Shown: one piece after another, positions 1 to 64,000 of the stretch | Numbering within the stretch: the first letter of the stretch is position 1 | How the letters are laid out: each line of letters begins with the position of its first letter | From: Longimicrobiales bacterium | GTDB lineage: Bacteria; Gemmatimonadota; Gemmatimonadetes; Longimicrobiales; Gaopeijiaceae | Direction: 5' to 3' | Length of the DNA: 64,000 nucleotides | Assembly (NCBI GenBank): GCA_965249195.1 | Contig: CBDFLM010000015.1 | Coordinates: forward strand, 476,644-540,643 | Translations under genes and position numbers: made by a program | The notes under the pieces: model-generated | Seen by the model: only the letters and a program-made list of their open reading frames with translations | Told to the model about the DNA's origin: nothing | Databases searched by the model: none

Positions 1-746
1 ACGGATCCGTCCTGCCCCCGGGTTGGCACTGGCTCTACTTCAGACCCGTCGTCGAGCAGCGGCATCTGGGCGGCGACGGACACGAGCGGCTCGGCGACTT
101 CTTGCGCCCCGTGCCCCTTTCTCGCCGCATGTGGGCCGGCGGCAAGCTCTCGCTGCTCGACGAGCTGAGGTTGGGAGACGCCGTCACGCGACGGTCGCGC
201 GTCGAGTCGGCCGTCGAGAAGCAGGGCCGGTCGGGGCGCCTGTTTTTCGTGACTGTCCGCCACGACCTCTCCACCGAGCGGGGTCCGGCGGTGGAGGAGG
301 TGCAGCACCTCGTGTACCGAGGCGGGGTCGTCGCCCGCCGTCCACCGGGGGCTCCGGTGGCGCCGAGCGAATGCGACTGGAGCGAGAGGTTCTCGTTCGA
401 CACGGTCACGCTTTTTCGCTTCTCTGCGCTCACCTTCAACGGTCACCGCATCCACTACGATCACCCGTACGCGGTCGGAGTGGAGGGCTATCCGGAGCTC
501 GTCGTGCACGCCCCGCTCACGGCTCTTCTGCTTCTCGATGCGGCGATGCGTCACGCCGCAGCGCGGGTGCCGACGGGCTACGAGTACCGCGCCACCAGTC
601 CGCTCTTCGCCGGGGAGGAGATCCGCATCGCCGGTAGCGACCCGCGACCGGATGACGGCCCGACGCCGGAGGAGTCCGAGGCGTGGGCCGCGGCTCCCGA
701 CGGAGCCCTCGCCATGCGTACGCGGACGATCTGGAGCGCGCGCTGA
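1..746 (+). CDS. MaoC-like (R)-specific enoyl-CoA hydratase / acyl dehydratase, 5'-partial
   Basis: The frame continues upstream of the first Met at 102, back to the window start (GSVLPPGWHWLYFRPVVEQRHLGGDGHERL...), so the gene runs off the 5' edge. Hot-dog fold signatures RRMWAGG and FNGHRIHYDHPYA...GYPELVVHAPLTALLLLD are present. Confidence 0.6.
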   Translation, partial: GSVLPPGWHWLYFRPVVEQRHLGGDGHERLGDFLRPVPLSRRMWAGGKLSLLDELRLGDAVTRRSRVESAVEKQGRSGRLFFVTVRHDLSTERGPAVEEVQHLVYRGGVVARRPPGAPVAPSECDWSERFSFDTVTLFRFSALTFNGHRIHYDHPYAVGVEGYPELVVHAPLTALLLLDAAMRHAAARVPTGYEYRATSPLFAGEEIRIAGSDPRPDDGPTPEESEAWAAAPDGALAMRTRTIWSAR

Positions 747-889
747 GATCGGCGAGCCTGTCGCGGGCGATGGTCACGGCTCGTTCGCAGCCGGCCGGTG
801 TCGGCGCTGCTGAAGGCGTAGGCGCGATACGCGGACCGGGCCGTCCTCGAAGCGCGGGTCGAGGTCTGGGAAGACCCGGGCGTGGCTCT

Positions 890-1819
890 TCAACGGTGTC
901 GAACTTCGACCGGCTCGCTCAGGCGATGGATCGGGAGCGCACCGTACGGACGCTCCAGGGGCCAATCGCCCGCGGGCAGCGTCTCGTGCCCGCCGAGTAC
1001 CAGTAATCCATCCGGTGCCAGGCGCCGGAGCATCCGCTCGAGAAGCGCGCACTGCAGTGAGACGTCGAAATAGGTGAACACGAGGTTGCGGCACAGAACG
1101 AGATCGAAGAGGCCAGAAGGCATCTCGTGGCTGACGTCCTGTTGGAGGAGCTCGACCCGGTTCCGGAAGGCTGCGCGAAGACACATCGTCTCGTCGGCCA
1201 GATCGAAGGCCTCGGCGACCCACCCATGCGGGAGCGCTCTCAGGGATGCAGGTGGGTAACAGGCGATCCGGCTTCGCTCGAGCATTCCTGGGTCGGCTTC
1301 GGTGGCCACGATCTCGAGCTCGACACCAGGCGGGTGCCGCCTGGCATCCAAGGCCCAGGCTAAGCTCAAGCTATACGGATCCTCTCCGGAGGCGCAGCCG
1401 GCCGACCAAGCGCGGATCACACGACCGCCCCGCTCCTGGACTGCTCGTTCGAGGTTGGGGAGGATTCGAGCGCCAACAGCTTCGAACACCGCCCGGTCGC
1501 GCCAAAAGCGGGAGATGGTGATCCGGCAAAGGCAGTCCAATTCCGCCCACTCATCGAGATGGGTCCCGAGGTAGACGGTGTACTCGCCGAGATCCTGGAG
1601 TCCCAGCCGCCGGAGCCGCCGTGACAGGCGCTTGCGCACCTGGCCGCGTACCCTCCGAAAGCCAGGCCAACGCATTTGCATCTTCGGTAGCGCCCACTGA
1701 AGAAACGCGACGCAATCTGCGTCCCTCAAGAGTCCTCGCACGCCGATGGCACCGCTCTCTCTCGCCTCCACTGAAATGATGAGGGAATCTGGCCTCGGCC
1801 GCGCCAGCTTCGAAATCAC
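890..1819 (-). CDS. cheR: chemotaxis protein methyltransferase CheR (SAM-dependent)
   Basis: 309-aa ORF. CheR N-terminal helical domain plus MTase motif VIRAWSAGCASGEDPYSLSLA (compare IWSAGCSTGEEPYS). Ends DLVLCRNLVFTYFD. No other che genes are adjacent. Confidence 0.8.
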   Translation of the reverse strand: MISKLARPRPDSLIISVEARESGAIGVRGLLRDADCVAFLQWALPKMQMRWPGFRRVRGQVRKRLSRRLRRLGLQDLGEYTVYLGTHLDEWAELDCLCRITISRFWRDRAVFEAVGARILPNLERAVQERGGRVIRAWSAGCASGEDPYSLSLAWALDARRHPPGVELEIVATEADPGMLERSRIACYPPASLRALPHGWVAEAFDLADETMCLRAAFRNRVELLQQDVSHEMPSGLFDLVLCRNLVFTYFDVSLQCALLERMLRRLAPDGLLVLGGHETLPAGDWPLERPYGALPIHRLSEPVEVRHR

Positions 1820-1875
1820 TTCTGAAGCCTTGACCCAGGCTCGCTGAGAGTTGTACTCTAGCCAATGATTAGCAT

Positions 1876-1888
1876 ATCAACTATTGAT
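1876..1888. promoter_or_regulatory. Candidate MarR operator: perfect palindrome ATCAA-CTA-TTGAT in the cheR / marR divergent intergenic region
   Basis: Inverted repeat read directly in the 117-bp AT-richer spacer, 48 bp upstream of the marR start. This is the typical position for MarR autoregulation. Confidence 0.3.
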
Positions 1889-1935
1889 CCGCCTAATGTC
1901 ACGACCGACCCCGCTGCAGAGAGGAAGGGGCGACC

Positions 1936-2397
1936 ATGAAAAGTGTCTTGGCCGGGGGACGGCGCGGGAGCCACATATCTGATGAGCAACGGGCCCTGAT
2001 CGCGGTGTTCTCCGCGGCCGGTCGTATGCGACGCCGAATGGGACTCGTGCTCGAGCAGCACCAGATCAGCGCATCGCAGTACAACGTCCTGAGAATACTG
2101 CGAGGCGCAGGAGGAGTGCTCGCTACCATGACCATTCGCGACCGCATGATGGATCGGGAGCCGTCGATCACTCGGCTCGTGGATCGGCTGAAGGCCAAGG
2201 GGCAGGTGAGGCGAGTGCCCTCGCGGGAGGATCGCCGCCGGGTCGATTGTCACCTGACGTCCGCTGGCCGGAAGCTCCTCGACAGCCTGGACGAGCCGAT
2301 CGACGAGATGGACCGGGAGCTGATGCAGGGACTCACGAAACGCGAGCTCCAGACGGTGGTCGAGCTTCTCGAAAAGGTCGGGAGCCCCGGTGAGTGA
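1936..2397 (+). CDS. MarR family transcriptional regulator
   Basis: 153 aa. Winged-HTH core SQYNVLRILRGAGG...TIRDRMMDREPSITRLVDRLKAKGQVRRVPSREDRRRVDCHLTSAGRKLL. Lies upstream of an MFS efflux gene. Confidence 0.85.
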   Translation: MKSVLAGGRRGSHISDEQRALIAVFSAAGRMRRRMGLVLEQHQISASQYNVLRILRGAGGVLATMTIRDRMMDREPSITRLVDRLKAKGQVRRVPSREDRRRVDCHLTSAGRKLLDSLDEPIDEMDRELMQGLTKRELQTVVELLEKVGSPGE

Positions 2398-2521
2398 AGT
2401 CCGTGGCTTCGTCCCAGGGGGAGATTGGCATTTCTTCGACAGCAAGGCTGATGCGGCTCTTCATGAGTGAGCGGGGGTTCATCGACCACCTGAAGTTCCG
2501 CTTGACGGGCAGTCGATCACG

Positions 2522-4132
2522 GTGAGGTCGGCCCTACCCGAGGGCGACGGTGATGGCGCCGGCGACCGACGGAGCGCGGATGGGGAAGATTTCAGGGATG
2601 GCATAGCTCCGGACGTCTACCGGCAACGTTGGCGGACGCTGGGCGTGCTGAATCTCGCCCTGGTCATCATCGTGATAGCCAATTCCTCGTTGACCATCGC
2701 GCTTCCCACGCTCGTGCGCGCACTCGGTGCAACGGCCGTGGACCTCCAGTGGATCGTCGACGCTTACGCCATCGTCTTCGGCGGACTCCTTCTCACCATG
2801 GGTGCGCTCGGCGACCGTTACGGACGCAAGGGCGCGTTCCAGATGGGCCTCGTCATATTCGGGGCCGCTTCGGCCGCCGCCATCTGGGCGACCTCGGCCG
2901 CGCACCTCGTGGCTGCGCAAGCCGTGATGGGTCTCGGCGCCGCCCTGATCATGCCCGCGACGCTTTCGATCCTCACCACGACGTTTCCCAGGAGAGAAGT
3001 CGGTAAGGCCATGGGGATCTGGGTGGCATTCGTGGGCGTTGGCGGTACCCTGGGTCCGCTGCTCGGTGGCGTGCTGCTGGAGGCCTTCGCATGGCAGGCC
3101 ATTTACGCGATAAATCTTCCAGTCGTGGCCTTGACGTTGGCCGGTGCCGTTGCGTGGGTCCCCGGGAGCCGGGAGTCGAAGCGCCCCCGCCTCGACCCCC
3201 TCGGGACCTTCCTTTCCGTCGTCGCTCTGGCGGCGCTCCTGTTCGGGATCATCGAGGCGCCCGTACGCGGTTGGAGCGACGAGCTCGTAGCCGGATCCCT
3301 CATCGTGGGCGTCGTGGCACTCGTGTCATTCCTGTATTGGGAGAACGCCACGGCCGAACCGCTTCTTCCTCTCGAGTTCTTTCGCGAGCCCGGCTTCACG
3401 ATCGGAACGACCGTGATCGCGATGACCTTCTTCTCGCTCTTCGCGATCTTCTTCATCATGACCCAGTACCTGCAGTTCGTGGCTTCCTACTCACCCCTGC
3501 AGACGGGCCTGATGATGCTCCCGTACTCGGCGGGCATGCTGTTGGGAGCCCCGAACAGCGATCGAATGGCCCGTCGGTTGGGGACCGCGCGCACGGTGGC
3601 AGGCGGCCTTCTGCTGCTGGTGATCTCCCTCGCCAGCTACGGGTCCTTCGACGCCACGACCCCCTTCTGGGCCATCGCGTTCATGTTCTTCGTGGGGGGG
3701 CTGGGGATGGGATTCGCGATGGCGCCGACGACCCATTCCATCATGGATGCGGTACCGGCGTCGAAAGCAGGCGTGGGATCTGCGATGAACGACACGAGCC
3801 GCGAGGTCGGAGGGGCGATCGGCATCGCGGTCCTGGGGAACATCCTCAACCTCGCCTATCGATCCAAGCTCTCCGATCATCTGCAGCGGCAAGGATTCGA
3901 CGGGGCGTCGATGGAGTCCGCGCTCCAGTCCCTGGGTGCGGCCCTCGAGCTGGCCGGGGCAACGCCCGGAGCGGCGGGCACCCAACTGGAGGGAGCGGCC
4001 TTGGACGCCTTCCTGGCCGGTATGGCGTGGGCCTTCGGCTGCGCGGCGGTCCTGGCGTCGGTCGCCGCGGTCCTCGCTCTGACCAGACTGCCCGAGCTGC
4101 ACGACGCGGGGCTGGTCGAGGCGCCGGCCTGA
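2522..4132 (+). CDS. MFS transporter, DHA2 (EmrB/QacA) drug:H+ antiporter family, 14 TMS
   Basis: 536 aa. No in-frame ATG precedes TM1, so a GTG start is likely. MFS motifs GALGDRYGRKG and multiple TM helices. Classic MarR-MFS pair. Confidence 0.85.
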   Translation: MRSALPEGDGDGAGDRRSADGEDFRDGIAPDVYRQRWRTLGVLNLALVIIVIANSSLTIALPTLVRALGATAVDLQWIVDAYAIVFGGLLLTMGALGDRYGRKGAFQMGLVIFGAASAAAIWATSAAHLVAAQAVMGLGAALIMPATLSILTTTFPRREVGKAMGIWVAFVGVGGTLGPLLGGVLLEAFAWQAIYAINLPVVALTLAGAVAWVPGSRESKRPRLDPLGTFLSVVALAALLFGIIEAPVRGWSDELVAGSLIVGVVALVSFLYWENATAEPLLPLEFFREPGFTIGTTVIAMTFFSLFAIFFIMTQYLQFVASYSPLQTGLMMLPYSAGMLLGAPNSDRMARRLGTARTVAGGLLLLVISLASYGSFDATTPFWAIAFMFFVGGLGMGFAMAPTTHSIMDAVPASKAGVGSAMNDTSREVGGAIGIAVLGNILNLAYRSKLSDHLQRQGFDGASMESALQSLGAALELAGATPGAAGTQLEGAALDAFLAGMAWAFGCAAVLASVAAVLALTRLPELHDAGLVEAPA

Positions 4133-4186
4133 CGCGGCCCGGCGGGGTTCGGGCCGTCCGCTCGGCGGTCCGCATCACCGGGTCAC

Positions 4187-5306
4187 TCAGAAGAAGCGCG
4201 CCAGGGAGATCGCGAGCGCGGTGCGCTGCCGCTGCGCCAGAGCCGGCTCCCGGGTCGGATCTCCCGACCATCCGGTGATCGCCGCCTCGACCGAGGTGGC
4301 CGCGCCCACGGTCCAGCCGACCTGGACCGCGTAGCTTCCGATTGCCCGATTCCATGTCGACGAGTAGCTGGGGTCGGAGCCTAAGCTGCTCAGCGACGAG
4401 TTGGCTGCCGACGAGAAGATCGTCCCAGAGGGGAGAGCGGGATTCGTGGTCGACTCCCGACCAACCCTGCTCGACGACGAACGACAGGTACGGCGTGGGG
4501 AACCACTCGCCGCCTACGGTGCCGCGCGCTTCGGTCGTGCCATCCCTCCTTCGCACAGCCCCCTCGGAGTGAAGGACCACGGGCCCGAGGGCCCACTGGA
4601 GCTCGTAGCCCCCTTGCCTGAGCGAGGGCGGGTCGAGAGCGGCCCCGCCGTCGGGGTGAGGGACCGCCCAGAACGACCGGTCGCTTCCGTGCACGTACGT
4701 CAACGCCACGTCCAGCGGACCCAGCACCCGGGACAGGCGCGCGCCCCCACCCGGATGGTCTCCCCAAGACTTGTCGGAGCGGAGTGGCAGGCCTCCCCAG
4801 GTCTCGGTCAGCAGCCCTCCCATATCCGTCGGGCGGGACACCGGGAACGCGACGGTCTCGAGAGAGCCCCACCCGCCGAACAGCGTCAGGCTCACGAGTG
4901 GCTGGCCCAGTCGCCGCCCACGTGCGGCGTCCCAGAAAGTTGCTCTCGGCGTAAGGACGTCGATCGGGCTCCGGAGGGCGGAGAGTCCCCACGGCACGTC
5001 CCCTATGCCGATCCGAAGCTCCGCGGAGCTCCACTGCTCCACGACCGTCACGTCCTCGAGGTTCAAGAGCGAAGCCCCCGCGTCGTCCAGATCCAGCCGG
5101 GCCGACACGGAGACTTGGAGCGACATTCCGAGCACCGACGCTCGGTGTGCCATACGCGCCTGCAGGTAGGGAACCGTCCGCGCTTCGACGCTACCCCCGA
5201 CCCGGACCGCTCCGGCGGCGATCCGGCTCGCCTGACCCTCGACCCCCTCGCAGGCACCGCCCACGACCAGAAAACCGATCGCGAGCCGGAGAAGTCGGGA
5301 GCACAT
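4187..5306 (-). CDS. Putative outer-membrane beta-barrel protein, reading frame disrupted near 4390-4440
   Basis: N-terminal signal peptide MCSRLLRLAIGFLVVGGACEG, then alternating beta-strand-like sequence in the 3846..5306 frame. A different frame carries a canonical OMP C-terminus ...SYAVQVGWTVGAATSVEAAITGWSGDPTREPALAQRQRTALAISLARFF* ending at 4187. The two halves are offset by 1 nt. The tail of the track ORF (3846-4186) overlaps the MFS gene and is junk. Confidence 0.45.
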
Positions 5307-5309
5307 AGA

Positions 5310-6089
5310 TCACCGACCGAGCCGGGCCGGGTCGAAATCACGTGCGGTGAGGCCGACACCCAAACGCAGATCGGTCCATTCCAAGGTGGTGCTTCCTCCG
5401 TCCCTGAGATCGACCATGGTCATCCGCCCCGCGCGCCAGAAGCCGCCGATCTCACGATAGTCCGCGATGTCGAGCGACCTGCGCCTGGCGCCGCCGCCGT
5501 CGAAGTACTCGACCCTGTGCAGCAGGTAGCGCTCCAGGTCGATCCACAGAAGCTGCCTCGGATAGCCGCCCGCTCCGCCCCGGCGGATCCGCTCGACCAG
5601 CACAGCATCGAGACCGGAGACGTCTTCATCCCTGATCCAGCGATACGAGAACCCCTCCATGCTCGGGGGACTCATGTCGTCGAACGTGAAGTGACTTCCC
5701 AGGAAGCTGTCGCTCGCCTGCGAGCCGCTAATCCGTCTCACCCGACGCGCGGTCGGAAGGTAGATCCACTGCGACCGGCTGCCGTCTGCGGCCAGAACGC
5801 TCAGGAACTCCGTCCTGGCGAGATCGGCGGGCCGCTCGAGCACGATCCGGGTCCGGTCCCCGTCCTGGGCCTCGAGGCCGCGCACGCGCATTTTTCGCAA
5901 TCGCTCCCGATCACCGTTCTCGACCCGCATCAGCAAGTCGGCCTCGAAGTCGCCGTATCCACGACTTCGTTGCTCCATCTCACGGACGATCGCATGCCCT
6001 CGCTCCCGGGCATCCTGCGCCGCGGCACCAGGTGCGGCGAGGGCAGCGACGGTCGCAAGCGCCAACAAGCCGGCCACTTTCGCGCTCAT
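5310..6089 (-). CDS. LolA-like outer-membrane lipoprotein-sorting / periplasmic lipid-carrier protein, partner of the MMPL exporter
   Basis: The true start is the internal Met of MSAKVAGLLALATVAALAAPGAAAQ (signal peptide). It overlaps the MMPL stop as ATGA. The MMPL + LolA-like pairing is known from aryl-polyene / flexirubin lipid-export modules. Confidence 0.6.
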   Translation of the reverse strand: MSAKVAGLLALATVAALAAPGAAAQDARERGHAIVREMEQRSRGYGDFEADLLMRVENGDRERLRKMRVRGLEAQDGDRTRIVLERPADLARTEFLSVLAADGSRSQWIYLPTARRVRRISGSQASDSFLGSHFTFDDMSPPSMEGFSYRWIRDEDVSGLDAVLVERIRRGGAGGYPRQLLWIDLERYLLHRVEYFDGGGARRRSLDIADYREIGGFWRAGRMTMVDLRDGGSTTLEWTDLRLGVGLTARDFDPARLGR

Positions 6090-8432
6090 CGAGGACTCCG
6101 CATGAGGAGGGACCGTATGGCGGGCCTTCGAGCGACGGCCCGCAGGAACGCAGGGAATCCGACCAGATCCGCGGCGAGGGCGAGGATGGCGGCGGAGCTG
6201 GTCAGGAGCCCGACCAGGAAGAGGACCTGGAAGCGCGACAACATGAGCACGCTGAAGCCGCACACGACGACCACTGTCACGACAACCAGCGCGGACCCGA
6301 CCTTTCGGAGCGTTTCAGCGAGTACGCGGTCCACTTCGGCAGACGAGCGCACGTTACGCACGAGGGCCCCGAGAAAGTGGATCGTGTCGTCGGCGACGAG
6401 GCCGAACGCGATCGCGAAGACGATCAAAGTGGTCGGCTTGAGATCGAACCCGCCCAAGCGCATGAGCCCGAGCAACATGACGAGCGGAAACAGGTTCGGG
6501 ACGACTGCGACCAGCCCGAGGCGGGCCGAACGGAACATCCACGACATGGCCATCCAGACGAGAACGATCGAGAACGCGACACCGGGCAGGAAGCGCGAGA
6601 CCATCTGGTCCCAGAGCACTTGAGACAGCTTCACTGTCCCGGTCAGCGTGGCGGACCCCCGCGGCGGCGGGAGGGTTGTGAGCTGATCCTCGAGGCCGAG
6701 CAGGAAGGGGGACAACGCGGAGGAGCCCGCGTCCCGCACGAAGAAGACCACCTGGCCGGCCCCCCCCTCACGGAGGTACACGTCCTCCAGAGCGTCGAGC
6801 TCCTGTAGCTCCGAGAGGAAGAGGAGCTCGGCGACCTCCTCCGTGCTGCGAACCGTCGCGGACGTCCGCTCCTCCCCCGACCCGGCAACACCGGCCTCCG
6901 GCACCGACCCGTACGCGGCGCCCAGCTCGTCTACGAACTGGGGCAAACCCACCGAGCCGAGAACGACCGGATCGGCCTCGCCAAATGCCTGGAGCTCCCG
7001 GATCCATCGGAGCATCTCGGCGGAGTGACCGGGACCATCCCCATTCGTCAGGAACACGTTGACCTGAAACACGCCGAATCCGGCATCCTCTATCCAGCGC
7101 AGCTCCTCGAGGATCGGATCCCCGTCCTTGAGGTCGTCGATGAGCAATGCGTGCACACGAAGCCCACCCCCGAGCGCGAGCCCGAGGCCGAGTAGGACGG
7201 CGAATACCCAGTTCGGCCAGCCCGGGTGGATTCTCAGGGTCGCCTCTATCCGGCTCACGACGGAGCGACCGAGTCGCTCGCCCAGCGGCTCGTCGGGACC
7301 GAGATCCGAGGCGAACGAGAGGAGCGCGGGCAACAGGGTCGACGTGACGCCGAAGGCCGCTATCACGGCCAGGCCGGTCACGATCCCGAACTCGTAGACC
7401 AGGGGATTCCGCGTGGCCACCAGCCCCACGAAGCCGAGCGCCGTCGTCAGCGAAGTGAAGAAGCAGGAGCGCGCCAGCGTGGCGAAGGTGGCCACGACGG
7501 CGTCGGGCACCGTACGCCCCCCCCTGCCATCGTTGCCGGGCTCCAATCACGAGGTGCGTCGCGTCGGAAAGGGCCACCACGAGGATGACGATCGGCACCG
7601 CGCTCGTGAGCACGGAAACCGCCCGGCCCACGTAGCCCATGACCCCGAGCGTCAGGAGGATTGCCGGGGCGACGGACGCGAAGCACAGGAGGGCGAGGGA
7701 GAGGCGTTGGAAGTACGCCCAGAGCAGGGAGAGCGAGATGAGGACGCCGAACCCCAACAGCTTCGTCATATCCGCTTCGAGCGCGAGCGGCACCGTCACG
7801 CGTAGGATCGGCAGGCCGTTCAGGATGATCCGGCCCGCTCCCGCGGCTATCTCCTCGATCTCGGCCTGGAGGAAGGCCGTGACCTCCCTGCGCCTTGCGT
7901 CGCTGTCGTCGGCCGGATCCAGATATCCGTGTACGGCGAAGACGGTCAGGTCGTCGTTCCACAGGGTGGCGGCGAAGAGCGGGTGATCCCGACGGGGTTC
8001 GAGCACTTCGTGCAGCCGCGCGTCCGACAGGCCCGTCTCGTCGCGGGGTCGCCGGAGCCGCACCGCCGGCTGACCGTCCTCGAACGTCTCCTCCACGAAT
8101 TCCGTGGATCCGATCCAGCGGACGGATTCCAGCCCGGCCTCGTCGAACGCTCGGGCGAGGCGCTCGAGGGTGCGGTACTCCTGGATACCGAAAGTGCCCG
8201 TGACCTCCAGGAATGCCGACACCTGGAGGTCCTCCTTCGGAAAGTGCCGTTTGAACGCGTCGTACGCCTCCCGATCTCCGCCCTCGAACGCGAAGAATTG
8301 CTGGGCCGAGTAGTCCACGCGGACGTCGCTGGCGCCGACGAGCGCTGCGACGAGCAGCGCCCCGTGGATGACGACCACACTCCCCCGTCGCTGGACCAGG
8401 AGTCGGAAGAACGCCTCGACGCGCGGGTTCAC
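6086..8432 (-). CDS. MMPL / RND-superfamily lipid exporter (HpnN-like), frameshifted at a G8 tract
   Basis: The N-terminal half is real in frame 6768..8432 up to ...ALSDATHLV. The C-terminal half is real in frame 6086..7546 (…TVPDAVVATFATLARSCFFTSLTTALGF…TLLPALL, then a second periplasmic domain plus TM bundle). The frames switch at the homopolymer 7517-7524. Confidence 0.75.
7517..7524. repeat. C8/G8 homopolymer at the MMPL frameshift junction
   Basis: cgtacg-CCCCCCCC-tgcc read directly. It encodes the RGG / QGG junction of the two MMPL frames. Confidence 0.9.
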
Positions 8433-8453
8433 GGTCGCCCCATCAAGGTCGGC

Positions 8454-9827
8454 TCACCCTCCGGCGAGGAACCGGAAGTGGATGGGGAGGACGAGTAAGG
8501 TCGCCGCTGCCGAGCAGGCGGTCTGCAGGCTCATGTTCCAGGGCGGCTCGGCGGGCCAACCAGGCAGTGTGCGAGCAGTCCAGTAGATAGCGGTCGCGGC
8601 GAGCGCGATCGCGGCGGCGGTGGCGACGGACGCCGCCGTCACGCCGCCGCCGAACCACAGGCCGGTGGGAACCACGAGCAGTACCGCCGCGACACCGACG
8701 GCCAAGGTGAAGGGGAGCGAGGTCGGCTCGCGATTGCCCGGCCCGAAAGGCCGAAACTGAGTGAGCGAGACGAGCGACAACTGGCCCGCGATCACGCCGA
8801 TGAAGGGCGCCCGGAACGCCTCGCCCCCGACGAGCCAGTCCGGACCGGCGAGGACACGAGCAGTGACGTCGTGCGTCGCCAGCAGCACGAGCGCGACGAG
8901 GACCGCGTAGATCGTAGCGAGCACCTGATAGTGCGCATCGGGCAGTGGCCCTCGATCTCGTCGGAAGTGTCTCAGGGCCGCGAGCGCGGCCAATGCGATC
9001 GTCGGGGCCACCAGCCAATCGCCACCACCGAACACGTACACGCCGTAGAAGAAGAGCGCCGCGGCCATGACGCCGCTGGTGCGCATGAGCTTGGACCTCA
9101 GGCACAGCAGGCCCAAAAGCAGGATCATCGCCACCAGCGCCGCGAGATGGCCCGCGACGAGGCCCGCCGGCTCCGGGACGAACCGTACGAGCATGTAATA
9201 CGTGGCCAGTGGGACGAGCAGATTGTCGCTACCACGCAGGCTCACTCCCTCGATAAGCGTAACGATCAAGGAGATGTGAATCCCGAGAAGCACACTCGCG
9301 TCGCGGCCGACCTCGGTCATCAGCAGAAGCGGAACGTGCACCACGAGGAACGTGGTCACGAAGAAGGACGCCGAGCCTTCCAGGGACCCACGGTCGCTCT
9401 CGACGGAATACGTGGTGCGGCCGTACGTGGAGCCGAGAAGTGCGGCTGCGGTGTCGGAAACGACGAGCGCCAGCGCCGCCACGAGGTAGAAGACGGGCTG
9501 CTCGTACGCCAGCGTGAAGAGCAGCACCACCGCGAGCGGATAAAACAAACCTCCCTCGGAGCGTCGCGAGATGCTGTGGACGCTCTGGAGCAGACCGAGC
9601 CTGCGCGTACCCCAGATCAGCAGCGCGAAGCAGGAGGCGAGCCATAGCACGGTCCAGCGGCTGGTGAAGATCCATGGGAACGCCAGGACCAGCAGCCCGC
9701 CGACGAAGTGTACGAACTTGCGACTCAGCTCCGGCGGTGGCTTGGCGAACCACCGCCATGCCTCGGCTGCCCCGAAAATAAGGAGGAAGCCCGCGCCGAC
9801 GGCCGCCGCCCGTGGCAGCTCAGCCAT
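8454..9827 (-). CDS. Integral membrane protein: N-terminal CdsA / CTP-transferase-superfamily-like domain (polyprenol / DAG kinase-like) plus about 300-aa multi-TM C-terminal extension
   Basis: Start taken at MAELPRAAAVGAGFLLIFG, an internal Met 8 nt into the upstream BtaA-like gene. N-terminal motif SRKFVHFVGGLLVLAFPW resembles CTP-dependent lipid kinases / cytidylyltransferases. The rest is mostly hydrophobic helices. The family assignment is tentative. Confidence 0.45.
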   Translation of the reverse strand: MAELPRAAAVGAGFLLIFGAAEAWRWFAKPPPELSRKFVHFVGGLLVLAFPWIFTSRWTVLWLASCFALLIWGTRRLGLLQSVHSISRRSEGGLFYPLAVVLLFTLAYEQPVFYLVAALALVVSDTAAALLGSTYGRTTYSVESDRGSLEGSASFFVTTFLVVHVPLLLMTEVGRDASVLLGIHISLIVTLIEGVSLRGSDNLLVPLATYYMLVRFVPEPAGLVAGHLAALVAMILLLGLLCLRSKLMRTSGVMAAALFFYGVYVFGGGDWLVAPTIALAALAALRHFRRDRGPLPDAHYQVLATIYAVLVALVLLATHDVTARVLAGPDWLVGGEAFRAPFIGVIAGQLSLVSLTQFRPFGPGNREPTSLPFTLAVGVAAVLLVVPTGLWFGGGVTAASVATAAAIALAATAIYWTARTLPGWPAEPPWNMSLQTACSAAATLLVLPIHFRFLAGG

Positions 9828-10938
9828 GGCCGAGCACCTCGTCGACGTGAAAGGACTGGTAGAACCACGCCAGGTCGCGCTCGTGGAGCCCGTGAGCGAC
9901 ATCGGAGCGCGGGCGCACGCGACCCGCGAGACCCGGTGGCATCGAGCGCGGCGTGAGCAGATTCCAGTACGCGAGTCGGGCACCCGGCCTGGAACGCTCC
10001 ACAAGCGCACGGTACACGCGCTCGTGCTCCGCCGTACTCATGTACTCGAAGATGTCCGACAGGTTGAATCCGTCGAAGCTCCCCGCCGCCTCCTCGACCG
10101 GGCCCCGGTGTATGCGGAGCCGACCGATCCGCTCTCGCACCAGGGGCCGGAACTCCGGGCGCAGGTACCGAGGCAGTGCCCCCGTCCGGTAGCTGCCGGT
10201 CATGATGCAGGTCAGGTAGGGGTTGGTGTCCGTTGGCAGCTCGATGAGGGCGTGGCGCGTGCGCGCGAGGATCCGACCGGCGACCGGACCGTTGACGTGC
10301 TCGAAGAACGCCGGATCCCTTCCGAGACGACCCATGACGGTCCGACTGAAGAACAACCGGAATAGGAGCCGCCACCTCCAGCTGTCCCAGGAACGACGGT
10401 AGAACGTCTCACGATCATCTCGAGATCGTGGCTGCAGCAGCGCCTCCACCGTTCCCGCCGAGTGGATCAGCGGGAGTACGCGGGCACGAAAGGTCCGGAA
10501 ATAGGCTTCGAACCTCCCCGCGCGTGCTGCACCGGCCTGTACGAGCTCCGGCCGGCCGTCCCAGAAGTCACGGGCGAAGCCCGGCAGGGCCGAACGGAGG
10601 CGCCTGTACGTCGCGACTCGGTCCGTAGAGGGGAACACACCGAGGAAGGGCAGCAGGTCGGCGTCGTCGAGCTCGGTGAACGCCGCAATGCGAATCGCCA
10701 CGCACGCGAGCTGTGCCGGGCTCAAGTCGACGGCGACGACCTCTCGCGGATCGAGGGTCAGAAGAGCCAGCGCGTTGTCTCCCGCCGAGGCGATGCTCAG
10801 GAGCCGGCCGTCCTGCGCGACGGGGGCGAGCGCATCGCACAGGACGTCCGCGTCCTCCCACACGCTGCCGTACCGGATCGCCTCGAAGCTGGCGCGTTGC
10901 TGAATGGGTCGGTCGTCCCGAGCTTCAGCCGCCGTCAT
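9820..10938 (-). CDS. DUF3419 / BtaA-like S-adenosylmethionine:diacylglycerol 3-amino-3-carboxypropyl transferase family protein
   Basis: IRYGSVWEDADVL...LSIASAGDNALALL...REVVAVDLSPAQLACVAIRIA matches the BtaA signature YAQCWEDP...ITSAG.NAL...AVDLNP.Q. Start chosen at MTAAEARDD, preceded by a GGAGG RBS and overlapping the HMGR stop by 14 nt. Upstream Mets at 10977 and 11019 are possible alternatives. Confidence 0.7.
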   Translation of the reverse strand: MTAAEARDDRPIQQRASFEAIRYGSVWEDADVLCDALAPVAQDGRLLSIASAGDNALALLTLDPREVVAVDLSPAQLACVAIRIAAFTELDDADLLPFLGVFPSTDRVATYRRLRSALPGFARDFWDGRPELVQAGAARAGRFEAYFRTFRARVLPLIHSAGTVEALLQPRSRDDRETFYRRSWDSWRWRLLFRLFFSRTVMGRLGRDPAFFEHVNGPVAGRILARTRHALIELPTDTNPYLTCIMTGSYRTGALPRYLRPEFRPLVRERIGRLRIHRGPVEEAAGSFDGFNLSDIFEYMSTAEHERVYRALVERSRPGARLAYWNLLTPRSMPPGLAGRVRPRSDVAHGLHERDLAWFYQSFHVDEVLGHG

Positions 10939-12255
10939 CTCCGCCTCCCCTCTCGGGGGTGATCCTCGCTCCGTCATTGCGAGGGCGACCCAACTGCGCG
11001 TGCGCCTGCGCGAACTCACCTGCGCAGATCGCGGCCGCGATCGAGATCTCTCCCGCGAGAGCCAGCGCTGCGGTGATCTCGGCGAGCTTCGCCGAGCCGC
11101 CGTCTCCGAGGCACCCCAGGATGCGCAGCGACTCGCTTGCGGTGGGAAGGCGCGTCCCGCCGCCGACGCTACCCACGATGAGGTTGGGCAGGGTCACGCA
11201 GCCGTACAGGTCACCGGCCTCGGTGACCTCCATCCGGCTGAGCGCGGTGCTCGCTTCACTGACGCAGGCCACGTCCTGTCCGCAGGCGAGGAAGACTGCG
11301 GTCACGGCGTTCGCAACATGGCCGCTCACACCGATGGACCCGGTCTGCACACCGCCGATCACGCTCATTCGCCAGTACTCGGCGATGCGGTCGGGGGTCG
11401 TTCGGAGGCGGCCCTCGACCAGTGTGCGAGGCAGCAGCACCTCAGCCGTCGCGTGACGGCCGCGGGTATCGAAGAAGCTGAGCGCCGTGCCCTTCTTGTC
11501 CCCCGACATGTTCGACTCGATGACCCAGTAGCGGGGGGTGACCGGCGTGCGCCGCATGACGTCTTCGCACACCGCGGCGGTCGCGAACGTCACCATGTTC
11601 TGGCCCGCGGCGTCGCCCGGATGGAAGTCCAGAATCAGGTAGATGAGGTTCGCCTGGTGCTGGACGCGCATGTTCACGAGCCGACCGTGCCGGGTTCGGC
11701 TCTCGGCGACCTCACGCACTCGATCGAACTCGCCCACGATCCAGGCGGCGAACCGGATCGCTTCGGCCATCGTGTCGAACGCGAAGCCCGGCGCTCTCTG
11801 GACCTGCTCCACCGTCGTCAGGCATGCGGCCCCCCCCCCGCGAGGGTGACGATGCGTGCCCCACGTGAGTAACTCGCGACCAACGCCCCTTCCGACGTGG
11901 CGAGCGGAACGTAGAAGTCTCCGTGGGCGTGCAGGCCGTTCACCCGCAGGGGCCCGACGATCCCGGTCGGGACGCTCGTCATGCCGATGAAGTTCTCGAT
12001 GTTTCCCTCGAGCCCCGCCGCTGTGGGCGGATCGCCCCGGCCACCCAAATGGGGCAGAGGTCCGGCCATCGCCTCGAGGAACCGCAGTCGTTCAGCCGTG
12101 GCCGCCTCGGTGGTGTCTCCGCGTCCGGGGACCGAGGCAGGGATCGGCCGCTCGTCCGCCGGTGTGGGAGCGAGTGTGTCCTGCAGCTTCGCGACGTCGT
12201 TGCCCTTGCTCAGGCGTCGGGCGATCTTGACTGCGCGCTGGTATGGAATGGGCAT
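10925..12255 (-). CDS. Hydroxymethylglutaryl-CoA reductase (NADPH), class I catalytic domain, frameshifted at a G10 tract
   Basis: N-terminal part in frame 11818..12459: start at [15 protein letters not shown], then [21 protein letters not shown]...[28 protein letters not shown]-terminal part in frame 10925..11812: [11 protein letters not shown]...[12 protein letters not shown]...[14 protein letters not shown]. The junction is the homopolymer 11830-11839. Confidence 0.8.
11830..11839. repeat. C10/G10 homopolymer at the HMGR frameshift
   Basis: gcggc-CCCCCCCCCC-gcgag. A run of 11 (or 8) would restore ...[17 protein letters not shown]. Confidence 0.9.
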
Positions 12256-12269
12256 GGGTCGGGGCCGGT

Positions 12270-13553
12270 TCAGGGAATGGGGCTGCGAGAGGGTGTCGCG
12301 ACGGGCCGCAGCCGGAGCGGCATACCGCCTCGGGGTCGTAGGGCGATTCGGGGCTCGAGCGCGGGGCGGAACCCGGGGGCGACCTCGAAACGGACCCGCT
12401 GGCAGAGCGTGGACAGGATCAGCTGCGCTTCGGCGAGGGCGAACGATCCTCCCGGGCACATGCGCTGCCCCGCGCCGAACGGCAGGTACACGCCCCTCGG
12501 CGGGGCGTCCGCGCGGTCGGCAGCGAACCGGGAGGGATCGAACACGTCCGGCTCAGGCCAGTGTCTCGCGTCGCGGTGGAGCAGGAACGGAGACACGGTC
12601 ACGACGGAGCCGGCCGGGACGTCGTAGCTGCCGATGCGATCGGGGCCGGTCGCCCACCGGCTGAACCGCCACACCGCGGGATAGAGCCGGAGCGCCTCCT
12701 TGAACACTTCGGCCGCCGTCGACAACCGAGGGAGGTCGTCGAAGTTCGGAGCGCGGTTGCCGCAGACACGCTCGGCCTCCTCCCGGATGCGATCGTGATG
12801 CTCCGGGTGGAGCGCGAGGAGGTAGAACGTCCACGCCAGTGTGGTCGCGACCGTCTCGTGTCCCGCGACGAACATGGTCATCACTTCGTCGCGGAGATCC
12901 TCGTCGGAAAGCGTCGGGCCGCCGCTTCCGCCGGACCTCGAAGCACGCAACAGAACACTCACGAGGTCGCGCGCGCCGTCCTCGCCCGCCCCCTCGCTCC
13001 GCCGACGGGCGACGACGTCGTAGATCACGTCGTTCAGTACCGTGATGGCGTCGTCGAACCGCTTGCGAGCCGGGGTCGGGAGCGAGGACGCGACGCGCAG
13101 GATCCAACGGAGGCGGTTTCCGCCCGGGAGCAGCTCCAGATACCGGAGCCGTGAAACGGAGAGTCGCTCCACGTGGTCGAAGACGACCTCGGCCGCTCCG
13201 TGGATGTCGCCCTCGCTGAGCTCGAGGTCCGAGCCGAGGACTGTCCGCGTGATGTTGCGGAGCGTGAGCTCGCTCATGCGTTGGTACATGTCCACCGTGC
13301 CGTTCTCGAGCGCGGCTCGAGCTAGCTCCTCGGCCTCGTCGGCCGCGGTCTCGGCCATGACCCGTGCGAACACCGCCAGGCGCTCCTTTCGCAGCACGGG
13401 TTGCACCAGCTTGCGGTGGGTCCGCCAGTGATCCCCCTCGCTCGTCACCAGTCCACGCCCGAGAAATCTCGAGAGCAGCTCGTATCCGGGCCCCTTCGTG
13501 TAGTTCGCCGCGTTCTCGACCAACACGTGCCAGACCGCGTCCGGATCGCTCAC
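12270..13553 (-). CDS. Cytochrome P450
   Basis: 427 aa. Heme-binding loop [20 protein letters not shown] (FxxGxRxCxG), I-helix AGHETVA and the ExxR motif. Confidence 0.85.
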
Positions 13554-13704
13554 CAGGAACTGGCTCAGCCCCCCATCTTCACGTGGACCACGTCCCCATA
13601 CGCATTCTGGAGCCGACGCTGCATGGCCGCCGGGTCCTGGCGCCTGCTCAGCACCGTGCGCACGAAGTCGGCGCCGCGGGGTCCGGGTGCTCGGGAGGAA
13701 CGGG

Positions 13705-14793
13705 TCACGGCGCGACGTCCCGACGCAGGAGCTCGTATCGGCGGACCCAGCGGTCGACCGAGGGCATCCTGTGGGGATCGAGAAGGAAGGCGCTCTTGTT
13801 TCCCACCCGCACGAGTGCCGAGACGAACCTGTGATACCCGTCGCCGATGGCCGCGCGGGCGACCGAGTGCAGCAACGCCGACGACACCCACCTGCCCCGG
13901 GCCGCGGCAGCGACCGCGATCGTCTTGACCACGACCCAACCCCGGTCGGGGAAGGCGAAGACGAAGCCAGTGAGGCGGCCCCGTTCGTCTCTGGCCAAGA
14001 AGGTCAGGTGGCCATCGGCCGCAGCGAGCACTTGGTGGTACAGCCGGTTGAAGAGGTCCTGCGGAAGCGGCTCGAAGAGCGGGTTCTCCCCGAACGCCTC
14101 CATACACATCGGATGGAGCTCCTGCAGCACGCCATCGAAGTCGGAGATGCCCCTGAGCCGCTCGAATCGGAACCCCGAATCCGAAGCGATCTCGAAGCCC
14201 CGACGGGTATGCTCGAAGAAATCTTGGACCGTGTATGCACCGGAACTCGGAAAGTCGAATCCGATCGTCTCGAACGTTTCCGCCGTCTCGAAGCCCAGTC
14301 CACGGAAGCGCTCCGGATACTCTTCCGGCTGGTCCGGCTCCCAGCCGAACGACCGAGGGGCGGAGGACGCGGCGCCGTCCGCGACGACGAAGCGGTAGGT
14401 GAACCAGGTGTTGACGTCGACCGGCGCATACAGCTCTTCCATGCCTTGCTCGGCTGCCCACCCCAGCACGGCTGCCACGATCTCCTCCGTCGCGGCGTCG
14501 CCCAGCGGGCCGCCCTCAGCCTCGTAGAGCCCGAGCATTCCCACGCGCTGGAGCCGCCCACCGCGAAAGGCGGCCGCACGCGCGACGTCGCCGTCCGGTC
14601 CCTCCACGACGAGGAGGAGGGCCGAAGACCGCAGGCCGACGCGGAGAACGGTCGCCAGATACGCGGAGGATTCCCGCCGGTCAGGGGCCCACGCCCGTCG
14701 TAGAGCGGCGCCGGTCCGCTCGAACCGGGCGAGGAAGTCGGTGGGTGGCACGATGCCGGGGGTCGAGGCCCAACGAGCGACGGTGAGGCTCAT
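13705..14793 (-). CDS. Tandem GNAT-fold acyltransferase-like protein (OlsB / MshD-like architecture)
   Basis: 362 aa. Two GNAT-like halves; the C-terminal half has the acyl-CoA motif VAAAARGRWVSSALL. Its start overlaps the upstream PEP-enzyme stop as ATGA. Confidence 0.4.
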   Translation of the reverse strand: MSLTVARWASTPGIVPPTDFLARFERTGAALRRAWAPDRRESSAYLATVLRVGLRSSALLLVVEGPDGDVARAAAFRGGRLQRVGMLGLYEAEGGPLGDAATEEIVAAVLGWAAEQGMEELYAPVDVNTWFTYRFVVADGAASSAPRSFGWEPDQPEEYPERFRGLGFETAETFETIGFDFPSSGAYTVQDFFEHTRRGFEIASDSGFRFERLRGISDFDGVLQELHPMCMEAFGENPLFEPLPQDLFNRLYHQVLAAADGHLTFLARDERGRLTGFVFAFPDRGWVVVKTIAVAAAARGRWVSSALLHSVARAAIGDGYHRFVSALVRVGNKSAFLLDPHRMPSVDRWVRRYELLRRDVAP

Positions 14794-17488
14794 AGGATCC
14801 TCACCTCGCCCTTGCCGGCGTCCATGCGCACACGCTGACCGTTCCGCAGGCGTTCGAGCGGCGAGCCGCCGACCCCGACGATCGTCGGGATACCGAGCTC
14901 CCGAGCGACGACGGCCGAGTGCGAGAGTACGCTGCCCCGCTCGATGATCAGACCGGAGCAGGCCGGGAAGGCGGGGACCCAGCCGGGATCGGTCCGTTCC
15001 GTCACCAGAATCTCACCGTCGAGGCCCTCGGTGTCTTCGAAGCCATGCGCGAGGCGCACCGGACCCTCGATCACGCCAGGGCAGCAGGAGGTGCCTCGCA
15101 GCACGTCGGGGTCCTCGTCGCCGAGTTCGGCCAGGAGGTCGAGGCTCCGCAGCAACGTGGGATGGCGCAGCGTGGCGCCGGCCGCCCCCCGAGTGACGAA
15201 CCGATCCGGAGGGGGGTCCGTGCTCCGGTACTCGTCGAACTCTCGCCGACGCACCTGTGCTAGACCGCCCAGATCGAGGGTGATCGGTCGCCCCTCGACG
15301 AAGGCCAGGATCTCCTCGACCGTCAGGTAGAACACGTCGTGCTCGTCGCTCAGCGCACCGAGCCGCTCCAGGTTTCGACCCACGCCTCGGAAGAGGCGCC
15401 TTACGACGCCAAACGTCCTCGTACGTTCGAATCGCAGCCGCTCCCGATCGCTTACCGCGCGGCGCGCCCAACGCAGGACCGCGAAGTAGATCGGGCGACG
15501 GAGCCCACCCAGGCGGGCACGCACCTGCTCCTCGGCGCCCTCACGAATCGCGGTCTTACGCGCGTTGATCTCCTCCGAAGACGGCACGCCGTTGCGCACG
15601 TACCCCTGCACGCTTGCGACGACCAAGTGCGGTCGATCGTGGAAGTCGAGGGTCTCCAGCTTGAGCTCGTCCACGCAGCGGCAGCCGTACTCCTCGATGT
15701 AGCGCGCCAGATGTGGCCTCAAGTCGGGAGCGAACCCTTCCTGCAGGGCCGCCCACAGGTCCACCGGGTCACCCGTGACGAAGCGCTCGCGAACGGACGG
15801 ATCGCCCTCGACGTGTCGCGCGATCTCGAGCAGAAGACGCATCGGCTCGGTGCTCTTCAGCTCGCCGTGCCCGCAGAGGAGGTCGTTTTGCAGCGACGCC
15901 GCGCCGTCGTCCGGTCCACGTCCCACCCAACTCTCGGTCAGGCTCGCGAGCATCCCGAACGCGATCATGCACCGGGTGTCGTTCACGATCGGAGCGGTCC
16001 AGTGGCGAAGGACCCGGTCCTCCAGGTGGTGGTACAGCGCGACCTGCTCGGTGAGGCTCAGCCTCCCGAGATCCTGCGTCTCGAGGGGACGGCACACGCG
16101 TTCCACCCGCTCCAGGAACCTTTCGTTGGCTCGTACGCCTCCGAACATGCGGGTGCCCAGCCGGAGCAGGAGCGCCATGCGACGCACGGCGCCGTGCCGG
16201 GGCGCCTCGGCGACCACGGAGTCGAAGAGCGGCTGCAGATCGCCCTCCAGCGACTGCTTCACGCCCATCATCGTTTCCATGAACGCGCCGCTCTTGCCGA
16301 CCAGTGGGAACAGCGCCAGCAGGCGATACCAGTTGAGCAGGTTGTAGTACACGCGTCCGCGGACGAGGCCGAGCATGTTGCGGAACATTCACTCGCGCTC
16401 GTGGACGAGGGCGTCGGGGACCCCCATGATCCTGCACGTCTGGAAGTAGACCTCCCGGTACGCCCTGCTCACGTGTGAGAACGTGAGGGGCGTTGTGACG
16501 CCCGCGTAGCTCTCGATGATGTTCGAGTTGTCCCAGATCACCGCGTTCCCGCCGGCGACGCGTTCGTCGAAGAGCGAGTCCGGAGGCAGCGTGGTAATGG
16601 GGCGGGTCTGAAGCGAATAGAGCCGTCCGCCCGAAAAAGCCCACTCGAAGTCCTGGGGCGACCCGAGCTCGCGCTCGAGCCTCAACGACATACGGGCGAC
16701 CTCCCGCACCTGGTCGTTCGTGAGCGAAGGCCGCCTCGAACGGTCGGCTTCGACGGGAACTAGGTGGGTCCCGCCGTTCGGGCCGCGCACGATGGCGCGC
16801 GACTTCTCGGCAATCGTCGTCACGAAATCCAAGGTGGTGCGGTCCACGACGAAGCGGTCGGACTCCAGCTCGCCTCCGACGATGCCTTCGCCCTGGCCCC
16901 ACACGCTTTCCACGACCAGCCCGTCTCGATCGCCCGGGTCGAGCGGGTTCCGCGAGAATGAGACCCCCGCCGAATCCGAATCGACCATACGCTGCACGAT
17001 CACGCCCATACGGGGCACCGTGTCCGCGGCGCCGATCGCGCGACGGTAGGCCACGTTCCGCTCGGAGAAGGCCGACGCCCAGCACCGTCCGATCGCGTCC
17101 AACACCGTGTCCGCGCCCCGCCGGTAGAGGTAGGTCTCGAACTGGCCGGCGAACGAGTGCTCCGTGCCGTCTTCATCCAGACCGCTGGAGCGCACCGCGA
17201 CGTACGCATCGTCGAGCTCGAGCCGGGAGAGCGCGCCACGGACCGCGCTCGCGACCTCCGAAGGCACCCGCAGCGTGAGGGTTCCCGCCGACTGGGCGTC
17301 GGCGGACGAGCCACCCGCGCGACGTACCGCTTCCGCGAGAGAGCGTCGAACGCTTCGACGGCGATGCAGAACCACGGGGGCACGGTGCATCCGATCTTTT
17401 CCAGGGCCGCGAGTCGAGCGGCCTTGCCCCCGGCTCTCACGGATAGGGTGTTGGCAGGCGAGTGCGGGCCGAGGGGCTCGATGCTCAT
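14790..17488 (-). CDS. PEP-utilizing enzyme (PpsA / rifampin-phosphotransferase-like: PPDK_N ATP-grasp plus C-terminal phosphohistidine swivel domain), disrupted by a frameshift near 17333-17344 and an in-frame TGA at 16389-16391
   Basis: True N-terminus MSIEPLGPHSPANTLSVRAGGKAARLAALEKIGCTVPPWFCIAVEAF sits in the 17000..18388 frame. The gene continues in frame 16389..17543 (...AVRSSGLDEDGTEHSFAGQFETY...GVIVQRMVDSDSAGVSFSRNPL...) and ends ...VHERE-TGA-ATG-FRNMLGLVRGRVYYNLLNWYRLL. It then runs to 14790, where the swivel domain GVIEGPVRLAHGFEDTEGLDGEILVTERTDPGWVPAFPACSGLIIERGSVLSHSAVVARELGIPTIVGV is found. The start overlaps the UbiA stop as ATGA. Confidence 0.7.
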
Positions 17489-18381
17489 GCTCCCACCCCC
17501 GTCCACTGCGCCAAGGTCGGAGCGAGGACCTGGGTGAACGCAAAGAGCGCGGCGAGCCCCTCGACCGTCTTGAAGCGCTCGGGGTGCCGCGCGACGTGGA
17601 CGATACCGCAGAGAAGCGCGGCGCCCGCAGGCCACACGAAGACGTGCACGCCGACCTGGAACGCGGAGACGGCAGCTAAAACGACGGCGAGGGTCACCGC
17701 GGTGAACGTCCACCCCGGACCCGACACCGTGAGGTACGTGCCGAGGGCGGGATGAGCGTCCGGGTCGAGCTTGCGGCACAACTCGAGGGCGAAGGCCGCC
17801 CCCAACCCCGTCAAAGCGAACCAGAGGACCGGCGCGGTGAAGGTCGAGGTCGGCACGGCGGCCGCGGTCGCGAACGCGTAGATCGGGACGATGATGACCT
17901 GGTGCGTGACGGCGTACAGGAACGGTCTGCCACCCAGGCAAGTCGGCGCGAAGAACTCGCGGTACATGAGTAGGGCGTAGAGCACGCACAGACCGAAGAG
18001 GGCGCCTGGCAGGACACCGACACCGATCGCGATCGCGGCGGCACCGAGCAGGAGCCCAGTCACGCAGAGCCACAGCCCGGTGCGCGCCCCTCGCTCGCTC
18101 AACAGGCCACGAGGGAGGGGACGCTCGGGGTGGGCTGCGCGATTCTTGTCGAGGTCCTTCAGCTCGTCCATCAGCCGCATCGCCGACAGCAGGCCGGCGA
18201 TCCCGAGGACCGCGATCACGAGGCCCCCCACGTCCAGGCGCGCCCTCACCACGTACTGGGCCGCCGCCTGCGCCGTACCGAACACGAGCAGCGCGGGGAG
18301 CTGGAACCGCTCCCGGACGAAAACGCTCCACGCAGCGAGGAGCGAGCCTGGCGCCCGAGCGGCATGGGACATCTCGCTCAT
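17485..18381 (-). CDS. UbiA-family aromatic / polyprenyl prenyltransferase (integral membrane)
   Basis: 298 aa from MSEMSHAARAPGS. Asp-rich motif LMDELKDLDKNRAAHPERPLPRGLLS (NDxxDxxxD, RPLPSG) plus 8-9 TM helices. The track ORF 17485..19563 upstream of this Met is Arg-rich junk. ATGA overlap with the AMP-ligase stop. Confidence 0.8.
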   Translation of the reverse strand: MSEMSHAARAPGSLLAAWSVFVRERFQLPALLVFGTAQAAAQYVVRARLDVGGLVIAVLGIAGLLSAMRLMDELKDLDKNRAAHPERPLPRGLLSERGARTGLWLCVTGLLLGAAAIAIGVGVLPGALFGLCVLYALLMYREFFAPTCLGGRPFLYAVTHQVIIVPIYAFATAAAVPTSTFTAPVLWFALTGLGAAFALELCRKLDPDAHPALGTYLTVSGPGWTFTAVTLAVVLAAVSAFQVGVHVFVWPAGAALLCGIVHVARHPERFKTVEGLAALFAFTQVLAPTLAQWTGVGA

Positions 18382-19818
18382 CGTCCAATACCTTCCTTGG
18401 ACAGCGTCGCGGAGCGGTCGATCCGGGCGCGGTGCCGCCGATCGCGCACGATCGAGACGTCCACGGCGCCCTCGATCTCCGGAAAGCGGCTCGAGAAGTG
18501 CCAGCCCGCTGCGGCGACGCGGCGCTGGACCGCCTCGCCGTAGAGGATCAGGCGACCGTCCTGACCGCGACGGACGAAGCACGCGCTCGTGCGGAGCTCG
18601 GAATAGAGCCGCTGCTCGAGGTCGAACTCGCCCGCGGCCTGTGACGCCCGACCGGCGTACCACCACCCTTCGTCGTCGGCGATGACACGATCCCCCATGC
18701 TGTGCCAGCGGCGGCCTTCGGTGTCGTAGCGGCTCCCCCCGTTCGCCTGGGCGGATCCTTCGTCCAGTCGGGTGGCGACGTTGTCTCCGCTGACCCAGAG
18801 TCCGTCCGGCTCGGGGCGTGCGGAGATCACGGGGACGGGCACACCGATGAAGAGCGCCTGGAACAGGTTGCGGGCCTGGCTGCGCTCGACGGCTTCGCGG
18901 GCGTCGACCTTCGCGACGGGCTCCGCCTCCGGCCCGCCGTAGACGTGTGTCCACCCGGCGTCTGGCCAGCGCCGGAAGCAGCGCTCGAGGATCCGGCAAT
19001 CGGTCTGTGCTCCTCCTACCACGACCGATCGCAGACCGCTCAGGTGCTCGCGCGTCTGGTCGAACCTCAGCAAACTCAGGAGGAACGCTGGACCCGTGGT
19101 GAGCGTGGCCACCCGGAGCCGCTCCGAGAGGGCCGCGATCCCGCGCAGCTCGGCGCGACCCCAGCGCTTGGGGACGAGCAAAGCGCCTCGGCCCGTGCCG
19201 AGGTGGAGGAGAGCGAGGTTGGGGAAGACGCAGAGGGCGGGCTCGTCGAACCGATCGAGCGGATCGCCAGCGGTGATCGCCTCGTGTAGGCTCCACATGC
19301 ACTTGTGGCTGCGGACGATGCCCTTGGGAGGGCCGGTGGTTCCAGAGGAGAACGTGATGGTGGCCGTGGCATCCGGATCCACCTCTTGGCAATCGAACGT
19401 CCGCGACCCAGCGAAGCGCACGGCGCGGCCGATGTGGATCCATCGCCGAATCCGCCGCGCGGCCGGGACCCGCGCCGCCCAGAGCTGCGCGAGGCGTGAG
19501 CCGATGAAGGCCCTGGGAGCCACCCGGTCGAGCACGTTCTGCACCTCGCGCAGCGGGAGCCACGGCTCCACGAAAACGATGATCACGCCGAGCCCGAGGA
19601 GGGCGAGGATGGTCGCGTAGAGGAGTGGGTCAGGAGGGGACAGCACCAATACCGTGTCGCCCGCCGACAGGCCTTCGCGCTTCGCGAGCGCTTGTGCCCC
19701 CCCCCCCGGCCAATCGGCCGATTTCGCCGAAGGACACCCGGCCGTCCTTGAGCGTCCAAAGCGCCGGGCGGTGCGGTCGTTCCCGCAGGTGCGGCAATAC
19801 CCGGGTCGCGCAGTTCAT
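18378..19818 (-). CDS. AMP-dependent synthetase / ligase (acyl-CoA synthetase / fatty-acyl-AMP ligase family), frameshifted at a G11 tract
   Basis: N-terminus MNCATRVLPHLRERPHRPALWTLKDGRVSFGEIGRLAGGGG in frame 19630..19818. It continues ...AQALAKREGLSAGDTVLVLSPPDPLLYATILALLGLG in frame 18378..19649, with AMP-binding motif TFSSGTTGPPKG. The junction is the homopolymer 19697-19707. Confidence 0.75.
19697..19707. repeat. C11/G11 homopolymer at the AMP-ligase frameshift
   Basis: ttgtg-CCCCCCCCCCC-ggcc read directly. Confidence 0.9.
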
Positions 19819-20396
19819 GGAGCCTCGTTCAGCCGCTTGATGTTGCCGATGTTGCGCCGAAAGATCCGCGCGATCTCGTAGGCAGAGAGGCGCATGAGGA
19901 CTTGGTCGGCCACGCCGGGGTCATCGCGGAAGAAGAGCGTGAAGCTCAGGCGGCAGGCGTCCTCACCCAGGGGTTCGTAGATCTGCTCGGTCACGAGCTC
20001 GCCCCTGGTGGTGGGTGCCCCCTGCACGTTGTAGATGCGGAGTCGACGCCGGAGCGGTCCCACGAGCTCGAAGTACTCGTCCCAGGTCATCCCACTTTCG
20101 TCCGCGTTCTTGAATGACCGTCGAATCGACCCCCGTGCGCCGTCCTTGGCCTCGTGCGGGTTCAAGGGGGTGATGTGATCGACGAAGACGGACCAGGCGC
20201 TCGCGTTCCTCGAGTCGGCGAGGTACGCGAACACGCTCCCGCAGGCGTCTGCGATGTCGACGCCTTCCTTGACGAGCCGGTGGGCGTATCCCGCGTGGTG
20301 CCGGTAGGGACTCCAAAGAAGCACGGCAGCGAACGCGGATAGCGGAAGCACGAGCACCACATACCTGATCTGCGGGCGTCTCACGATCGTCTTCAT
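19815..20396 (-). CDS. SRPBCC (START / Bet v1-like, polyketide-cyclase-type) lipid-binding domain protein with N-terminal membrane anchor; first gene of the operon
   Basis: 193 aa. N-terminal TM YVVLVLPLSAFAAVLLW, then about 150 aa with an alpha/beta pattern typical of Polyketide_cyc2 / SRPBCC. ATGA overlap with the next gene. About 1 kb of lower-GC non-coding DNA lies upstream. Confidence 0.5.
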   Translation of the reverse strand: MKTIVRRPQIRYVVLVLPLSAFAAVLLWSPYRHHAGYAHRLVKEGVDIADACGSVFAYLADSRNASAWSVFVDHITPLNPHEAKDGARGSIRRSFKNADESGMTWDEYFELVGPLRRRLRIYNVQGAPTTRGELVTEQIYEPLGEDACRLSFTLFFRDDPGVADQVLMRLSAYEIARIFRRNIGNIKRLNEAP

Positions 20397-20600
20397 CGCT
20401 GACCGATGGCGCGGGGGATAGGGTTAGGCTGTCACTCCTGGAACCTTCAACGCCACGCGCCGTCAACCCATACGCACAGATACGTAGCCCGTCTTGGGAG
20501 ACTACTTAGGACGTCTCGCCAGTAGCTGCGCTCACTTTCGTAAAACTCGTTGTATTACATGGACTTAGTCGAAACAGCGTGGATTGGGTCAGGAGAGTAA
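20397..20600 (-). promoter_or_regulatory. Putative promoter / leader region of the 13-gene operon
   Basis: Non-coding, lower GC. TTGACG / TTGAAG-like hexamers sit 60-120 nt upstream of the first ATG. No confident -10 element, so this is a region-level call only. Confidence 0.25.
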
Positions 20601-21099
20601 GGGTCGATGGACCCGGCTGGGGAGCTCCCCGCTACTCGCTAGCTCCGGCCACTCCCGGTCCGCCGGCCCGGGAGCGGCTCCTGCGGCCTCGTAGACAAGG
20701 CCACACCGCGAGGTCCGGGGGCCGACGTCGTCGAGTCGGTGATCGAGTGCCGCCTCATCCTTCCGGGCATGCCTTACGGACCCAGGTGCGCTTTCCGCGC
20801 GGCCTCGCTCCTAGGATGTCGGTCCAGTCACAGACCCATCGGGCGATGGTGTCGTTCCTGATTGACATCTTGGGTGGAGCTTGAGGAGCCCCGAGGCTCA
20901 GAGCCGGGCTTCCGGCGACCTCTCCTCATCGTCCAGGCGGACGCATTCAATCGGAGTAGACTGCGGACCGTGATGTTCCTCGTCGGGCTGGACATCGTCG
21001 GTGACAAGCTGATCTGACTCTTCGGACCTCGAGGCTGGGAGCCGCTGTGCTATCGGGGTTACCAACCAGGTGTGCACGTTCTCTGTGCACGAAATGCAG

Positions 21100-21394
21100 C
21101 TAACATCATCTTCAGCCTCCCACCCGCTCCTTCAGCTCCTCGAAGAAGTTCTCGACCACGATGACCTCGGCCTCGGGACCGGCGGCCTCGGCATTTACCC
21201 TCGTAGGGGCGGACTGTCAGGAATCGCTGGTCGTCCGGCGCGATGGGATAGAAGTTGTCGGCCGCCCCAACGAAGTATTTCTCCCTCAATACCTCTTCCC
21301 GGTGTAGGCATCAACGATTGCGTAGAGAGGCGTGTTGGGATCGGCGCCGTAGTGGAAGTAAATGATATTCGTGTGCAGATCGAGCTGGATGCAT
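21100..21394 (-). pseudogene. Remnant of the C-terminus of a TolB-like / PD40 beta-propeller protein gene, truncated by the IS insertion
   Basis: Minus-strand fragments ...IIYFHYGADPNTPLYAIVDAYTGKRY*, ...KYFVGAADNFYPIAPDDQRFLTV... and the hallmark C-terminal ...VIVVENFFEELKERVGG* lie in different frames. The upstream part of the gene is missing beyond the IS. Confidence 0.4.
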
Positions 21395-21452
21395 TGAAGT
21401 GACCCCCGGAACCTGATCCAGTTATTGTGGGACTCCTTGAGCAGGAGGAGTC

Positions 21453-21719
21453 ATGCAAAAGAGGCGGTTTCGGGAAGAGCAAATCATCGGGATTCTGCAA
21501 GAAGTGGAAGCTGGAGCGACGATCCGTGAGATGTGTCGCAGGCACGGGATCGCGGAGACGACGTACTATCGGTGGCGCACGAAGTACGGTGGTATGGACG
21601 TGAACGAGGCGCGACGCCTCAAGCAGGTCGAGGAGGAGAACCGACGGCTGAAGCGGATCGTGGCCGACCAGGCCTTGAATCTTCAGATCCTGAAGGACTT
21701 GTTGGGAAACGGATCGTGA
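21453..21719 (+). CDS. IS3-family transposase OrfA (HTH)
   Basis: MQKRRFREEQIIGILQEVEAGATIREMCRRHGIAETTYYRWRTKYGGMDVNEARRLKQVEEENRRLKRIVADQALNLQILKDLL. Shows the IS3 / IS911 OrfA HTH plus leucine zipper. Confidence 0.85.
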   Translation: MQKRRFREEQIIGILQEVEAGATIREMCRRHGIAETTYYRWRTKYGGMDVNEARRLKQVEEENRRLKRIVADQALNLQILKDLLGNGS

Positions 21720-22579
21720 CGGCCCGGGAACGGCGCCAGGTCGTCGAGCAGGTGCAAGCCGTGCGAGAGGTTTCAGAACGCAGAGCGATCCGGTACACGG
21801 GTTTTCCACGCTCTACGATGCGATATCGCAGCACTCGCGATCCCCAGGAGCTTCTACGAGCTCGCATCGTAGAGTTGGCGCAGGAGCGGCCACGCTGGGG
21901 CTACCGGATGATCCACGTGATGCTTCGACGAGAAGGCCGGCTGGTGAACAGGAAACGAGTTCAACGACTCTACAGGGAGGAAGGGCTCGCGGTGCGTTCG
22001 AAGGGAAGGAAACGTAGGAGCCAGGCCCCTCGACCGATCCGAGAGGCGTTGAGCGGCCCGAACGAGCGGTGGAGCATGGACTTCGTCTCTGGCACGCTGA
22101 GCAACGGCCGCCAATTTCGGTGCCTGACGATCATGGACGAATTCAGTCGCGAGTGCCTGGCGATTCACATCGCGCATTCGATTCCGGCCGCCGGGGTCAT
22201 CGAGGTGATGGAGTGCCTCAAAGAGTCCAGAGGGTTGCCCGAAGTGATCATCACGGACAACGGCTCCGAGTTCCGCAGCCGTGCGTTCGATTCATGGGCC
22301 TACGCTCGAGGCGTGAAGCTCGATTTTATTCAACCGGGCAAGCCCGTCCAGAACGGCTTCATCGAGAGCTTCAACGGAACACTCCGGGGCGAGTGCTTGA
22401 ACCTGCACTGGTTCCTCTCGATCCACGACGCGAAACGTTCGATCGAGCAATGGAGAGCTGACTACAACGAAGTTCGTCCCCATAGCTCCTTGGGCTTTCT
22501 GACTCCCGAGGAGTTTATGGATATTCATTCACCGAGCGAAGAGAACCTCGCTCCCAAAAATATCTCGGAAGTCCCATGA
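21704..22579 (+). CDS. IS3-family transposase OrfB (DDE integrase core), expressed as an OrfAB fusion by -1 frameshift near TTGGGAAAC
   Basis: The -1 frame from about 21704 reads GKRIVTARERRQ...GYRMIHVMLRREG...WSMDFVS...ITDNGSEFRS...NGFIESFNGTLRGE...YNEVRPHSSLGFLTPEEF (rve domain). The track ORF start at 21533 is out-of-frame junk that overlaps orfA. Confidence 0.8.
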   Translation, partial: GKRIVTARERRQVVEQVQAVREVSERRAIRYTGFPRSTMRYRSTRDPQELLRARIVELAQERPRWGYRMIHVMLRREGRLVNRKRVQRLYREEGLAVRSKGRKRRSQAPRPIREALSGPNERWSMDFVSGTLSNGRQFRCLTIMDEFSRECLAIHIAHSIPAAGVIEVMECLKESRGLPEVIITDNGSEFRSRAFDSWAYARGVKLDFIQPGKPVQNGFIESFNGTLRGECLNLHWFLSIHDAKRSIEQWRADYNEVRPHSSLGFLTPEEFMDIHSPSEENLAPKNISEVP

Positions 22580-22608
22580 TTTTTGGATCAACTTCGGGGG
22601 TCACTTCA

Positions 22609-23178
22609 GCCGAGCTACCGGATTACCTGCACGGCCCGACGTTGTTCGCTTGGCTGACGGGCTGGAGGCGTGGCGAAGTGTTCGGTCTCACGTGGGCTCA
22701 AGTTGATTTCGACGCAGGCATCGTTCGCCTCGAACCCGGTACAACCAAGAACCTTCAGGGTCGCGAGTTCCCGTTCTGGGGTCTTCCCGAACTAGCTGCC
22801 TTGCTGGAAGCCCAGCGTGATCGGGCTAGGGAACTAGGCCGGAGGCGTGGCGAGTTCGTGACCCTTGTCTTCCATCGTGATGGAAAGCCCCTGGGCGACC
22901 ACCGCAAGGCTTGGGCACAAGCGTGCGAACGCGCCGGTCTGGCGGGGCTGCTATTCCACGACTCGCGACGCTCAGCCGTTCGCAATCTGGAGAGGGCAGG
23001 GGTGCCACGCTCGACCGCGATGCGCCTGACCGGCCACAAGACGGAAGCGGTCTACAGGCGCTACGCAATCGTGGATTCCGTGATGATCGAGGAGGGCGTC
23101 CAGAAGCTCGCGCGGCTGGTGGCGAACGGCGGCAAGGCTCGCACGGTATTACCCATGACGGTCGCGGCGCAGGGGTGA
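22609..23178 (+). pseudogene. Tyrosine recombinase / phage-integrase C-terminal catalytic-domain fragment; the N-terminal about 200 aa are missing at the IS boundary
   Basis: LTGWRRGEVFGLTWAQVDFDAGIVRLEPGTTKNLQGREFP...FHDSRRSAVRNLERAGVPRSTAMRLTGHKTEAVYRRYAIVD carries the R...HxxR...Y motifs. Homology starts immediately after IRR. The track ORF start at 22576 lies inside the IS. Confidence 0.7.
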
Positions 23179-23323
23179 CGACGGCTTCTCTTTTCGATCG
23201 CGGCGTGGCACAATCCTGGCACAATCACGGCCTGGCCAGGGTCTTGATCGCGTTTTGCGTACACGCCCGTAATCCCGTAAGTCGTTGTGTAGCAATGAAA
23301 CACAGAGTAGAGTTTCATGTTGA

Positions 23324-23394
23324 TGCCCCCTGGTGTAAGGGCAGCACAAGGGTCTTTGGAACCCTTGGTCCAGGTTCGAATCCTGGGGGGGCAA
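23324..23394 (+). tRNA. tRNA-Gln (anticodon TTG)
   Basis: Hand-folded cloverleaf. Acceptor stem TGCCCCC / GGGGGCA (U1:A72). D-stem GTGT / GCAC with loop AAGGGCA. Anticodon stem AGGGT / ACCCT with loop CTTTGGA. T-arm CCAGG-TTCGAAT-CCTGG. No encoded CCA. It lies 146 bp downstream of the integrase fragment. Confidence 0.6.
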
Positions 23395-23416
23395 TGGACG
23401 ACGTGGCCCGGACTGC

Positions 23417-25255
23417 ATGGTGATGTCGAAAGCTCCAGGACGGTTGTTCTCGAAGATGATCCCGGCAATCCTGACGTTGCTCGCTGGCGTCGCGGTCCCG
23501 GCGTTGCTCCCGGCTGCGCTGTGGGGTCAGGTCACACCTTCCTCTTCGCCACAGGTGACCATCTCCGCCGAGGAAGCGGTAGATGCCGCGCGAAACCAGC
23601 AACGCGCCTTCGAGCGCGACCGACGACGGTGGTCTCCCGTTTCGCGCCACTACAGCGGGTCCAGATGCGACGAGCGCATCGGTCGCCTCTGTCTGCGCTA
23701 TGACGAGGGGGGTGATTGGTGGCCGGCCGAGGACGGCCCTCGCTTGGCGGTCGCCCGAGACGGGCTGTTGGATTCGCTGGCCGTTGCGACGCGGCGTGCC
23801 CCGAAAAGCGCCTGGGTGCTCGGTCAGCTGGTGGCGTATCTCGGGGAGGCCGGCCGCTGGACTGAAGCAGAGGAGTTCGCGCGTGCGTGCTCGGTGGTTG
23901 AGAGCTGGTGGTGCGCCGGCCTTCTCGGCTTCGTGCTCCACGCCAAGGGGCGATACACCGAGGCGGAGAAGGCCTTTCGGCGCGCCCTGGACACCACGGA
24001 GTCTGCCGAGAGGGAGCGCTGGTTGGATCCGGAAGTGCTGCTGGACGCCGCCGGCCGCGACGTACTCGACGATACCCGGGACCTGGGACACGCGAGCGAG
24101 AAACGGTTGCTCGCTCTCCTGTGGAGTTTCGCGGACCCCCTCTACCTCGTGGAGGGCAACGACCGCCTGACCGAGCATTGGGCGCGATGGATGCTGGCGA
24201 GGGTCCGCGAGGACGCTCGCAACCCGTACGCCATGTCCTGGGGGCGTGATCTCGAGGAGCTTCTCGTCCGCTATGGTCCCGAGGCCGGATGGGAGCGCTC
24301 GGGCGAGAGGCCCGGGGTGCTCGAGGTGAATGAGAGCATGGTCGGCCACCCCCACCCCGAGAGCCGTGTCTATCTGCCCCCGGGAGAGGTCCTCCGCACC
24401 CCTGCTGCGGTCGAATCAGGGCAGTGGCGATCGCGGGTGCGTCGCCCGCGCAGTGGGTACGCTCCGCCCTACGCTCCCGTGATCATACCGGCCCGAGGCG
24501 AGGTGCTCGCGTTTCCGGCGGGTGACAGCGTGAGCCTGATCGGGATCTATGGGCTTCCCGAAGACACGACCCACCACTCGTCACACGAGCACCCCCCCTT
24601 TGAGCCCCCTGAGCTCTGGCGCGACACGCCTTTCGAGGCGGGACTCTTCCTCGTCCCGCTATCGGGGGCGCCAATCTCCGAGGCTCGGACCATCGGGAAG
24701 GCCCAGGGTTCGGTATTGCTCAGTGTCGCCGCTGGCGAGTACGTGGCCAGTCTGGAGGTTTGGGATCCTTCGGGTGGCCTGGCGGGACGTCTCCGGCAGT
24801 CGTTCGTGTTGGCTCCGTCTCCTCCCGACGTGCCGAGGCTATCCGACCTTCTCCTGCTAGATCGGCTGCTACCGGATTCGCCGACCGTGCAGGACGCCGC
24901 ATCCCATGCGAGGCTGGCGGACGCCCTCGCGCCCGGAGAAGCCGTGATCGTCGGCTGGCAGGTATACGGGCTCGGCTGGCGGCCCCAAGAGGTCCTGTCG
25001 TATCGCTTGACCCTCGTTGCGTCGGGCAGCGGATTCTTTGGAAAGGTCGGACGCTGGCTAGGCCTGGGCGCCGACGACGAGCCCCGGCACTTGTCGTGGG
25101 AAGAACCGGGACCGGGCTCTCCGGGCGCGGTGTGGCGGAGCGCGGTCCTCGAGCTCCCCGAGCTTGAGAGCGGCGATTACACGCTCCGGTTGGAGTTGGC
25201 AAGCCTGGGACGAGGCACCCTCGTGCGCGAGCGCGCTGTGTCGATTCGTGACTGA
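23417..25255 (+). CDS. Secreted hypothetical protein (signal peptide; possible GWxTD-like domain)
   Basis: 612 aa. N-terminal MVMSKAPGRLFSKMIPAILTLLAGVAVPALLPAALWGQ. No confident family assignment. Confidence 0.5.
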   Translation: MVMSKAPGRLFSKMIPAILTLLAGVAVPALLPAALWGQVTPSSSPQVTISAEEAVDAARNQQRAFERDRRRWSPVSRHYSGSRCDERIGRLCLRYDEGGDWWPAEDGPRLAVARDGLLDSLAVATRRAPKSAWVLGQLVAYLGEAGRWTEAEEFARACSVVESWWCAGLLGFVLHAKGRYTEAEKAFRRALDTTESAERERWLDPEVLLDAAGRDVLDDTRDLGHASEKRLLALLWSFADPLYLVEGNDRLTEHWARWMLARVREDARNPYAMSWGRDLEELLVRYGPEAGWERSGERPGVLEVNESMVGHPHPESRVYLPPGEVLRTPAAVESGQWRSRVRRPRSGYAPPYAPVIIPARGEVLAFPAGDSVSLIGIYGLPEDTTHHSSHEHPPFEPPELWRDTPFEAGLFLVPLSGAPISEARTIGKAQGSVLLSVAAGEYVASLEVWDPSGGLAGRLRQSFVLAPSPPDVPRLSDLLLLDRLLPDSPTVQDAASHARLADALAPGEAVIVGWQVYGLGWRPQEVLSYRLTLVASGSGFFGKVGRWLGLGADDEPRHLSWEEPGPGSPGAVWRSAVLELPELESGDYTLRLELASLGRGTLVRERAVSIRD

Positions 25256-25351
25256 TCGCCCCATGCCTCTCAGGCGTTCGTCGATCGGCACCGAATGACC
25301 TCGAGAGCCTCCGGTAGGGGGGGAAGACCCACAACCGTTCCTCGACGCGCG

Positions 25352-25380
25352 TTGACTCCATACCCCGGCGTTTCTAGCTT
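25352..25380 (+). promoter_or_regulatory. Candidate sigma70-type promoter upstream of prs (TTGACT-17nt-TAGCTT)
   Basis: Hexamers read directly at 25352-25357 and 25375-25380, about 80-100 nt upstream of the prs start. Confidence 0.3.
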
Positions 25381-25457
25381 CCCCGGCTATCGGATTTTCT
25401 GTGACAGGGGAGCGTCGGTGGCGGCGACTCCTGCAACGGCCCCCGGAGCCCGGACGC

Positions 25458-26423
25458 ATGGACGACACGTATCGACGCGGACCGATGCTCTTGCTGGCGG
25501 GCCGGTCGAACCGCCCACTGGCAGGTGAGATCGGTAGCATTCTCGACTTCCCGGCGGACGGTGTGACGATCCGGGATTTCGCTGACGGCGAGATTTTCGT
25601 CCGCATCGATCGCAACGCTCGAGGTCGCGACGTGTTCATCGTCCAGTCCACTGCCGCTCCCGCCGAGAACGTGGTCGAGCTACTGTTGCTCCTGGACGCG
25701 GCGAAGCGCGCATCCGCTGCCAGGGTGACGGCGGTCGTGCCGTACTTCGGCTACGGGCGCCAGGACCGTAAGGATCAGCCCCGTGTGGCGATTGGGGCGA
25801 AGCTCATGGCTAACTTGATCGTCGCCGCCGGCGCGGATCGCGTCGTGTCCATCGATTTTCACCAACATCAGATCCAGGGATTCTTCGACATTCCGGTCGA
25901 TCACCTGTACGCGGCACCGGTCATCACCCGGTACTTTCGCGAGAAGAAGCTCGAGGACCTCGTGGTCGTTGCGCCCGACGTCGGCTCGGCTAAGATGGCG
26001 CGTGGCTTTTCGAAGCGGCTGGGCGCAACGTTCGCGATCATCGACAAGCGGCGTACGGGACCGAACCGCTCGGTCGTGCAGACCGTTGTGGGCGACGTAG
26101 ACGGCAAGAACTGCATCTTGACCGACGACATGGTGGATACCGGGGGGACCCTCTCCAACGCGGTGCGTGCGCTGAAGGATCGGGGTGCGGTCACGATCTT
26201 CGCGACGGCTACCCACCCCCTGCTCTCAGGACAGGCATCGGAGTGGCTGGCCGAGTCGCCCCTAGACGAGATGGTCGTGACCAATACCGTTCCCGTGCGA
26301 GAAGAGCGATGCTTCGACCAGCTCACGGTACTCTCGGTGGCTCCGCTTCTCGCCAACGCCATCGAGTTCATCCATTCGAACGAGTCGGTGAGCCAGTTGT
26401 TCGAGATCCGCGAAGACGACTGA
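25458..26423 (+). CDS. prs: Ribose-phosphate pyrophosphokinase (PRPP synthetase)
   Basis: Motifs VPYFGYGRQDRK and DLVVVAPDVGSAKMARGFSKRLG...IIDKRR...ILTDDMVDTGGT. Start Met is ambiguous: 25458 (MDDTYRR) or 25485 (MLLLAGRS). Confidence 0.85.
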   Translation: MDDTYRRGPMLLLAGRSNRPLAGEIGSILDFPADGVTIRDFADGEIFVRIDRNARGRDVFIVQSTAAPAENVVELLLLLDAAKRASAARVTAVVPYFGYGRQDRKDQPRVAIGAKLMANLIVAAGADRVVSIDFHQHQIQGFFDIPVDHLYAAPVITRYFREKKLEDLVVVAPDVGSAKMARGFSKRLGATFAIIDKRRTGPNRSVVQTVVGDVDGKNCILTDDMVDTGGTLSNAVRALKDRGAVTIFATATHPLLSGQASEWLAESPLDEMVVTNTVPVREERCFDQLTVLSVAPLLANAIEFIHSNESVSQLFEIREDD

Positions 26424-26577
26424 CCACGACCACGACGGGCGATTTGCAACCATGGGCTGCGTCGCGCGCGCGAGTTCAACGACAGAAGGCATCACGACAC
26501 AGCCACCGCCGCCGTGGGCGCGGGAGTCCCGGTAATCGAGATCGGAGTCGAACGGCGGCGTAGACAAGAGAGAGAAT

Positions 26578-27255
26578 ATGAGCCAGGAAGCCAAGCTGAG
26601 CGCCGAGCCGCGCGCCAAGTATGGAAAGGGGGCAGCTCGCAAGCTCAGAGCCCGCGGGAAGGTTCCTGCCATCCTGTACGGTCGCGACGTCGAGTCGATG
26701 CCGCTCTCCGTCGAGGCCCAAGAGGCGGAGCGTCTCTTCCAAAACATCACCGTGGAAAACACCATTGTCGGGCTGGATATCGCCGGCGAGAGCGAACCCG
26801 TGCAGACGCTCGTTCGTGAGATCCAGGTTCATCCCTTCCGACCAACCTTGCTGCACATCGACTTCTACCGCGTCCAGGCCGGGGTCATGTTGGAGGTCGC
26901 GATTCCGGTGCACCTGAACGGCGTGCCGGACGGCGTCAGACAGCACGGGGGGGTCCTGCAGCAGGTCGTCCATGAGGTCCCGGTGAGGTGCCTGCCGTCG
27001 CGCATACCCGTTTCGCTCGAAATCGACGTGCGCGGCCTCGACCTCGGCGACTCCATTCTCGCCGCCGACCTGAATCTCGACGAAGACATCGAGCTGCTCG
27101 TCGAGCTGGACCAAACCGTGTGCCAGGTCGTAGTGCCGCGTCTCGTGCTCGAGGAGGAAGAGCCAGAAGAGGAAGGGGAGCTCGAGGAAGGCCTGGAAGG
27201 GGACGAAGCCGCCGAGGAAGGGGACGACTCAGGCCAGGAAGGGGACCGCGAATAA
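26578..27255 (+). CDS. rplY: 50S ribosomal protein L25 / general stress protein Ctc (long form with acidic tail)
   Basis: AKYGKGAARKLRARGKVPAILYG...LHIDFYRV plus a C-terminal E/D-rich extension. Sits in the conserved prs-rplY-pth cluster. Confidence 0.85.
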   Translation: MSQEAKLSAEPRAKYGKGAARKLRARGKVPAILYGRDVESMPLSVEAQEAERLFQNITVENTIVGLDIAGESEPVQTLVREIQVHPFRPTLLHIDFYRVQAGVMLEVAIPVHLNGVPDGVRQHGGVLQQVVHEVPVRCLPSRIPVSLEIDVRGLDLGDSILAADLNLDEDIELLVELDQTVCQVVVPRLVLEEEEPEEEGELEEGLEGDEAAEEGDDSGQEGDRE

Positions 27256-27279
27256 ACGCTGGTCAGCCCCCATGGGACG

Positions 27280-27843
27280 GTGAAGGTTGTCGCGGGGCTC
27301 GGGAACCCCGGATCCCAATACGACGATACGCGTCACAACGTCGGTTGGTGGGCAGTCGACCGGCTCGCGTTCGATTGGCGCTTCGGGCCTTTTCGCCGCG
27401 ACGGGACCGCCTTGACCTCCGGCGGTCGCGTCGGATCGCATTCCTTTCTTCTCGTGAAGCCCCTCACCTTCGTCAATCGAAGCGGCAGCGTCGTCGCCAG
27501 CCTGAGTCACGACCATCAGCTGGACGTCGGCCGCGACCTCCTCGTGGTAGTCGATGACGTGGCTCTCGAGGTCGGCCACCTGAGAATGCGCGCGTCGGGA
27601 GGGGCGGGCGGCCACAACGGCTTGAAATCCGTGGAGGCCGCCCTGGGTACACAGGACTATGCCAGGCTGCGGATCGGCGTCGGTCCGCCACCCGTTGGGC
27701 TCGACCTGACGGAATGGGTGCTGTCTCCGATGCCCCCCGAAGACGAGGACGTGGTGGTGGAGCTGCTTCCGTTGCTGGCGTCGGGCGTGGAAGCATGGTC
27801 GGACGAGGGAGTGGAGGCTGCCATGCGCCGCCTCAACAGGTAG
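27280..27843 (+). CDS. pth: Peptidyl-tRNA hydrolase
   Basis: MKVVAGLGNPGSQYDDTRHNVGW...GHNGLKS. Conserved position after rplY. Confidence 0.9.
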   Translation: MKVVAGLGNPGSQYDDTRHNVGWWAVDRLAFDWRFGPFRRDGTALTSGGRVGSHSFLLVKPLTFVNRSGSVVASLSHDHQLDVGRDLLVVVDDVALEVGHLRMRASGGAGGHNGLKSVEAALGTQDYARLRIGVGPPPVGLDLTEWVLSPMPPEDEDVVVELLPLLASGVEAWSDEGVEAAMRRLNR

Positions 27844-27900
27844 GGCCGGCGCGAGCGCCGCAGGGAACGACCCGAGCTAACGAGAGGAAGCCGAGGGCTG

Positions 27901-30027
27901 ATGACCGATTTGGTGGTGCTTACCGACTGGGTGTGGTTGCTGGGGCTGGGCGGCCTTGGGATCGCGGCCGGAATCTACGGATACGTGAAGAGACAGCCGT
28001 CGGGGTCGGAGACCATGGCGGATCTGTCGGAGCAGATCCACGACGGGGCCATGGCCTTCCTGAGACGCGAGTACACCACGCTCGCAGTCTTCGTTGTCGT
28101 GGTCGCGGCGCTCCTGTTCTTGGCCGTGGGCACCACCGTGGCCATCGCGTACGTGGGCGGGGCCCTCAGCTCGGTGTTTGCGGGGTTCTTCGGAATGAAG
28201 GCCGCAACGCGGGCCAACGTCCGCACGGCGGCGGCCGCCAACGACGTGGGGCAAGGCAAGGCGCTCCGCGTTGCCTTTTTCGGGGCCTCCGTGATGGGGC
28301 TCTCCGTCGCCGCGCTCGGTCTGATCGGCCTTGGTCTGCTCTTCTTGATCTACGCCTCTGCTGCGATTCCGGGGACCGACGACCTGCCGGTTTTCGCGGA
28401 GATCGTCTCGGGCTTCGCGATGGGGGCGAGCTCGATCGCGCTCTTCGCGCGCGTCGGCGGCGGGATCTACACAAAGGCCGCGGACATAGGCGCCGACCTC
28501 GTGGGGAAGGTCGAGGCTGGCATTCCGGAGGACGACCCCCGCAACCCCGCGACCATCGCCGACAACGTGGGTGACAACGTGGGCGACGTCGCGGGAATGG
28601 GCGCCGACATCTTCGAGTCCTATGTCGGCTCGGTCGTGGCTACGATTGCGATTGGCGCCACGGCTCAGGGCCTCGCAGGCGTCAGGATGGAGGCGGTGGT
28701 TCTCCCCATTCTGGCCATAGCCGTCGGTCTATTGGCTTCCCTCGTCGGTATCATGGCCATGAAGGTGCTGGAACGGAGCGACGCGGCGCACGCCCTTCAT
28801 TTCACGACCTTCATCGCGGCCGGGATCTTCCTCGTTACCATGTTCTTCGTCGTGGACAATCTGGGGATGGTGATGGTCGACGGTGCGACCGGGCGGCCTT
28901 ACCCGACCATCGGGCCATGGGTGGCGATGATGGCTGGTACGCTCGTCGGAATCGCCATCGGACTCGTGACACAATACTACACGGCCGCTGGGCCAGTCCG
29001 TAGGATCGCCGACGCCAGCCAGACGGGCTCGGCCACGAATATCATCGCGGGTCTCGCCGTGGGCTTGGAGTCGACGGCCATTCCGGTTCTACTCATCTGC
29101 GCCTCGATATGGACGTCGCACCATTTCGCAGGCCTGTACGGAATCGGCATCGCTGCCGTGGGCATGCTGGCTACGGTGGGCGTGACCATGTCCGTCGATG
29201 CCTACGGCCCGGTGGCGGACAACGCGGGTGGGATCAGCGAGATGAGCGGTCTCGGACCAGAGACCCGTCGGATCACCGACTCCTTGGACGCCATCGGCAA
29301 TACGACTGCCGCGATCGGAAAAGGGTTTGCGATCGGCTCGGCGGCCCTCACCGCGTTGGCTCTGTTCTCAGCCTACGCCACCAAGGTCGGTCTCGCCCAG
29401 ACCGGCATAGACATCGTGAACCCGGACGTGGTGATCGGGATGCTGATCGGTGGCATGCTGCCGTTCTTCGTCAGTGCGCTCACGATGACTGCGGTCGGAA
29501 GGGCGGCTCAGGGCATGGTCGACGAGGTTCGCCGGCAGTTCCGCGAGATCCCGGGAATCATGGATGGAACGGGCAAGCCCGACTCGGCGAGATGTGTGGA
29601 CATCTCAACCCGTGCGGCCTTGCGCGAAATGATCCTCCCCGGCCTCACTGCTATCATCTCGCCCGTGCTGGTGGGGGCCGTTCTGGGGACGGAGGCGCTC
29701 GGCGGCCTGTTGGCTGGGGCGACCGTCACGGGTGTGCTCATGGCGCTCTTCATGGCCAACGCAGGCGGTGCCTGGGACAACGCGAAGAAGTACATCGAGG
29801 CCGGAGCATACGGAGGCAAGGGCTCCGACCCGCACAAGGCCGCGGTAGTTGGGGATACCGTCGGAGATCCTTTCAAAGACACGTCCGGACCGTCCCTCAA
29901 CATCTTGATCAAGCTCATGAGCGTGGTCTCGCTCGTACTCGCGCCCTGGTTCGTACGCGTCCAGGGCCTCCCGGGGGAGGGCGCCACCTCATGGCTGGTC
30001 GAAGTCACGAAGGCCCTCTTCGGCTGA
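27901..30027 (+). CDS. hppA: Membrane-bound H+ / Na+-translocating pyrophosphatase (V-PPase)
   Basis: 708 aa with about 16 TM helices. Motifs [24 protein letters not shown] and [23 protein letters not shown]. Confidence 0.9.
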
Positions 30028-30061
30028 TCCGAGCCCTACGACCCGCTGCGAGGAACTGCCG

Positions 30062-31276
30062 TTGCCGAAGGCCCCCACGTTCGAGAACGCGCTGTCGTTC
30101 GCTCAGGACCTGATTCGCATCCCCTCTCCTCCCGGAGGCGAGGCCGAAGTCGCTGAGCGCGTGCGCCGCGAGATGGAGGAGCTGGGTCTCGACGACGTGC
30201 GCATCGACAGCGCCGGAAACGTTGTGGGGGTTGTAGCGGGGATTGCCGCCGGCCCGACCGTGATGCTGTCCTCCCACCTCGACGTCGTCGCCGAGGGGGA
30301 CCCGGAGGAGTGGGAGCATCCGCCGTTCTCCGGAGCGGTGGACCGCGGTTTCCTGCATGGTCGTGGCGCGATGGACATCAAGGGGCCCCTAGCCATCCAG
30401 ACCTACGGAGCGGCAGCGGTCCGTGGCCGCTCGCCTGGGGACGTGGTCGTCGCCCACACCGTCTTCGAGGAGCGCGGCGGACTCGGCATGAAGCTGCTGT
30501 TGGAATCCGGCGAGGTCGTGCCGCAGGCAGTGGTCATCGGCGAGGCGACACACGGCGACATTTGCACAGGCCACCGGGGAAGAGGGGAAGTCGAGATCAG
30601 GATACGAGGGGTAGCCGGGCACGCCAGCGCGCCGGAGAGGGCTCACAACGCCTTAGACCTCGTGCCCGCCGTGTTGTCGGCTGTGCGAGACCTCGCGTCC
30701 CGCCAGCCCTCGGACCCCACGCTAGGCCCGGCCACCGTCGTCGCTACGAGCGTCGACGTCGCGCCCGTCTCCCGCAACGTGATCCCCGACCGGGCCACGG
30801 TCGCGGTCGACTGGCGGCTACTCCCTGGTCAAGTCGCCGAGGCGCTCTTGTCGGATGTGCGCCAGGCCATCGATGCGAGGGTCGGCGATCCACCCGAAGG
30901 ACTTTCGTTCACGGTCGGGCTCGCGGAGGAGGAGCAGGCCACGTTCACGGGGCGCGTGCAGACGCAAGCACTCTTCACGCCGGGGTTCCTCATGGATGCC
31001 GAGGACTCGATCGTCCGCGCCGCAGCCGGCGCCGTCGGGCGCCGAGGCGGCGCTGGCCACGCCATGATCCGGCCCTGGACCTTCGCGACCGACGGGGGCT
31101 GGACGTCGGGCGTCTTCGGAATCCCGACCCTGGGGTTCGCGCCTGGAGAGGAGCGCTTCGCGCACACGAACCGCGAACGGCTCGACTTGGACGAAGCCCG
31201 CTGGGCCTTGGGCCGGCATCCCTCCCTCATTCTGGCGATTCAAAAAGCCCTGGCAGCCACATTTCTGCGCGACTGA
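30062..31276 (+). CDS. M20-family metallopeptidase (ArgE / DapE / acetylornithine deacetylase-like)
   Basis: LIRIPSPPGGE...SHLDVV...HGRGAMDIKG motifs. Probable TTG start. Confidence 0.75.
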   Translation: MPKAPTFENALSFAQDLIRIPSPPGGEAEVAERVRREMEELGLDDVRIDSAGNVVGVVAGIAAGPTVMLSSHLDVVAEGDPEEWEHPPFSGAVDRGFLHGRGAMDIKGPLAIQTYGAAAVRGRSPGDVVVAHTVFEERGGLGMKLLLESGEVVPQAVVIGEATHGDICTGHRGRGEVEIRIRGVAGHASAPERAHNALDLVPAVLSAVRDLASRQPSDPTLGPATVVATSVDVAPVSRNVIPDRATVAVDWRLLPGQVAEALLSDVRQAIDARVGDPPEGLSFTVGLAEEEQATFTGRVQTQALFTPGFLMDAEDSIVRAAAGAVGRRGGAGHAMIRPWTFATDGGWTSGVFGIPTLGFAPGEERFAHTNRERLDLDEARWALGRHPSLILAIQKALAATFLRD

Positions 31277-31313
31277 CACCGGAGTAGACGCTGAGCTGGC
31301 CGGATGGGGTCGC

Positions 31314-32687
31314 TCAGGCTTCTCCCACCAGGCTCTGCACTGTCTCGGGCCCGGCCGGAGAGGCGTCCATCGGGTGTGTGCCGGCGGTCGCTCCCAGACG
31401 TGGCGGCGAGGTCCCCATCGCCGTCCGGTTCACGGCTCTCAAGACCTCCTCGATATCGAGACCGAGGCTCGCCGCCAGCGTTTCCACGGTGCCCAACGCC
31501 GCCTTCACCCGCTGGTTCACGGCGCCCGCGACGCCGCTCCCGGTGGGGCCGTCCATGACGACTACCCGGTCGATGTCCACGCCCCGCACGGCGTCGACGC
31601 TGATCTCGAGGAGCGAGGGAAGCTTCTCGGCCAGGAACACCGCAAAGGCTTGATCGCCGCCTTCCTGTACCTCGGCATATAGTCGTCGTAGTACCTCGAC
31701 GTGTGCCTTCCCTCGCTCGAGGATCGGCGCGGCCTCTGCCTCGGCGCGTGCTTTCGCCGCTTCGCGCTCGGCGTTGGCGGGCTCGATGACGTCGGCCCTG
31801 AGCCGTTCTTGCTCCCGTTCCACCCTTCGCTGCTCGAGGAGGCGCTGGGCCTCCACCTCCGCCTGCTCGGCCCGCACTTCGGCGGTGCGCTCGGCGATCT
31901 GACCCTCCTGATCGAGCTGCGCCTGCCTCACGCGAAGCTTGTTCTGGGCCTCGGCGATATCGATGTTGGCCTGCGCCTCCAACACCTCGGCACGCTTCCG
32001 CGCTTCCGCCTGGCGCTCGCGGGTGTCGGCGTCGGCGTCCGCTTCGGCGATTTCCGCATCGCGGACCGCTTCGGCGGCCTTCTTGCGACCGATCGCCTCC
32101 AAGTAACCTCGCTCGTCCGAGACGTTCTGGATTTTGAGGACGTCGAGGTGGAACCCGAGGGACGCGAGATCTTCTCCCGCGTCTTCGGCCAGCGCCTTCG
32201 CGAAGCCCAAACGGTCCTCGTTCACTTCCTCGGGAGTCAGGGTGGCCAGGACGCCGCGCAGGTTACCCATCAGGGTGTCTTTGGCCAGGCCCTGGATCTC
32301 CATCTCGGTCTTTCCGAGGAGCCTCTCGACTGCGTTGTTGAAGACAGCGGCGGGAGAGGACGCGATCTTGACGTTGGCGATGGCCTCGACGTTCAGGGGG
32401 ATGTTCCCTTTGGAGAACGCGTTTTGTACGGTGATCTCGATCGGGAAGGTTTCGAGGTTGACGTGCTGCACCGACTCGATGATCGGGATTCTGATGGTGC
32501 GCCCCCCCGTGACGGACCTGTAACCCACATGTGTTCCGTCCGAGAGGAGTCGGTTTCTCCCCGTGATGACCGCCGCACGGTTGGGCGGAACGATGACGAT
32601 CAAGGCGCGCACGGTGGCGACCGCGACCATCGCCACCACGAGGACGACGAAGGCGAGGGTCGCGGGACCCAGAATGAAATCTGGCAT
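31314..32687 (-). CDS. Flotillin-like SPFH / band-7 protein (YqiK / FloA family)
   Basis: N-terminal TM, SPFH domain, then a long Ala / Glu / Arg-rich coiled coil (AEADADADTRERQAEARKRAEVLEAQ...). Confidence 0.8.
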   Translation of the reverse strand: MPDFILGPATLAFVVLVVAMVAVATVRALIVIVPPNRAAVITGRNRLLSDGTHVGYRSVTGGRTIRIPIIESVQHVNLETFPIEITVQNAFSKGNIPLNVEAIANVKIASSPAAVFNNAVERLLGKTEMEIQGLAKDTLMGNLRGVLATLTPEEVNEDRLGFAKALAEDAGEDLASLGFHLDVLKIQNVSDERGYLEAIGRKKAAEAVRDAEIAEADADADTRERQAEARKRAEVLEAQANIDIAEAQNKLRVRQAQLDQEGQIAERTAEVRAEQAEVEAQRLLEQRRVEREQERLRADVIEPANAEREAAKARAEAEAAPILERGKAHVEVLRRLYAEVQEGGDQAFAVFLAEKLPSLLEISVDAVRGVDIDRVVVMDGPTGSGVAGAVNQRVKAALGTVETLAASLGLDIEEVLRAVNRTAMGTSPPRLGATAGTHPMDASPAGPETVQSLVGEA

Positions 32688-32751
32688 TGTCGTAACTCCG
32701 TTTTTCAGGACGTCCTGGCGAGGACGTCTCTTGGCTTCTCATGGCGATCCC

Positions 32752-33387
32752 TCAACCTTCGTCCTCTCCCGGGGAGGCCGTTAGCTCTCCGGCGATCGGT
32801 GCGACCCGGGCGATGCCCTCGTTCATCTCCACGACGACCACCGATCGCCAATCCCCGGCGTCCCCCTCGGTCGAGCCATGCGGAAGGGCTCTCAGCGAGA
32901 CCCGCCGACCTCCGCGCTCTACCGCGACCGTGCCCGGCGCGCGCGTCGAGATCGGCAGCGTGACCACCCCGGGGAGGCCGACGAAGCCGTCATCCTCTTG
33001 TTGGGCGCCGCTCTCGGTAGCGTACAGCCAGTTGAAGAGCGTGGTGACGAGCCCACCCGACAGCACTCCGCCCGCGGTAGCGAATCCGGCTGTCACGAGC
33101 AGCCCCCCGCTCCCGAGAAGGGAGAGGGTGGTGCCTACAGCTCCGAAGCCGAATAGCCCGTAGACGAGGGTCCGAATGGAGAAGATCTTGGCGGCGTGAC
33201 TCGCGTAGCCCTCGACGTGCGCATCCACGTCGCTGCCCACGTCCCCAACGGCGTCTCCACCGAAGTCGCCCCCGATGTGGCCACCATCGAAATCGACATC
33301 TGCGTGGCCTCCGAAGACGTCGCCCAAGAGAGAGACCGCGAGGAAGCCTCCCCCCGCCACCAGGCTGAAGATGTACACGGCCAGCAT
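32752..33387 (-). CDS. NfeD / YqiJ-like membrane protein, flotillin partner
   Basis: Start at MLAVYIFSLVAGGGFLAVSLLGDVFGG. Gly-rich TM segments plus a C-terminal OB-like soluble part. Lies immediately upstream of the flotillin gene. Confidence 0.6.
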   Translation of the reverse strand: MLAVYIFSLVAGGGFLAVSLLGDVFGGHADVDFDGGHIGGDFGGDAVGDVGSDVDAHVEGYASHAAKIFSIRTLVYGLFGFGAVGTTLSLLGSGGLLVTAGFATAGGVLSGGLVTTLFNWLYATESGAQQEDDGFVGLPGVVTLPISTRAPGTVAVERGGRRVSLRALPHGSTEGDAGDWRSVVVVEMNEGIARVAPIAGELTASPGEDEG

Positions 33388-33772
33388 CGAGATCTCCTTC
33401 GACCGGATAGACCCTCGACCGCCACGGTCCGCTCTACGTGGCCCGGCTGCAAGATAGGGCCCCATCGATGCGACAGCGATCCTGGTCCACCGCCACGGTC
33501 CGCTTCCTTGAGGTGTACGGATCCCACGCCCGATTGCTTCGAGCTCCCCTTGGTCCGTCCTCGTGATATGCTTCCACGAGCCTCGAGTGTCGGTTTCGGC
33601 CTACGGTGGACACCGATCCACGCATGTAGGGTGGGCATCGTCCAGTACCGGTGCGGGCCAGCTCGTGGTATACTGGGAGCCGCGAAAGCGACCCCGCTCC
33701 GCCCCCGGACGCAGACCGCCGGAGTCCGCGAGAGGCCGAGCCCGTGCTTACACTACGGACCGAGGGAGCCCC

Positions 33773-34417
33773 ATGCGGCTATACGAGATCGTCTTCATCT
33801 TCGAGGCGTCCGTGACCGAGGACGCCGTTTCGCAGCGCTTAGAGAAATATCTCGAGCTCGCTGTGGGCACCGGTGGCGAAGTCCATGCCGTCGATCATTG
33901 GGGAATGCGACAAATGGCGTACCCCATCGCACGACACAAGTCCGGTTATTACGTCGTGGCGCAGTTCAGCACCGATCCGCAGAACCTTCCCGAGCTCGAG
34001 CGGCTACTCAAGCTCGACAACGACCTTCTGCGCTACCTCATCGTTCTCAGCCAGGGCGAGCCGACGTCCGGGATGTCCGTCGTGACGCAGCGGACGGGTT
34101 CGGGGGAGGCTTCCGTCGAGGAAGACGAGGACGACGATGAAGACGAGGACGACGATGAAGACGAGGATGACGACGATGACAGTCCGCCGGAGTTTTCCGG
34201 GGGTCGAGGCCGGCGCAGGCGCCACGAAGGCCCACCGATCGAGCTCCTCAACTACAAGGACGTCTCGACCATAGCGCGTTTCCTGACCGAGCAGGGAAAG
34301 ATCTTGCCGAAGCGGACGACCAAGGTGACGGCGCGTTTTCAGCGCCAGTTGGGGACGGCGGTCAAGCGAGCACGCTACCTGGCGCTGATACCCTACGTAC
34401 GGGAACACGCCGGTTGA
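33773..34417 (+). CDS. rpsF-rpsR: In-frame fusion of ribosomal protein S6 (rpsF) and ribosomal protein S18 (rpsR) through a poly-acidic linker
   Basis: S6 part: MRLYEIVFIFEASVTEDAVSQRLEKYLELAVGTGGEVHAVDHWGMRQMAYPI...YYVVAQF. Linker: EEDEDDDEDEDDDEDEDDDDD. S18 part: GRGRRRRHEGPPIELLNYKDVSTIARFLTEQGKILPKRTTKVTARFQRQLGTAVKRARYLALIPYV. There is no stop codon and no in-frame ATG / GTG / TTG between the two parts. Confidence 0.7.
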   Translation: MRLYEIVFIFEASVTEDAVSQRLEKYLELAVGTGGEVHAVDHWGMRQMAYPIARHKSGYYVVAQFSTDPQNLPELERLLKLDNDLLRYLIVLSQGEPTSGMSVVTQRTGSGEASVEEDEDDDEDEDDDEDEDDDDDSPPEFSGGRGRRRRHEGPPIELLNYKDVSTIARFLTEQGKILPKRTTKVTARFQRQLGTAVKRARYLALIPYVREHAG

Positions 34418-35463
34418 GCGACGACTCCCGGAGCAGCGGAGCGAAGCTCCCCGCTCGGGCCCCTCCCCAGGGAGGCGAGCCCGTCGACTCCGAGAGCGCA
34501 CCCCAGTCCCTCGACTCGCTGGTGTCGCCGGACGCGCCCGCTCGGTCGCTGGATCGGGATTGGATCAGGCCGCTCGCCCTGTTCGCCGTAGTGTTGGGGC
34601 TCTCCGTCGCACGACCGGGGGCGGTCATCGCCCTGCCTCTGGTCGCGCTCGTCGCATTCCTTCCAACGGGGAATCCGGCGGGTGTTCTCGTCGGCGCGGC
34701 CGCCGCGATTCTCGTGTTCACTGGTTGGGGGGGAGAGGGACTATGGTTCGCCGAAAGGGGTTGGGCGATCGTCCTAAGCGGCTGGTTCCTGACACTTACG
34801 CTGAAATGGCCCGGGACAGGCTTCTTCACCCGCGCAATCGGTTCGGTTCTCGGTGCCATCGCTGTCGTTTCCGCAGGCTTTCTCGCAGATCCCGGCGCTT
34901 GGATCATCCTAGATTGGATGGTGGGGGATCGTATGCTCGCCGGAGTCGAGATGGGTCTCCAGATCATGAGCCGCTTTGGAGGCGAGGGTGGCGGGATCTC
35001 ACCGACTCTGGTTACGACCGTGTACCAGACCGCCGAGCTGCAAGCGCTTGTCTTCCCGGCTCTTCTCTGCCTGGAGTCGATCGCGGCCTTGGGCGTCGCG
35101 TGGTGGATCTACGTGCGACTCGCGCACGGAGCGAGCGGCAGCCTCTCGCCTCTTCGAGAGTTCCGTTTCAACGACCAGTTGATCTGGCTCTTGATCGGTG
35201 GGCTCGTGCTGGTCGTCCTGGACCCTGGTACCCATTGGAGCCGGGCGGGCTCGAACGCGCTGGTGTTCATGTGCGCGCTCTACGCGGTCCGTGGTGCCGG
35301 AGTGGTCGCCTTCATGAGCGGCGGCCTGTCCTTGTTCGGCGGTGCCCTTCTGTTGTTTGGTCTCGTTTTCGTCGCGCCGGTCATCTTCGCAGGGGCGCTG
35401 GTCATCGGGGTTGGCGACACCTGGTTGGACGTCCGGGAACGAGTGCGGCGGCTGACCGCCTGA
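34414..35463 (+). CDS. DUF2232 / YybS-like polytopic membrane protein in the rpsR-rplI interval
   Basis: 349 aa with about 8 TM helices. Its position between rpsR and rplI matches Firmicutes yybS. Confidence 0.5.
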   Translation: MSDDSRSSGAKLPARAPPQGGEPVDSESAPQSLDSLVSPDAPARSLDRDWIRPLALFAVVLGLSVARPGAVIALPLVALVAFLPTGNPAGVLVGAAAAILVFTGWGGEGLWFAERGWAIVLSGWFLTLTLKWPGTGFFTRAIGSVLGAIAVVSAGFLADPGAWIILDWMVGDRMLAGVEMGLQIMSRFGGEGGGISPTLVTTVYQTAELQALVFPALLCLESIAALGVAWWIYVRLAHGASGSLSPLREFRFNDQLIWLLIGGLVLVVLDPGTHWSRAGSNALVFMCALYAVRGAGVVAFMSGGLSLFGGALLLFGLVFVAPVIFAGALVIGVGDTWLDVRERVRRLTA

Positions 35464-35506
35464 GCAGCGAACCGTTATCGCCCGGCTGTGAAAGGAAGTT
35501 TTATCG

Positions 35507-35962
35507 ATGATGAAATTGATCTTGAAGCGCGAGGTAGAGAACCTGGGTGATGCGGGTGACGTCGTCGACGTGAAGCCCGGATACGCGCGTAACTACCTCA
35601 TCCCGCATGGTTTCGCCTACGAGGCGAGCCCTGCGAACGTGCGTCGTCTCGAAGAAGAGCGACAGAGGTCCGAGACCCGTGGCAAGAAGGGCTATCTCGA
35701 AGCGCGCCGGCGCGCGTCACAGCTCGAAGGACTCAGCTTGACGTTCCACGCCCTGGCTGGGGTGGAAGGAAAGCTCTTCGGCTCCGTGACGAGTGCCGAC
35801 GTCTCCGACAGAGCCAACGAATCTGGACTCGACTTCGAGCTCGACCGACGTCAGATCGTGCTGACCGAGCCCCTGAAACAGCTCGGCGTGTTCAGCGTCC
35901 CCGTCCGCCTTCACGCCGACGTGGAGGTCGAGATCGAGGTCCAGATCGAGCGAGGGGAATAG
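35507..35962 (+). CDS. rplI: 50S ribosomal protein L9
   Basis: MMKLILKREVENLGDAGDVVDVKPGYARNYLIPHGFA. Confidence 0.9.
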   Translation: MMKLILKREVENLGDAGDVVDVKPGYARNYLIPHGFAYEASPANVRRLEEERQRSETRGKKGYLEARRRASQLEGLSLTFHALAGVEGKLFGSVTSADVSDRANESGLDFELDRRQIVLTEPLKQLGVFSVPVRLHADVEVEIEVQIERGE

Positions 35963-36016
35963 GCTACGGCCGGCCTCATGCCAGGCCAATTAGATCCAGG
36001 CGACGGGCCACCTACG

Positions 36017-36346
36017 ATGGTTCGGCGCGCTGCGGAGCTGGCACTCGAGCGCAAGGCGACGGACGTTCTCGCTCTGGATCTCAGGGGACTGTCCACCGCG
36101 ACCGATTTCTTCCTCATCGCGAGCGGATCGTCCGACATCCAGATCCGGGCGATCGTGGACCACGTCATGGACGAGCTGAAGAAGGAGGATGTCCGGCCGG
36201 GTCACGTCGAGGGGAAGATCGGCGGAAGGTGGGCGCTCGTCGACTACATCGACTTCGTCGTGCACGTTTTCCATCCCGCGGCCCGGGAGTTTTACAAGCT
36301 CGAGACGCTCTGGGGGGATGCGCCTGGCTTCGATCTATCGCCGTGA
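36017..36346 (+). CDS. rsfS: Ribosomal silencing factor RsfS (Iojap)
   Basis: From MVRRAAELALERKATDVLALDLRGLSTATDFFLIASGSSDIQIRAIVDHV...WALVDYIDFVVHVF. Confidence 0.8.
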   Translation: MVRRAAELALERKATDVLALDLRGLSTATDFFLIASGSSDIQIRAIVDHVMDELKKEDVRPGHVEGKIGGRWALVDYIDFVVHVFHPAAREFYKLETLWGDAPGFDLSP

Positions 36347-36540
36347 CGACCGGCGATCCGACGGCTGGAGCTTTCGGCAAGGAGATCTGCCAGCTTCCGG
36401 GCGCTCGATACCCGGCCAGGCGTTTGCTCCCCCCGTCGCAGGCGCGTTAACTTCCGCCCGCCCCGCGTTCTCGCTCTGCGGGGCGTCGTGAGGGCTTATA
36501 CCCTTCCTGTCCGGAAGCGCGAGAGCGCAGGGGAGCGCGC

Positions 36541-37494
36541 ATGACATCCGAACTCCCGGACTGGCAGCCCTACGACCCGAGCGCTCCCGCGGGGATCGCG
36601 CCCTTCGACGATGATTCCCACATGGTCGTATTGCTCGCGACGCCGGCGGCGGAGTCCGGTGGTTGGGCTCACCGGGTGGCGGTCTCGCTGGCACGCCAGT
36701 GGGCCGGAACGGGAGAGCGCGTGTTCTTGGCCGATCTCGGCTTGATGCGTCCCCGCCTGCACCTGGAGCTCGGGCTCCCCAACGAAGAAGGCATGAGCGA
36801 CGCGTTCCTCTACGGCGCCTCGCTCCCGCGCGTTGCCAAGTCGGCGAATGGCGGCTTCTTCTTCGCCTCAGCCGGCACACCCGTGGTCGATGGTCGCCGA
36901 GTGCTGGAAAGTCCGCGCTGGGACCTTTTCGTCCATGGCTTCACGCGAGCCGGGGCGCGCCTGTTGGTCTACATTCCCACCGACGCAGATGGTCGGGATG
37001 TGCCGCTCGGCCGTGCCGACCAAGTCATCCTGCTCGCGACGGAGGCCGAGCGCGCGGACGTCATTGCCGGGGGTGCTGAAGGGGCCGTGGTCGGGCTCTT
37101 CCCCGCTGCGGCGAGTGAGCCTTTGGCGCCGGCGCCGAAGGAAGCCGCCGCCTCCCCGGTGTCCCCGGTGCCGGGTCTCCCCACGACGCCCTTTCCTGCC
37201 CGCCTTCCCGGGCGGGCCTCACCGGGAGCCGGTCGGATCGTGCTCGCGCTCGCGATCGTCGCCGCCGTGGTCTTGGCTCTGCTGAGCGTGTTGGGCCTCA
37301 TCGAGGTGCCGGGCCTCTCCGGGGCTCCCACGCCCCCCACCGTGACAGACGTGGCGGTAGCTTCGTCGATCCCCGTGCCTTGGTCGTCGACCCGTGCGAT
37401 CGGAGCTGATATGGTCGGGTCAGGGTCGTTCACAGATGACGTCGCAGCCTCGTGGCGTACCGAGTCGCCATCCGAGTACGCGCCACCCGAATGA
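36541..37494 (+). CDS. Hypothetical protein with a degenerate ParA / MinD-like P-loop domain (Walker A replaced by SGGWAHRV), a Pro-rich linker and a C-terminal TM
   Basis: VVLLATPAAESGGWAHRVAVSLARQWAGTGERVFLADLGL resembles a deviant Walker-A ATPase but lacks the GKT Lys / Thr. Confidence 0.4.
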   Translation: MTSELPDWQPYDPSAPAGIAPFDDDSHMVVLLATPAAESGGWAHRVAVSLARQWAGTGERVFLADLGLMRPRLHLELGLPNEEGMSDAFLYGASLPRVAKSANGGFFFASAGTPVVDGRRVLESPRWDLFVHGFTRAGARLLVYIPTDADGRDVPLGRADQVILLATEAERADVIAGGAEGAVVGLFPAAASEPLAPAPKEAAASPVSPVPGLPTTPFPARLPGRASPGAGRIVLALAIVAAVVLALLSVLGLIEVPGLSGAPTPPTVTDVAVASSIPVPWSSTRAIGADMVGSGSFTDDVAASWRTESPSEYAPPE

Positions 37495-40400
37495 AGCTCA
37501 GATCACTGCGCGTCCACGGCTTCAAATCCTTCGCTGACCCCACCGAAATCCAGTTCCATCACGGTATCACCACGATCGTCGGTCCCAACGGGTGCGGGAA
37601 GTCGAACATCAGCGATGCGATCCGCTGGGTCCTGGGCGAGCAGCGTCCAACGGCTATCCGGGGTGCGCGGATGGAGGAGGCCATCTTCCAGGGGAGCGTG
37701 AATCGCCGTCCCGTAGGTCGTGGGTCCGTCACGATGGTCGTGAGCAACGAGGACGGATCATTGCCGGTGCCGTTCGAGGAAGTCGAAATCGGTCGACGGG
37801 TCTTCCGCGACGGCGGGAGTGACTATTCGATCAATCGAGCGGTGGTCCGTCTCCGCGACGTCCTCGACCTCGTTCGAGACACTGGACTCGGGGCCAACGC
37901 ATACAACGTTCTCGAGAACCGGATGATCGAAGCGATCCTGTCCGATCGCGCTGAGGAGCGACGAGCGCTCTTCGAGGAGGCCGCGGGAATCGGCAAATAC
38001 AAGGATCGGCGTCGGTCCGCGTCGCGACGTTTAGAGCGAGCGGAGACCGACCTGCAGCGGCTCGAGGACCTGATCGCGGAGGTGGGGTCGAAGGTCCGCT
38101 CATTGGCCCGACAGAAGGGCAAGGCCGAGCGGTTCGCGAGCCTTCGATCTCGCCGCCTGTCGCTCGAGATCGCTGTGGTAGGGCATCAGCTCGAAGCGCT
38201 CGGTGACCGAGTGGCGGGCCTGGAAAAGGAGCTCCAGGGCGGAAGAGTGACGGGCGAAGGCATGATCGCCGAGGCCCGCACAGCGGAGGCCCGCCACGAG
38301 GCGTTGCGCTTGGAACAGGTGGAGCTAGAGAAATCCCGCGCCCGGGTGGCACTTGAGCTCGACACCGTGCGAGGTCAGCTCACTCGATGGGAGAAGGACC
38401 TTGCGGTCGCAGCCGAGCGGGCGGCACACGCGGTGCGCCGCCTGGGCCAAATCGAAGGCGAGAGAGAGGAAGCGAGCGCTAAATCTGAGGCTTTCACCAC
38501 GCAGGCCGAGGACCTGGACGAAGACATGCGGGTGCGGCTCGCCGAGCTCGCTGAGGCCGGACTGCAGCTCGAGGCGAAGCGCGCCCGCTCCGAAGAGCTG
38601 CGAGCTCTGGCTTCCACCGCTCGACGCGCTCTCGACTCGGTCGACGAGCGGGAGCGCGAGATCGCGCGGCGGGCCGCGCAGCTGGAGGGAGACGCCGAGG
38701 CAGCCCGGTCCCAGGCAGCCGAGCTGGGGCGCCGACAGGGGCTCTTGTCCGGAGAGTTGGAGTCGGCTTCGGAAGCGCTCACCGACCTAGAGACGCAGGG
38801 AGACCTGTTCACGGGCCGAATGCAGACGCTGGACGGGTCGGTGTCCACGGCGCGCGAGACCCTCGCGAGAGCCGAGAAGGAGCTGCTTCGCCTGAGGTCC
38901 GAGCTGGATGCAGCGAGAATGGCTGAGATTGACTCGCACGACGTCGCATCGTCCCTCGGAGCCCGCATCACCGCACTCGAGGGGATGGCTCGCGACTCGG
39001 AAGGCATGGAGCCGGCAGTCAGGGCGGCGTCGAGCCTCGGCGACGTCGGAGTTCTGGGCATTCTCTCACAGTTCATCGAGGCTCCGGCGGATCTCTCGCG
39101 GGCCGTGCAGAGCTTCCTCGGCCCGCTCGGGCTGGCTCTCGTCGTGCGCGACAGCGAGACGGCAGATCGGGTCCGCCGCTGGTTCCATGGGCACTGGGAA
39201 GGAGGCGGTGGGCTCATTGTGCTGCCCCTCGACCGGGTTCCGCAGGAAGACCAGAGCGGTCCCCTCCTAGGCGCGGTATCGGCTCTTGGCGACGGAGCGC
39301 CTTGGGTACGGGCGCTATTGAGTGGGGCGGAGCTCGTCGAGGAGGATGAGCTTCTGCTCGGCGACGGACGTGCCACGGTCCGGGTCACGCCCAGTGGGTC
39401 GTGGACGGACGCACGGGGCATCGTGAGGATGGGAACGCCGACCGGCTCCTCGGGCATGCTCGAGCGCGAGGCACGCCTCCAGTCGCTCCGTGCCGACGCG
39501 AAAGCCGCTGAATCCCGAGCTGCACAGGCCCGAAGTGAGCGCGAGCGCCTCCGTGAACGGGTTGATGAAGCTGCGATCTCCGTGGAGAAGGCGAGGGCCG
39601 CGTACCACGACGCGGACGAGACGCACCGCGCCGTGCGCGCGGACCTCGTGGAGCAGGTCGACAGAGCTGCCCGCATGGGTCGTCATCGGGAAGACGTGGC
39701 ACGTCAGATCGAGGGAACCAAGGCGGCCCGCTCGCGGGCTGATGCCCGCGCAAGAACGGCTCTAAAGGAGCGTGCGTCCCTCCAGAAGGAGGAAGCGGTC
39801 CTGGGCGAGGAGCTACGGACGGCGAGGGGAGCGCTCGATGGCGCCGAACAGAACTGGGAAGTCGCTCGCGCGGAAGAATCCGCCCTCGCGGTGCGTGTAG
39901 CCCGGCTGGAAGGAGAAGCTGAGAGACTGGGCGAGCGGCTGGAATCGGTTCGCGAGCAGGCCGCGGCAGCGCGCGGCAGGTTGCAGGTGCTCGACAATGA
40001 GGAGGACGAGCTGCGTACCGACCTTCGCGACGCGCGTGCCCTCGAAGCGGAAGGATCCGAGGCGCTGGAGTCGCTCTTCGCGCGCCGGGACGTGGCCGAG
40101 CAGGCGGTACGGGAGCGCCAAGAGGCGGTCGATCGCGTCGCCGATGCCCTTCGCGCTGCGGAATCGAGCCTGAGATCCGCTCGGCACGCGGAACGTGAGG
40201 CGACCGATGCGCGCCATCGGCTCGAGCTCGAGCTCCAAGAGACCCGGGGTCGCATCGATCGAATTCGTGAACGCCTCGAGGGCGAGTGGGGGCGGCCGTT
40301 GGAGGACCTGCTCGACCACTCCGAGCCATTCGAGGAGGAGATGACCCGAGAAGAGATGCGCGAGGAACTGGAGGAGATCGTGCGCAAGCTCGAGCGAATC

Positions 40401-41024
40401 GGCCCCGTGAACATGCTCGCCGTTGAGGAGCACGAGGAGGAGAGCCGACGCCTGACGTTTCTGCGTGACCAGCTCGGCGACCTCGTCGAGGCACGTAGCG
40501 ACCTCCGTGCCGCCATCCGGCGCATCGACCAGACCGCGACCGAGCTGTTCATGGAGACCTTCGAGAGAATCCGTGAGAATTTCCGCTCGATCCACCGTCG
40601 CCTTTTCGAGGGCGGCGAGGCCGACATCTGGCTCGGGGAGGAAGGCGACCCCTTGGAGTCACCTATCGAGATTCATGCTTCGCCGAGAGGAAAAAAGACT
40701 CAGCGAATTCATCTTCTTTCGGGGGGTGAACGGGCGCTGACTGCGCTCTCGCTTCTGTTCGCGATCTATCTGGTCAAGCCTAGCCCGTTCTGTGTGCTGG
40801 ACGAAGTCGACGCTCCCCTCGACGAGAACAACATCGGCCGCTTCATCAGGCTGCTCGACGAGTTCAAGGAGCAAACGCAGTTCATCCTAATCACGCACAA
40901 CCCTCGCACGATCGAAGCTGCCGACTGGATCTACGGTGTGACGATGGAAGAGCCGGGCGTGAGCAGTGTCGTGGGTGTTCAGCTCGAGGATGCGCTCGAA
41001 CGGGCGCGCGGCTCAGCTGCTTGA
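37491..41024 (+). CDS. smc: Chromosome segregation protein SMC
   Basis: Start [39 protein letters not shown] (Walker A). Long coiled coils, a hinge, and C-terminal [17 protein letters not shown]...[10 protein letters not shown]. Confidence 0.9.
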   Translation: [1177 protein letters not shown]

Positions 41025-41109
41025 GGCGGCCGTACGGCCAGCGTCGACATTTGGCGGCGCGCCGCAGTGAGGTGATGAGCTCGTCAGCGAGGAGCTCTCG
41101 TCGCGGGCG

Positions 41110-41926
41110 ATGCCAAAGAGTTTTCAAGGGACGATGAGACTGACCGTCCTTGGATCGGGGACGCTCGTTCCTGACGACGACCGGCGTTGCGCGTCCCACC
41201 TCGTGGAACTCGACGGCGCCCTCCTGCTTTTGGATTGTGGCCCAGGCATTTTGCACGGATCATCACGATATAATGTTCCATGGCAAAGATTTACACATAT
41301 CTTCCTAACCCATTTTCATACCGACCACGTCGGTGATCTTCCGCACCTATCTGTTCGCGTCCGCGTACGGAATCGACCCCCCCCCCAGGGAGCCACTCAC
41401 GATCCTCGGTCCTCACGGCCTCAGCGCGTTTCTCGAGGCACTCGGCGAGGCCCACGGGACGTTCATCGGGGACCCGGGGTTCCCGCTCGAGGTCGTCGAG
41501 CTTGGAGGCCGCGACGAATGGCATGACATGGATGCTTCCTTCACGCTGCGCACGCAGGAGTCGAGGCATACGGAGGTCTCGCTTGCGGCCCGCGTGGAGT
41601 GCGATGGCGTGGCTCTCGCTTACACCGGGGACACTGGGCCGAGCGCCTCGCTGGGGGCGTTCCTGGCTGGAGCGCAGGTGCTGCTGGCCGAGTGCAGCTT
41701 GCCCGATCCCCCGCCCGTAGATCGCCACTTGAGCCCACGCGGGGTGGCCGACCTGGCTCGCACAGTCGCCCCCGAGCTACTCGTGCTGACACACGTCTAT
41801 CCGCTTCTGGCGCTCGACGATCTGCCGGGACTCGTGCGCGACGCGGGCTGGCCGGGCCCCACCGTCGTGGCCCATGACGGGCTATCTGTCGAGATGGGAA
41901 GGGACGCAGTCGTGGTGACGCGCTGA
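41110..41926 (+). CDS. MBL-fold metallo-hydrolase (RNase Z / ElaC-like), frameshifted near 41340-41352
   Basis: Frame 1: MRLTVLGSGT...HIFLTHFHTDHVGDLPHL. It continues in frame 2 (41333..41926): LFASAYGIDPPPREPLTILGPHGL...AYTGDTGP...VLTHVYP. A one-nt offset sits in ccgcacctatctgttc, upstream of a C10 run that encodes PPP. Confidence 0.65.
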
Positions 41927-42101
41927 CCGGACTCGACGAGTAGCTCGGCGCTGAGCGAGCCGCGATAGGCCGTGGACGGCCGCCAGCCCGCGTTCTAGAC
42001 TTGAAAGGTGGGTCGGAGCGGGTCGACGTCCGTTGCCGCGGGCGCCCCGACCGGCCCAAGCTCCGGAAGGGATTTCTACTTCTGTCGCAGAAGGGAACGC
42101 G

Positions 42102-43152
42102 ATGTTGGTCGTGATGCGGCATAACGCCACGCAGGCGGAGATAGCGAACGTCGTCGAGGTGATCGAGGTGATGGGGTACCAGGGCCGGCCCATTCCAGGA
42201 AAGCAGCGCACCGCTGTGGGCCTCATCGGCAACGATGGTGGCGTTGATTCTGCACGGCTCCAGGTCCAGCCCGGCGTTCTCGAAGTGATTGCGGTCACCC
42301 AACCCTATAAGCAGGTCTCACGTGAGTGGCGGGAAGAAGACACCGTCATCACGCTCGACAACGGGACCATCGTGGGCGGCAGCGACATCGTAGTGATGGC
42401 CGGGCCGTGCGCGGTCGAAGGTGAACGAGAGATCATCGACATCGCCTTCGTGAGCTGGGAGCGTCCGTGCTGCGGGGGGGGGGGGGGGCGCATTCAAGCC
42501 GAGGACATCACCGTACTCCTTCCAAGGCCTGGGCCAGCAGGGACTCGAGCACTTGGCGAAGGCGCGCGCGGAGACCGGCTTGGCCATCGTGACCGAGGCC
42601 CTTGATCCAGAGGGTGCCGAGCTCGTTGCGGCCTACGCCGACATCGTGCAGATCGGGGCCCGCAACATGCAGAACTACCCTCTGCTGAGAAGGGTGGGAC
42701 GACTCGGTCGGCCCGTCCTGCCCAAGAGAGGAATGAGCGCCACGATCGACGAGCTGCTGCTAGCGGCCGAATACGTCCTCGCCGAAGGAAACGAGCACGT
42801 CATTCTGTGCGAGCGTGGCGTGCGTAGCTTCGATACGCATACGCGCAACCTTCTCGATCTCACGGCTGTTCCGGTCGTTCAGGCGCTGTCCCACTTGCCC
42901 ATCATCGCTGATCCGAGTCATGGCACCGGCCTGCGCTCCAAGGTGATTCCGATGGCCAGGGCCGCAGTGGCCGCAGGCGCTGATGGCTTGATCGTCGAGG
43001 TGCACGCGGACCCTCCGCGGGCCCTCTCGGACGGTGCTCAGTCGCTCTACCCGGAGCAGTTCAGGGACCTCATGGCCCAGATCAGCGTCATCGCGCGGGC
43101 TATTGGACGACGCCTCGCCGCCCCGCTTCCCGAGGTGGCACGAGCCACCTGA
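42102..43152 (+). CDS. 3-deoxy-7-phosphoheptulonate (DAHP) synthase, type I-beta with N-terminal ferredoxin-like regulatory domain (aroF / Thermotoga type), frameshifted at a G15 tract
   Basis: N-terminal [27 protein letters not shown]... then catalytic ...[20 protein letters not shown]. After the G-run the true frame reads [41 protein letters not shown]...IGARNMQN...ADPSHGTG. The track splits it into 42033..42605 and 42553..43152. Confidence 0.8.
42474..42488. repeat. G15 homopolymer inside the DAHP synthase gene (encodes a poly-Gly junction)
   Basis: tgc-GGGGGGGGGGGGGGG-cgcattcaag read directly. A run of 14 (or 11) would give ...[15 protein letters not shown] in frame. Confidence 0.9.
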
Positions 43153-43209
43153 GAGCGGACGGAAGTCCGAGCCGTGCATGTCCTCGCTCGTTCCTGTTCG
43201 CCACCCTAG

Positions 43210-43596
43210 GTGGTGGACGGCCAGCGAAGCACTCCGAGCACGCACGAGCTGGGACAGCGCTTCGAGCAGATCGTTGCGCTCAAGCTACGCGAGCAGGGCT
43301 GGGAGCTCCTGGACCGCAACGTGCGATTCCGCAGGAAGGAGATCGACATCGTCGCGCGTCGCGGGCGGCTCGTGGCTTTCGTGGAAGTGAAGGGAAGGCG
43401 CACTGCCCGTTTCGGTGATCCCCTCGAGGCGGTCACGCGCCGCAAGCGGCGAGAGATCACCGTTGTGGCCCGATGGTGGGTTTCGCGCTTCGGCCGCCCC
43501 GGGTGGGTCTATCGCTTCGATGCCGCCGCTGTAGAGCCCACCAGCGACGGCGCCTTCGACGTGCGTATCGTCGAGGATGCGTGGCGTATCGAATAG
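43210..43596 (+). CDS. yraN: YraN-family (UPF0102) endonuclease-like protein
   Basis: GEQIVALKLREQGWELLDRNVRFRRKEIDIVARRGRLVAFVEVKGR. Confidence 0.75.
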   Translation: MVDGQRSTPSTHELGQRFEQIVALKLREQGWELLDRNVRFRRKEIDIVARRGRLVAFVEVKGRRTARFGDPLEAVTRRKRREITVVARWWVSRFGRPGWVYRFDAAAVEPTSDGAFDVRIVEDAWRIE

Positions 43597-43851
43597 TCTT
43601 GGCGGATACCCGCGGCGGGGCGTCGATCGGTTGACCCTGGTAAGTTCCACGCGTAGCTTCGGAGCGTGCCCCAGGTCCGCAGAGCGAGAGCCCACGAATC
43701 CCGTCAGGACCCCGCAGGTAGCAGCGGTAAGTGCGGTGATCGTAGCTGCGGGTTGCCTGGGGCATTCTTCTTGCTGGTCGGCGTGAAGCTCCGTCATCGG
43801 GCACTCCGCACGCGCACGGCCCCGACCTCCTGACCGCTGCCGCCCGAGCTC

Positions 43852-45522
43852 ATGGCACATCAAGCGCTGGCGCGGAAGTATCGACCTCGCCGTTTCGCGG
43901 AAGTCGCGACTCAAGAACACGTCTCCGAAACGTTGAGGCGCGCTGTCGGTAGCGGCCGCGCCGCGCACGCCTACCTGTTCTGCGGCCCCCGGGGAGTCGG
44001 CAAGACCACCGTCGCCCGCGTCCTCGCCATGGCCCTGAACTGTCCGTCGCGAGATCAGGAAGGTGAACCGTGTGGCTCGTGTGAGAGCTGCGAGCGCATC
44101 TGGAGTGGCCAGACAGCCCTGGACGTCGTGGAGATCGACGCCGCTTCCAATCGCGGAGTGGACGATGCGAGGGCTCTCAGGGAACGGGCCATGTACGCAC
44201 CGTCGGAGGATGGTCGGTTCAAGATCTACATCGTCGACGAGGCCCACATGCTCACGAGGGAGGCGTGGAACGCCCTTCTCAAGATTCTGGAAGAGCCCCC
44301 GCCCAGGGTCACCTTCGTCTTCGCGACGACGGAGCCTCAAAAGATCCAGCAGTTTGCTTCGCCGATCCTGTCGCGCTGTCAGCGCTTCGATTTTCGGCGC
44401 ATCGGTGTCTCCGACATCGTGCGCCGCATGCGAGAAGTGCTCGAAAACGAAGGATACGAGGCACCGGACGAGGCGCTTCGTCTCATTGCGCGTAGGGCCG
44501 ACGGGGGAATGCGCGATGGACTCTCTCTTCTCGATCAGGTACTGGCCCTGACCGGTGGTTCGATCAATGCGGACGCCGTACGCAGAGTCCTCGGGCTGGT
44601 CGAGGACGAGCGTTACCTGGAGCTCCTCGAGATTCTACGCGAAGGACGTCACGGAGACGTGTTCGGGTTCGTGGACCACCTGCTCGACGAAGGATACGAC
44701 TTGGCGGAGTTCTACCACGGTTGGGTGGACGCGCTAAGAACGCTGCTTCGCATGCGGCTCGGCGGTGATCCACCTCCGGAGCTCGCGACGGATCTGGCGG
44801 AGCGATACGCGGGGAGCGCGGCCAGGTTCGCGGATGGCGACCTCGTCCGCATGCTTTCATTGAGCTCCGAGCTGGAGAGCACGGGAAGTCTGCGCCGCAG
44901 CCCGCACCCGCGCTTGCTGGTCGAGATGCTTTTGCTTCGTCTCTCCTATTTGGACCGGACCGTCGAGCTCGAGGAGCTCTTGCAGGGGCTTGGGGAGCGT
45001 GGTCGCGGGGAAGGAGCAAGCCCGGTCGGGGCAGGCGGATCGTCGCCCGCCGGCCAAGCCGAGGTTGCACCGGTCGAAGAGGTGGCCGCGCCTCCCTCGC
45101 TCGCGGGCGGGACTCTGGAGAGATCGGGCTCCCACGATGGGGACGGGGCAGTGAGCTCTGGGGTGGATCTGGTCGATGCGTGGGCGCAGGTGCTGGCGAG
45201 CGGCATCGGCGTCCCGGCCGGTACCAGGGCGTTCCTCGTCGGCGCTACGGTCTCCGAAGCCACCCCCGGGAAGGTGCGGCTCTCGGTGCCAGAGGGTATC
45301 GCGCATGAGCGTCTGGGAACCGCCTCGGTGCGAAATGCCCTCGCCGGATCGCTTTCGGAGACCTTGGGGAGGAAGGTCACAGTGATCCTCGCCCCCCCTC
45401 AGGAGGGTCCTCGGCGAACCACCCGGGAGGAGGCCCGCGAGAGACGTCTCGAACAGCTGATCGAGCGGGAACCCCTCTTGGCACGGGCGGTAGAAGAACT
45501 CGATCTCGAACTGCTCGATTGA
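43852..45522 (+). CDS. dnaX: DNA polymerase III subunit gamma / tau
   Basis: MAHQALARKYRPRRFAEVATQEHV...AYLFCGPRGVGKTTVARVLAMALNC...CGSCESC...IYIVDEAHML. Confidence 0.9.
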   Translation: MAHQALARKYRPRRFAEVATQEHVSETLRRAVGSGRAAHAYLFCGPRGVGKTTVARVLAMALNCPSRDQEGEPCGSCESCERIWSGQTALDVVEIDAASNRGVDDARALRERAMYAPSEDGRFKIYIVDEAHMLTREAWNALLKILEEPPPRVTFVFATTEPQKIQQFASPILSRCQRFDFRRIGVSDIVRRMREVLENEGYEAPDEALRLIARRADGGMRDGLSLLDQVLALTGGSINADAVRRVLGLVEDERYLELLEILREGRHGDVFGFVDHLLDEGYDLAEFYHGWVDALRTLLRMRLGGDPPPELATDLAERYAGSAARFADGDLVRMLSLSSELESTGSLRRSPHPRLLVEMLLLRLSYLDRTVELEELLQGLGERGRGEGASPVGAGGSSPAGQAEVAPVEEVAAPPSLAGGTLERSGSHDGDGAVSSGVDLVDAWAQVLASGIGVPAGTRAFLVGATVSEATPGKVRLSVPEGIAHERLGTASVRNALAGSLSETLGRKVTVILAPPQEGPRRTTREEARERRLEQLIEREPLLARAVEELDLELLD

Positions 45523-45582
45523 AATCGGGGTCGGCCCGCCTCCTTCGTCACGCATCTCCTTCTCCTCCTTCGGCAGGTACCG

Positions 45583-45900
45583 ATGAACAACCTGCAGCAG
45601 CTCATGCAGATGGGGCAGCAGCTCCAGGCTCGCATCAACAAGATCCAGGAGGGTCTCGAAGAGCAGAAGATCGAGGCCTCTTCGGGCGGTGGGATGGTTA
45701 CGGCAACCGTGGACGGGAAGGGCATCCTGAGGGGGCTGACAATCGACCCGACTTGTGTGGACGCCCGGGACGTGGAGATGCTCGAAGACCTCGTCATCGC
45801 GGCGATCTCGCAGGCCCAGACCAAGGCACGCGCGGTGTACGAGGAGGAGATGCGCAAGGCTGCCGGTGGCTTGCCGATGCAACTCCCCGGCTTGTTCTGA
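45583..45900 (+). CDS. ybaB: YbaB / EbfC nucleoid-associated protein
   Basis: MNNLQQLMQMGQQLQARINKIQEGLEEQKIEASSGGGMVTATVDGKG. Confidence 0.85.
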   Translation: MNNLQQLMQMGQQLQARINKIQEGLEEQKIEASSGGGMVTATVDGKGILRGLTIDPTCVDARDVEMLEDLVIAAISQAQTKARAVYEEEMRKAAGGLPMQLPGLF

Positions 45901-45916
45901 GCCTGATTGGGCGCTC

Positions 45917-46510
45917 ATGTCGGTGATCGACCGCCTCAGCGGCGAGCTGACCCGGCTGCCAGGGATCGGGCCGAAAACCGCCCTTAGACTCGTTTATCAT
46001 CTCATGAAGCGGCCGGCGGACGAAACGCGCCGCCTCGGCTCCGCCGTCTCGGAGCTGGCCGATCGCATTCGGCCCTGCGACCGGTGCGGCAACTTCAGCG
46101 AGAACCAGCTCTGCGGCGTTTGCTCAGACCCACGCCGAAATGCTGCGACGATCTGCGTCGTCGAGGAGGCGTACGAGGTAGGCGCCATCGAGCGAACCGG
46201 CAGCTTCCGAGGTCTATACCACGTCTTGGGAGGGCGGTTGTCGCCACTGGATGGCATCGGGCCGGACGAGTTGCGCGTCGCCGCGCTGCTGGATCGGCTC
46301 GCGGAGGCAGCGGGTGCGGTCGAAGAGGTGATCCTCGCTACGAACGCGAGCGTCGAAGGTGAAGCGACGGCGGTCTACCTGGAATCGTTGATTCGGACGT
46401 TCGGGGCCCGGGTGACGCGCCCCGCGCGCGGCATCCCCATGGGAAGCGATCTCGAGTACGTGGATGGCACGACGCTCGCGGAGGCACTCAGCGGCCGTCG
46501 CGACATGTGA
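45917..46510 (+). CDS. recR: Recombination protein RecR
   Basis: MSVIDRLSGELTRLPGIGPKTALRLVYHLM, Zn finger CDRCGNFSENQLCGVC, and a Toprim domain. Part of the dnaX-ybaB-recR triad. Confidence 0.9.
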   Translation: MSVIDRLSGELTRLPGIGPKTALRLVYHLMKRPADETRRLGSAVSELADRIRPCDRCGNFSENQLCGVCSDPRRNAATICVVEEAYEVGAIERTGSFRGLYHVLGGRLSPLDGIGPDELRVAALLDRLAEAAGAVEEVILATNASVEGEATAVYLESLIRTFGARVTRPARGIPMGSDLEYVDGTTLAEALSGRRDM

Positions 46511-46872
46511 GGCGGAAGGCGATAGGGGGACGGACGTTGGCCGAACGCAAACGAAGTGAGACTGCCAGACGGTTCCGCATCGTTGGATTGACGGTCTTGG
46601 TGGCGGCCGCCGCGGGTGCGGTCGTTGCTTGGATAATCCGAGATCAGCTCGCCCGCCATCGTCGCGACCTGTTCAGCCCGAACTCGTTCGAGCGTCTCGC
46701 CGCGTTGACGTCGATCGCGCGCGCTCCCGCGACCGTGGACAACATCACCCTCCTGAAAGATTTCATCGTCTGGGAACCGCGTCGTCTCATCCGGCGCCGG
46801 GCCGAGGCCGTCTTACGTCACATGGAGCAGGAGGCGCGCGTTCGCGAGAGTCTCTCGGTCCAGCGAGGTTGA
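46507..46872 (+). CDS. Hypothetical membrane-anchored protein
   Basis: 121 aa. Single TM IVGLTVLVAAAAGAVVAWII. 4-nt overlap with the recR stop. Confidence 0.4.
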   Translation: MRRKAIGGRTLAERKRSETARRFRIVGLTVLVAAAAGAVVAWIIRDQLARHRRDLFSPNSFERLAALTSIARAPATVDNITLLKDFIVWEPRRLIRRRAEAVLRHMEQEARVRESLSVQRG

Positions 46873-47111
46873 GCGGCGGGTTGCCTCCAGCCATTCCGCT
46901 GCCGACCTTCCGGGCTCGATTCGAACCGAGCGACGAGGGTGTGCTGGCTCCTCTACCCGTGGGCGGATATGTTTGCGCGCCCCGCTACCAGCGGGTCACC
47001 TCGACAGCCTGTCCCGACCTCGGAGGTTTGAGCGCAGTGTCGATCGCAGACCGACGTCTGCCCCGCGACGGGGCAGGGCTCGAACATCCCCCGGCGTAGG
47101 AGCATCCGACG

Positions 47112-47690
47112 ATGTCGATGATCAACTACGCCAGCCGCGAGATCAATTGCAAGGTTGTCTATTATGGCACGGGTCTCGGGGGGAAGACGACCAACCTCGA
47201 GTACATCTATTCCCGGGTGAATCCTGACACCAAGGGGAAGATGATCTCCCTCGCGACGGAAACGGAACGCACGCTGTTCTTCGACTTCCTCCCGATCGAC
47301 CTGGGCGAGATCCGAGGCTTCAAGACCCGCTTCCACCTCTATACCGTCCCGGGTCAGGTGTATTACAACGCCAGCCGGAAGCTGATCTTGAAGGGCGTGG
47401 ACGGGATCATCTTCGTCGCCGACTCACAGCGTGAGAGGGCCGAGGCCAACATCGAGGCCATGCATAACCTTTACGAGAACCTCGAGTCCTACGGGTACGA
47501 CCTCGAAACGATTCCTTTCGCGCTCCAGTACAACAAGCGCGACTTGGCCAACGCCATGGCGGTGGAAGAGATACGTGCCCAGATCAATCCAAGGGGCGTA
47601 CCCGACTTCGAAGCTGTGGCGCTCGAAGGAAAGGGTGTCTTCGAAACGCTCAAGCGTGTAAGCAAGCTGGTCGTCAAGGCGCTCAGCTGA
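47112..47690 (+). CDS. mglA: Ras-like small GTPase MglA (mutual gliding-motility protein A)
   Basis: Near-identical in motif order to Myxococcus MglA: [33 protein letters not shown]...[62 protein letters not shown]...QYNKRDL. Confidence 0.85.
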
Positions 47691-47707
47691 CGCCGGGGGC
47701 CGGTCGC

Positions 47708-48352
47708 GTGCCCCTCAGAACACGCTGGACCCTGCCCAATCTCCTAACCGTGGGGCGCATCGCAGTCTGTCCGGTGATCTTCGTCTTGGCACTCGCGACC
47801 TCGGTCCAAGCCCTCTTCGCTGCGTTCGCACTCTTCGTGGCGGCGGCCCTGACCGACGTCTGGGACGGCTATCTCGCCCGTAAGCACGGTTGGGTCACGG
47901 ACATGGGGAAGCTCCTGGACCCGATCGCCGACAAGCTGCTGCTCCTTGCGACGTTCATTCCGTTCTATCTCGCCTCACACCGGCAAGCGGACCAGTGGCA
48001 GATCCCGTGGTGGGGTCAGCTTCCCCTTTGGGTGATGATCGTCATTTTCGGGCGTGAGCTAGCGGTGACTCTGCTCCGCAGCTGGGCGTCGCGACGGGGC
48101 ACCGTCATAGCGGCCGGTCGTTCAGGGAAGTACAAGGCCCTCTTTCAAGTGCTCTTCGCCGGGGGTCTTCTGCTCTGGTACGCGCTCCTTGGTGCCGCGC
48201 AGGCGGGTGGTTGGGATACGGGACCTGCGTGGCAGGGCTGGGCGGCTTTTCACCGAGCCTGGGTGGGGCTCACGCTGTGGATCGCCCTTCTCCTTACGAC
48301 CTATTCCATGATCGACTACTTCTATACCCACCGAGCCCTTCTGCGGGGGTAG
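47708..48352 (+). CDS. pgsA: CDP-diacylglycerol--glycerol-3-phosphate 3-phosphatidyltransferase
   Basis: CDP-alcohol phosphatidyltransferase motif DVWDGYLARKHGWVTDMGKLLDPIADKLL. GTG start. Confidence 0.85.
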   Translation: MPLRTRWTLPNLLTVGRIAVCPVIFVLALATSVQALFAAFALFVAAALTDVWDGYLARKHGWVTDMGKLLDPIADKLLLLATFIPFYLASHRQADQWQIPWWGQLPLWVMIVIFGRELAVTLLRSWASRRGTVIAAGRSGKYKALFQVLFAGGLLLWYALLGAAQAGGWDTGPAWQGWAAFHRAWVGLTLWIALLLTTYSMIDYFYTHRALLRG

Positions 48353-48377
48353 AGAGGGCGCATCGTGGAGGCTGGTC

Positions 48378-49655
48378 GTGACTGAATCGAGCGACTCTCC
48401 TCGAGCGGCTCTGGTGAGCGTGGGCGACGAGCTGTTGCTGGGCCGGACGGTGGACACCAACTCGGCTTGGCTCGCGGCCGAGCTCGCAACGATGGGCTTG
48501 CCGGTGATCGCGGGTCATGTGGTGGGCGATGTCGAGGCCGATATCCGGCGGGTGGTGCGAGAGGCGCTGAGCCGCGCCGAGGTCACGATCGTAACCGGTG
48601 GCTTGGGTCCAACTCCGGACGATCGGACCCGGAGCGCGGTGGCCGCTCTGCTGGATCGTGCGCTCGACCTCGACCCGGACCTCTTGGAGGGATTGGAGCG
48701 AAGATTCGCCGAACGCGGTTTCGGTCACTTGCCCCAAAGCAACATCGACCAGGCGCTCGTGCCTGTGGGCGCCCTTGTCCTGCCCAACGAGCGAGGAACG
48801 GCTCCCGGTCTCGCCATGGAAGAGGGCCGCCGGCTGGTGATTCTGCTCCCCGGCGTCCCCCTAGAGATGAAGGGCATCTTCGACGATCACGTACGGGGAT
48901 TGCTCCAGGATCGGTGGCGCGGGCGGCTGACGCCGGTGCTGCACCGGACCATTCACACAACTGGGATTGCCGAGTCGGAGCTCGCGGACCGGACGGTGGA
49001 GGTGCTTTCCGGCGATCTCGGTCCCGTGAGTGTGGCGTTCCTCCCCGACGTCACCGGCGTCGATTTAAGGCTGACCGCTCGAGGAATCGCCTCCGGATCG
49101 GAGGCTCGCATACACCTCGACCGAGTCGAAGCGATGCTGGCGCCCGTTGTCTCTCGTTACCGATTCGAGTCAGAGAGCGGAGACGTGGTGGAAGCTCTCG
49201 CCAACGCTCTCGCAGTGAGCGGGCGGCGCCTAGCTGTCGCTGAGAGCTGCACGGGTGGACTCATCGCGAAGCGTCTCACGGACCGTCCAGGTGCGTCGGA
49301 GTTCTTCATCGGGGCAATCGTGGCGTATTCCGACGCCGTCAAGGTGGAGGCGCTTGGCGTCGACCCGGGGGCCCTCGCCCGTGCTGGAGCGGTCTCCCGG
49401 GAGGTCGTAGTTCAGATGGCTCGGGGCGTGTGCGCCAGGATGGGCGCTCAAGCGTCGGTGGCGATCACCGGAATCGCCGGGCCCGGCGGAGGCTCCGACG
49501 ACAAGCCGGCCGGCACCGTCTGGCACGCGGCGTGCGTTGACGACGACGTCGAAGCACGCCTTGAGCGTTTCATGGGGGGACGCGACGCCGTGCGGGGTCG
49601 CTCGGCCCAGGCCGCCCTCGCGCTGCTCTTACGCTCGCTGGAGCGGTCGGTGTGA
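48378..49655 (+). CDS. cinA: CinA-family protein (MoeA-like N-domain plus C-terminal PncC nicotinamide-nucleotide amidohydrolase domain)
   Basis: ALVSVGDELLLGRTVDTNSAWLA...IVTGGLGPTPDDRT... and C-terminal ...AVAESCTGGLIAKRLTDRPGASEFF. Confidence 0.85.
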   Translation: MTESSDSPRAALVSVGDELLLGRTVDTNSAWLAAELATMGLPVIAGHVVGDVEADIRRVVREALSRAEVTIVTGGLGPTPDDRTRSAVAALLDRALDLDPDLLEGLERRFAERGFGHLPQSNIDQALVPVGALVLPNERGTAPGLAMEEGRRLVILLPGVPLEMKGIFDDHVRGLLQDRWRGRLTPVLHRTIHTTGIAESELADRTVEVLSGDLGPVSVAFLPDVTGVDLRLTARGIASGSEARIHLDRVEAMLAPVVSRYRFESESGDVVEALANALAVSGRRLAVAESCTGGLIAKRLTDRPGASEFFIGAIVAYSDAVKVEALGVDPGALARAGAVSREVVVQMARGVCARMGAQASVAITGIAGPGGGSDDKPAGTVWHAACVDDDVEARLERFMGGRDAVRGRSAQAALALLLRSLERSV

Positions 49656-50533
49656 GCAAAGCACGGCCTTCGTCGGGCGGTTCCCCCACAGTCGGCGAGA
49701 TCGGCGGATTGGGGGGTGCTCGCCTCCGGACGTTGACGTGGACGTCGGTCTCGCCCGTCGGTAGCGTTCTCCTCGTGCACGGCCTCGGCGATCACGCGGG
49801 TCGCTACTTAGAGTTGGCCGAGGCGATGACGCGCGCCGGGTTCGCGGTGATCGCGTACGACCAGCGCGGGCACGGCGGTTCGACAGGGAAGCGAGGTCAC
49901 GCCGCTTCGTTCAGCGTCTTCCTGGACGACCTCGAGGCTGTTCTGACGTGGGCTCGTGAGGTCGAGGGCGTCGTACACCCGCCGTTTCTGTACGGGCACT
50001 CCATGGGCGGGCTCGTTCTCTTGAGATATTTGCAGACGCGCCAGACGGCAGTTCCGGGGATCATCCTTTCCGCTCCGTGGCTCGGTCTCCCGTACACATT
50101 GCCGCGTTGGCAGGAACTCTTCGCAATGCTTTTGAGGCGTGTCGCCCCGTCCCTGCCCGTTCCCTCGGGCTTGGGATCGCACCAGCTCACACGAGATCCC
50201 GAACGCCAGAGGGCGCACGCCGCCGACCCTATGGTGGTGAGGCGACTCTCGGTTGGGCTCTTCGACTCGATCAGAGCGGCGCAGAGCGTCGTGCTCGCCG
50301 ACTCCGGGCCGCTGGGCATGCCGGCGCTGGTACTGGTCCCCGGGGCGGATGACGTCGTCGACGGGGCCGCGACGATTCGTTGGGCGCAGAGTGCGGGCGA
50401 GCGGGTTGAGGTGAGTGAACTCCCGGACTTCCGGCACGAGCCGCATCAGGAGGTCGGCCGCGAACGTGTCTTCGGTCTGGTCGTGAACTGGTTGGGTACA
50501 AGAAGCAGTGCGGACCACGCCTCCGAGGTCTGA
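49652..50533 (+). CDS. Alpha/beta hydrolase (lysophospholipase / monoacylglycerol lipase-like)
   Basis: LLVHGLGDHAGRYLELAEAMTRAGFAVIAYDQRGHGGS...LYGHSMGGLV (GxSxG). Confidence 0.75.
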   Translation: MSKARPSSGGSPTVGEIGGLGGARLRTLTWTSVSPVGSVLLVHGLGDHAGRYLELAEAMTRAGFAVIAYDQRGHGGSTGKRGHAASFSVFLDDLEAVLTWAREVEGVVHPPFLYGHSMGGLVLLRYLQTRQTAVPGIILSAPWLGLPYTLPRWQELFAMLLRRVAPSLPVPSGLGSHQLTRDPERQRAHAADPMVVRRLSVGLFDSIRAAQSVVLADSGPLGMPALVLVPGADDVVDGAATIRWAQSAGERVEVSELPDFRHEPHQEVGRERVFGLVVNWLGTRSSADHASEV

Positions 50534-50705
50534 GTCACACCGAACCGCGTCGGTGGCGGGTGGGTATTCCCTCTGGGCGACCCGCCTGCCGGCTGCAGCG
50601 AAGCTGGGCAGGCGAGAGTATCGGAGTGTCGCGCCGCCAGCTTTGGACGGCCGGGGCGGGCGCGCCATATTGGGCCCGCCGCAGCTACCCGATCATGGAA
50701 GGACG

Positions 50706-51401
50706 ATGAGCAAGAAGACGACCGGAGAGTTCCAGGACGCAGCCGGCGGAACGGCCGACGGTTCGCAGGAGCGTTCACCGCCAGCCCAGGAAGGGCTCGC
50801 CGCACCCGACGACGTCGCCGCCAGCACGTTCTCGGACACTCAGGACCCGGGAACCGACGCCGTGGAGAAATCGGACTTGGACCCGGCCGAGTCGGCTGCG
50901 ACATCGCCCGGCGACGAAGGGGAGACGACCGAGTCCCCCCACAACGCCGGAGATCTCCAGCAGGAGCTCGACTCAGTCAACGAGCGGCTCCTTCGTTTGG
51001 CAGCGGAGTTCCAAAACTTCCGACGTCGGGCCGAATCGGAACGCACCCGGATCTGGGGCAGAGCCCAGGCCGACCTGGTGTTCGTCCTCATCGAGGTGCT
51101 GGACGATCTGCAGCGTGTCAGCGGGCTCGATCCTGCGGACGAGGCGGTGAGCGTGGAGTCCATCGTCGAGGGCGTGGATCTGGTCGAGCGCAAGTTCCTC
51201 CGTGCGCTGCAGGAGGCCGGCGTCGAGGCTGTTGATCCGCGCGGAGAGCGCTTCGATCCACAGACCATGGAAGCCGTCATGCGCGTGCCCGCCGAAGCCG
51301 AAGAGGACGACGAGCTCGTGGGAGAGGTCTTTCAGAAGGGTTATGTACTTGGGGGCAACCTGATCCGTCCGGCGCGCGTGAGCGTCAAGAAGCACGGCTG
51401 A
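50706..51401 (+). CDS. grpE: Nucleotide exchange factor GrpE
   Basis: Start taken at [63 protein letters not shown]. Confidence 0.8.
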
Positions 51402-51403
51402 CC

Positions 51404-52534
51404 ATGCCGGCCACTAAGAAGGACTTCTACGAGGTCCTCGGAGTGGACGAAAAGGCCCCCCAGAAGGAGCTCAAGAAAGCCTACCGCCAGCTCGCCAAGC
51501 GCTACCATCCGGATGCCAATCCCGACGATCTAGGAGCGGCTGAGCGCTTCAAGGAGATTGGCGAAGCATATTCGGTGCTCTCCGACGCGGAGAGAAGGAA
51601 GCAGTACGATCAGATGCGTCGCCTGGGTGCGTTCGGGTTCGGGCGAGGAGTCGGACCGCGACCTGGGGGCTCCGGCGGCGCCCGTCCACCTCCTTCCGGG
51701 GGTGGGTTCTCGTTCGAGGATCTCCGTGATATCGGAGGGCTCGGGGACCTGTTCAGCTCGATCTTCGATCGACGGAAGGACGAGCCCACGAGGGGGAGGC
51801 GTTCTGGCCCCCAGAAGGGAGAGAACGTCGAGTACGTCGTTGACATCCCCTTCCTCACCGCTGCTCGGGGGGGAAAGGTGTCGATCAGCGTACCCATCAC
51901 GGAGGAGTGTGCGACGTGCGCAGGGAGCGGCGGTGCCCCGGGAACGTCGATGCGACCGTGCCAGGAGTGCGGCGGGTCGGGCAGCATCTCGTTCGGGCAA
52001 GGCGGGTTCGCTGTGAACCGTCCATGTCCGGCGTGCTTCGGTCGCGGCGAGATCCCCGAATCACCCTGTGGCTCGTGCGGCGGCAGCGGCGCTGTGCGGC
52101 AGGATCGGAAGATCCAGGTATCTGTACAAGCGGGCGTGGAGAACGGGTCCAAGGTCCGCCTCACGGGCCAGGGCGAACGGGGCAAGGAAGGGGGGAGCCC
52201 CGGTGATCTAGTGATCACGTTCCGAGTCAAGCCACACAGCTTCTTCCGGCGGGACGGACTCGACCTCCACGTCGAGGTGCCCATCAACATCATCCAGGCC
52301 ACGCTGGGATCGAAGATTCGGGTGCGTACCATCGGCGGTAAGCGCGTGGTGTTGAAGATCCCTCCCGGAACGCAGTCCGGGACCCGATTTCGCATACGTG
52401 GTCAAGGGATCGAGAAGGGCGATCGCGTCGGCAACCAGTACGTCGAGGTGAAGATCGAGGTGCCCGAAACACTGAGTCCGGAGCAGCAGCGCTTGATGCA
52501 GGAGTTCGCCAGCTCCACCGGGCTGAAGCATTGA
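51404..52534 (+). CDS. dnaJ: Molecular chaperone DnaJ
   Basis: J-domain KDFYEVLGV...[13 protein letters not shown], a G/F region, and four CxxCxGxG zinc repeats. Confidence 0.9.
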
Positions 52535-52546
52535 GGCGGTCGGCCG

Positions 52547-53677
52547 CTAGTGACCTGCCGGCACCGCCATGGTGTGTCTGACACGCCCGCCGCCCAGGAC
52601 GCGCTCTCCGCGGAAGATCACCGCAGACTGTCCCGGCGCCACCGCCCCCTGTGGATGCTCGAACCGCAACGTCAGTCGTGGCGTGGACCCGGTCGCATCC
52701 GCTTCGTCCTCCCCCCGGATCACCCTCGCGGGCACGGCCGGAGACCGATGACGCATCTGGACGTTGACCTGAGAGCCCACCGAAGGTGGGGGGGCGATCC
52801 AGTTGAGGTCGCCGACCTCGACGCCTTCACGGGACAGCTCTTCCCGTGGTCCGACGACGACCTCGCGGGCCTCCGGTCTGATCTCGATTACGTATGTCGG
52901 CTCGGGAAACCCACCTCCCAAGCCGCGCCGCTGACCGATGGTGAAGCCGGCGTATCCGTCGTGACGGCCGACGACGGCACCGTCCGTCCTCACGATGTCA
53001 CCTGGCTCGAGAGCGGGATGGCCTCGGGCGAGGCGACGCCGGAGTAGGTCCCGGTAGTCGCCTGTGGGCACGAAGCAGATCTCTTGCGACTCCGGCTTGT
53101 CGGCCGTGCCAAGGCCCCGGAGGCGAGCCTGCTGTCGCACCTCGCCCTTCGTCATCGCGCCCAGGGGTAGGCACAGCCGTGGGATGAGCTCGCGCGGGAG
53201 GCCCCAAAGGAAGTACGCCTGGTCCTTTTGCGTGTCGACGCCGCGCAGGATGGACGCTTCACCATCGATGATTGCCGTCCGCGCGTAGTGCCCGGATGCG
53301 ATTCGCTCGCATCCCAGCGCCCGCCCCCGACGCAGAAGCTCGGCGAACTTCGTGTCGGAGTTGCACCGAACGCAGGGGTTGGGTGTGCGACCCTGCGCGT
53401 ACTCCGTCACGAAGTCATCGATGACCGCCCGCGTGAAGTCCTCCTCGACGTCGAACACGTAATGCGGGATGCCCAGGCGGTCGGCGACGCGACGCGCGTC
53501 GGTGATGCCGTCCAACCCGCAGCAGCTTCGGGTGTGCTGCGGTGTTCCCGAGTAGCAGAAGGTCTTCATCGTGGCACCCACGACGTCCCATCCCTCCTCC
53601 ACCAGCCGTGCCGCTGCGACCGACGAGTCGACACCCCCGGACATGGCGGCGAGGATGCGACCGTGCCCAGGGCTCAC
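52547..53677 (-). CDS. mnmA: tRNA-specific 2-thiouridylase MnmA
   Basis: PP-loop RILAAMSGGVDSSVAAARLVEEGWDVVGATMK. Start inferred at a GTG (VSPGHGRILAAMSGG), overlapping the upstream cysteine-desulfurase stop by 4 nt. The track ORF N-terminal 44 aa are Arg-rich junk. Confidence 0.8.
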   Translation of the reverse strand: MSPGHGRILAAMSGGVDSSVAAARLVEEGWDVVGATMKTFCYSGTPQHTRSCCGLDGITDARRVADRLGIPHYVFDVEEDFTRAVIDDFVTEYAQGRTPNPCVRCNSDTKFAELLRRGRALGCERIASGHYARTAIIDGEASILRGVDTQKDQAYFLWGLPRELIPRLCLPLGAMTKGEVRQQARLRGLGTADKPESQEICFVPTGDYRDLLRRRLARGHPALEPGDIVRTDGAVVGRHDGYAGFTIGQRRGLGGGFPEPTYVIEIRPEAREVVVGPREELSREGVEVGDLNWIAPPPSVGSQVNVQMRHRSPAVPARVIRGEDEADATGSTPRLTLRFEHPQGAVAPGQSAVIFRGERVLGGGRVRHTMAVPAGH

Positions 53678-54855
53678 GAGCTGGTCCCCACCTCGAGCGC
53701 GCCCTCCAGATCTCGGAGGTGCCCGACGACATCGGCGGTGACGCGCGCGGCCTGTAACAGGTCTTGCGACCGTGTGCTCAGGCCCAGGCTGAAGCGTACG
53801 CTCGCCCACGCGGGGGTTTCGTCGCCGTACAGAGCCTTTAGTACATGGCTCCGGTTTGGCGTGCCACTGTCGCAGGCAGACCCTCCCGATACGGCGATGC
53901 CTTCTAGGTCGAGGGCAGCCAAGAGCCCCTCCTGGCTGGCCCCGCGGATACCGACGTTGAGGACGTGCGGGGCACGGGGACCTTCACGCCCGTGGATGCG
54001 GAGATCATCGATGCTCTCCTCCAGCTCGGTCTCGAGTGTGGTACGAAGCCCATTGAGGCGCTCGCCTTCCGAGGCCTGCTCGGTAACGGCGAGCTGGAGG
54101 GCAGTGGCGACTCCGACGGCTCCGGCGACGTCCTGGGTGCCTGGTCTGAGCCCTCGTTCCTGCCCTCCGCCATGAACCATCGGCGCCAGCGCGACACCGG
54201 TCCGGACGAAGAGGATCCCGGTCCCTTTGGGCCCGTAGATCTTGTGCCCCGTCATCGTGAGGAGGTCGGGTGCCTCTTCGCCGCTCACGCTGACCGGGAT
54301 CTTGCCCACGGCCTGCACCGCGTCGGAGTGGACGGCCACGGCACGTGCACGACAGCGGTGCACGACCTCCCCCATGGGCAAGATCGAGCCGACCTCGTTG
54401 TTCACCCACATGACCGAGACCACCGACGGTTCATCTGCGATCAGATCGTCGAGGGCGCTCAGGTCGAGTCCCCCATCGGCATCGACGCGGACCTCGCGCA
54501 CCTCGCCGCCCGACGCTCCCACAGCGCTCGCAGCTTCGAGAACCGCCTTGTGCTCGATGGCCGAATGGACGACGACGGCCTGGCGGCCCGCTTCGCGGTC
54601 CGCAACTGCCCGTCCCAAGACCGCCAAGTTGTCGGACTCCGTGCCACCTCGAACGAAAAAGATCTCCGGCGGACGTGCACCGAGCGCATGGGCGACCCTT
54701 TCCCTGGCGTCTTCGAGTGCAGCAGCAGCCCGCCGCCCCCAGCGGTGCGTACTCGATGGGTTCCCGAAGATGTCGTCGAGGTAGGGCGCCATCGCCTCCC
54801 GTACCTCGGGCCGCACGGGCGTTGTCGCGGCGTGGTCGAGGTAGATGCTGCGCAC
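53674..54855 (-). CDS. Cysteine desulfurase (IscS / NifS family, PLP-dependent)
   Basis: MRSIYLDHAATTPVRPEV...GGTESDNLAVLG...MTGHKIYGPKGTGILFVR. Confidence 0.85.
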   Translation of the reverse strand: MRSIYLDHAATTPVRPEVREAMAPYLDDIFGNPSSTHRWGRRAAAALEDARERVAHALGARPPEIFFVRGGTESDNLAVLGRAVADREAGRQAVVVHSAIEHKAVLEAASAVGASGGEVREVRVDADGGLDLSALDDLIADEPSVVSVMWVNNEVGSILPMGEVVHRCRARAVAVHSDAVQAVGKIPVSVSGEEAPDLLTMTGHKIYGPKGTGILFVRTGVALAPMVHGGGQERGLRPGTQDVAGAVGVATALQLAVTEQASEGERLNGLRTTLETELEESIDDLRIHGREGPRAPHVLNVGIRGASQEGLLAALDLEGIAVSGGSACDSGTPNRSHVLKALYGDETPAWASVRFSLGLSTRSQDLLQAARVTADVVGHLRDLEGALEVGTSS

Positions 54856-54983
54856 GGTCGACTCCGGTGACAGTAGCGAGCAGGGTTCGGCATGGACCCT
54901 TACCGTTTCCCGCTGTGATTGACGAGAATAAGTTACCGCTCCTCTTCGCTTGCCTGAACCTCAACGTCCCCAAGTGATACGCG

Positions 54984-55319
54984 ATGCGTTACCGACGCCC
55001 ACCGTTCCCGCGTGGCCGGCCGAAGGACTTCCGCTCGACCGTCCACGGCACCGTATTCGCTGGTCGGGACCGGCACCTCGAAGGCATGATGGCCGGTGAC
55101 CGGGTCGTTCTCATCTCGGATCCTCCCGGCCAACCGCAGCCCGAGGTGTGGGTGCATCTCGAGTCCGGCGATCCCCTCGGGCATCTTCCCCCGGAGATCT
55201 CGTCGTGGCTCGGACCCTGGCTGAGAAGGGGGGGGAAGGCCGAAGCGAAAGCGGTGAAGGTCCACGGATCCGAGGTTCCCAGCTGGCGCCGACTGCTTCT
55301 CGAGGTCTCCTGCGGGTAG
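54984..55319 (+). CDS. HIRAN-domain protein (stand-alone)
   Basis: ...VHGTVFAGRDRHLEGMMAGDRVVLISDPPGQPQPEVWVHLESGDPLGHLPPEISSWLGPWL fits the HIRAN pattern. The G8 run at 55228-55235 is read through in frame. Confidence 0.55.
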   Translation: MRYRRPPFPRGRPKDFRSTVHGTVFAGRDRHLEGMMAGDRVVLISDPPGQPQPEVWVHLESGDPLGHLPPEISSWLGPWLRRGGKAEAKAVKVHGSEVPSWRRLLLEVSCG

Positions 55320-55575
55320 TGTGGTGGTGCGGAAGTCGTGGGGCTTTGGGCGCGGCTGTATTCACCCCACGGGCGTTGCTCTTCCTCGGACCAACACTTG
55401 TGGCGGAGTTGCGCCCCAAGCTACGACTCGTCGTCCCTTGTACCGGGCGCCGCTTTCGGATGCAAGCGGTCCGACGCTTCGACGGTCTCGATGCTGGACA
55501 GGACTCCTGCACCTCCACCTGGATGAGGGTGGGTCGCGACCCTACGACGCTTCCGCAGGACTTGGCAGGGCCCGA

Positions 55576-56301
55576 TCAAAAGGTCCCAACGTTCAGGGAG
55601 CCCAGGGTTTCGGCCCTCGCTGTTTCCCGCGTCCGGAACGGCTCTCCGAAGGGGACTCGAACGAGCGCACCGTAGTGCGCCATCTCAGCGCGGATCTGAT
55701 CGAAGAGAGGTCGATCGCCCCCCGGGAAGACCTCACCCGCCTGGGTCGCGCTCGCGAATTGAGACTCGTACGCGGCTAGTGCCTCGAGCTTGCGCTGTAG
55801 CTGATCTGAGACGTCCACGACGAACGACGGGCGCGGCGCGTCCTGTCTGAACCCTGTCGCGTGTATGAGCTTGACCGGGCGAAACGGCCCTCCTCGCGCG
55901 TCGTATCGGACCAGGCCCGAGAGGAAGCAGGCGTCGTACACCAGTTCAGCTGCCCTGCGGTGATCTGGGTGGCGACCGCTCGTCCAGTGCGTTACGACGA
56001 CGCGAGGCCTGAGCTCGCGGATGGCATCGATGACGATCTTCCGGGACCGCGGGTCGTTCTCGATCCCCGCATCGGGCAACCCCGCGCATCTGCGGACGAC
56101 CAATCCCATGATTTCGGCCGCTCCGTCCGCCTCCCGCTTGCGTAGCTCTGCGGAGCCGCGGCTGCCCTTTTCGCCGGCGCTCAGATCAAGCACGCCTATG
56201 CGCTCGCCGGCGTCGGCACTCCTAATGAGGGCGCCGCCGCACAGGAGTTCGGCATCGTCGGGGTGCGCCATGATCGCGAGGACGTCGAGCGGTTCGCTCA
56301 T
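55576..56301 (-). CDS. PIG-L / LmbE-family N-acetylglucosaminyl deacetylase (BshB1-like)
   Basis: VLAIMAHPDDAELLCGGAL...VVTHWTSGRHPDHRRAAELV. Confidence 0.75.
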   Translation of the reverse strand: MSEPLDVLAIMAHPDDAELLCGGALIRSADAGERIGVLDLSAGEKGSRGSAELRKREADGAAEIMGLVVRRCAGLPDAGIENDPRSRKIVIDAIRELRPRVVVTHWTSGRHPDHRRAAELVYDACFLSGLVRYDARGGPFRPVKLIHATGFRQDAPRPSFVVDVSDQLQRKLEALAAYESQFASATQAGEVFPGGDRPLFDQIRAEMAHYGALVRVPFGEPFRTRETARAETLGSLNVGTF

Positions 56302-56332
56302 GTCGTCAGGGAAAATGTGAGGAGCAGGCTGT

Positions 56333-57619
56333 TCATTCGGCTCTCAGTGCGGTCACCGGCTCGAGACGGGACGCGCGGTGGGCGGGAATCAGGCCAAACA
56401 ACATGCCGGTCAGGGCGGCCATGGCCAGAGCGACGATGACGGACCAGAGAGGAATGCGGGCGGGGATCGGCGTGAAGTGTGCGACGCCGAACGCCGTGCC
56501 GCTCCCGAGGATCATACCCACAGCTGCCCCGAGTACGGTCAGGAAAGAGGCCTCCACCAGGAACTGCCAGAGAATCTCTCGCTGCGTTGCCCCCAGTGCC
56601 CTGCGCACGCCGATCTCGCGGGTCCGCTCCGTAACCGAGATCAGCATGATTCCGATGACTCCGACGCCGCCTACCATCAAGGCTGCGGACGAGAGGGCCA
56701 GCATGACCAGGAAGAAGACGCCGGTGAGCCGGTTGAAGAGGTCGATGATCTGGGCGGAAGCCAAGAGCGCAAAGCCGTTCTCTTGTCGAGGCCGAAGTCC
56801 TCGCATTGCGCGCATCAAGCCGATTACCTGGTCTTGAGCTTGCTGTTGCGTGACCGAGTCGTGGGGCACCACCAGGATCTGCGCCTGCTCATCGGAGACC
56901 TTGAGGCGCTTCAGGGCCGTGGTGTATGGGAACACGACCCAGTGCCTGACGACGGCCGAGAAGACGTTGTCCTCGGGCTCAAACACACCGATGACCGTGA
57001 AGTCTTCCTGCACGTTTCGTCGCCCGGCCCCGATCCTGACACGCCTCCCGATGGGGTCTCGCTGGCCGAACATCTCCTCCGCCAGCGCAGCGGAGATCAC
57101 CATGACCCCGCGCGCGTTGGCTACCTCGAGGTCGGTGAAGTCGCGACCAGCCAGGAACCGACCGGGGGAGTACCTTTGCCATCCGGCCGAGTAGCCCTGA
57201 GACTGGACGTTGGTCACGCTCCGGCCTTCGAACGTGGCGCGGACGCTGAAGCTGAAGTTGTAAAGCGCCTCTGCGACCGCCGGTAGGGCCGCGATGCGTG
57301 TCGCCTCGCGGGCCGTGAGGTCGGGCTTGTCCCACCAGGGCGGGCGGTTACCCTCCGCCAGTCGTACGGCGGTGAAGTCGAACCGGGTGACCACGAAGTT
57401 GTCGGGTCCCGCGCTTTCGAAGGCGCTCATGACCGACGAGCTAATTCCGGTGATGAGAGCCGCCATGGTCACTACGACCGAAACGCCAACCGCGACGCCC
57501 AAAATCGTCAGGCTCGAGCGTAGCCAATTGATACGCAGTGAGTCCACAGCGATGAGAGTCCCTTCCCGAAGCGTCCGCAGGGGTTGGAGCGAGAACCGCG
57601 GCCCGTGCGGGTCATTCAT
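56333..57619 (-). CDS. ABC transporter permease, MacB / FtsX family (periplasmic MacB-PCD plus FtsX TM domain)
   Basis: 428 aa. N-terminal TM, large periplasmic domain, and a C-terminal 3-TM FtsX bundle. No fused ATPase. Confidence 0.8.
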   Translation of the reverse strand: MNDPHGPRFSLQPLRTLREGTLIAVDSLRINWLRSSLTILGVAVGVSVVVTMAALITGISSSVMSAFESAGPDNFVVTRFDFTAVRLAEGNRPPWWDKPDLTAREATRIAALPAVAEALYNFSFSVRATFEGRSVTNVQSQGYSAGWQRYSPGRFLAGRDFTDLEVANARGVMVISAALAEEMFGQRDPIGRRVRIGAGRRNVQEDFTVIGVFEPEDNVFSAVVRHWVVFPYTTALKRLKVSDEQAQILVVPHDSVTQQQAQDQVIGLMRAMRGLRPRQENGFALLASAQIIDLFNRLTGVFFLVMLALSSAALMVGGVGVIGIMLISVTERTREIGVRRALGATQREILWQFLVEASFLTVLGAAVGMILGSGTAFGVAHFTPIPARIPLWSVIVALAMAALTGMLFGLIPAHRASRLEPVTALRAE

Positions 57620-58853
57620 GGCGAAGAGCGTCGACCGGGTTCATCCTGGATGCGCGCGAAGCGGGGTACACTCCGGCGGCGACGCCGACGGTCACGCCGA
57701 GCGCGACGCCCGCACTGACCCACTTCGTATCGACCGCTGCCGGCAGCGGCGAATAGGCCGCGACAACGCCCGCCAACGCGAGGCCCAACGCGATCCCGAT
57801 TGTCGCTCCGGCGGTCGAAAGCGTAGCCGACTCGATCACCACCTGCGTCATGATGTCCCACCGACGGGCACCGATCGCTTTACGAACGCCTATCTCTCGC
57901 GTCCGCTCCATCACGGAGACGAGCATGATGTTCATGATGACGATGCCCCCCACGACCAGTGAGATCGCGACCAGACCCGGGAGCGCCAAGAACAGGATCC
58001 GGGAGACCCGATCCCAGAACGCGAGGGTCTCCTCGACGGTCTCGATGGCGAACGTGCTGGCTTCGGAAGGACGGAGGCGCCTGCGGACACGCATCGCCCC
58101 CTCTACGTCGTCGCGCGCCTGGGAGAGATTGGCCGGGTCGAGCGTCTGGATGATGATGTGGTCGACGACGCCGTGCGGATTCGTGATCGCCTGAATGCGG
58201 GACCGCGCCGGTGCGATGGCCATGTTGTCCAGAGACTGTCCGAACAAGGAGCCACGCTCCTCGAGAATACCGATGACGCGGTAGGGGAATCCCTCGACGC
58301 GGACGGATCGACCGATCGGATCGAGAGCCTCGAAGATGATGTCCGCGGTATGAAACCCGAGGACCATGACCGGCGTGCCGTACTCCGCTTCCTGGGCCGT
58401 GAAGGGCCTTCCACGTTCGACGACGTAGTCGCGAACCTCGAAGACCTCCACGGACGCCCCGTTGATGCGCGTTCCGGTGACGCGGCGTCCGTTGTCACCG
58501 GTCACTTCGCGTCCTGTCCGGCTCTCGACGAGGACCAGCCCCGGGACAGAGAGCTCACTGCGAATGGCGTCCGCGTCCTCGTACCGGAGCCGAGGGCGTC
58601 GGACCCAGCTTCGCCATACTTCCTCGCTGGCGTTGACCTCCGCCTCCGGCCACCGCCTCACGGTCAGGGTGTTGACGCCGAAAATCTCGTTCGCGACATC
58701 GTCGCGAATGTAGCGGTCCATCCCCTCCACGACGCTTACGACCACGATTAGGAACATCACGCCGATCATCACGCCAAGGACGGCGAAGAAGCTCTTCAAC
58801 TTCTCCGTTCGGAGCTGCACCATTGCGAGCCGCATACCTTCCCACACCAGCAT
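57612..58853 (-). CDS. ABC transporter permease, MacB / FtsX family (second copy)
   Basis: 413 aa with the same architecture. 8-nt overlap with the downstream permease gene. Confidence 0.8.
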   Translation of the reverse strand: MLVWEGMRLAMVQLRTEKLKSFFAVLGVMIGVMFLIVVVSVVEGMDRYIRDDVANEIFGVNTLTVRRWPEAEVNASEEVWRSWVRRPRLRYEDADAIRSELSVPGLVLVESRTGREVTGDNGRRVTGTRINGASVEVFEVRDYVVERGRPFTAQEAEYGTPVMVLGFHTADIIFEALDPIGRSVRVEGFPYRVIGILEERGSLFGQSLDNMAIAPARSRIQAITNPHGVVDHIIIQTLDPANLSQARDDVEGAMRVRRRLRPSEASTFAIETVEETLAFWDRVSRILFLALPGLVAISLVVGGIVIMNIMLVSVMERTREIGVRKAIGARRWDIMTQVVIESATLSTAGATIGIALGLALAGVVAAYSPLPAAVDTKWVSAGVALGVTVGVAAGVYPASRASRMNPVDALRHE

Positions 58854-58867
58854 TCGTCCACCCTGGC

Positions 58868-60250
58868 TCAGGGCGCTGGCCCGGAGGGGCTCTCGATCGA
58901 TTCGGCCCTCACACCATCGCCGCTCCTCAGGTTCCTGATGATCTGATAGGGACCCGCGACCACCGTGTCGCCGACCTCGAGTCCGGAAAGGACCTCGAAA
59001 TGCTCCTGTCCGGCGATCCCCAACATCGCCGGCTTGAACGTCGCCCGGCCGTCACGGACGAGAAAGACTCCCTCGACCTCTTCCGACCTCTCCTCTCCCC
59101 CCAACTGGTCGTGCTCCCCCTGAGGCGCGTCGTGGGTCTCGTCGTCTTCGACAGCGGACGCGTCGCGCACAGTCAGGGCGATGATCGGGACCGCAACGGC
59201 CTTCTTCCGCTCGGCAGTTATGATCTCTGCGGTCGCCGAGAGGTCGGGCCGGAGCGGGGCGTCTGGCTCGTCTAGTGTGATGACGACTTCGAAGTCGATG
59301 GCTGCCTGCTGCCCGGATGCCGTCGACGACGCGGGTGGTCGGATGGCACTGTTTCCGATCTCCGTGATTCGGCCCGTGAACTCCTGGTTCGGAAAGGCGT
59401 CGATCTGCACGCTTGCGCTGTCACCCAATGCGAGCTGCGGGACGTCGGTCTCGTCTACCTGGACGACGACCTCCACGACCGAGAGGTCCGAGATCGTCAG
59501 AAGCAGCGAGCCCGGGTTGTTCATCGTACCGATGACGACGGTCTCGCCCTCCTCGATGTTCAGGCGGGTTATTTTCCCGCTGATGGGCGCCCGGATCACG
59601 GTCTTGGAGAGCCTGTCCGTCACCTCGTCCAGATCGGCCTGCGCCTGAAGTACGCCGAACTGCGCGGACTCGACGTTCGCTTTCGCGACCGCCAGGGCGG
59701 TCTCTGCGTCTTCGATCTCCTGCCGGCTCACAACGGGAGGGCTTCGGGCGCCCAGGGCTGTGACCCGGTCGAACTCGCGCTGAGCTCGGAGCAGGGTGGC
59801 CTGCTGATTGATGGCCCCGGCCTTGGCCTGGCTGAGGGTCGCCTCAGCGCGGGCTACGGCCGCTTCGGACTGCGCCGGGTCGAGGCGCAAGAGCACGTGA
59901 TCCAACTGCACGTCCTCGCCTTCGTCGACCTCGAGGGCCGCCACGCGGGCCGCAATATCGGAGCTGATGTCGACGGTGCGACGGGCGCGGATGTTCCCGC
60001 TTGCTGTGACGGTGGACACCAGATCATGGCGACCCACGACCTCCACTCGAACCGATAATCCTCGATCACGAGCATTGATCACGATGAGGGCACCCACGAT
60101 GACGACGAGCACGGCAACCGCCACGCCAACAACGGCTTTCCTCTTTGCTGTCATGGGCGCTTCCGCGTTTCGATCGTGGCGCACCTCTTCCGCCGCGGTG
60201 CCGCAGGGGGCCGCGGTGAGGGCGGGACGGAGATGGGCGTCCGTGGCCAC
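58868..60250 (-). CDS. Efflux periplasmic adaptor (membrane fusion protein, HlyD / MacA family)
   Basis: N-terminal TM, coiled-coil hairpin, lipoyl / beta-barrel domains. Lies upstream of the two FtsX permeases. Confidence 0.8.
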   Translation of the reverse strand: MATDAHLRPALTAAPCGTAAEEVRHDRNAEAPMTAKRKAVVGVAVAVLVVIVGALIVINARDRGLSVRVEVVGRHDLVSTVTASGNIRARRTVDISSDIAARVAALEVDEGEDVQLDHVLLRLDPAQSEAAVARAEATLSQAKAGAINQQATLLRAQREFDRVTALGARSPPVVSRQEIEDAETALAVAKANVESAQFGVLQAQADLDEVTDRLSKTVIRAPISGKITRLNIEEGETVVIGTMNNPGSLLLTISDLSVVEVVVQVDETDVPQLALGDSASVQIDAFPNQEFTGRITEIGNSAIRPPASSTASGQQAAIDFEVVITLDEPDAPLRPDLSATAEIITAERKKAVAVPIIALTVRDASAVEDDETHDAPQGEHDQLGGEERSEEVEGVFLVRDGRATFKPAMLGIAGQEHFEVLSGLEVGDTVVAGPYQIIRNLRSGDGVRAESIESPSGPAP

Positions 60251-60443
60251 CAGTGGGGAAGTCTCGATCCACTACGCGAGCGCACGGGCGTGGGTTCGCC
60301 TCTCACCTTCTCGGGTCTACCCCCTTCCGGTGCGTGCACGGACAGGCACCGAGAAGTGAAGCTAACCTCGGGGGGGCTCGCGATCGAAGGCCGAGCTAGG
60401 GTGGTGATGCAGAAGTCCTGTTTGGGCCAGCCGAAGACGCAGT

Positions 60444-61133
60444 TCAGGCAGGAGCTGTCTGGCGTTCGGCACGGTAAGCCCTTGAGGGGACCTCGACCCT
60501 CAGGACGCGGCCCTGGAAGTCGATCCAGACGTGGTGTTCGACCTCGTCCAGGAAGAGAGCTACCCGGCGGGCGGCGATCTCCTCTCCTGCGATGGTCATG
60601 GAAACATCGTCGACCTCACTCACTGCCAGGCGACCCTCGCTGCTCGCTCTCGGGCGGACCACGGGGACGACGGCAGCCGAGCCCATCAGCGGTACTACGA
60701 AGTGGAAGTGGTGTGCGATGCCCTCCTCCACGATCACCGAACCGTCTCTCGCGCTCAGCTCACGCTCCCGCTCGCCCTCAAGCGAGATGACCCGAACGAG
60801 GAAGCGGCGGCCGCTACGCTGCAGGAAGATCTCGGTCGATCCGTCCCCCGAAACCTCCAATTGATACTTGCTCAGGCTCAGGTCGGGCGCGGCTTCGAGA
60901 ATCGAGATCATCTTGCGGGCGCCGAGGTCGACGTCAGCGTTGGCAATGATGCGAGAGTCCGCTCCACTTCCCAGCCTGCGGATGTGGAAGGTCTCCTGGC
61001 CCACGACTCGATCGCCGACGAAGATCGTGAACGTGCCTTCATCGATCGTCACCGTCTGGCCGTGAACCGGCGCAGCGAGGACCGCGCCCACGAGCATCGC
61101 CGCCCACCCAGCCTGTAGAGAAGCTTCACTCAT
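60444..61133 (-). CDS. Secreted hypothetical protein
   Basis: Start at MSEASLQAGWAAMLVGAVLAAPVHGQ (signal peptide). The track ORF's upstream 99 aa are Arg / Pro-rich junk. Confidence 0.45.
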   Translation of the reverse strand: MSEASLQAGWAAMLVGAVLAAPVHGQTVTIDEGTFTIFVGDRVVGQETFHIRRLGSGADSRIIANADVDLGARKMISILEAAPDLSLSKYQLEVSGDGSTEIFLQRSGRRFLVRVISLEGERERELSARDGSVIVEEGIAHHFHFVVPLMGSAAVVPVVRPRASSEGRLAVSEVDDVSMTIAGEEIAARRVALFLDEVEHHVWIDFQGRVLRVEVPSRAYRAERQTAPA

Positions 61134-61429
61134 CACGGATCCCCCCCCGGCGGGGCGTCGACCGGCATCGCCGTGACGGACGTCACGAACGAACCGCTTA
61201 GTGATACACGACGCGAGCACCCGCGGTCCTGCTCCCGGCAGGGGACTCGTTTGCACGTTTCCAAGGCCACTGGTCCACGGAGGCAGTCGCCGAGCGGCCG
61301 ATCGAGGCGGAACGACGCGGCGTCGCCGCAGCGGGCACCGCGGCCAGAGGCCTTGGCCCAAGGGGTTCTGACCACGAGTCGCAAGATGCGGGCGCGGCCG
61401 GATGGCCCGGGGACTTCGGTGCCGGCACA

Positions 61430-61861
61430 CTAGGATAACGCCTCGGCTACGGTACCGACGTAGCGCTCGAAGACTCGCCGTCCTTTCTCGGCGCTGGCCA
61501 GGGACGCTGTGCGCACCATGGCCTCGGCGAGGGCCGGGGGTGTGGGTGCTCTTCCACGCATGTATGTTCGGGACGCAGCCTCGACGTCCGGAGAGGAGAG
61601 AGCTTCCATCCGCACGGTCTCGGGGGCCAAGAAGAGCATCAAGGACGTTTCCAACTCTCCCGAGCTCTCGTCCGTCGGGTCCTCAAGGATATCACTCACA
61701 TCGATGGTGTAGAGATCGATGACGATCGGGAGAAAGATCGCTGTGAGGGCCATCAAGAGTGCGTCCACATGGGGCTCGTGGCCGTAGGCCGTCACGATGA
61801 TGATCTCTCCACGATCCTCCCAGGTCGGGCCACGAGAGCTCTTCCAGCGAATATGAGCCAA
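61430..61861 (-). CDS. Short creatininase-family-like protein (degenerate / truncated)
   Basis: N-terminal PTWEDRGEIIIVTAYGHEPHV (compare ...vAIlPvGstEQHGPHLP) and GELETSLMLFLAPETVRMEAL (compare HAGExETSLML), but only 143 aa where 240-260 aa is usual. Confidence 0.35.
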   Translation of the reverse strand: MAHIRWKSSRGPTWEDRGEIIIVTAYGHEPHVDALLMALTAIFLPIVIDLYTIDVSDILEDPTDESSGELETSLMLFLAPETVRMEALSSPDVEAASRTYMRGRAPTPPALAEAMVRTASLASAEKGRRVFERYVGTVAEALS

Positions 61862-61906
61862 GATTCATCACTGACCCCGCACGCGGAGGTGACCGCAGCA
61901 GCCGCG

Positions 61907-64000
61907 ATGAATGTTCGTCGCTTTCGCTGGATCGGGCTATGGTCGACCCTGGTCGCGCTCGCCCTATGGGCCCGGGAGCCCGCCGTGTGGTGGCTCACCC
62001 TGGCCGGTCTCACGCTCGTAGTGGCCGCTGGTCGTAAAGAGACTCGTGCCGGCCTCAGCGGCATCGCCACTGCCGTGGGCGTCGCGGCCGCGCTCGCGGC
62101 GGCCGGCGCCCACGTTCAGTTGGCGCGAATCTCGGAAGACTGGGACCGCTACCTCAAGGTCAGGGAGATCGAGGTAGTCGATGAGTTCGAGAAGCGCTTC
62201 AGCGAGCTACAGGCGAGGGGCGATTCCGCCGTGGACGAGCTGGCACGGGTCGTCGGTCGGGCCGGGGTCACCGTGGATCCACAGGTCGTCTCCCGTCTGC
62301 GCCGCCGGACCGGATTTCCCGCCGTCGCCGTGTACGGCCCCGACGGTGAGGCTGTCGTGTGGGACGGGATTCACCGCGGCCGCGTCCCCGTCGACGTCCG
62401 ATTAGGCGTCGCCGGGCGCTATGCCTACCAGGAGCTTCCCCTCTTCAGCCACCTGTATGTTACCGCTCCCGTCCCATCCATCGAGGGCACTGCGGTAGTC
62501 GCCGAGCTCATGCGCTCCGAGCTTCCGGCCGGTTTGCGCGCGCCACCCGTTGACTTCGAGTCGCGCTTTGCGCGGGACACGGGAGCTGAGATCCACTTGT
62601 CGAGGCCGCAAGGCGCCCTGGGCGATTCATGGTACGACCTCGTGTGGGGCGAAGCGATCCTGCTCAGCATGTCCGTAGCTACGCCGGCGGAGTCTGAGCT
62701 GCGGTCGTCCGTGGGGGCTTTTTGGGTACGGGTAGTGGTCGCGCTCATCGGGCTCGCGTGGCTCATCCTGGCGCTCGCCGGTTCAGGGGAACGATACAGC
62801 GTCGTGGCTTCAGTCGCTTCTCTGGGCGTTCTGATGGTTGTGCTACCATGGGACGCGCTCCTTGCCGTCCCCGAGATCTTCGACGTGGCTCGGTTTCTTC
62901 TCCCCGGTGCCGGCGCCCTCACGATGGGCCGGGTCCTGTCGATTGCGGTCGCGCTGACCTTCGCACTGGCCCTCCTCTCGCCCGATAGGCGTCGGGTAAT
63001 TCCGTGGCCCCTAGTCGCCGGTTTGCTCCTGATGGGCCTCCTCTCCGTTCTGGCCGTGATCTCTTCGGGCGCGTCGATGGCACTCCTGGCCGGGGACGAG
63101 ACGGGCTGGGTCGCGTACCAGGCGACCCTGGCACTGCCCGCGGCGCTCGTAGTGTTGGGAGCGTTCGGCGTGGTCCGTCCACCCCCCGTGGCGCGGCGTC
63201 CAGTCTTGTTGTTGCTCGGCGCGCTCGTCACGACCGTCCTCGCGGCCGCAGTCGCCACGGAGTGGGTTCGGTACCAAGGCGGACTGCCGTTGATCGCTGC
63301 CACGGCCTGGATCGTTCCCACCGCGCTCGCTCACCGCGCCTTGCCGGCATGGTCGGGCTGGAGGAGGGGGGGGCTCACCTGGGTCGTGGCAGCCTGTATC
63401 GGCGGGACGCTCGCGCTCCCCTTCGCGTGGGCCCAACGCACGAAGGCCCGCGTGTCCCTGGCGGAGGTCGAGCTGGAACGGTTGGGCAATCAGGTGGATC
63501 CCTACCTCCCGTTCCTCCTGGACAGGCTCGCCAGGACCGCCGAAGAGGTGCAGCCAAGAGCCTCGAGTTCGGTCGACCTTCTCTACGAGTCGTGGATCGA
63601 GAGCGACTTCGCCGACGCGGGATACCAGATCTGGCTCTCGCACTGGTCTTCGGGCAACCTCCTGCTCGGTGAGTTCCGTGTCGGTGTCGGAAACGACCCG
63701 CGTCCGTCCGTGGTCGCCGACGGTCTTGCAGCTGGACGCGACTCGGTCAGCGTCTATCGCCCCGATCAGCCGTTTGCGCACTACCTCATGTATGCGCCAC
63801 TGTCGGACGGATCGGTGGTCAGCGCCGTCGTACCACCCCGAAAGTCCGTCACCACCGACTCCAGGTTGGGGCCCCTCTTCGCGAGGCTCGCCGGCGTTGC
63901 GGTCTCGCCGCTCACGTTGATACCGCTGACTGAGCTCGGCGGGGATCAGGCGGATACCGAGACGCGCTGGCAGCGTGTCACCCGGGGATGGCTGGCTGAA
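61907..64000 (+). CDS. Large polytopic membrane protein (at least 12 TM helices plus soluble C-terminal region), 3'-partial and absent from the ORF track
   Basis: No stop from the in-frame TGA at 61853 to the window end. ATG at 61907 (alternative GTG at 61889). Translation MNVRRFRWIGLWSTLVALALWAREPAVWWLTLAGLTLVVAAG... followed by many hydrophobic helices. Confidence 0.5.
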   Translation, partial: MNVRRFRWIGLWSTLVALALWAREPAVWWLTLAGLTLVVAAGRKETRAGLSGIATAVGVAAALAAAGAHVQLARISEDWDRYLKVREIEVVDEFEKRFSELQARGDSAVDELARVVGRAGVTVDPQVVSRLRRRTGFPAVAVYGPDGEAVVWDGIHRGRVPVDVRLGVAGRYAYQELPLFSHLYVTAPVPSIEGTAVVAELMRSELPAGLRAPPVDFESRFARDTGAEIHLSRPQGALGDSWYDLVWGEAILLSMSVATPAESELRSSVGAFWVRVVVALIGLAWLILALAGSGERYSVVASVASLGVLMVVLPWDALLAVPEIFDVARFLLPGAGALTMGRVLSIAVALTFALALLSPDRRRVIPWPLVAGLLLMGLLSVLAVISSGASMALLAGDETGWVAYQATLALPAALVVLGAFGVVRPPPVARRPVLLLLGALVTTVLAAAVATEWVRYQGGLPLIAATAWIVPTALAHRALPAWSGWRRGGLTWVVAACIGGTLALPFAWAQRTKARVSLAEVELERLGNQVDPYLPFLLDRLARTAEEVQPRASSSVDLLYESWIESDFADAGYQIWLSHWSSGNLLLGEFRVGVGNDPRPSVVADGLAAGRDSVSVYRPDQPFAHYLMYAPLSDGSVVSAVVPPRKSVTTDSRLGPLFARLAGVAVSPLTLIPLTELGGDQADTETRWQRVTRGWLAE

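Follow-up and report, generated by a model that had tools for sequence, protein, structure and literature searches.

The window, a 64,000-nt stretch of a contig from an uncultured Gemmatimonadota bacterium (Longimicrobiales), carries a contiguous minus-strand coding block across positions 4187-20396, as determined by GC3 frame analysis and tblastn with intact orthologues, and this block is supported as one co-directional, translationally coupled operon. The six start/stop junctions quoted in an earlier note on this DNA are all real overlaps of 4 or 8 nt (19815/19818, 18378/18381, 17485/17488, 14790/14793, 9820/9827 and 6086/6089). Additional tight junctions were found as a GTGA overlap (13705/13708) and a 14-nt overlap (10925/10938), and the remaining intergenic gaps are merely 3-21 nt. 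The 13 genes described previously exist as 13 ORFs, but the gene count is 12, as a TGA codon divides one of the genes in two.

In the direction of transcription, the operon encodes an SRPBCC/START-like protein with a hydrophobic N-terminus (19815..20396, 193 aa), an AMP-dependent ligase (18378..19818, ~477 aa), a divergent UbiA-family membrane transferase (17485..18381, 298 aa) and a Rph/PigC-like PEP-utilising enzyme in two parts; the N-terminal ATP-grasp (PPDK_N) part (16389..17488) and the C-terminal part with the Rph_4th and PEP-utilisers swivel domains (14790..16388, 532 aa). These are followed by a two-domain GNAT N-acyltransferase (13705..14793, 362 aa), a cytochrome P450 whose GTG start overlaps the GNAT stop (12270..13708, ~478 aa), a putative FcrA-type acyl-CoA reductase homologous to class I HMG-CoA reductase (HMGR; 10925..12255, ~442 aa), a BtaA-like, SAM-dependent DUF3419 protein (9820..10938, 372 aa) and a polytopic, kinase-like membrane protein (8454..9827, 457 aa). 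The last three genes encode an MMPL/RND (HAE3-like) transporter with a sterol-sensing-like domain (6086..8432, ~780 aa), a periplasmic LolA-like carrier with a signal peptide (5310..6089, 259 aa) and an outer-membrane beta-barrel (4187..5306, ~372 aa). The Pfam check supported PF00501 (ligase), PF01040 (UbiA), PF01326 with PF00391 (PEP-utilising enzyme), PF00583 (GNAT, also PF13480), PF00067 (P450), PF00368 (reductase), PF11899 (DUF3419) and PF03176 (transporter, also PF12349 and PF02460); PF01148 (CdsA) and PF03548 had no match in the operon.

Six of the window genes are broken by frameshifts, identified by tblastn with intact orthologues, and are hence not ORFs as written. The sites were compared with two assemblies 99.6% identical to the window (L001 and L002) and a 75%-identical relative (L003). 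In the ligase gene the shift (~19700) falls in a G11 run (19697-19707) with lengths of 11, 10 and 9 across the three near-identical assemblies. The PEP-utilising gene has a one-base deletion at 17342; both L001 and L002 carry one more T there, and their 366-aa ORF is unbroken. The reductase shift (~11835) lies within a G10 run (11830-11839; G10 versus G7 between assemblies) and that of the MMPL gene (~7520) at a G8 run (7517-7524; G8 versus G7), the latter gene being an intact 780-aa ORF in L001 and L002. The barrel gene is shifted at ~4336, with a single-base indel at 4339 between assemblies, and the P450 shift (~13570, within 13568-13574) is common to all three. Thus five of the six sites vary among the 99.6%-identical assemblies and every operon gene is intact in L003, which indicates that most of the frameshifts stem from indel errors of long-read sequencing, many of which fall in homopolymers, and not from decay; the operon is probably functional and intact in the cell. 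The in-frame TGA (16389-16391) ends the N-terminal part of the PEP-utilising gene, and the ATG of the C-terminal part follows directly. It is common to the three assemblies; the L003 equivalent is TGG (Trp), and in Rph-like orthologues the enzyme is one unbroken chain of 875-972 aa. This may be a real species-specific split, and both the TGA and the P450 frameshift could be real lesions.

These two shared lesions, together with the density of defects (six frameshifts and one in-frame stop within 16 kb, three of the frameshifts in G8-G11 runs), are also what would be expected of a decaying pseudogene array, or of phase-variable poly-G contingency loci, in an operon lacking intact protein products. 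This is considered extremely unlikely, as, besides the disagreement between assemblies and the intact L003 operon, the assemblies also differ by indels beyond the cluster (at 3700, 3100 and 1762), runs of at least 8 are no commoner than in shuffled sequence (4 versus 4.05), run positions are not conserved in L003, and coding-type GC3 continues either side of each shift.

Seven of the genes, encoding the FcrA-like, UbiA, Rph-like, DUF3419, kinase-like, GNAT and AMP-ligase proteins, recur as a core. The gene-neighbourhood check proposed beforehand was strongly positive, with 30 of the 87 loci, from a wide range of phyla, carrying all seven. Core loci were found in Gemmatimonadota, Eisenbacteria, Planctomycetota, Verrucomicrobiota, Victivallales and MAGs labelled Geobacter and Xenobia, and partial sets in Thermoanaerobaculia and Kiritimatiellae. 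The core is also present in cultured Brevibacillus laterosporus B9, where a P450 gene follows, and on a plasmid of Roseinatronobacter sp. S2. Gene order and orientation vary, but the sub-modules reductase-DUF3419-kinase, UbiA-Rph and GNAT-ligase are kept intact, and the reductase gene is always beside those for the DUF3419 and kinase-like proteins and not beside the ligase. Literature and database searches found no paper or curated family describing the seven-gene cluster, and neither the DUF3419 nor the kinase-like protein falls in an NCBIfam family, in agreement with the earlier view that the combination corresponds to no named pathway. The operon is a widely conserved, undescribed, putatively lipid-biosynthetic core with lineage-specific tailoring and export genes.

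The HMGR homologue scores 346 bits against PF00368 and 305 bits against TIGR00533, under the 441.8 cut-off of the latter. Positions 684, 735 and 862 distinguish FcrA, a fatty acyl-CoA reductase which does not reduce HMG-CoA, and enzymes of the FcrA clade yield fatty alcohols, not mevalonate (PMC11948995); in HMGR, Lys735 forms a salt bridge to the HMG carboxylate (PMC9500038). The window protein has Glu684, Met735 and Phe862, with catalytic E559, K691, D767 and H866 intact. The same replacements (Ser684 to Glu/Asp, Lys735 to Met/Leu/Ile/Val and Leu862 to Phe) are present in all 41 cluster-linked homologues and in two cultured-strain copies, again with intact catalytic residues. As this pattern matches published FcrA, the operon protein is read as a fatty acyl-CoA reductase and not a mevalonate enzyme; its residues are the hallmarks of a fatty-alcohol-forming, FcrA-type reductase, and the suggestion that it feeds the mevalonate/isoprenoid route was not upheld. 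Published FcrA proteins mostly have small residues at 735 and Trp at 862, whereas the cluster reductases have Met/Leu/Ile/Val and Phe, so the substrate may be something other than C14-C18 straight chains. The known setting of FcrA is the synthesis of wax esters, and a part in making ether lipids has been proposed for it (PMC11948995).

The DUF3419 protein belongs to its family as previously assigned (PF11899, 191 bits), and on this basis it may transfer an aminocarboxypropyl group. There is little to support the further claim of a betaine head group, as its identity to annotated DUF3419/BtaA-family proteins from rhizobia and Chondrinema is only 23-29% and there is no BtaB-like methyltransferase in the operon. 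The DUF3419 gene always lies beside the kinase-like gene, an adjacency seen in 66 loci. The product of the latter had been placed in the CdsA superfamily, but there was no match in Pfam (including PF01148), NCBIfam, hhalign against E. coli CdsA or PDB fold searches. It is better stated as a putative CTP-dependent dolichol/phytol-kinase-like protein, based on its motifs and on the JGI names of its relatives (dolichol or phytol kinase). The N-terminal domain resembles CTP-dependent lipid-alcohol (dolichol/phytol) kinases and there is an extra C-terminal multi-helix membrane half; the AlphaFold2 model (pLDDT 85.6) has ~18 helices by DSSP. The dolichol/phytol-kinase-type motif (PMC13586052, PMC10849223), D..A...G...G-x10-[KR][ST].EG, is present in 78 of 79 family members, as is RK..H, and in the window protein the conserved basic residue is replaced by Gly (DRGSLEG).

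The AMP-ligase scores 101.9 bits against PF00501, and its best NCBIfam match is the fatty acid CoA ligase family protein NF006754 (E 2.4e-38). The Rph-like enzyme matches PF01326 (224 bits) and PF00391 (74 bits), has Rph_4th among its precomputed Pfam hits and conserves the catalytic-His motif LSHSA. A profile search of the GNAT against the PDB returned phosphinothricin N-acetyltransferase (E 6e-6), NAA10 and EctA (E 1e-4); the closest relatives with solved structures are acetyltransferases of 4-substituted 2-aminobutyrates, whose shape is that of the aminocarboxypropyl group. The UbiA protein scores 43 bits against PF01040 (cut-off 34.2) and, among solved structures, is closest to DGGGP synthase 6m31 (E 0.002). 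Cluster UbiA proteins conserve the first Asp-rich motif (DE.KD...D) and carry a conserved E..RK in place of the second.

Around the core, the SRPBCC gene is found in L001-L003 only and is a lineage-specific accessory gene; its proposed PF10604 match was not reached in the window (22.6 bits, cut-off 27.4) but was in the L003 orthologue (42.3 bits). The accessory P450 (PF00067, 277.7 bits) has terpene-oxidising P450s as its best NCBIfam relatives, well under their cut-offs, which hints at an isoprenoid part of the product; its gene also occurs in L013 and L016. The proposed export module of MMPL, LolA-like and outer-membrane barrel proteins was borne out by Pfam families and by the barrel model, predicted as an 18-strand porin fold. 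The transporter scores 132 bits against TIGR00921, and MMPL genes adjoin the core in 18 loci, including lineages beyond the clade of the window. The carrier is LolA-like by PF17131 (152.5 bits; DUF1329, 30 bits) and not by the PF03548 named earlier, and it occurs together with the barrel in L001, L003, L013, L015 and L037.

The best explanation, held tentatively at a probability of about 0.45, is a functional operon in which the seven-gene lipid core and its tailoring and export genes operate a fatty-alcohol route of the FcrA type. The product is likely, by inference, to be an amino lipid built on a fatty alcohol, which in this organism would be exported to the outer membrane. The AMP-ligase would turn a long-chain carboxylic acid into a CoA thioester, which the reductase would convert with NADPH to a primary fatty alcohol, without forming mevalonate, as its diagnostic residues and the published enzymology of the clade suggest. 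The products of the DUF3419 and kinase-like genes, which always lie with the reductase gene and whose characterised relatives use lipid primary alcohols, may both act on a lipid alcohol; the former would transfer the 3-amino-3-carboxypropyl group of SAM to it to give an ether-linked homoserine-type head, and the latter would phosphorylate it. The GNAT could then N-acylate the new amine, probably using the acyl-CoA from the ligase. The Rph/PigC-like His-phosphotransferase may add a further phosphate or otherwise activate the substrate of the adjacent UbiA, which may attach or transfer a prenyl or alkyl group. The order given here for the DUF3419, kinase-like, GNAT, Rph-like and UbiA steps is provisional. 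The UbiA role is the weakest link of this route, since a saturated alkyl diphosphate is poor for classical UbiA carbocation chemistry and the canonical second Asp-rich motif is missing. In the lineage of the window, the P450 would oxidise the product, the SRPBCC protein may bind it, and the MMPL pump, LolA-like carrier and barrel would carry it to the outer membrane.

Other products were considered. The core might make a small diffusible specialised metabolite, such as a prenylated N-acyl amino-alcohol or amino-acid derivative, secreted by way of the MMPL, LolA-like and barrel proteins. Its patchy distribution, its place on a plasmid in Roseinatronobacter and beside a P450 in Gram-positive B. 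laterosporus, an organism without an outer membrane, and the function of the Rph-like relatives PigC and RedH in pigment biosynthesis all fit this reading. It is nonetheless thought unlikely, as the FcrA-type reductase, the polyprenol/lipid kinase-like domain and the membrane-embedded UbiA point to a hydrophobic, membrane-associated substrate, as do the SRPBCC, MMPL and LolA-like carriers. Some members of the UbiA superfamily join a diphosphate-activated group to polyprenyl phosphate, and the core could instead build a polyprenyl-phosphate-linked donor which decorates an envelope component, and not a free lipid; the kinase-like protein, with its dolichol-kinase motif, would make the polyprenyl phosphate, and the UbiA would work in the manner of decaprenyl-phosphate phosphoribosyltransferase. 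In one Eisenbacteria locus the core is followed by a GT-C-like PMT_2 gene, but PMT_2 genes were found in L004 and L005 only, the conserved core has no glycosyltransferase or sugar-activating gene and the FcrA-type reductase is left unexplained, making this donor improbable.

The pathway first envisaged, in which a genuine HMG-CoA reductase supplies an isoprenoid by way of mevalonate, UbiA prenylates an acceptor, BtaA adds the head group and the prenylated betaine-type lipid is oxidised and exported, is consistent with the PF00368, PF01040 and PF11899 matches, the intact HMGR catalytic residues and the terpene oxidases among the named P450 relatives. It is now very improbable; the HMG-binding Ser684, Lys735 and Leu862 are replaced in the window and in 41 of 41 cluster-linked proteins, enzymes with such a pattern do not reduce HMG-CoA (PMC11948995), the score is under the TIGR00533 cut-off, and neither the operon nor the conserved core has another mevalonate-pathway gene or a BtaB-like methyltransferase. 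There is scarcely any likelihood that the ligase and reductase cooperate alone, with their fatty alcohol going into wax esters or ether lipids of the classical kind, beside unrelated neighbours, despite the FcrA precedents cited above. The seven genes co-occur over many phyla in rearranged order with preserved sub-modules, the ligase is not the neighbour of the reductase, and WS/DGAT, AGPS and PlsC-like genes are absent from the operon and the seven core families, which define the scope of that comparison.

The IS/integrase/tRNA neighbourhood described previously is present, with an IS3-type transposase, a truncated tyrosine recombinase and tRNA-Gln beside the operon. Further upstream than the first operon gene, a segment of 152 bp (20621..20772) is in the opposite orientation in L001 and L002 by blastn; no long inverted repeats were found flanking it.

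Minus-strand coding, followed by GC3 frame analysis, runs unbroken from 20396 to 4187. When the junctions were read, the ATGA overlaps listed in the earlier note proved real at 19815/19818, 18378/18381, 17485/17488, 14790/14793 and 6086/6089, as did its 9820/9827 junction, which is an 8-nt overlap. Further tight junctions occur at 13705/13708 (a GTGA overlap) and between the reductase and DUF3419 genes, which overlap by 14 nt, and the remaining gaps in the operon are of only 3-21 nt. Scans for promoters and terminators up- and downstream of the operon found nothing, and an Rfam scan found no riboswitch.

Pfam was run on the frame-repaired products. The AMP-ligase matched AMP-binding (102 bits), the PEP-utilising enzyme PPDK_N (PF01326, 224 bits), PEP-utilisers (PF00391, 74 bits) and Rph_4th, the P450 its family at 278 bits, the HMG-CoA reductase (HMGR) homologue HMG-CoA_red (PF00368, 346 bits) and the DUF3419 protein PF11899 (191 bits, model positions 3-382 of 385). 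The GNAT protein matched PF00583 and PF13480, the MMPL transporter PF03176 (38.8 bits) and the sterol-sensing-like domain PF12349 (32.3 bits), and the LolA-like protein LolA_like (152 bits) and also DUF1329. The SRPBCC protein is under threshold in the window and over it in L003, a 75%-identical relative, and neither the 457-aa membrane protein nor the barrel has a Pfam match. The best NCBIfam match of the ligase is 'fatty acid CoA ligase family', and its nearest solved structures are, weakly (E ~1e-11), beta-amino-acid adenylating enzymes. Those of the GNAT protein are phosphinothricin N-acetyltransferase, NAA10 and EctA; the substrates of phosphinothricin acetyltransferase and EctA are 4-substituted 2-aminobutyrates, 3-amino-3-carboxypropyl in shape.

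The 13-gene operon of the earlier note stands as a coding block with overlapping genes, but its proteins are not intact as the sequence reads, with six genes frameshifted and one in-frame TGA. Using orthologues from the intact relative as tblastn queries, frame changes were located in the genes for the AMP-ligase (~19700), the PEP-utilising enzyme (17342), the P450 (~13570), the HMGR homologue (~11835), the MMPL transporter (~7520) and the barrel (~4336). Two metagenome contigs from ENA, L001 (1.47 Mb) and L002, are 99.6% identical to the window over 20.6 kb and encode a DUF3419 protein 100% identical to that of the window. Indel differences between the three assemblies lie mostly in homopolymer runs and are not uniform: the tract at 19697-19707 is G11, G10 or G9 depending on the assembly, 11830-11839 is G10 or G7, 7517-7524 is G8 or G7 and 6760-6767 is G8 or G5, with single-base differences at 17342, 4339 and 4954, and comparable indels occur beyond the cluster (3700, 3100 and 1762). 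The broken genes also vary, as L001 and L002 have intact MMPL and ATP-grasp ORFs and a barrel gene broken elsewhere. In L003 (75% protein identity, a k141-named contig from a separate assembly) all 12 genes are intact and the PEP-utilising enzyme is one fused 900-aa protein; its homology predicts G8 at 11830-11839 (...LAGGAAC...), a length absent from either long-read assembly. The tract lengths expected to restore the frame are G10 at 19697-19707, G8 at 11830-11839 and G7 at 7517-7524. As the indels differ between assemblies and occur outside the cluster, and as L003 is intact, we conclude that most of the frameshifts are errors of assembly.

The idea that the poly-G tracts are contingency loci was rejected, as the number of G/C runs of at least 8 (four) is that of shuffled sequence (4.05) and their positions are not kept in L003. 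Two lesions, the P450 frameshift and the in-frame TGA, recur in each of the three assemblies and may be genuine. The TGA (16389-16391) splits the PEP-utilising gene and is followed immediately by an ATG; the position is TGG (Trp) in L003 and the residue varies among other orthologues. The enzyme may truly be encoded as two ORFs here.

The HMGR homologue had been assigned to the mevalonate/isoprenoid route, and this assignment is not supported by its residues. Its nearest solved structure is the archaeal class I HMGR 6hr7, and the L003 orthologue scores 305.3 bits with TIGR00533, below the equivalog cut-off of 441.8. Forty-one cluster-linked reductases from many phyla were aligned with human HMGR and 6hr7 (human numbering). 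The catalytic Glu559, Lys691, Asp767 and His866 are invariant in all 41 and in the window's protein, and Ser565, Arg568, Arg590, Asn686, Asp690, Lys692 and Asn755 are invariant in the 41. In every one of these, Ser684 is replaced by Glu/Asp, Lys735 by Met/Leu/Ile/Val, Leu862 by Phe and Ala751 by Gly; Glu684, a hydrophobic residue at 735 and Phe862 are also found in the window's reductase and in the copies of two cultured strains. None of the HMG-binding residues Ser684, Lys735 and Leu862 of mevalonate HMGR is therefore kept, Lys735 being the salt-bridge partner of the HMG carboxylate (PMC9500038), and no other mevalonate-pathway gene was found in the operon or among the seven core families.

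The same three positions are changed in FcrA, an HMGR homologue characterised in 2025 from Natronomonas pharaonis and 'Ca. Promineifilum breve': it uses NADPH to turn acyl-CoA of C14 and longer into fatty alcohols, leaves HMG-CoA unreduced and is insensitive to simvastatin (PMC11948995). Relative to HMGR, FcrA has Ser684 changed to Glu, the HMG-carboxylate Lys lost and Leu862 changed to a bulky residue; it accounts for 57-77% of bacterial 'class I HMGRs' and often must serve pathways other than wax ester synthesis (PMC11948995). The operon reductase shares with it the class I HMGR fold, the retained catalytic residues, an acidic 684, the loss of the HMG-carboxylate Lys and a bulky 862, and the AMP-forming ligase of the cluster has its counterpart in FadD. 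It differs in having Met/Leu/Ile/Val at 735, where mostly small residues are published, Phe rather than Trp at 862, no N-terminal alkyl-carrier (Lad) domain, and DUF3419, kinase-like, UbiA, Rph-like and GNAT partners instead of WS/DGAT; the FcrA paper makes no mention of UbiA, DUF3419, dolichol kinase or PEP-type neighbours (PMC11948995). Because its residue pattern matches FcrA (PMC11948995), the operon reductase most likely produces a fatty alcohol and does not supply the mevalonate route, the AMP-ligase being its FadD-like partner. A reductase acting on a cationic substrate or on an aminocarboxypropyl carboxylate was also considered and was dropped, since the FcrA precedent explains the same substitutions.

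The 457-aa membrane protein had been labelled a member of the CdsA superfamily, which could not be sustained. Pfam gave no hit, PF01148 included, in 27 members even at E<=10, the hhalign probability against E. coli CdsA is 0.1, and neither NCBIfam nor a fold search gave a match. The CTP-site motif of dolichol kinase is DXXAXXXGXXXGX8KKTXEG (PMC13586052) and is also found in the yeast CTP-dependent diacylglycerol kinase (PMC2459266), and an R-K-x-x-H clamp is a feature of the Plasmodium prenol kinase (PMC10849223). In the kinase-like family, 78 of 79 proteins have D..A...G...G-x10-[KR][ST].EG, those of both cultured strains among them, and RK..H likewise occurs in 78 of 79. Because both the CTP-site motif and the clamp are present, the N-terminal ~215 residues are best read as a putative CTP-dependent lipid-alcohol kinase domain, the remainder being a C-terminal membrane half of ~240 aa. 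The protein shares both motifs and a polytopic membrane nature with DOLK/Sec59, VTE5, PfPolK and Dgk1, but it has one more residue in the spacer, conserves only a single one of the two basic residues and has the C-terminal half in addition. With a threshold of E<=1e-30, 404 representatives of the family were counted in a set of 1.84 billion proteins. At 9389-9390 the window encodes DRGSLEG where L001 and L002 have DRRSLEG, the Gly taking the place of the CTP-site basic residue that 78 of 79 members keep; either the consensus is in error here or the change is an inactivating one.

Of the betaine head-group pathway proposed from a BtaA-like enzyme, membership of the DUF3419 family holds, and the second enzyme is lacking, as there is no BtaB-like N-methyltransferase among the 12 assigned operon products or in the seven-gene core. 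The window's DUF3419 protein is a full-length PF11899 member, many of whose relatives are called BtaA by JGI, and BtaA acts on a lipid primary alcohol, which fits a place beside a predicted alcohol-forming reductase. Its identity is 23-29% to annotated DUF3419/BtaA-family proteins (rhizobia, Chondrinema) and 43-75% to cluster-type orthologues. The GNAT protein, instead of BtaB, likely modifies the amine.

The UbiA assignment was borne out, with PF01040 matched at 43 bits (cut-off 34.2) and the first Asp-rich motif, R..DE.KD...D, conserved in 25 orthologues. At the second Asp-rich site E..RK is conserved and the Asp residues are not, so that the canonical DxxxD is absent. The nearest solved structure is DGGGP synthase (E 0.002), and this weak similarity is the sole link to the archaeal ether-lipid pathway (G1P dehydrogenase, GGGPS, DGGGPS, CarS), as no GGGPS or G1P dehydrogenase gene was found in the operon or the seven-gene core. 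The PEP-utilising enzyme resembles Rph, PigC and RedH in its PPDK_N, Rph_4th and PEP-utilisers domains and in a conserved swivel His, which lies here in a conserved LSHSA, but scores far below their cut-offs (317 vs 999, 303 vs 1300 and 329 vs 1350 bits, respectively), is split into two ORFs in this species and is always paired with a UbiA gene; its nearest NCBIfam equivalog is NF004881 (790.7 vs 883). In plant phytol salvage, the VTE5 kinase, a second kinase (VTE6) and the UbiA-type transferase VTE2 take a lipid alcohol to the phosphate, then to the diphosphate, and on to a UbiA-family transfer. From family knowledge, the same logic is proposed for the cluster, with the differences that the second phosphoryl transfer would be made by a PEP-utilising/Rph-type His-phosphotransferase, not a DUF92 kinase, and that the alcohol would probably come from acyl-CoA, not chlorophyll.

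The kinase-like protein was used as a marker and recovered 80 loci among GTDB species representatives, which with seven metagenome loci gave 87; these were scored with the operon's proteins, and many that lack the full set are cut by contig ends. Of the 87, 30 have the full seven-gene core (FcrA-like reductase, UbiA, Rph-like enzyme, DUF3419, kinase-like protein, GNAT and AMP-ligase). They belong to Gemmatimonadota, Eisenbacteria, Planctomycetota, Verrucomicrobiota and Victivallales, plus MAGs labelled Geobacter and Xenobia and one of 35% GC, and incomplete sets are found in Thermoanaerobaculia and Kiritimatiellae. Co-occurrence of the HMGR homologue and DUF3419, which the earlier note had put forward as a check together with MMPL, is thus seen across many phyla, and MMPL-type transporters adjoin the core in 18 loci, extending beyond the window's clade. 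Three sub-modules, reductase-DUF3419-kinase, UbiA-Rph and GNAT-ligase, are kept though order and orientation vary. A P450 gene accompanies the core in five loci and SRPBCC is found only in L001-L003. A GT-C/PMT_2 gene was rejected as a conserved accessory, being present only in the two loci L004 and L005, and single-linkage clustering of all neighbouring ORFs gave nothing informative, as it was confounded by spurious and overlapping ORFs in this high-GC DNA.

Searching PLSDB by tblastn located the complete core in two cultured strains: in Brevibacillus laterosporus B9 (NZ_CP011076.1, about 463.5-474.7 kb) it is followed by a P450 gene, and in Roseinatronobacter sp. S2 it lies on a 137-kb plasmid (NZ_CP121116.1). 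In RefSeq the S2 genes are named 'UbiA family prenyltransferase', 'PEP/pyruvate-binding domain-containing protein', 'DUF3419 family protein', 'AMP-binding protein' and, twice, 'hypothetical protein'. Since the core is carried by two cultured strains, direct genetic and lipidomic testing is feasible.

Most of the loci L072-L087, from MAGs labelled Enterobacterales, Proteobacteria, Rickettsiales and Myxococcota, carry a three-gene variant in which a GNAT and an AMP-ligase accompany a short protein that matches the N-terminal domain of the kinase-like family alone. It has no reductase, DUF3419, UbiA or Rph-like genes and may be a distinct, simpler system. One locus labelled 'Methanobacteriota archaeon RS442' (L010, PBUX01000067.1) has the gene order of the Gemmatimonadetes MAG SP311 (L009) and near-identical identity values to the query proteins, and is probably mis-binned; the labels Burkholderiales, Actinomycetota and Bacteroidota of the MAG loci L033, L036 and L040 should be treated with like caution.

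The export part of the operon is as had been claimed, in that an MMPL transporter, a LolA-like protein and an outer-membrane barrel are encoded together; the LolA-like gene and the barrel are found in only five loci, all of the window's clade. The barrel belongs to a nine-member family without a Pfam model and has a predicted 18-strand fold (OprD/Occ, AlgE, Wzi-like), an N-terminal signal sequence and a C-terminal aromatic residue. The combination of pump, LolA_like protein and barrel resembles MMPL/HpnN exporters with LolA-like partners and DUF1329/DUF1302-type modules, but the pump scores far under the cut-offs of the HpnN equivalogs (TIGR03480, 57.7 vs 751.85; NF052374, 19.5 vs 1100 bits) and also under that of TIGR00921 (132 vs 351.9 bits).

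No description of the cluster was found in the literature, Pfam or NCBIfam searched, in agreement with the earlier statement that it is not a named pathway. It appears to be an as yet uncharacterised gene cluster for the biosynthesis and export of a lipid, for which we rate the comparative support as solid, and its parts are known kinds of enzyme, FcrA having been recognised only recently. The analysis establishes the operon structure, family membership, FcrA signature, kinase motifs, barrel fold and conserved synteny, and on these a route can be proposed. The ligase would convert a fatty acid to acyl-CoA and the FcrA-type reductase would convert this to a fatty alcohol. With no fixed order implied, DUF3419 could then transfer an aminocarboxypropyl group onto the lipid alcohol and the kinase-like protein could phosphorylate it with CTP, GNAT could N-acylate the amine, and the Rph-like enzyme could carry out a further phosphorylation or activation for the paired UbiA transferase. 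The P450 may oxidise the product, which would be exported from the MMPL transporter via the LolA-like carrier to the barrel.

The boldest reading, to which we give a probability of about 0.18, is that the core specifies a bacterial route to ether-type amino lipids which is widespread and has gone unrecognised, and in which the alcohol made by the FcrA-type reductase would have one or both of two fates. It may be joined by an ether bond to a homoserine head derived from SAM, which is N-acylated. It may also be taken by the CTP-dependent kinase and the PEP-utilising-type phosphotransferase to an alkyl diphosphate, from which the divergent UbiA enzyme would transfer the alkyl group, giving an archaeal-style ether bond on fatty-acid-derived chains. 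In Gemmatimonadota the product of this route would be a dedicated outer-membrane lipid. As a saturated alkyl diphosphate would be an unusual substrate for UbiA, it is possible that the donor is instead a prenyl group from the cell's own pool.

The cluster joins widespread, poorly understood families (FcrA-type 'HMGR', non-BtaA bacterial DUF3419, the kinase-like protein and Rph-like 'PEP synthases') in one conserved pathway that spans many phyla, most of them known mainly from metagenomes. It may yield a new lipid class and, in Gemmatimonadota, possibly an outer-membrane lipid that is exported by a dedicated route. It would also offer a concrete non-wax-ester setting for FcrA, the existence of which its discoverers called necessary, and it exposes an annotation trap, as 'HMG-CoA reductase' is here most likely no sign of mevalonate or isoprenoid metabolism.

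The insertion sequence, integrase and tRNA described beside the operon are present upstream of it, as an IS3-type transposase with rve and HTH_21 domains (21533-22579), a possible transposase orfA (21070-21402), a 200-aa tyrosine-recombinase fragment (22576-23178) that overlaps the IS3-type transposase by 4 nt, and a tRNA-Gln (23324-23394). GC content falls to 0.61-0.62 across 21070-23394, and the integrase gene may have been truncated by IS insertion. Downstream lie a convergent MFS gene and then MarR and CheR genes. An accessory, mobile cluster would fit the patchy phyletic distribution, the shuffled order of the modules and the copy found on a plasmid.

A 152-bp segment at 20621-20772, 225-376 bp upstream of the first start codon of the operon, has the opposite orientation in L001 and L002. 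Its junctions in the window are the palindromes GGCATGCC and GGGGAGCTCCCC, and no long inverted repeats were found flanking it; an invertible regulatory element and an artefact of long-read assembly are both possible explanations. Just before the first gene, the upstream regions of the window and L003 are otherwise unrelated and share a sole conserved stretch (20440-20540 in the window, ~430-520 in L003), which reads CTAAGT...CTACGT...(T/A)ACGTATGGG and is a candidate operator or promoter element.

Elsewhere in the window, the homopolymers C10 (41377-41386) and G15 (42474-42488) are likely further sites of length error or frameshift in the assembly. A bacterial small SRP RNA is found at 43669-43765 (Rfam RF00169, 40.1 bits, at the gathering score). 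Genes for a MacB/FtsX-type permease and an HlyD-type membrane-fusion protein lie on the minus strand at 56333-60271, where the reading frames 57612-59051 and 58868-60271, which are out of phase, share ~180 nt; an over-extended upstream start or another frameshift may be the cause.

Follow-up and report, generated by a model that had tools for sequence, protein, structure and literature searches.

A twelve-gene accessory operon in a Gemmatimonadota (Longimicrobiales-like) genome, by its predicted gene content a lipid-type biosynthesis-and-export cluster of ~16 kb, has probably (at a probability of roughly 0.7) been inactivated recently and is decaying into pseudogenes across the species-level population. 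The operon lies in a 64,000-nucleotide stretch of DNA, the window, whose positions are counted from its first letter. The initial annotation had left two explanations for the broken genes side by side, low sequence quality and genuine decay; decay held up for the operon as a whole, and low quality may still apply at individual sites. The grounds for this choice are lesions that recur in other assemblies, further inactivations in sister strains, neutral polymorphism in the operon and the adjacency of an insertion sequence (IS) and an integrase.

Pfam and NCBIfam assignments give the gene order SRPBCC, AMP-ligase, UbiA, PEP-synthase-like enzyme, GNAT, P450, HMGR, DUF3419, membrane protein, MMPL/HAE3 RND, LolA-like and OMP. 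A literature search on the gene cluster (DUF3419, HMGR, MMPL) returned nothing relevant. The operon and its neighbourhood comprise:

4190..20396, minus strand: twelve-gene accessory operon
21453..22608, plus strand: IS3-family element at a rearrangement breakpoint (HTH_Tnp_1 orfA at 21453-21719, rve orfB up to 22579)
22576..23175, plus strand: 5'-truncated tyrosine integrase, present as a complete 363-aa gene in L088-L091

The proposal that the operon adjoins an IS and an integrase remnant was thus borne out, with the IS3-family element at ~21.45-22.6 kb and the truncated integrase next to it. Homology with the integrase island of L088-L091 begins exactly at the breakpoint, 22609.

Lesions in the operon

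Lesions were called by blastx and three-frame translation against the orthologous operons L001, L004, L005 and L081, which are syntenic with the window operon and carry each gene as one intact ORF, so that open frames are the expected state; L081 is the closest relative with an intact operon. Conspecific assemblies with 99.1-99.8% nucleotide identity to the window were compared by pairwise megablast. All six reading-frame lesions proposed for the operon exist, and a -1 frameshift in the P450 gene had been overlooked, which brings the total to seven lesions in six of the twelve genes:

4190..5306, minus strand: OMP gene; frameshift from an extra G at 4339 (GG, against a single G in L082 and L085)
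6086..8432, minus strand: MMPL/HAE3 RND transporter; frameshift at C8, 7517-7524 (in-frame length 7, window +1)
10925..12255, minus strand: class-I HMG-CoA reductase (HMGR); frameshift at C10, 11830-11839 (in-frame lengths 8 or 11)
12270..13624, minus strand: cytochrome P450; -1 frameshift at 13569-13574 (G6 where G7 is needed, ~codon 18)
14790..17488, minus strand: PEP-synthase/PigC/Rph-like enzyme; in-frame TGA at 16389-16391 and -1 frameshift at ~17342
18378..19818, minus strand: AMP-dependent ligase; frameshift at C11, 19697-19707 (in-frame lengths 7, 10 or 13)

The OMP lesion had been placed at 4390-4440, but the break is at 4338/4339, and the true C-terminus (...LARFF) is encoded in the other frame at 4333-4190; the extra G is private to the window assembly. 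In the MMPL gene, the run at 7517-7524 (G8 when read along the gene) is G8 in the window and L085 and G7 in L082 and L083, where the gene is intact and encodes 780 aa; a second run at 6760-6767 is G8 and in frame in the window and G5 in L082 and L083. The HMGR run is longest in the window (G10), with G8 in L085 and G7 in L082, L083 and L084, and these differing lengths leave the gene out of frame in four of five assemblies; L081 writes the same Gly-Gly as GGA GGC. The P450 G6 site is identical in the window and L082-L085 (five assemblies). The TGA of the PEP-synthase-like enzyme (PEP enzyme below) is directly followed 3' by an ATG, and this TGA ATG is common to four assemblies (window, L082, L083 and L085); in orthologues the residue at this site is W, G, S or P, with TGG GTC in L081. 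At the (TC)3 site of the same gene, one T is missing at ~17342 in the window only. The AMP-ligase run is G11 only in the window, and G10 in L082, G9 in L083 and G8 in L085. By context, runs of at least 8 account for three of the seven lesions; the other four comprise one substitution and breaks at a G6 run, a GG and a TT.

Two forms of recoding were considered and rejected. Reading of TGA as Trp, Gly or Sec was dismissed because TGA is the stop codon of 46 of the 51 window genes, and conserved programmed frameshifting at the G runs because the orthologues lack the runs and are read straight through in an uninterrupted frame.

Recurrence, base calling and selection

Three of the lesions, the MMPL G8, the P450 frameshift and the TGA of the PEP enzyme, recur in other assemblies and are therefore real. 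The assemblies that share the TGA and the P450 G6 belong to two lineages with a ~0.5% SNP difference (L082 and L083 possibly come from related samples, and their independence is perhaps incomplete). The initial annotation had proposed a comparison with orthologous operons; beyond the four intact references, it revealed that the sister strains carry inactivations of their own. In L085, the MMPL gene is interrupted by an IS256-type insertion with a 9-bp target duplication (GGGGGGCCG), and a 657-bp deletion removes 219 codons from the C-terminal part of the PEP gene. L082 and L083 have further indels of their own in the operon, and each of the three loci that span most of it (L082, L083 and L085) carries at least five lesions there.

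An artefactual origin of all or nearly all lesions, as mis-calls of long-read metagenome assembly at low or strain-mixed coverage that would leave the operon intact in the organism, is unlikely, although several observations are of the kind it predicts. Three of the seven lesions sit in G runs of 8-11, and every run of at least 10 varies between assemblies. The window has four such runs, none of which matches any comparison assembly in length, and three of them coincide with a window frameshift; disagreement of this sort is the pattern that homopolymer mis-calling would give. Conspecific contigs of low coverage (2x-5x in their names) contain many +1 G/C insertions; L090 and L093 show 20-29 single-base indels per 10-15 kb, mainly of this type, and the sister assemblies appear to be long-read products, judged solely by contig names and error signatures. 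Moreover, the OMP +G, the PEP -T and the AMP-ligase G11 are seen solely in the window assembly, and exact-match look-ups found the window's private-lesion alleles on one contig only. Breaks near C10 and G15 runs also occur outside the operon, in two genes of housekeeping type:

41110..41926, plus strand: MBL-fold gene; frameshift from an extra T at 41350
42102..43152, plus strand: DAHP synthase (FXD and DAHP_synth_1 domains); two frameshifts

The MBL C10 run (41377-41386), the fourth of the long runs, has the in-frame length in the window and is out of frame in the comparators, with C9 or C8 in L086, L087 and L093. In the DAHP synthase gene, a -1 shift near 42444-42446 is common to the window, L086 and L087, and the run at 42474-42488 is G15 (in-frame lengths 7, 10, 13 or 16), against G9, G9 and G8 elsewhere. 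The 271-aa MBL gene of L093 was rejected as an intact allele: its frame is restored by compensating indels in an error-laden contig and thus gives no evidence for one. In L082, an MFS gene is broken that is intact in the window.

Against an artefact stand, first, the lesions themselves: the TGA, a base substitution, is present in four assemblies, the P450 G6 in five, and base-calling errors could not produce the IS insertion with a target duplication or the 657-bp deletion of L085. Second, control runs of 7-8 G/C within intact genes are called consistently: 16 of 17 comparator calls match the window, against 1 of 12 for the operon runs. Third, the consensus is of generally high quality, given that 43 of the ~45 genes beyond the operon are unbroken. 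Errors would be spread regardless of gene function and lesions limited to long homopolymers if base calling were to blame; instead, the three lesions in runs of at least 8 are a minority, and six of the 12 operon genes are broken as against two of ~45 elsewhere (Fisher p = 6e-4). The clustering first noticed as 6 of 8 lesions in 25% of the window thus persists with revised figures: two lesions had been counted outside the operon where there are three, in two adjacent genes, and the tally becomes 7 of 10 in 25.3% (binomial p = 0.004). For indels private to the window, four in the operon and three outside, no significant enrichment is seen (p = 0.12).

No purifying selection is evident from the operon polymorphism, with dN/dS about 1. 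Operon SNPs comprise 45 nonsynonymous and 16 synonymous changes, spread over codon positions as 24:20:17, compared with 50:38 outside (Fisher p = 0.039). When only alleles in at least two assemblies are counted, the figures are 36 to 8 in the operon and 29 to 21 outside (p = 0.015), and it is in the operon only that such shared SNPs give dN/dS ~1, a further point against mis-calling. The nonsynonymous share is therefore 74-82% in the operon and 57% elsewhere, for a neutral expectation of 0.70-0.73.

The shared lesions and neutral SNPs on the one hand, and the window-only lesions and unstable runs on the other, together argue for a real, decaying operon in which some lesions are doubtful. The window's HMGR G10, AMP-ligase G11, OMP +G and PEP -T may each be real mutations or consensus errors; the OMP +G and the AMP-ligase G11 are consistent with the +G error signature of noisy long-read assemblies.

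Possible phase variation and tolerated lesions

The G tracts of the MMPL, HMGR and AMP-ligase genes could also be slipped-strand contingency loci that leave the operon functional population-wide, perhaps acting together with an invertible segment just upstream of the first operon gene:

20621..20772: 152-bp segment with one orientation in the window and L085 and the opposite one in L082 and L083

Each tract has an in-frame length in at least one assembly (MMPL G7, HMGR G8, AMP-ligase G10), and lengths vary both between and within lineages (L082 G10 versus L083 G9), at 7/8 for MMPL, 7/8/10 for HMGR and 8/9/10/11 for AMP-ligase, where lengths of at least 10 may include sequencing error. We nevertheless regard this explanation as very unlikely. 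The tracts are not conserved, as the run-free HMGR site of L081 illustrates, and runs of at least 8 are no more frequent in the operon than base composition predicts (4 observed, ~3.8 expected). Tract switching could not restore an operon in which a nonsense codon and a P450 frameshift are also fixed, and dN/dS ~1 speaks against maintained phase variation. The inversion divides the lineages and does not vary within them; inverted repeats longer than about 4 nt were not found flanking 20621-20772, and no promoter consensus or terminator was found when the region was scanned for such signals.

Some lesions might instead be tolerated. The TGA ATG could divide the three-domain PEP enzyme, by termination and re-initiation, into two subunits, one with the ATP-grasp domain (~366 aa) and one with the swivel domain (532 aa), and the P450 could restart at GTG 13553. 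Split PEP-synthase-like enzymes are known, for example as phenylphosphate synthase subunits. The in-frame ATG right after the stop, an arrangement kept in four assemblies, and the position of the break between PPDK_N and the Rph_4th and PEP-utilizers domains would suit such a fission, as the early position of the P450 shift would suit a restart. However, the operon-wide neutral polymorphism includes both genes, the L085 deletion falls in the C-terminal part of the PEP enzyme, and a truncated P450 would be without the conserved N-terminal beta-strands, which are still recognisable in the other frame. Tolerance of these lesions is very unlikely. A combined form, in which the three-gene G tracts and the 152-bp segment constitute multi-switch phase variation of outer-membrane lipid export and the TGA ATG is a functional gene fission, is highly doubtful; contingency loci are not known from the phylum Gemmatimonadota.

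Proposed course of the decay and comparison with known systems

Decay of the cluster, the preferred reading, would have begun with two or more knock-outs, the PEP-enzyme TGA and the P450 -1 frameshift, that are older than the split of the sampled strains. Selection would next have been relaxed over the whole cluster, and G-run slippage, single-base indels, the IS256-type insertion and the 657-bp deletion would have followed later, lineage by lineage. The slipping G runs arise from GGG-GGG glycine codons, and the cluster is located at an IS3-mediated rearrangement breakpoint. We infer both the order of these events and the loss of function. What results is an apparently ongoing, parallel loss of a widely conserved, uncharacterised cluster in one Longimicrobiales-like species, which suggests that the cluster product is dispensable in the niche of that species. 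Operon decay of this kind is ordinary biology, and no new mechanism is revealed; of wider use is that true pseudogenes can be told from long-read homopolymer artefacts without reads, by comparison of assemblies from one species, by homopolymers that serve as controls and by the ratio of nonsynonymous to synonymous changes among shared SNPs. In the annotation of the window's MAG, pseudogenes will be over- or under-called at G runs of at least 10.

Homopolymer indel errors reportedly create artificial frameshifts in long-read assemblies, as Watson and Warr are said to have pointed out in 2019 (Nat Biotechnol). The window resembles such artefacts in its breaks at G/C runs of 8-15, in the discordant run lengths and in the low-coverage sister contigs with +1 insertions; it differs from them in the reproduced TGA and G6, the stable G7-8 runs of constrained genes, the structural lesions and the uneven spread. 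Poly-G/C contingency loci for phase variation are known from Campylobacter jejuni, Neisseria, Haemophilus and Bordetella fim. The operon shares with them intragenic G tracts of 7-11 that vary between strains and toggle the reading frame, but here the tracts are neither conserved nor enriched, other inactivating mutations are fixed, and evolution is neutral. Pseudogenisation of accessory operons accompanied by IS activity occurs in Mycobacterium leprae and M. ulcerans, Burkholderia mallei, Shigella and Yersinia pestis. Unlike the M. leprae or Shigella type, the present case concerns an environmental Gemmatimonadota population known from metagenome assemblies alone, decay affects one operon (perhaps with the MBL/DAHP-synthase pair) and not the genome at large, and several lesions are read from assembly consensus alone. 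Like that type, it gathers frameshifts, a nonsense codon, an IS insertion and a deletion in one functional unit, with independent hits in different strains, dN/dS ~1, and an active IS and a breakpoint adjoining.

The operon and its broken reading frames

Twelve co-oriented minus-strand genes, named by Pfam and NCBIfam, occupy 4190-20396 of the window (G+C ~66%). The label "lipid operon", applied in the initial annotation, is fair shorthand for what would, judged from sequence, be an uncharacterised cluster for isoprenoid/lipid-like biosynthesis and export. When genomes were scanned with the DUF3419 protein, the cluster turned up in Gemmatimonadota (Longimicrobiales), Eisenbacteria, Planctomycetota, Thermoanaerobaculia and some Rhodobacterales, with top matches of just 68-69% amino-acid identity. 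The syntenic set (HMGR, UbiA, P450, PEP-synthase-like enzyme, GNAT, DUF3419, MMPL, LolA-like, OMP) is kept across several phyla, in four reference operons from relatives (L001, L004, L005 and L081) and ~80 other loci; a literature search found no paper on this cluster, which appears undescribed in the searchable literature. Because every gene is a single unbroken ORF in all four references, of which L081 is closest (HMGR 85% identical), open frames are the expected state.

Operon genes in transcription order, all on the minus strand, with their lesions in the window
1, SRPBCC protein
2, AMP-dependent ligase: G11 run at 19697-19707 (in-frame length 10)
3, UbiA prenyltransferase
4, PEP-synthase/PigC/RedH/Rph-like enzyme, ~900 aa (PPDK_N, Rph_4th and PEP-utilizers domains): in-frame TGA at 16389-16391; one T absent at ~17342
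5, GNAT
6, terpene-type cytochrome P450: -1 frameshift at 13569-13574 (G6, where G7 is needed)
7, class-I (NADPH) HMG-CoA reductase (HMGR): G10 run at 11830-11839 (in-frame lengths 8 or 11)
8, DUF3419 protein
9, membrane protein, 457 aa
10, MMPL/HAE3 RND transporter: G8 run at 7517-7524 (+1 relative to in-frame G7)
11, LolA-like protein
12, outer-membrane protein (OMP), C-terminal end ...LARFF: additional G at 4339

The lesions were defined by three-frame translation and by blastx against the intact orthologues. All six operon breaks reported initially are present, although the one in the OMP gene lies ~50-100 nt from where it had been placed, and a seventh had been overlooked, the P450 frameshift, which leaves the N-terminus MQRRLQNAYGDVVHVKMG encoded in a different frame from the remainder. 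At the TGA of the PEP enzyme, L081 has Trp and more distant orthologues G, S or P. Two genes are one base from in-frame: HMGR would read through at G11 and the AMP-ligase at G10.

Same-species assemblies and the reality of the lesions

Four same-species assemblies with the operon (L082-L085) were reached via cluster mates of the window's own HMGR fragment, P0025, listed in NCBI and ENA on a 1.34-Mb contig, and eight further loci outside it (L086-L092 and L093, spanning 22.6-55.9 kb) via two housekeeping proteins. Their identity to the window is 99.1-99.8%. To judge by contig names (ctgN_2x_l, contig_99) and the pattern of errors, they are probably long-read metagenome assemblies, some with coverage of just 2-5x. 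In L090 and L093 there are 20-29 indels per 10-15 kb, most of them +1 G/C insertions, and one MFS gene, intact in the window, is broken in L082; with comparators this noisy, a private single-base indel of one assembly is therefore weak evidence. Control G/C runs of 7-8 in intact genes, by contrast, are concordant between window and comparators in 16 of 17 cases, as against 1 of 12 for operon runs, whereas runs of at least 10 disagree in length everywhere and are not trustworthy. Among the sister assemblies, a C7 run in a TPR gene (24592-24598) and an intergenic G7 run (25317-25323) measure 7 or 8, the TPR gene being split in L088 and L091 and intact in the window; other G7 runs are invariant.

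The TGA ATG of the PEP gene recurs in L082, L083 and L085, and the P450 G6 stands in five of five assemblies. The MMPL run is G8 in the window and L085 and G7 in L082 and L083, where the gene is an intact 780-aa ORF; the HMGR run is G10 in the window, G7 in L082, L083 and L084, and an in-frame G8 in L085. Since G6-G8 are reliably called, the P450 G6, the MMPL G8/G7 split and the HMGR G7 of three assemblies are real. The AMP-ligase run measures 11, 10, 9 and 8 across the four assemblies covering it, and the absent T of the PEP gene and the added G of the OMP gene occur in the window only. Three of the seven window lesions (TGA, P450, MMPL G8) are thus verified; HMGR G10, AMP-ligase G11, OMP +G and PEP -T are candidate lesions.

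The sister strains also have operon lesions of their own: single-base deletions at 19095 and 4954 in L082, an insertion at 12335 in L083 and, in L085, five single-base indels, a 657-bp in-frame deletion in the PEP gene and an IS256-type element in MMPL with a 9-bp target duplication, GGGGGGCCG, on both sides. Each conspecific locus spanning most of the operon (L082, L083, L085) carries at least five lesions. The comparison with sister genomes advised at the outset finds the four reference operons intact, and conspecifics that share some lesions and add others.

The rest of the window was screened by codon-usage Viterbi segmentation, with a Pfam check of every suspicious junction. Just two broken genes, which are neighbours, were found, with three lesions rather than the two counted before.

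41110-41926, MBL-fold (Lactamase_B_2) gene: extra T at 41350, private to the window's assembly
42102-43152, DAHP synthase: -1 near 42444-42446 and a G15 run at 42474-42488

The MBL-fold gene is probably intact in the population: its C10 run, one of the untrustworthy long runs, has the in-frame length in the window, and sister assemblies, with C9 or C8, lack the T. DAHP synthase is normally a housekeeping enzyme. Its -1 is common to the window, L086 and L087, and its G tract (G15 here; G9, G9 and G8 elsewhere) is nowhere in frame; it is either a true pseudogene whose paralogue lies elsewhere or a systematic error. The window also holds an IS-truncated integrase and a creatininase-family fragment (61433-61861), the C-terminal third alone (Pfam model positions 162-238), which adjoins a long plus-strand ORF without Pfam match (61769-64000) and is probably a gene remnant.

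The concentration of lesions in the operon stands with altered counts, now 7 of 10 in 25% of the window (p = 0.004); broken genes number 6 of 12 in the operon and 2 of ~45 elsewhere (p = 6e-4). With window-private indels alone, enrichment is not significant (4 vs 3, p = 0.12). The enrichment arises from shared, therefore real, lesions.

Mobile DNA and the inverted segment

The operon does lie beside an IS and an integrase remnant, as first described. It abuts an IS3-family element (within 21453-23175) that truncates a 363-aa tyrosine integrase at 22609, exactly where homology to the sister strains' integrase island starts. At this element the window has the operon in place of their genomic island (primase Zn-ribbon, HTH_17, other genes); the element is mobile in the population, occupying different sites in L088 and L089. 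One sister sample, ERZ28763718, has the operon on one contig and the L25 region on another. We place the operon at an IS-mediated rearrangement, an assembly join being less likely. Elsewhere, at 33563-34417, ribosomal proteins S6 and S18 form one continuous ORF with an acidic linker, an apparent fusion also present in sister assemblies; an 18-bp in-frame repeat in the linker (GAAGACGAGGACGACGAT, at 34121) is absent from L088, L089 and L091.

Phase variation at the operon G tracts is an attractive alternative, as every tract is at an ON length in at least one assembly and, immediately upstream of the first gene, a 152-bp segment (20621-20772) is reversed in L082 and L083, not L085. However, this inversion divides lineages, it is bounded by short palindromes (GGCATGCC and GGGGAGCTCCCC) with no long inverted-repeat pair flanking it, and a search of the region for a sigma-70-like promoter found none. 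Moreover, orthologues do not have the tracts (L081 reads GGA GGC), the tracts are not above the frequency set by composition, and the operon carries fixed knock-outs.

Relaxed selection and probable operon decay

Between-strain substitutions in the operon number 45 nonsynonymous and 16 synonymous, spread evenly over codon positions (24:20:17), and 36:8 for alleles in at least two assemblies, against a neutral expectation of 70-73% nonsynonymous. The same two tallies outside the operon come to 50:38 and 29:21 (vs operon, Fisher p = 0.039 and 0.015). As substitutions seen in two assemblies are not base-calling noise, the operon evolves without purifying selection. A purely artefactual origin of all lesions fails on this neutral pattern, on the recurrence of the TGA and G6, on the L085 insertion and deletion, and on the stability of control runs. 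The TGA and P450 lesions may be tolerated, with the PEP enzyme split at TGA-ATG and the P450 restarting at GTG 13553, but neutral polymorphism and the L085 deletion oppose maintained function.

Genuine, recent, population-wide decay of the accessory operon is the best-supported reading. Between the two original explanations, decay is favoured for the operon as a whole, and low sequence quality survives as leftover homopolymer uncertainty at some sites. The oldest hits would be the PEP-synthase-like nonsense codon and the P450 frameshift, because they are fixed in both sampled lineages. With the pathway broken, all operon genes would become neutral; slippage at GGG-GGG glycine codons (G5/G8, G7/G8, G7/G8/10, G8-11) would follow and small indels build up, one lineage gaining the IS insertion and deletion. 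The decay is young, as indicated by a GC3 of 0.85-0.9 and by orthologue identities of 55-88%.

The main value of these results concerns annotation quality, with a hint that this species can do without a pathway that is conserved and uncharacterised. The feature, though real, is of an ordinary and already known kind: an accessory cluster beside mobile DNA is turning into pseudogenes, and on top of this comes the homopolymer uncertainty typical of long-read MAGs.

Follow-up and report, generated by a model that had tools for sequence, protein, structure and literature searches.

The locus described here raises the question of why a gene for a large dikinase carries an in-frame TGA that is followed at once by an ATG in the same frame, and whether this marks a broken gene, a newly split enzyme, a codon that is read through or an error in the data. 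On the minus strand of the window (the whole stretch of 64,000 nucleotides that was analysed), the junction reads ...GTC CAC GAG CGC GAG TGA ATG TTC CGC AAC ATG CTC GGC..., so that the original prediction was correct both in the peptide quoted around the stop and in stating that TGA (16391..16389) and ATG (16388..16386) abut in one frame. The parts of the gene are listed below.

17343..17488, minus strand: codons 1-49 of the dikinase, with the start ATG at 17488..17486 (MSIEPLGPHSPANTLSVRAGGKAARLAALEKIGCTVPPWFCIAVEAFDA), placed by three-frame translation and by tblastn with the L087 ortholog
17342..17343, minus strand: window-specific loss of one nucleotide (TT to T), with a frameshift at codon 50 as the result, from a three-way alignment with L001 and L002
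16392..17342, minus strand: codons 50-366, with the remainder of the ATP-grasp domain (PPDK_N) plus ~65 residues at the start of the central domain, among them the WDNSNIIESYAGVTTPLTFSHVSRAYREVY motif
16389..17543, minus strand: ORF that ends at the TGA, from the ORF list
16389..16391, minus strand: in-frame TGA, codon 367, a nonsense codon; the same TGA is found in L001/L097, L002/L096 and L083
16388..16386, minus strand: ATG directly after the TGA, in the same frame
14790..16388, minus strand: 532-aa ORF that starts at the abutting ATG in the frame of the upstream ORF; these C-terminal 532 codons plus stop encode what is left of the RPH-type central domain (Rph_4th), as well as the swivel phosphohistidine domain (PEP-utilizers)

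As had been proposed, both halves belong to a single gene, whose protein has about 899 aa: when joined, their translations align gap-free at the stop with more than 100 full-length single-chain homologs and with 80 genomic loci, and for this reason the juxtaposition of the two ORFs is not a matter of chance. At either end the gene shares an ATGA with its neighbour, the start ATG with the stop of UbiA upstream, and the dikinase stop with the start of the GNAT gene. In Pfam searches, the piece with codons 50-366 matched PPDK_N on its own (E 4.9e-63) and the C-terminal piece matched PEP-utilizers (PF00391, E 4e-21), with a precomputed match of the C-half to Rph_4th (PF27448); the C-terminal piece is 99.6% identical to P0015 and equal to P0121. 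With the frame repaired, PPDK_N (PF01326) was found with E 4.9e-67 over profile positions 4-312 of 328, position 4 being reached only in the repaired frame, and PEP-utilizers (PF00391) with E 6e-21, and the swivel-His motif GSVLSHSAVVARELGIP aligned with GGLMTHGAVIAREYGLP of RPH-Lm. All three domains of an RPH-like dikinase (PPDK_N, RPH-type central and swivel-His) are present, and the single uninterrupted polypeptide of about 860-930 aa that marks such enzymes is broken here by the TGA at codon 367.

When the joined sequence was compared with 5.8 billion proteins, more than 4,700 relatives were returned, of which the best (P0001) is 72% identical; among the matches listed, the full-length ones are mostly single chains of 880-930 aa with PPDK_N, Rph_4th (PF27448) and PEP-utilizers, and most of the named matches are from Gemmatimonadota or Longimicrobiales MAGs. 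The host itself can be placed in the Longimicrobiales by an H+-pyrophosphatase in the window that is about 80% identical to proteins of that order. For the structural comparison, an AlphaFold model of P0001 (pLDDT 87, pTM 0.80) served as stand-in for the window protein, to which it is 72% identical; this model matched RPH (5hv1) over its full length (E 2e-42, TM 0.67-0.70), while HpeI (9goj) and the isolated ATP-binding domain of RPH (5hv6) cover only its first ~310-340 alignment columns. The domain matches together with the full-length fold match to 5hv1 identify the gene product as an RPH-like small-molecule dikinase and not a PEP synthase, and the PpsA / rifampin-phosphotransferase-like family assignment made earlier is borne out by the PPDK_N, PEP-utilizers and 5hv1 matches.

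As to where the protein is cut, the original prediction had put the stop inside the ATP-grasp domain, and this has to be corrected. The Pfam match to PPDK_N is over by about residue 301 and the stop is residue 367; in RPH-Lm, the ATP-grasp domain comprises residues 1-314 and the central domain residues 327-754 (PMC4844700), and RPH-Lm residue 314 aligns with about residue 300 of the window protein, in which the ATP-grasp domain ends at about residue 300-305. In the P0001 model, the break falls between two short helices (360-365 and 367-371), with a strand (317-321) and a helix (335-355) preceding it and a hairpin (374-384) coming after. Based on the end of PPDK_N, the domain limits of RPH-Lm and the secondary structure of the model, we place the break about 65 residues beyond the end of the ATP-grasp domain, within the first compact structural element of the central substrate-binding domain.

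The dikinase gene lies in an operon with the following extent.

6086..20396, minus strand: operon of a 193-aa ORF, AMP-binding ligase, UbiA prenyltransferase, dikinase, GNAT, P450, HMG-CoA reductase, DUF3419, a 457-aa ORF and MMPL, from gene calls and Pfam for L001/L002/L096/L097

The L087 proteins were placed on this operon by tblastn, and relatives L084-L088 have the same operon order with an intact dikinase of 896-899 aa; in relatives the operon consists of AMP-binding, UbiA, dikinase, GNAT, HMG-CoA reductase, DUF3419, a 458-aa protein and MMPL. Its core (AMP-binding, UbiA, dikinase and GNAT) is found in most of the 80 loci, across several phyla, and HMG-CoA reductase, DUF3419 and MMPL are optional after this core. 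Neighbouring genes of the operon are joined by 4-nt ATGA overlaps, which makes translational coupling normal there. Given the conserved operon with an AMP-ligase, a UbiA prenyltransferase and GNAT, the substrate of the dikinase is probably something other than rifampin; the literature searched on the operon yielded UBIAD1 papers without relation to it and no description of its function. Upstream of the operon lies a 150-bp inversion, for which an invertase switch was considered and rejected, there being no inverted repeats of useful length around it.

Relatives are informative about the stop position itself. All 190 that we examined (80 loci and 110 proteins) have a sense codon at the stop column: the 80 loci, all from species-representative genomes, span the region without a stop (80/80) and display 17 different residues at the column, with V or M at the next one, and the 110 full-length proteins have P, S, A, G, T, V, E or Y. 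In alignment A1, the column is W in P0001 and T, G, P, S, Y, D, L or A elsewhere, and the column after it is often Met. Since many homologs have Met at this next column, the ATG at 16388..16386 is an ancestral internal Met codon and not a new start. Aligning full-length homologs at the TGA, a check advised in the original prediction, gave a variable column with Trp in the closest relative (P0001, 72% identity), and on this ground the nonsense change from TGG to TGA that had been offered as an example is the most parsimonious origin of the stop. The other option offered, a natural split with re-initiation, did not survive: homologs encoded as two proteins with a split at this position were found at 0 of 80 loci and among 0 of 110 full-length proteins, and the candidate start is the ancestral Met codon. 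Most of the best 150 representatives of 50%-identity clusters are 800-950 aa long. A few relatives of 520-560 aa begin at conserved internal Mets (MGVP, MLGL) and were considered as natural splits near the break; they were rejected, as the one examined (P0253) is cut short by the end of its contig, with the DNA upstream of its start reading on without interruption. Genuine short forms do occur (P0288, P0341), beginning at the domain boundary just before the WDNSNI motif (about residue 310), in keeping with the two-component dikinases HpeHI, CreHI and PpsAB (PMC12167813); P0288 comes straight after a UbiA gene, and in L099 a form that lacks the ATP-grasp part follows UbiA.

The same junction was recovered from three further samples.

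L001/L097, sample ERZ25074040, contig of 43.7 kb: TGA-ATG junction present
L002/L096, sample ERZ28763718, contig of 1.47 Mb: TGA-ATG junction present
L083, sample ERZ25766727, contig of 17.7 kb: TGA-ATG junction present

The TGA is therefore common to four assemblies, each from its own sample (the window, ERZ25074040, ERZ28763718 and ERZ25766727), which differ by 0.2-0.4% in SNPs and represent at least three haplotypes: about 30 substitutions in 11.8 kb set the window apart from L001 and L002, only 1 substitution and 6 indels separate L001 from L002 in the 13.6 kb compared, and L083 is a third haplotype. Every sampled haplotype in which the site survives has the stop, and none of the relatives does. 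No intact allele of the gene above 72% identity was found among the 5.8 billion proteins. An exact-pattern scan of genome and metagenome contig collections for the sense-codon allele (GTCCACGAGCGCGAGNNNATGTTCCGCAACATGCTCGG) gave no match, and because the TGA allele was absent from that scan too, the scanned collections are without this species.

Besides the stop, the operon shows a further lesion on every haplotype, and as judged from these assemblies it appears to be undergoing loss or further damage in the population. The window copy has a frameshift at codon 50 that is missing from the original prediction: the window reads GACGC-T-CTCTC at a site where all five other assemblies have GACGC-TT-CTCTC, tblastn puts the first 49 aa of the L087 ortholog in frame -1 but aa 50-899 in frame -3, and homologs read FDASLAEAVRRAGG around the site, agreeing with the repaired frame (alignment A1). 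This deletion may be genuine, as a second lesion, or may stem from an indel error in the assembly, the latter being suggested by the poly-G tracts, of which the window has the longest at all three compared. Across assemblies these tracts measure 7-11 in the AMP-ligase gene, 7-10 in that for HMG-CoA reductase and 7-8 in that for MMPL, with the window at 11 vs. 7-10, 10 vs. 7-8 and 8 vs. 7 in the other assemblies; in the window the tracts lie at 19697-19707, 11830-11839 and 7517-7524. Four genes of the window's operon are frame-broken, and we have mostly dropped them as evidence of decay because three of the breaks are at these tracts of assembly-dependent length and look like homopolymer error.

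Lesions differ among the other haplotypes. L083 has an in-frame deletion of 660 bp that removes 220 aa of the central domain, and L001 and L002 carry A119, C120 and P271, residues unseen in 110 homologs; the window holds the family residue at these positions, as it does at all five N-half differences from L001/L002. In two more assemblies of the same species, L094 (ERZ25071132) and L095 (ERZ25068966), a large part of the operon is gone.

2681..16448, no strand: 13.77-kb stretch missing from L094 and L095; blastn joins 16449 to 2680

This deletion starts at about codon 348 of the dikinase and removes GNAT, P450, HMG-CoA reductase, DUF3419, the 457-aa gene and MMPL; L083, L094 and L095 are contigs labelled 2x, and the data for the secondary lesions in them are weak. 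The operon has 20 nonsynonymous and 7 synonymous SNPs vs. 9 and 10 in the adjacent housekeeping block, a contrast that is suggestive of relaxed selection but, with so few SNPs, not significant (Fisher p = 0.12; p = 0.22 for the dikinase alone). None of the 12 genes in the housekeeping block is broken, and their identity to another strain is 96.7-100%, with 11 of the 12 at 99% or above.

Several explanations can be set against these data. Were the TGA a sequencing or assembly artefact, the gene would be intact in the organism, and we regard this as the least probable reading of all: indel errors are clear in these assemblies, as evidenced by the varying poly-G lengths and by the excess of indels over substitutions between L001 and L002, but the comparison of these two also implies that substitution errors are rare, with only 1 such difference in 13.6 kb of the same haplotype. 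A substitution-type lesion outside homopolymers that recurs unchanged in four assemblies, each from a different sample and together covering at least three haplotype backgrounds, indicates that the stop is real and not a read error. Scarcely more probable is read-through or recoding of the UGA (suppression by a near-cognate tRNA-Trp, or insertion of selenocysteine), with some full-length enzyme being made. UGA is the leakiest stop codon in many bacteria, and the closest homolog has Trp (TGG) at the column; against this reading, TGA is the stop codon of 19 of the window's 26 high-GC3 ORFs, among them the dikinase C-half, a tRNA-Gln and no tRNA-Sec makes up the tRNA content of the window, Cys at the stop column was found in none of the 80 loci and 110 full-length proteins, and the SECIS search that the original prediction had asked for revealed no SECIS-like fold in the 91 nt from the stop, which fold no better than shuffled sequence (z = +0.63). 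Recoding thus seems unlikely, in agreement with what had been supposed, and the additional lesions argue against a maintained function.

A newly split but functional enzyme, in which termination at UGA and re-initiation at AUG would yield fragments of 366 and 532 aa that reassemble by complementation, is also improbable in our view, if somewhat less so than read-through. Several observations speak for it: the stop and start abut in one frame, which would permit termination-reinitiation as at the ATGA overlaps where coupled re-initiation is normal in this operon; two-component RPH homologs (HpeHI, CreHI and PpsAB) exist and are active (PMC12167813); the form after UbiA in L099 has no ATP-grasp domain; and the fragments, at about 40 and 59 kDa, resemble HpeI and HpeH in size. 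Natural splits, however, lie at the boundary of the ATP-grasp and central domains before WDNSNI, with the break here about 55-65 residues further in, where in the P0001 model it separates a strand and a helix from their hairpin. Moreover, no relative is split here, no Shine-Dalgarno-like motif has evolved before the ATG at 16388..16386 (GAG only), the haplotypes carry extra damage in the form of a frameshift, the 660-bp deletion, radical substitutions and the 13.8-kb deletion, and the window frameshift would halt ribosomes about 600 nt upstream of the junction, with loss of coupling. A gene fission in progress, with UGA-AUG supporting termination-reinitiation and the two fragments still forming a working dikinase, is given a slim chance, a little below that of the split enzyme as such; if true, it would mean that a break within the central domain can be tolerated by an enzyme of the RPH type, and would suggest a route from fused ancestors to two-component dikinases such as HpeHI and PpsAB.

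Our preferred reading, which we hold to be likely, is that of a recently inactivated nonsense pseudogene of a single-chain, ~899-aa RPH-like dikinase, located in a dispensable operon that the species, an uncultured member of the Longimicrobiales, is losing. A reproducible in-frame stop stands in an otherwise conserved ORF for which an intact allele was not found in the searches above. We postulate that one substitution turned codon 367, a variable position of surface type, into TGA, that the resulting stop cuts the protein in the first element of the central domain so that no full-length enzyme would be made, and that the fragments are unlikely to be active. Weighing against a pseudogene is the fact that, apart from the stop, both ORFs are open and well conserved in three of the four TGA-bearing assemblies; on account of this we take the mutation to be recent, and loss of function is something that we infer.

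In practical terms, both ORFs should be annotated as one disrupted gene (pseudogene) and not as 'PEP synthase' plus 'PEP-utilizing enzyme', and no functional copy of the operon should be ascribed to the MAG. Beyond annotation the finding matters little, although one species in which an operon occurs in at least four versions, each damaged in a different way, makes a small, clean case of ongoing gene loss, in an operon (AMP-ligase, UbiA, RPH-like dikinase, GNAT) that is widespread across phyla.

Among known systems, RPH-Lm (PDB 5HV1, 5FBS) shares with the window dikinase the ATP-grasp (PPDK_N) domain, the large helical central substrate-binding domain and the C-terminal swivel-His domain, with sequence matches at both ends, including the region of the catalytic His, and the full-length fold match. 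The two differ in that identity is about 24%, the first ~250 residues of the central domain cannot be aligned by sequence, and the window gene resides in a conserved AMP-ligase/UbiA/GNAT operon and is interrupted by a TGA. PpsA and PPDK likewise have ATP-grasp and swivel-His domains, but the substrate-binding domain of the window dikinase is RPH-type rather than PEP/pyruvate-binding, and PPDK fold matches cover only ~20-25% of the P0001 model; the 'PpsA' label is therefore an annotation habit and not a functional assignment. HpeHI, CreHI and PpsAB (phenylphosphate synthase) are members of the same superfamily, HpeI (9goj) matching the first ~340 model columns, and have the ATP-grasp part and the substrate-binding-plus-swivel part on separate polypeptides of about 40 and 70 kDa (PMC12167813). 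Their division is conserved and falls at the domain boundary, whereas that of the window gene lies about 65 residues into the central domain, is not conserved among orthologs but unique to one species, comes without a ribosome-binding site of its own and is accompanied by further lesions.

The dikinase, an RPH-like small-molecule dikinase gene of about 899 codons that is cut by an in-frame TGA at codon 367, lies in an operon (window 6086..20396, minus strand) whose core order, AMP-binding ligase, UbiA prenyltransferase, RPH-like dikinase and GNAT, is shared with loci of our comparison set (L003-L088). This operon is kept across Gemmatimonadota, Bdellovibrionota/Oligoflexia, Planctomycetota, Acidobacteriota and others, with UbiA as a neighbour in 57 of the 80 loci examined, the AMP-ligase in 54 and GNAT in 50 (both of 80), and with HMG-CoA reductase (HMGR), DUF3419, a 458-aa protein and MMPL as optional additions. 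A P450 gene (window 12270..13553) is an insertion into the operon, present in this species only among the loci compared. We found no description of the operon's function in the literature.

The features considered here are as follows.

Features in the window and related assemblies
17342..17343, minus strand: 1-nt deletion (T) at codon 50 of the dikinase, by comparison with five other assemblies
L099 784..2562 (farmland-soil contig): 592-aa family member without the ATP-grasp domain
2681..16448: 13.77-kb deletion seen in L094 and L095
~15606..16265 (L083 4944..4946): 660-bp in-frame deletion in the dikinase C-half, junction of METMMG and YVRNG
11830..11839: poly-G tract in the HMGR gene
19697..19707: poly-G tract in the AMP-binding ligase gene
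7517..7524: poly-G tract in the MMPL gene
20621..20772: inverted segment, ~150 bp, directly upstream of the operon's first gene
20800..22609 and 23324..23394: IS3-type transposase genes (HTH_Tnp_1 + rve), on the tRNA-Gln side of the operon

The 592-aa protein begins just ahead of the WDNSNI motif, at the boundary of the ATP-grasp and central domains, and its gene start overlaps the UbiA gene stop (GTGA), showing where natural domain-boundary splits are located in this operon family.

Because one T, present in the five other assemblies, is missing from the window at codon 50, the first 49 dikinase codons are in a different frame, a frameshift that the original prediction had not picked up; the missing base is a second lesion in the gene or else an indel introduced during assembly. 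The HMGR, AMP-ligase and MMPL reading frames are likewise broken in the window, at intragenic poly-G tracts whose lengths vary from assembly to assembly (HMGR 7, 8 or 10; AMP-ligase 7-11; MMPL 7 or 8). In-frame HMGR requires G8 and is out of frame with G10 (window) and G7 (L001/L002), yet in L083, where the tract is G8, the gene call is in two pieces. These length differences are due either to homopolymer errors of long-read sequencing or to hypervariability of the tracts. Very long homopolymers, G15 (42474..42488) and C10 (41377..41386), also occur outside the operon.

Other haplotypes carry larger losses. The 13.77-kb deletion removes the operon's distal two thirds. Its breakpoints are the same in L094 and L095, each assembled from a different additional sample (ERZ25071132 and ERZ25068966), and both contigs hold ~320 bp of additional sequence at about window 20812. 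The 660-bp deletion belongs to a third haplotype (L083), on a contig labelled 2x.

IS3-type transposase genes lie between the operon and the tRNA-Gln + prs-L25-pth housekeeping block. In other strains, the match to the window begins at 22609, with an integrase-bearing island upstream instead, and ERZ28763718 has the operon on one Mb-size contig and the housekeeping block on another; the junction results from an IS-mediated rearrangement or else is chimeric.

The ~150-bp segment is oriented in L001 and L002 opposite to the window and L083, and short palindromes (GGCATGCC, GGGGAGCTCCCC) form its junctions in the window. Since no long inverted repeats flank the segment, the inversion does not resemble a classical invertase switch.

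What the first reader, a model, noticed from the sequence alone, without database searches (positions are those of the whole stretch)
20397..23400. Mobile-element scar at the operon boundary: PD40-gene remnant, an IS3-family element, an integrase fragment, and tRNA-Gln
A 1214-bp IS3-family element (IRs TGAAGTGACCCCCGGAAC / TGAAGTGACCCCCGAAGT; orfA/orfB with a -1 slip near TTGGGAAAC) sits between two broken genes. On one side are the C-terminal pieces of a TolB-like PD40 protein (…VIVVENFFEELKERVGG*). On the other is a tyrosine-integrase catalytic domain whose homology begins exactly at the IS right end, followed 146 bp later by a tRNA-Gln(TTG). An integrase next to a tRNA is the signature of an integrative island. 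The two remnants are on opposite strands and do not belong to the same gene, which implies at least two events (island integration, then IS insertion or deletion). This bears on whether the neighbouring lipid operon was acquired horizontally.
Basis: partly seen in the sequence, partly recalled or inferred. Interest (0 to 1): 0.5.

Follow-up and report, generated by a model that had tools for sequence, protein, structure and literature searches.

The report
IS-mediated rearrangement scar beside tRNA-Gln
A multi-copy insertion sequence has cut an integrase gene in half and, probably by recombining with a second copy of itself, joined two distant chromosome regions in this strain; this is ordinary genome wear and says nothing about where the neighbouring lipid operon came from.

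Summary
These are a 1214-bp IS3-family element (21395-22608), a C-terminal remnant of a PD40/kinase gene (21112-21394, minus strand), a catalytic-domain-only tyrosine integrase (22609-23178) and tRNA-Gln(TTG) (23324-23394). A MazF/PemK toxin remnant (20862-21014) is also there.

Near-identical sister strains from public metagenome assemblies show how the arrangement arose. Five sister contigs carry an intact 363-aa integrase in front of tRNA-Gln. Their identity to the window starts at the first base after the IS. In two other sister contigs the lipid operon, the debris and the same IS left junction sit at a different locus with a different right flank. The window is therefore a recombinant, most likely made by homologous recombination between two IS copies. 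That fits the missing target-site duplication, which 7 of 10 other copies have.

The tRNA-Gln attachment-site idea is not supported. No att repeat was found. The tRNA's 5' end faces the integrase, whereas the four closest relatives examined face the 3' end of a Ser or Leu tRNA. The lipid operon is compositionally native, and its adjacency to the integrase is strain-specific. This is an ordinary finding of low novelty.

The parts
19815..20396 (-). Last gene of the neighbouring lipid/isoprenoid cluster (SRPBCC/polyketide-cyclase-like, 193 aa). It marks the boundary and is not part of the scar.
   Evidence: Pfam Polyketide_cyc2, 1.3e-4, below the curated cut-off. The same gene and operon are present in sister loci L021-L023.
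20397..21111 (.). About 0.7 kb of non-coding debris with no intact ORF. It is shared with sister strains.
   Evidence: Six-frame translation shows only short stop-free pieces. No Pfam hit apart from PemK. It is about 99% identical in L021/L022, apart from the micro-inversion.
20624..20770 (.). A 147-bp segment that is inverted in place in sister strains L021/L022 relative to the window and L023.
   Evidence: Secondary BLAST hit in the opposite orientation. Re-inverting the segment removes nearly all mismatches. The boundaries lie at GAGCTC and GCATGC palindromes.
20862..21014 (+). MazF/PemK-type toxin gene remnant (about one third of the domain).
   Evidence: Pfam PF02452, 1.2e-6, profile positions 7-42 of 109.
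21112..21394 (-). 3' remnant of a Ser/Thr-kinase-PD40 beta-propeller gene with two frame breaks. It is truncated at the IS left end.
   Evidence: BLASTP gives 59% identity over 56 aa, E 3e-17, to the C-terminus of the L017 Pkinase-PD40 gene. The nucleotide sequence is 78% identical to the L016/L017 paralogue in the opposite orientation.
21395..22608 (+). IS3-family insertion sequence, 1214 bp, without a target-site duplication (flanks GCAT and GCCG).
   Evidence: At least 12 further copies at 99.3-99.8% identity occur in public long-read assemblies. Of 10 copies checked, 7 have a 4-5 bp duplication.
21395..21412 (+). Left inverted repeat, TGAAGTGACCCCCGGAAC.
   Evidence: Identical in all copies.
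21453..21719 (+). orfA (88 aa, HTH_Tnp_1).
   Evidence: Pfam 1.1e-24. The exact protein is listed in 202 blocks of the public collection.
21704..21710 (+). Candidate -1 slippery heptamer G GGA AAC.
   Evidence: Read directly from the sequence. Conserved in all 12 copies. Frameshifting itself was not tested.
21716..22579 (+). orfB (287 aa as called, DDE transposase with rve and rve_3), in the -1 frame relative to orfA.
   Evidence: Pfam rve 2.8e-23 and rve_3 3e-29. NCBIfam IS3, 252.7 bits against a cut-off of 160.
22591..22608 (-). Right inverted repeat (reverse complement TGAAGTGACCCCCGAAGT).
22609..23178 (+). Tyrosine integrase pseudogene. It corresponds to codons 175-363 of a 363-aa gene, i.e. 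the catalytic domain only. It carries a private L293S change in the HDLRR box.
   Evidence: Pfam, alignment A2 and 99.76% identity to L016 from base 4459 onward. There is one base difference (22964) from five intact sister copies.
23207..23225 (+). Two 8-bp GGCACAAT motifs 11 bp apart, inferred to be arm-type integrase-binding sites.
   Evidence: Analogous tandem motifs occur at the same place after the integrase stop in L012, L014 and L015. One copy is missing in L020. Protein binding is inferred, not shown.
23278..23288 (+). TAAGTCGTTGT motif, conserved near the integrase-proximal end of related elements.
23324..23394 (+). tRNA-Gln(TTG), a native chromosomal gene.
   Evidence: ARAGORN and Rfam RF00005 at 60.3 bits. 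The order tRNA-Gln then TPR gene is conserved in a Longimicrobiales MAG whose TPR protein is 45% identical.

Best explanation
The region is a recombination joint made by a multi-copy IS3-family insertion sequence in a Gemmatimonadota (Longimicrobiales-like) genome. Three steps are proposed.

Step 1 is old and shared with sister strains. The IS sat next to the lipid operon, abutting the 3' stump of a PD40-kinase gene and a dead MazF-type toxin module. It already lacked a target-site duplication.

Step 2 happened in the window's lineage only. Another copy of the same IS inserted into the integrase gene of a small degenerate integrative element lying just upstream of tRNA-Gln. The insertion fell after codon 174, between the SAM-like core-binding domain and the catalytic domain.

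Step 3 was homologous recombination between the two IS copies. It exchanged their flanks. One IS now has the lipid-locus DNA on its left and the integrase 3' half, tRNA-Gln and the TPR gene on its right. An inversion or translocation is more likely than a deletion.

The integrase is therefore dead, and the element's remaining cargo and 5' half now lie elsewhere or are lost. The juxtaposition with the lipid operon is an accident of IS recombination.

Shown: both junctions, their counterparts in sister strains, and the absence of a duplication. Inferred: the order of steps, recombination in the cell rather than in the assembler, and inversion rather than deletion.
For: 1. IS identity and mobility. 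Ten further copies at distinct sites are 99.3-99.8% identical, and 7 of the 10 have a 4-5 bp duplication. The window copy has none (GCAT and GCCG).

2. Right junction. L016 4459-17105 equals window 22609-35273 at 99.76% identity, so identity starts at the first base after the IS and inside an intact 363-aa integrase. The same intact gene is present in L017, L018, L019 and L020.

3. Left junction. L021 and L022 carry the lipid operon, the debris, the PD40 stump and the same IS at the same position. Their IS right flank is different (gcctacccacc..., then an ABM-like ORF, another IS3 element, and DUF8370, DUF8371 and PSD-domain genes).

4. Distance between the loci. In sample ERZ28763718 the lipid locus is on ctg124598 (1.47 Mb) and the integrase/tRNA-Gln locus is on ctg124771 (1.69 Mb). 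About 0.76 Mb of contig lies beyond the IS on the lipid side.

5. Missing sequence. The genes upstream of the integrase in sister strains (Zn-ribbon primase fragment, HTH_17, a 78-aa HTH protein, the PD40-kinase gene, CMAS, GroES/EL) are absent from the window.

6. Decay. The only base change in the integrase fragment, compared with five intact copies, is non-synonymous and falls in a conserved motif (L293S). This is consistent with decay after inactivation, but it is a single observation.

7. Composition. Only the 20-24 kb windows deviate (z 3.3-3.6, GC 0.61). The lipid operon stays within about 1.3 sd.
Against: The reciprocal joint (integrase 5' half - IS - gcctacccacc...) could not be searched for, because the rest of the source contig (1.34 Mb) is not available here.

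The 4 nt next to the IS left end differ between the window (GCAT) and L021/L022 (GTGT). The remaining roughly 1 kb of flank is nearly identical. Simple inheritance of that junction does not predict this.

Whether ctg124598 and ctg124771 belong to one genome is assumed, not shown.

The window comes from a long-read metagenome assembly that shows signs of indel errors, so a mis-join across a multi-copy IS cannot be excluded from sequence alone.
Confidence: 0.72

Rival explanations
1. Assembly chimera. In the real genome the IS in the integrase is a simple insertion with the integrase 5' half on its left and a GCCG duplication. The IS at the lipid locus keeps its L022-type right flank. The assembler joined the two loci through the 1.2-kb repeat.
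For: The IS is present in many copies per genome, for example at least 3 on one contig. The related assemblies have low coverage labels (2x-9x) and split genes that suggest indel errors. Each of the two junctions is explained individually by a known or simple configuration.
Against: A 1.2-kb repeat is normally spanned by long reads. The window IS carries two private SNPs (positions 100 and 698) rather than the majority alleles. Copies without a duplication are common in these genomes: 3 of 10, plus L021/L022. Real IS-IS recombination is therefore frequent there.
Confidence: 0.13
2. One IS inserted into the integrase and then caused an adjacent deletion, or two direct IS copies recombined with loss of the interval. 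On this view the lipid operon and tRNA-Gln were on the same stretch of chromosome and everything between them was deleted.
For: A deletion also leaves a single IS without a duplication, flanked by two truncated genes that point into it.
Against: The same left junction with the same IS already exists in L021/L022. It was therefore not created by a deletion starting in the integrase. In the sister assembly at least about 0.77 Mb, including groES/groEL, would lie between the two IS positions. A deletion of that size is unlikely to be tolerated.
Confidence: 0.08
3. A genomic island integrated at tRNA-Gln, with the integrase next to the tRNA as the att signature, and the lipid operon may be part of or linked to that island.
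For: The integrase belongs to a family that sits next to tRNA genes in 36 of 80 metagenomic loci. Sister strains keep typical island cargo (HTH_17, a primase Zn-ribbon) upstream of the integrase. Nine of those 36 relatives also have a same-strand tRNA after the integrase.
Against: No att repeat was found in the window, L016 or L017. The orientation is opposite to that of the four closest relatives examined. In sister strains the element is only about 2.6 kb and is bounded on the left by a PD40-kinase gene, not by the lipid operon. The lipid operon lies on another contig in sister strains and is compositionally native.
Confidence: 0.05

Closest known systems
IS3-family insertion sequences (possibly the IS407 group; that subgroup assignment is from memory of ISfinder group traits and was not tested)
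   Same: Two ORFs in a 0/-1 arrangement (an HTH OrfA and a DDE rve OrfB). Termini are TG...CA with imperfect 18-bp inverted repeats. Length is about 1.2 kb. Other copies have 4-5 bp target duplications. The element is multi-copy.
   Different: The candidate slippery site is G GGA AAC rather than the A AAA AAG type I recall for IS911 and IS150. No ISfinder name could be checked. The window copy has no duplication.
IS-mediated chromosomal inversions and deletions by homologous recombination between IS copies, as I recall them from IS-rich genomes such as Bordetella pertussis, Yersinia pestis and Shigella (own knowledge)
   Same: A single hybrid IS without a duplication, flanked by DNA from two loci that are separate in close relatives. 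Truncated genes lie on both sides.
   Different: Here it is seen only in uncultured metagenome-assembled Gemmatimonadota strains. The reciprocal joint has not been observed.
Lambda/P4-type tyrosine integrases of tRNA-targeting integrative elements and prophages
   Same: The fragment has a catalytic domain with the R...HxxR...Y signature. The intact sister copy has arm-binding-like and SAM-like N-terminal domains. Tandem arm-type repeats lie between the integrase and the element end. Relatives integrate into the 3' half of tRNA-Ser or tRNA-Leu, with a 58-bp repeat in L015.
   Different: The window copy lacks codons 1-174. The adjacent tRNA-Gln is on the same strand with its 5' end facing the integrase. 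No att repeat is present. In sister strains the element is a remnant of about 2.6 kb.
MazF/PemK type II toxin-antitoxin modules
   Same: 36 residues match the N-terminal third of the PemK profile.
   Different: It is only a fragment. No recognisable antitoxin is present, and the upstream region is scrambled by a 147-bp inversion.

Membership tests
IS3 family insertion sequence | DDE (rve-type) transposase that reaches the curated IS3 model threshold | tested here: met
   orfB scores 252.7 bits against NF033516 (cut-off 160). Pfam rve, rve_3 and HTH_21 also match.
IS3 family insertion sequence | Upstream HTH OrfA overlapping OrfB in the -1 frame, which together cover the full transposase | tested here: met
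   orfA matches HTH_Tnp_1 at 1e-24 and covers IS3 profile positions 1-80. orfB covers positions 88-368. The two overlap at 21716-21719.
IS3 family insertion sequence | Programmed -1 ribosomal frameshift that produces OrfAB | not testable with these tools
   An X XXY YYZ heptamer, G GGA AAC, lies in the orfA frame and is conserved in 12 copies. No expression data are available.
IS3 family insertion sequence | Terminal inverted repeats ending 5'-TG...CA-3' | tested here: met
   The ends read TGAAGTGACCCCCGGAAC ... ACTTCGGGGGTCACTTCA.
IS3 family insertion sequence | Short (3-5 bp) target-site duplication on insertion | tested here: met
   Seven of 10 other copies have 4-5 bp duplications. The window copy does not, and this is explained by recombination.
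Tyrosine recombinase / phage integrase (PF00589) | Catalytic domain with the conserved Arg, His-x-x-Arg and Tyr residues | tested here: met
   Pfam 1.5e-15, profile positions 28-167 of 172. The motifs TGWRRGE, HDSRR and YRRY are visible, and L293S falls inside the HDLRR box.
Tyrosine recombinase / phage integrase (PF00589) | Complete gene with an N-terminal core-binding (SAM-like) domain, so potentially functional | tested here: not met
   Codons 1-174 are absent from the window. They are present in L016-L020, where the SAM-like domain spans residues 77-143.
tRNA-integrated genomic island | Direct repeat of part of the tRNA (att) at the far end of the island | tested here: not met
   No same-strand match longer than 11 nt was found in the 64-kb window, in L016 or in 10 kb upstream in L017; the single 12-nt match in L017 is on the opposite strand. 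The element is truncated, so the repeat may have been lost.
tRNA-integrated genomic island | Island lies on the 3' side of the intact tRNA, as in the closest integrase relatives | tested here: not met
   The integrase and element lie 5' of tRNA-Gln. Relatives L012/L013, L014 and L015 have an opposite-strand tRNA-Ser or tRNA-Leu 108-119 bp after the integrase. However, 9 of 36 more distant relatives show the same-strand arrangement.
tRNA-integrated genomic island | The lipid operon belongs to the island | tested here: not met
   The operon lies on a different contig from the integrase/tRNA-Gln locus in sister strains. Its tetranucleotide and GC composition are not deviant.
tRNA (RF00005) | Covariance-model score above the gathering threshold and a cloverleaf with an anticodon | tested here: met
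   60.3 bits against a threshold of 29. ARAGORN calls Gln(TTG).
MazF/PemK toxin | Full-length PemK domain in an intact ORF | tested here: not met
   Only profile positions 7-42 of 109 match, and the frame is broken upstream.

The most novel reading that the evidence does not exclude
The integrase-to-same-strand-tRNA arrangement is seen in the window's lineage and in 9 of 36 tRNA-adjacent relatives. It could reflect a real alternative integration mode. In that mode the element would insert at the 5' side of a tRNA gene, or carry its 5' half and promoter, and the element arm would then supply the promoter of tRNA-Gln. If so, part of a large integrase family targets tRNA genes from the side opposite to the textbook 3'-end rule.
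Probability: 0.12. Interest if true: 0.45.

Novelty: new member of a known kind. Interest (0 to 1): 0.15.

Why it matters
The main value is as a caution for annotation. An integrase fragment next to a tRNA and an operon would suggest that the operon arrived on an island. Here the adjacency was created by IS recombination in one strain and carries no such information. The locus also documents a very active IS3-family element that drives strain-level rearrangements in uncultured Gemmatimonadota, and it gives a clean natural example of an integrase split between its DNA-binding and catalytic domains. None of this changes current understanding.

Tried and rejected
- Searching the window for attL/attR (a repeat of tRNA-Gln and its flanks) gave only chance matches of 11 nt or less.
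- The same search in L016 and L017 gave matches of 12 nt or less.
- In 3-kb flanks of 36 tRNA-adjacent relatives, a distal att was visible only in L015, with a possible unrelated one in L067. The flanks were too short for the rest.
- The genome-contig scan with the TPR protein gave only one distant relative, L011. Its upstream genes (pdxJ, LPG-synthase/GHMP kinase) have no counterpart in the window.
- Pfam on the reconstructed PD40 remnant and on the debris ORFs gave no hits. An RHH-antitoxin reading of the inverted segment rests on inspection by eye only and was dropped.
- The sigma-70 scan gave no promoter call upstream of tRNA-Gln.
- Four exact-protein look-ups were wasted. One search failed because I mis-set the minus-strand coordinates. 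The others failed because the contig index lacks products that the protein collection does hold.
- The literature check for 5'-side tRNA integration was unproductive. Williams 2002 is not held.
- I considered and rejected the idea that the window arrangement is ancestral. An intact integrase in five sister contigs cannot derive from a truncated one.
Full report
**Observation**

The IS spans 21395-22608 and is 1214 bp long, with the quoted 18-bp inverted repeats.

- orfA (21453-21719, 88 aa) matches HTH_Tnp_1 at 1e-24.
- orfB (21716-22579) matches HTH_21, rve and rve_3. It scores 252.7 bits against the NCBIfam equivalog 'IS3 family transposase' (cut-off 160).
- orfA covers profile positions 1-80 and orfB covers 88-368. 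Together the two frames make one IS3 transposase.
- The heptamer G GGA AAC (21704-21710) lies in the orfA frame three codons before its stop. It fits the X XXY YYZ rule and is invariant in 12 copies. Frameshifting itself is inferred.

Left of the IS, three minus-strand pieces in two frames end in ...VIVVENFFEELKERVGG*, with the stop at 21112-21114. They are 59% identical over 56 aa (E 3e-17) to the C-terminus of a Pkinase-PD40 gene in a sister strain.

Right of the IS, 22609-23178 encodes 189 aa of a tyrosine-recombinase catalytic domain (Pfam 1.5e-15). tRNA-Gln(TTG) lies at 23324-23394 (ARAGORN; Rfam 60.3 bits).

The remaining debris, 20397-21111, has no intact ORF and no domain hit.

**The IS is a live, multi-copy element**

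The exact OrfA protein is listed in 202 blocks of the public collection. Ten copies were fetched from long-read metagenome contigs, up to three from one contig, and they are 99.3-99.8% identical to the window copy over all 1214 bp.

Seven of the ten have a 4-5 bp target-site duplication and three have none. The window copy has none (GCAT on the left, GCCG on the right). It carries two private SNPs.

**Sister strains resolve the history**

The window's 200-aa integrase ORF and its TPR protein are on record from a 1,342,072-bp contig (NCBI and ENA). The same 90%-identity protein clusters contain strains that were fetched as loci.

(a) The integrase side. L016, L017, L018, L019 and L020 carry an intact 363-aa integrase followed by tRNA-Gln and the TPR gene.

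- L016 4459-17105 aligns to window 22609-35273 at 99.76% identity. The alignment begins at the first base after the IS, at nucleotide 523 of the integrase gene.
- The intact protein has a weak arm-binding match (residues 9-47), a SAM-like core-binding domain (77-143) and the catalytic domain (182-328).
- The IS therefore split the gene between its DNA-binding and catalytic halves.
- Upstream of the integrase the sister strains carry a 78-aa HTH protein, an HTH_17 (excisionase-like) protein and a CHC2 zinc-ribbon fragment of a primase. Further upstream are a Pkinase-PD40 gene, CMAS, a methyltransferase, Band_7 and groES/groEL.
- None of this is in the window.

(b) The lipid-operon side. L021, L022 and L023 carry the lipid/isoprenoid cluster, the same debris and the same PD40 stump. 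The cluster includes SRPBCC, AMP-binding, UbiA, PPDK_N, PEP-utilizers, GNAT, P450 and HMG-CoA reductase genes.

- L021 and L022 extend through the IS. They have the same IS at the same left junction, but the right flank reads gcctacccacc... It is followed by an ABM-like ORF, another IS3-family element, and DUF8370, DUF8371 and PSD-domain genes.
- They too lack a duplication (GTGT and GCCT).
- In sample ERZ28763718 the lipid locus is on ctg124598 (1.47 Mb) and the integrase/tRNA-Gln locus is on ctg124771 (1.69 Mb).

**Mechanism**

The simplest account has three steps.

1. An old IS-associated truncation of a PD40-kinase gene occurred next to the lipid operon. It is shared by the window, L021 and L022.
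2. In the window's lineage, a second copy inserted into the integrase gene.
3. Homologous recombination between the two copies exchanged their flanks.

This explains the single IS without a duplication, the two truncated genes that both point into the IS, and the absence of the integrase 5' half and its upstream genes.

If the two sister contigs belong to one chromosome, at least about 0.77 Mb including groEL lies between the two IS positions. An inversion or translocation is therefore more plausible than a deletion. That part is inferred.

The integrase fragment differs from five intact copies at one base, 22964. The change gives L293S inside the conserved HDLRR box. This is compatible with decay after inactivation, but it is a single observation.

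Two weaknesses remain. The reciprocal joint could not be sought. The 4 nt adjoining the IS left end differ between the window (GCAT) and L021/L022 (GTGT), although the rest of the flank is nearly identical.

The main rival is an assembly mis-join across the repeat. I give it about 0.13, because a 1.2-kb repeat is usually spanned by long reads and because copies without duplications are common in these genomes.

**Is tRNA-Gln the attachment site?**

The tRNA is native. A Longimicrobiales MAG whose TPR protein is 45% identical has the same order, tRNA-Gln then TPR gene, but with pdxJ and LPG-synthase/GHMP-kinase genes upstream.

The integrase family is large, with 2831 hits at E <= 1e-10. The context of four close relatives was examined.

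- For P0001, P0014 and P0016, the integrase 3' end faces the 3' end of an opposite-strand tRNA-Ser or tRNA-Leu 108-119 bp away.
- In L015 a 58-bp repeat of the tRNA-Ser 3' half bounds an element of about 3.4 kb.
- The spacer architecture is shared by the window and these relatives. It has tandem GGCACA(A/G)T-type motifs and then a TAAGTnnnTGT motif.
- In the window that architecture runs into the 5' end of same-strand tRNA-Gln about 35 nt later.
- No repeat of the tRNA or spacer of 12 nt or more exists on the same strand in the window, L016 or L017; the only 12-nt match, in L017, is on the opposite strand.

In a survey of 80 metagenomic relatives, 27 have the opposite-strand arrangement and 9 have a same-strand tRNA just after the integrase. 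Four viral contigs show only the opposite-strand form.

The window's arrangement is therefore unusual but recurrent in the wider family. Its meaning is unresolved. It could reflect 5'-side integration, an element-borne tRNA 5' half, or secondary rearrangement. In the sister strains the element is only a remnant of about 2.6 kb, so its distal end has been lost in any case.

**Bearing on the lipid operon**

There is none. The adjacency is specific to this strain.

In 3-kb windows, only those covering 20-24 kb deviate in tetranucleotide usage (z 3.3-3.6) and GC (0.61 against about 0.67). The operon windows stay within about 1.3 sd.

**Verdict**

The feature is a new, unnamed member of the IS3 family. 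It sits at an IS-recombination joint that inactivated a known type of integrase. This is ordinary genome dynamics and of low interest.

Noticed in passing
window 20624-20770: A 147-bp segment in the dead toxin-antitoxin region is inverted in place in sister strains L021/L022 relative to the window and L023, with a 2-nt GC difference at one boundary. The boundaries fall on GAGCTC and GCATGC palindromes, and no flanking inverted repeat is evident. It could be a micro-inversion polymorphism or, less likely, a switch.
   Followed up: partly
L046, L047, L067, L072, L077, L082, L083, L087, L092 (metagenome loci); window 23179-23394: Nine of 36 tRNA-adjacent relatives of this integrase have the tRNA on the same strand with its 5' end facing the integrase stop (Leu-TAA, Leu-CAA, Thr, SeC, Arg), as in the window. 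The other 27 have the usual opposite-strand arrangement. Which half of the tRNA is duplicated in the same-strand class could not be determined.
   Followed up: partly
window 23207-23225; L020: The 11-bp unit carrying GGCACAAT after the integrase stop is present twice in the window, L016, L017 and L018, but once in L020. This is copy-number variation in the putative arm-type binding sites.
   Followed up: partly
L014 3396-5573; proteins P0003, P0006, P0009, P0014, P0037, P0045, P0048: Many homologues in the hit list are catalytic-domain-only ORFs of about 185-192 aa on long contigs, and they start near the same point as the window fragment. One (P0014, in L014) starts immediately after the end of an IS256-type (Transposase_mut) element, which appears to have truncated it. 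Truncated integrase remnants seem common in these genomes.
   Followed up: partly
L017 11572-13137; L021/L022 5844-7276; L016 196-1424: Other IS3-family elements are polymorphic among the sister strains. One type (142-aa OrfA, 270-aa OrfB) is inserted between tRNA-Gln and the TPR gene in L017 only and lies near the lipid locus in L021/L022. L016 carries an IS3-family element with a different ORF pair (95-aa OrfA, 310-aa OrfB) at its contig end.
   Followed up: no
window 19630-19818 and 18378-19649 (minus strand): The AMP-binding gene's Pfam match starts at profile position 53. A 62-aa ORF just upstream, in another frame, looks by eye like the missing N-terminus. The P450 and HMG-CoA reductase genes (10925-13553) are also split differently in different sister assemblies. 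These may be real frameshifts or long-read indel errors.
   Followed up: no
window 6086-20396 (minus strand): A gene cluster combines an AMP-binding enzyme, a UbiA prenyltransferase, split PEP-utilising/PPDK-like proteins, a GNAT, a P450, HMG-CoA reductase, DUF3419 (in sister loci) and an MMPL-like transporter. It looks like an isoprenoid/lipid biosynthetic cluster and is conserved in the sister strains.
   Followed up: no
window 43669-43765: Bacterial small SRP RNA, at the Rfam gathering threshold (40.1 bits against 40).
   Followed up: no
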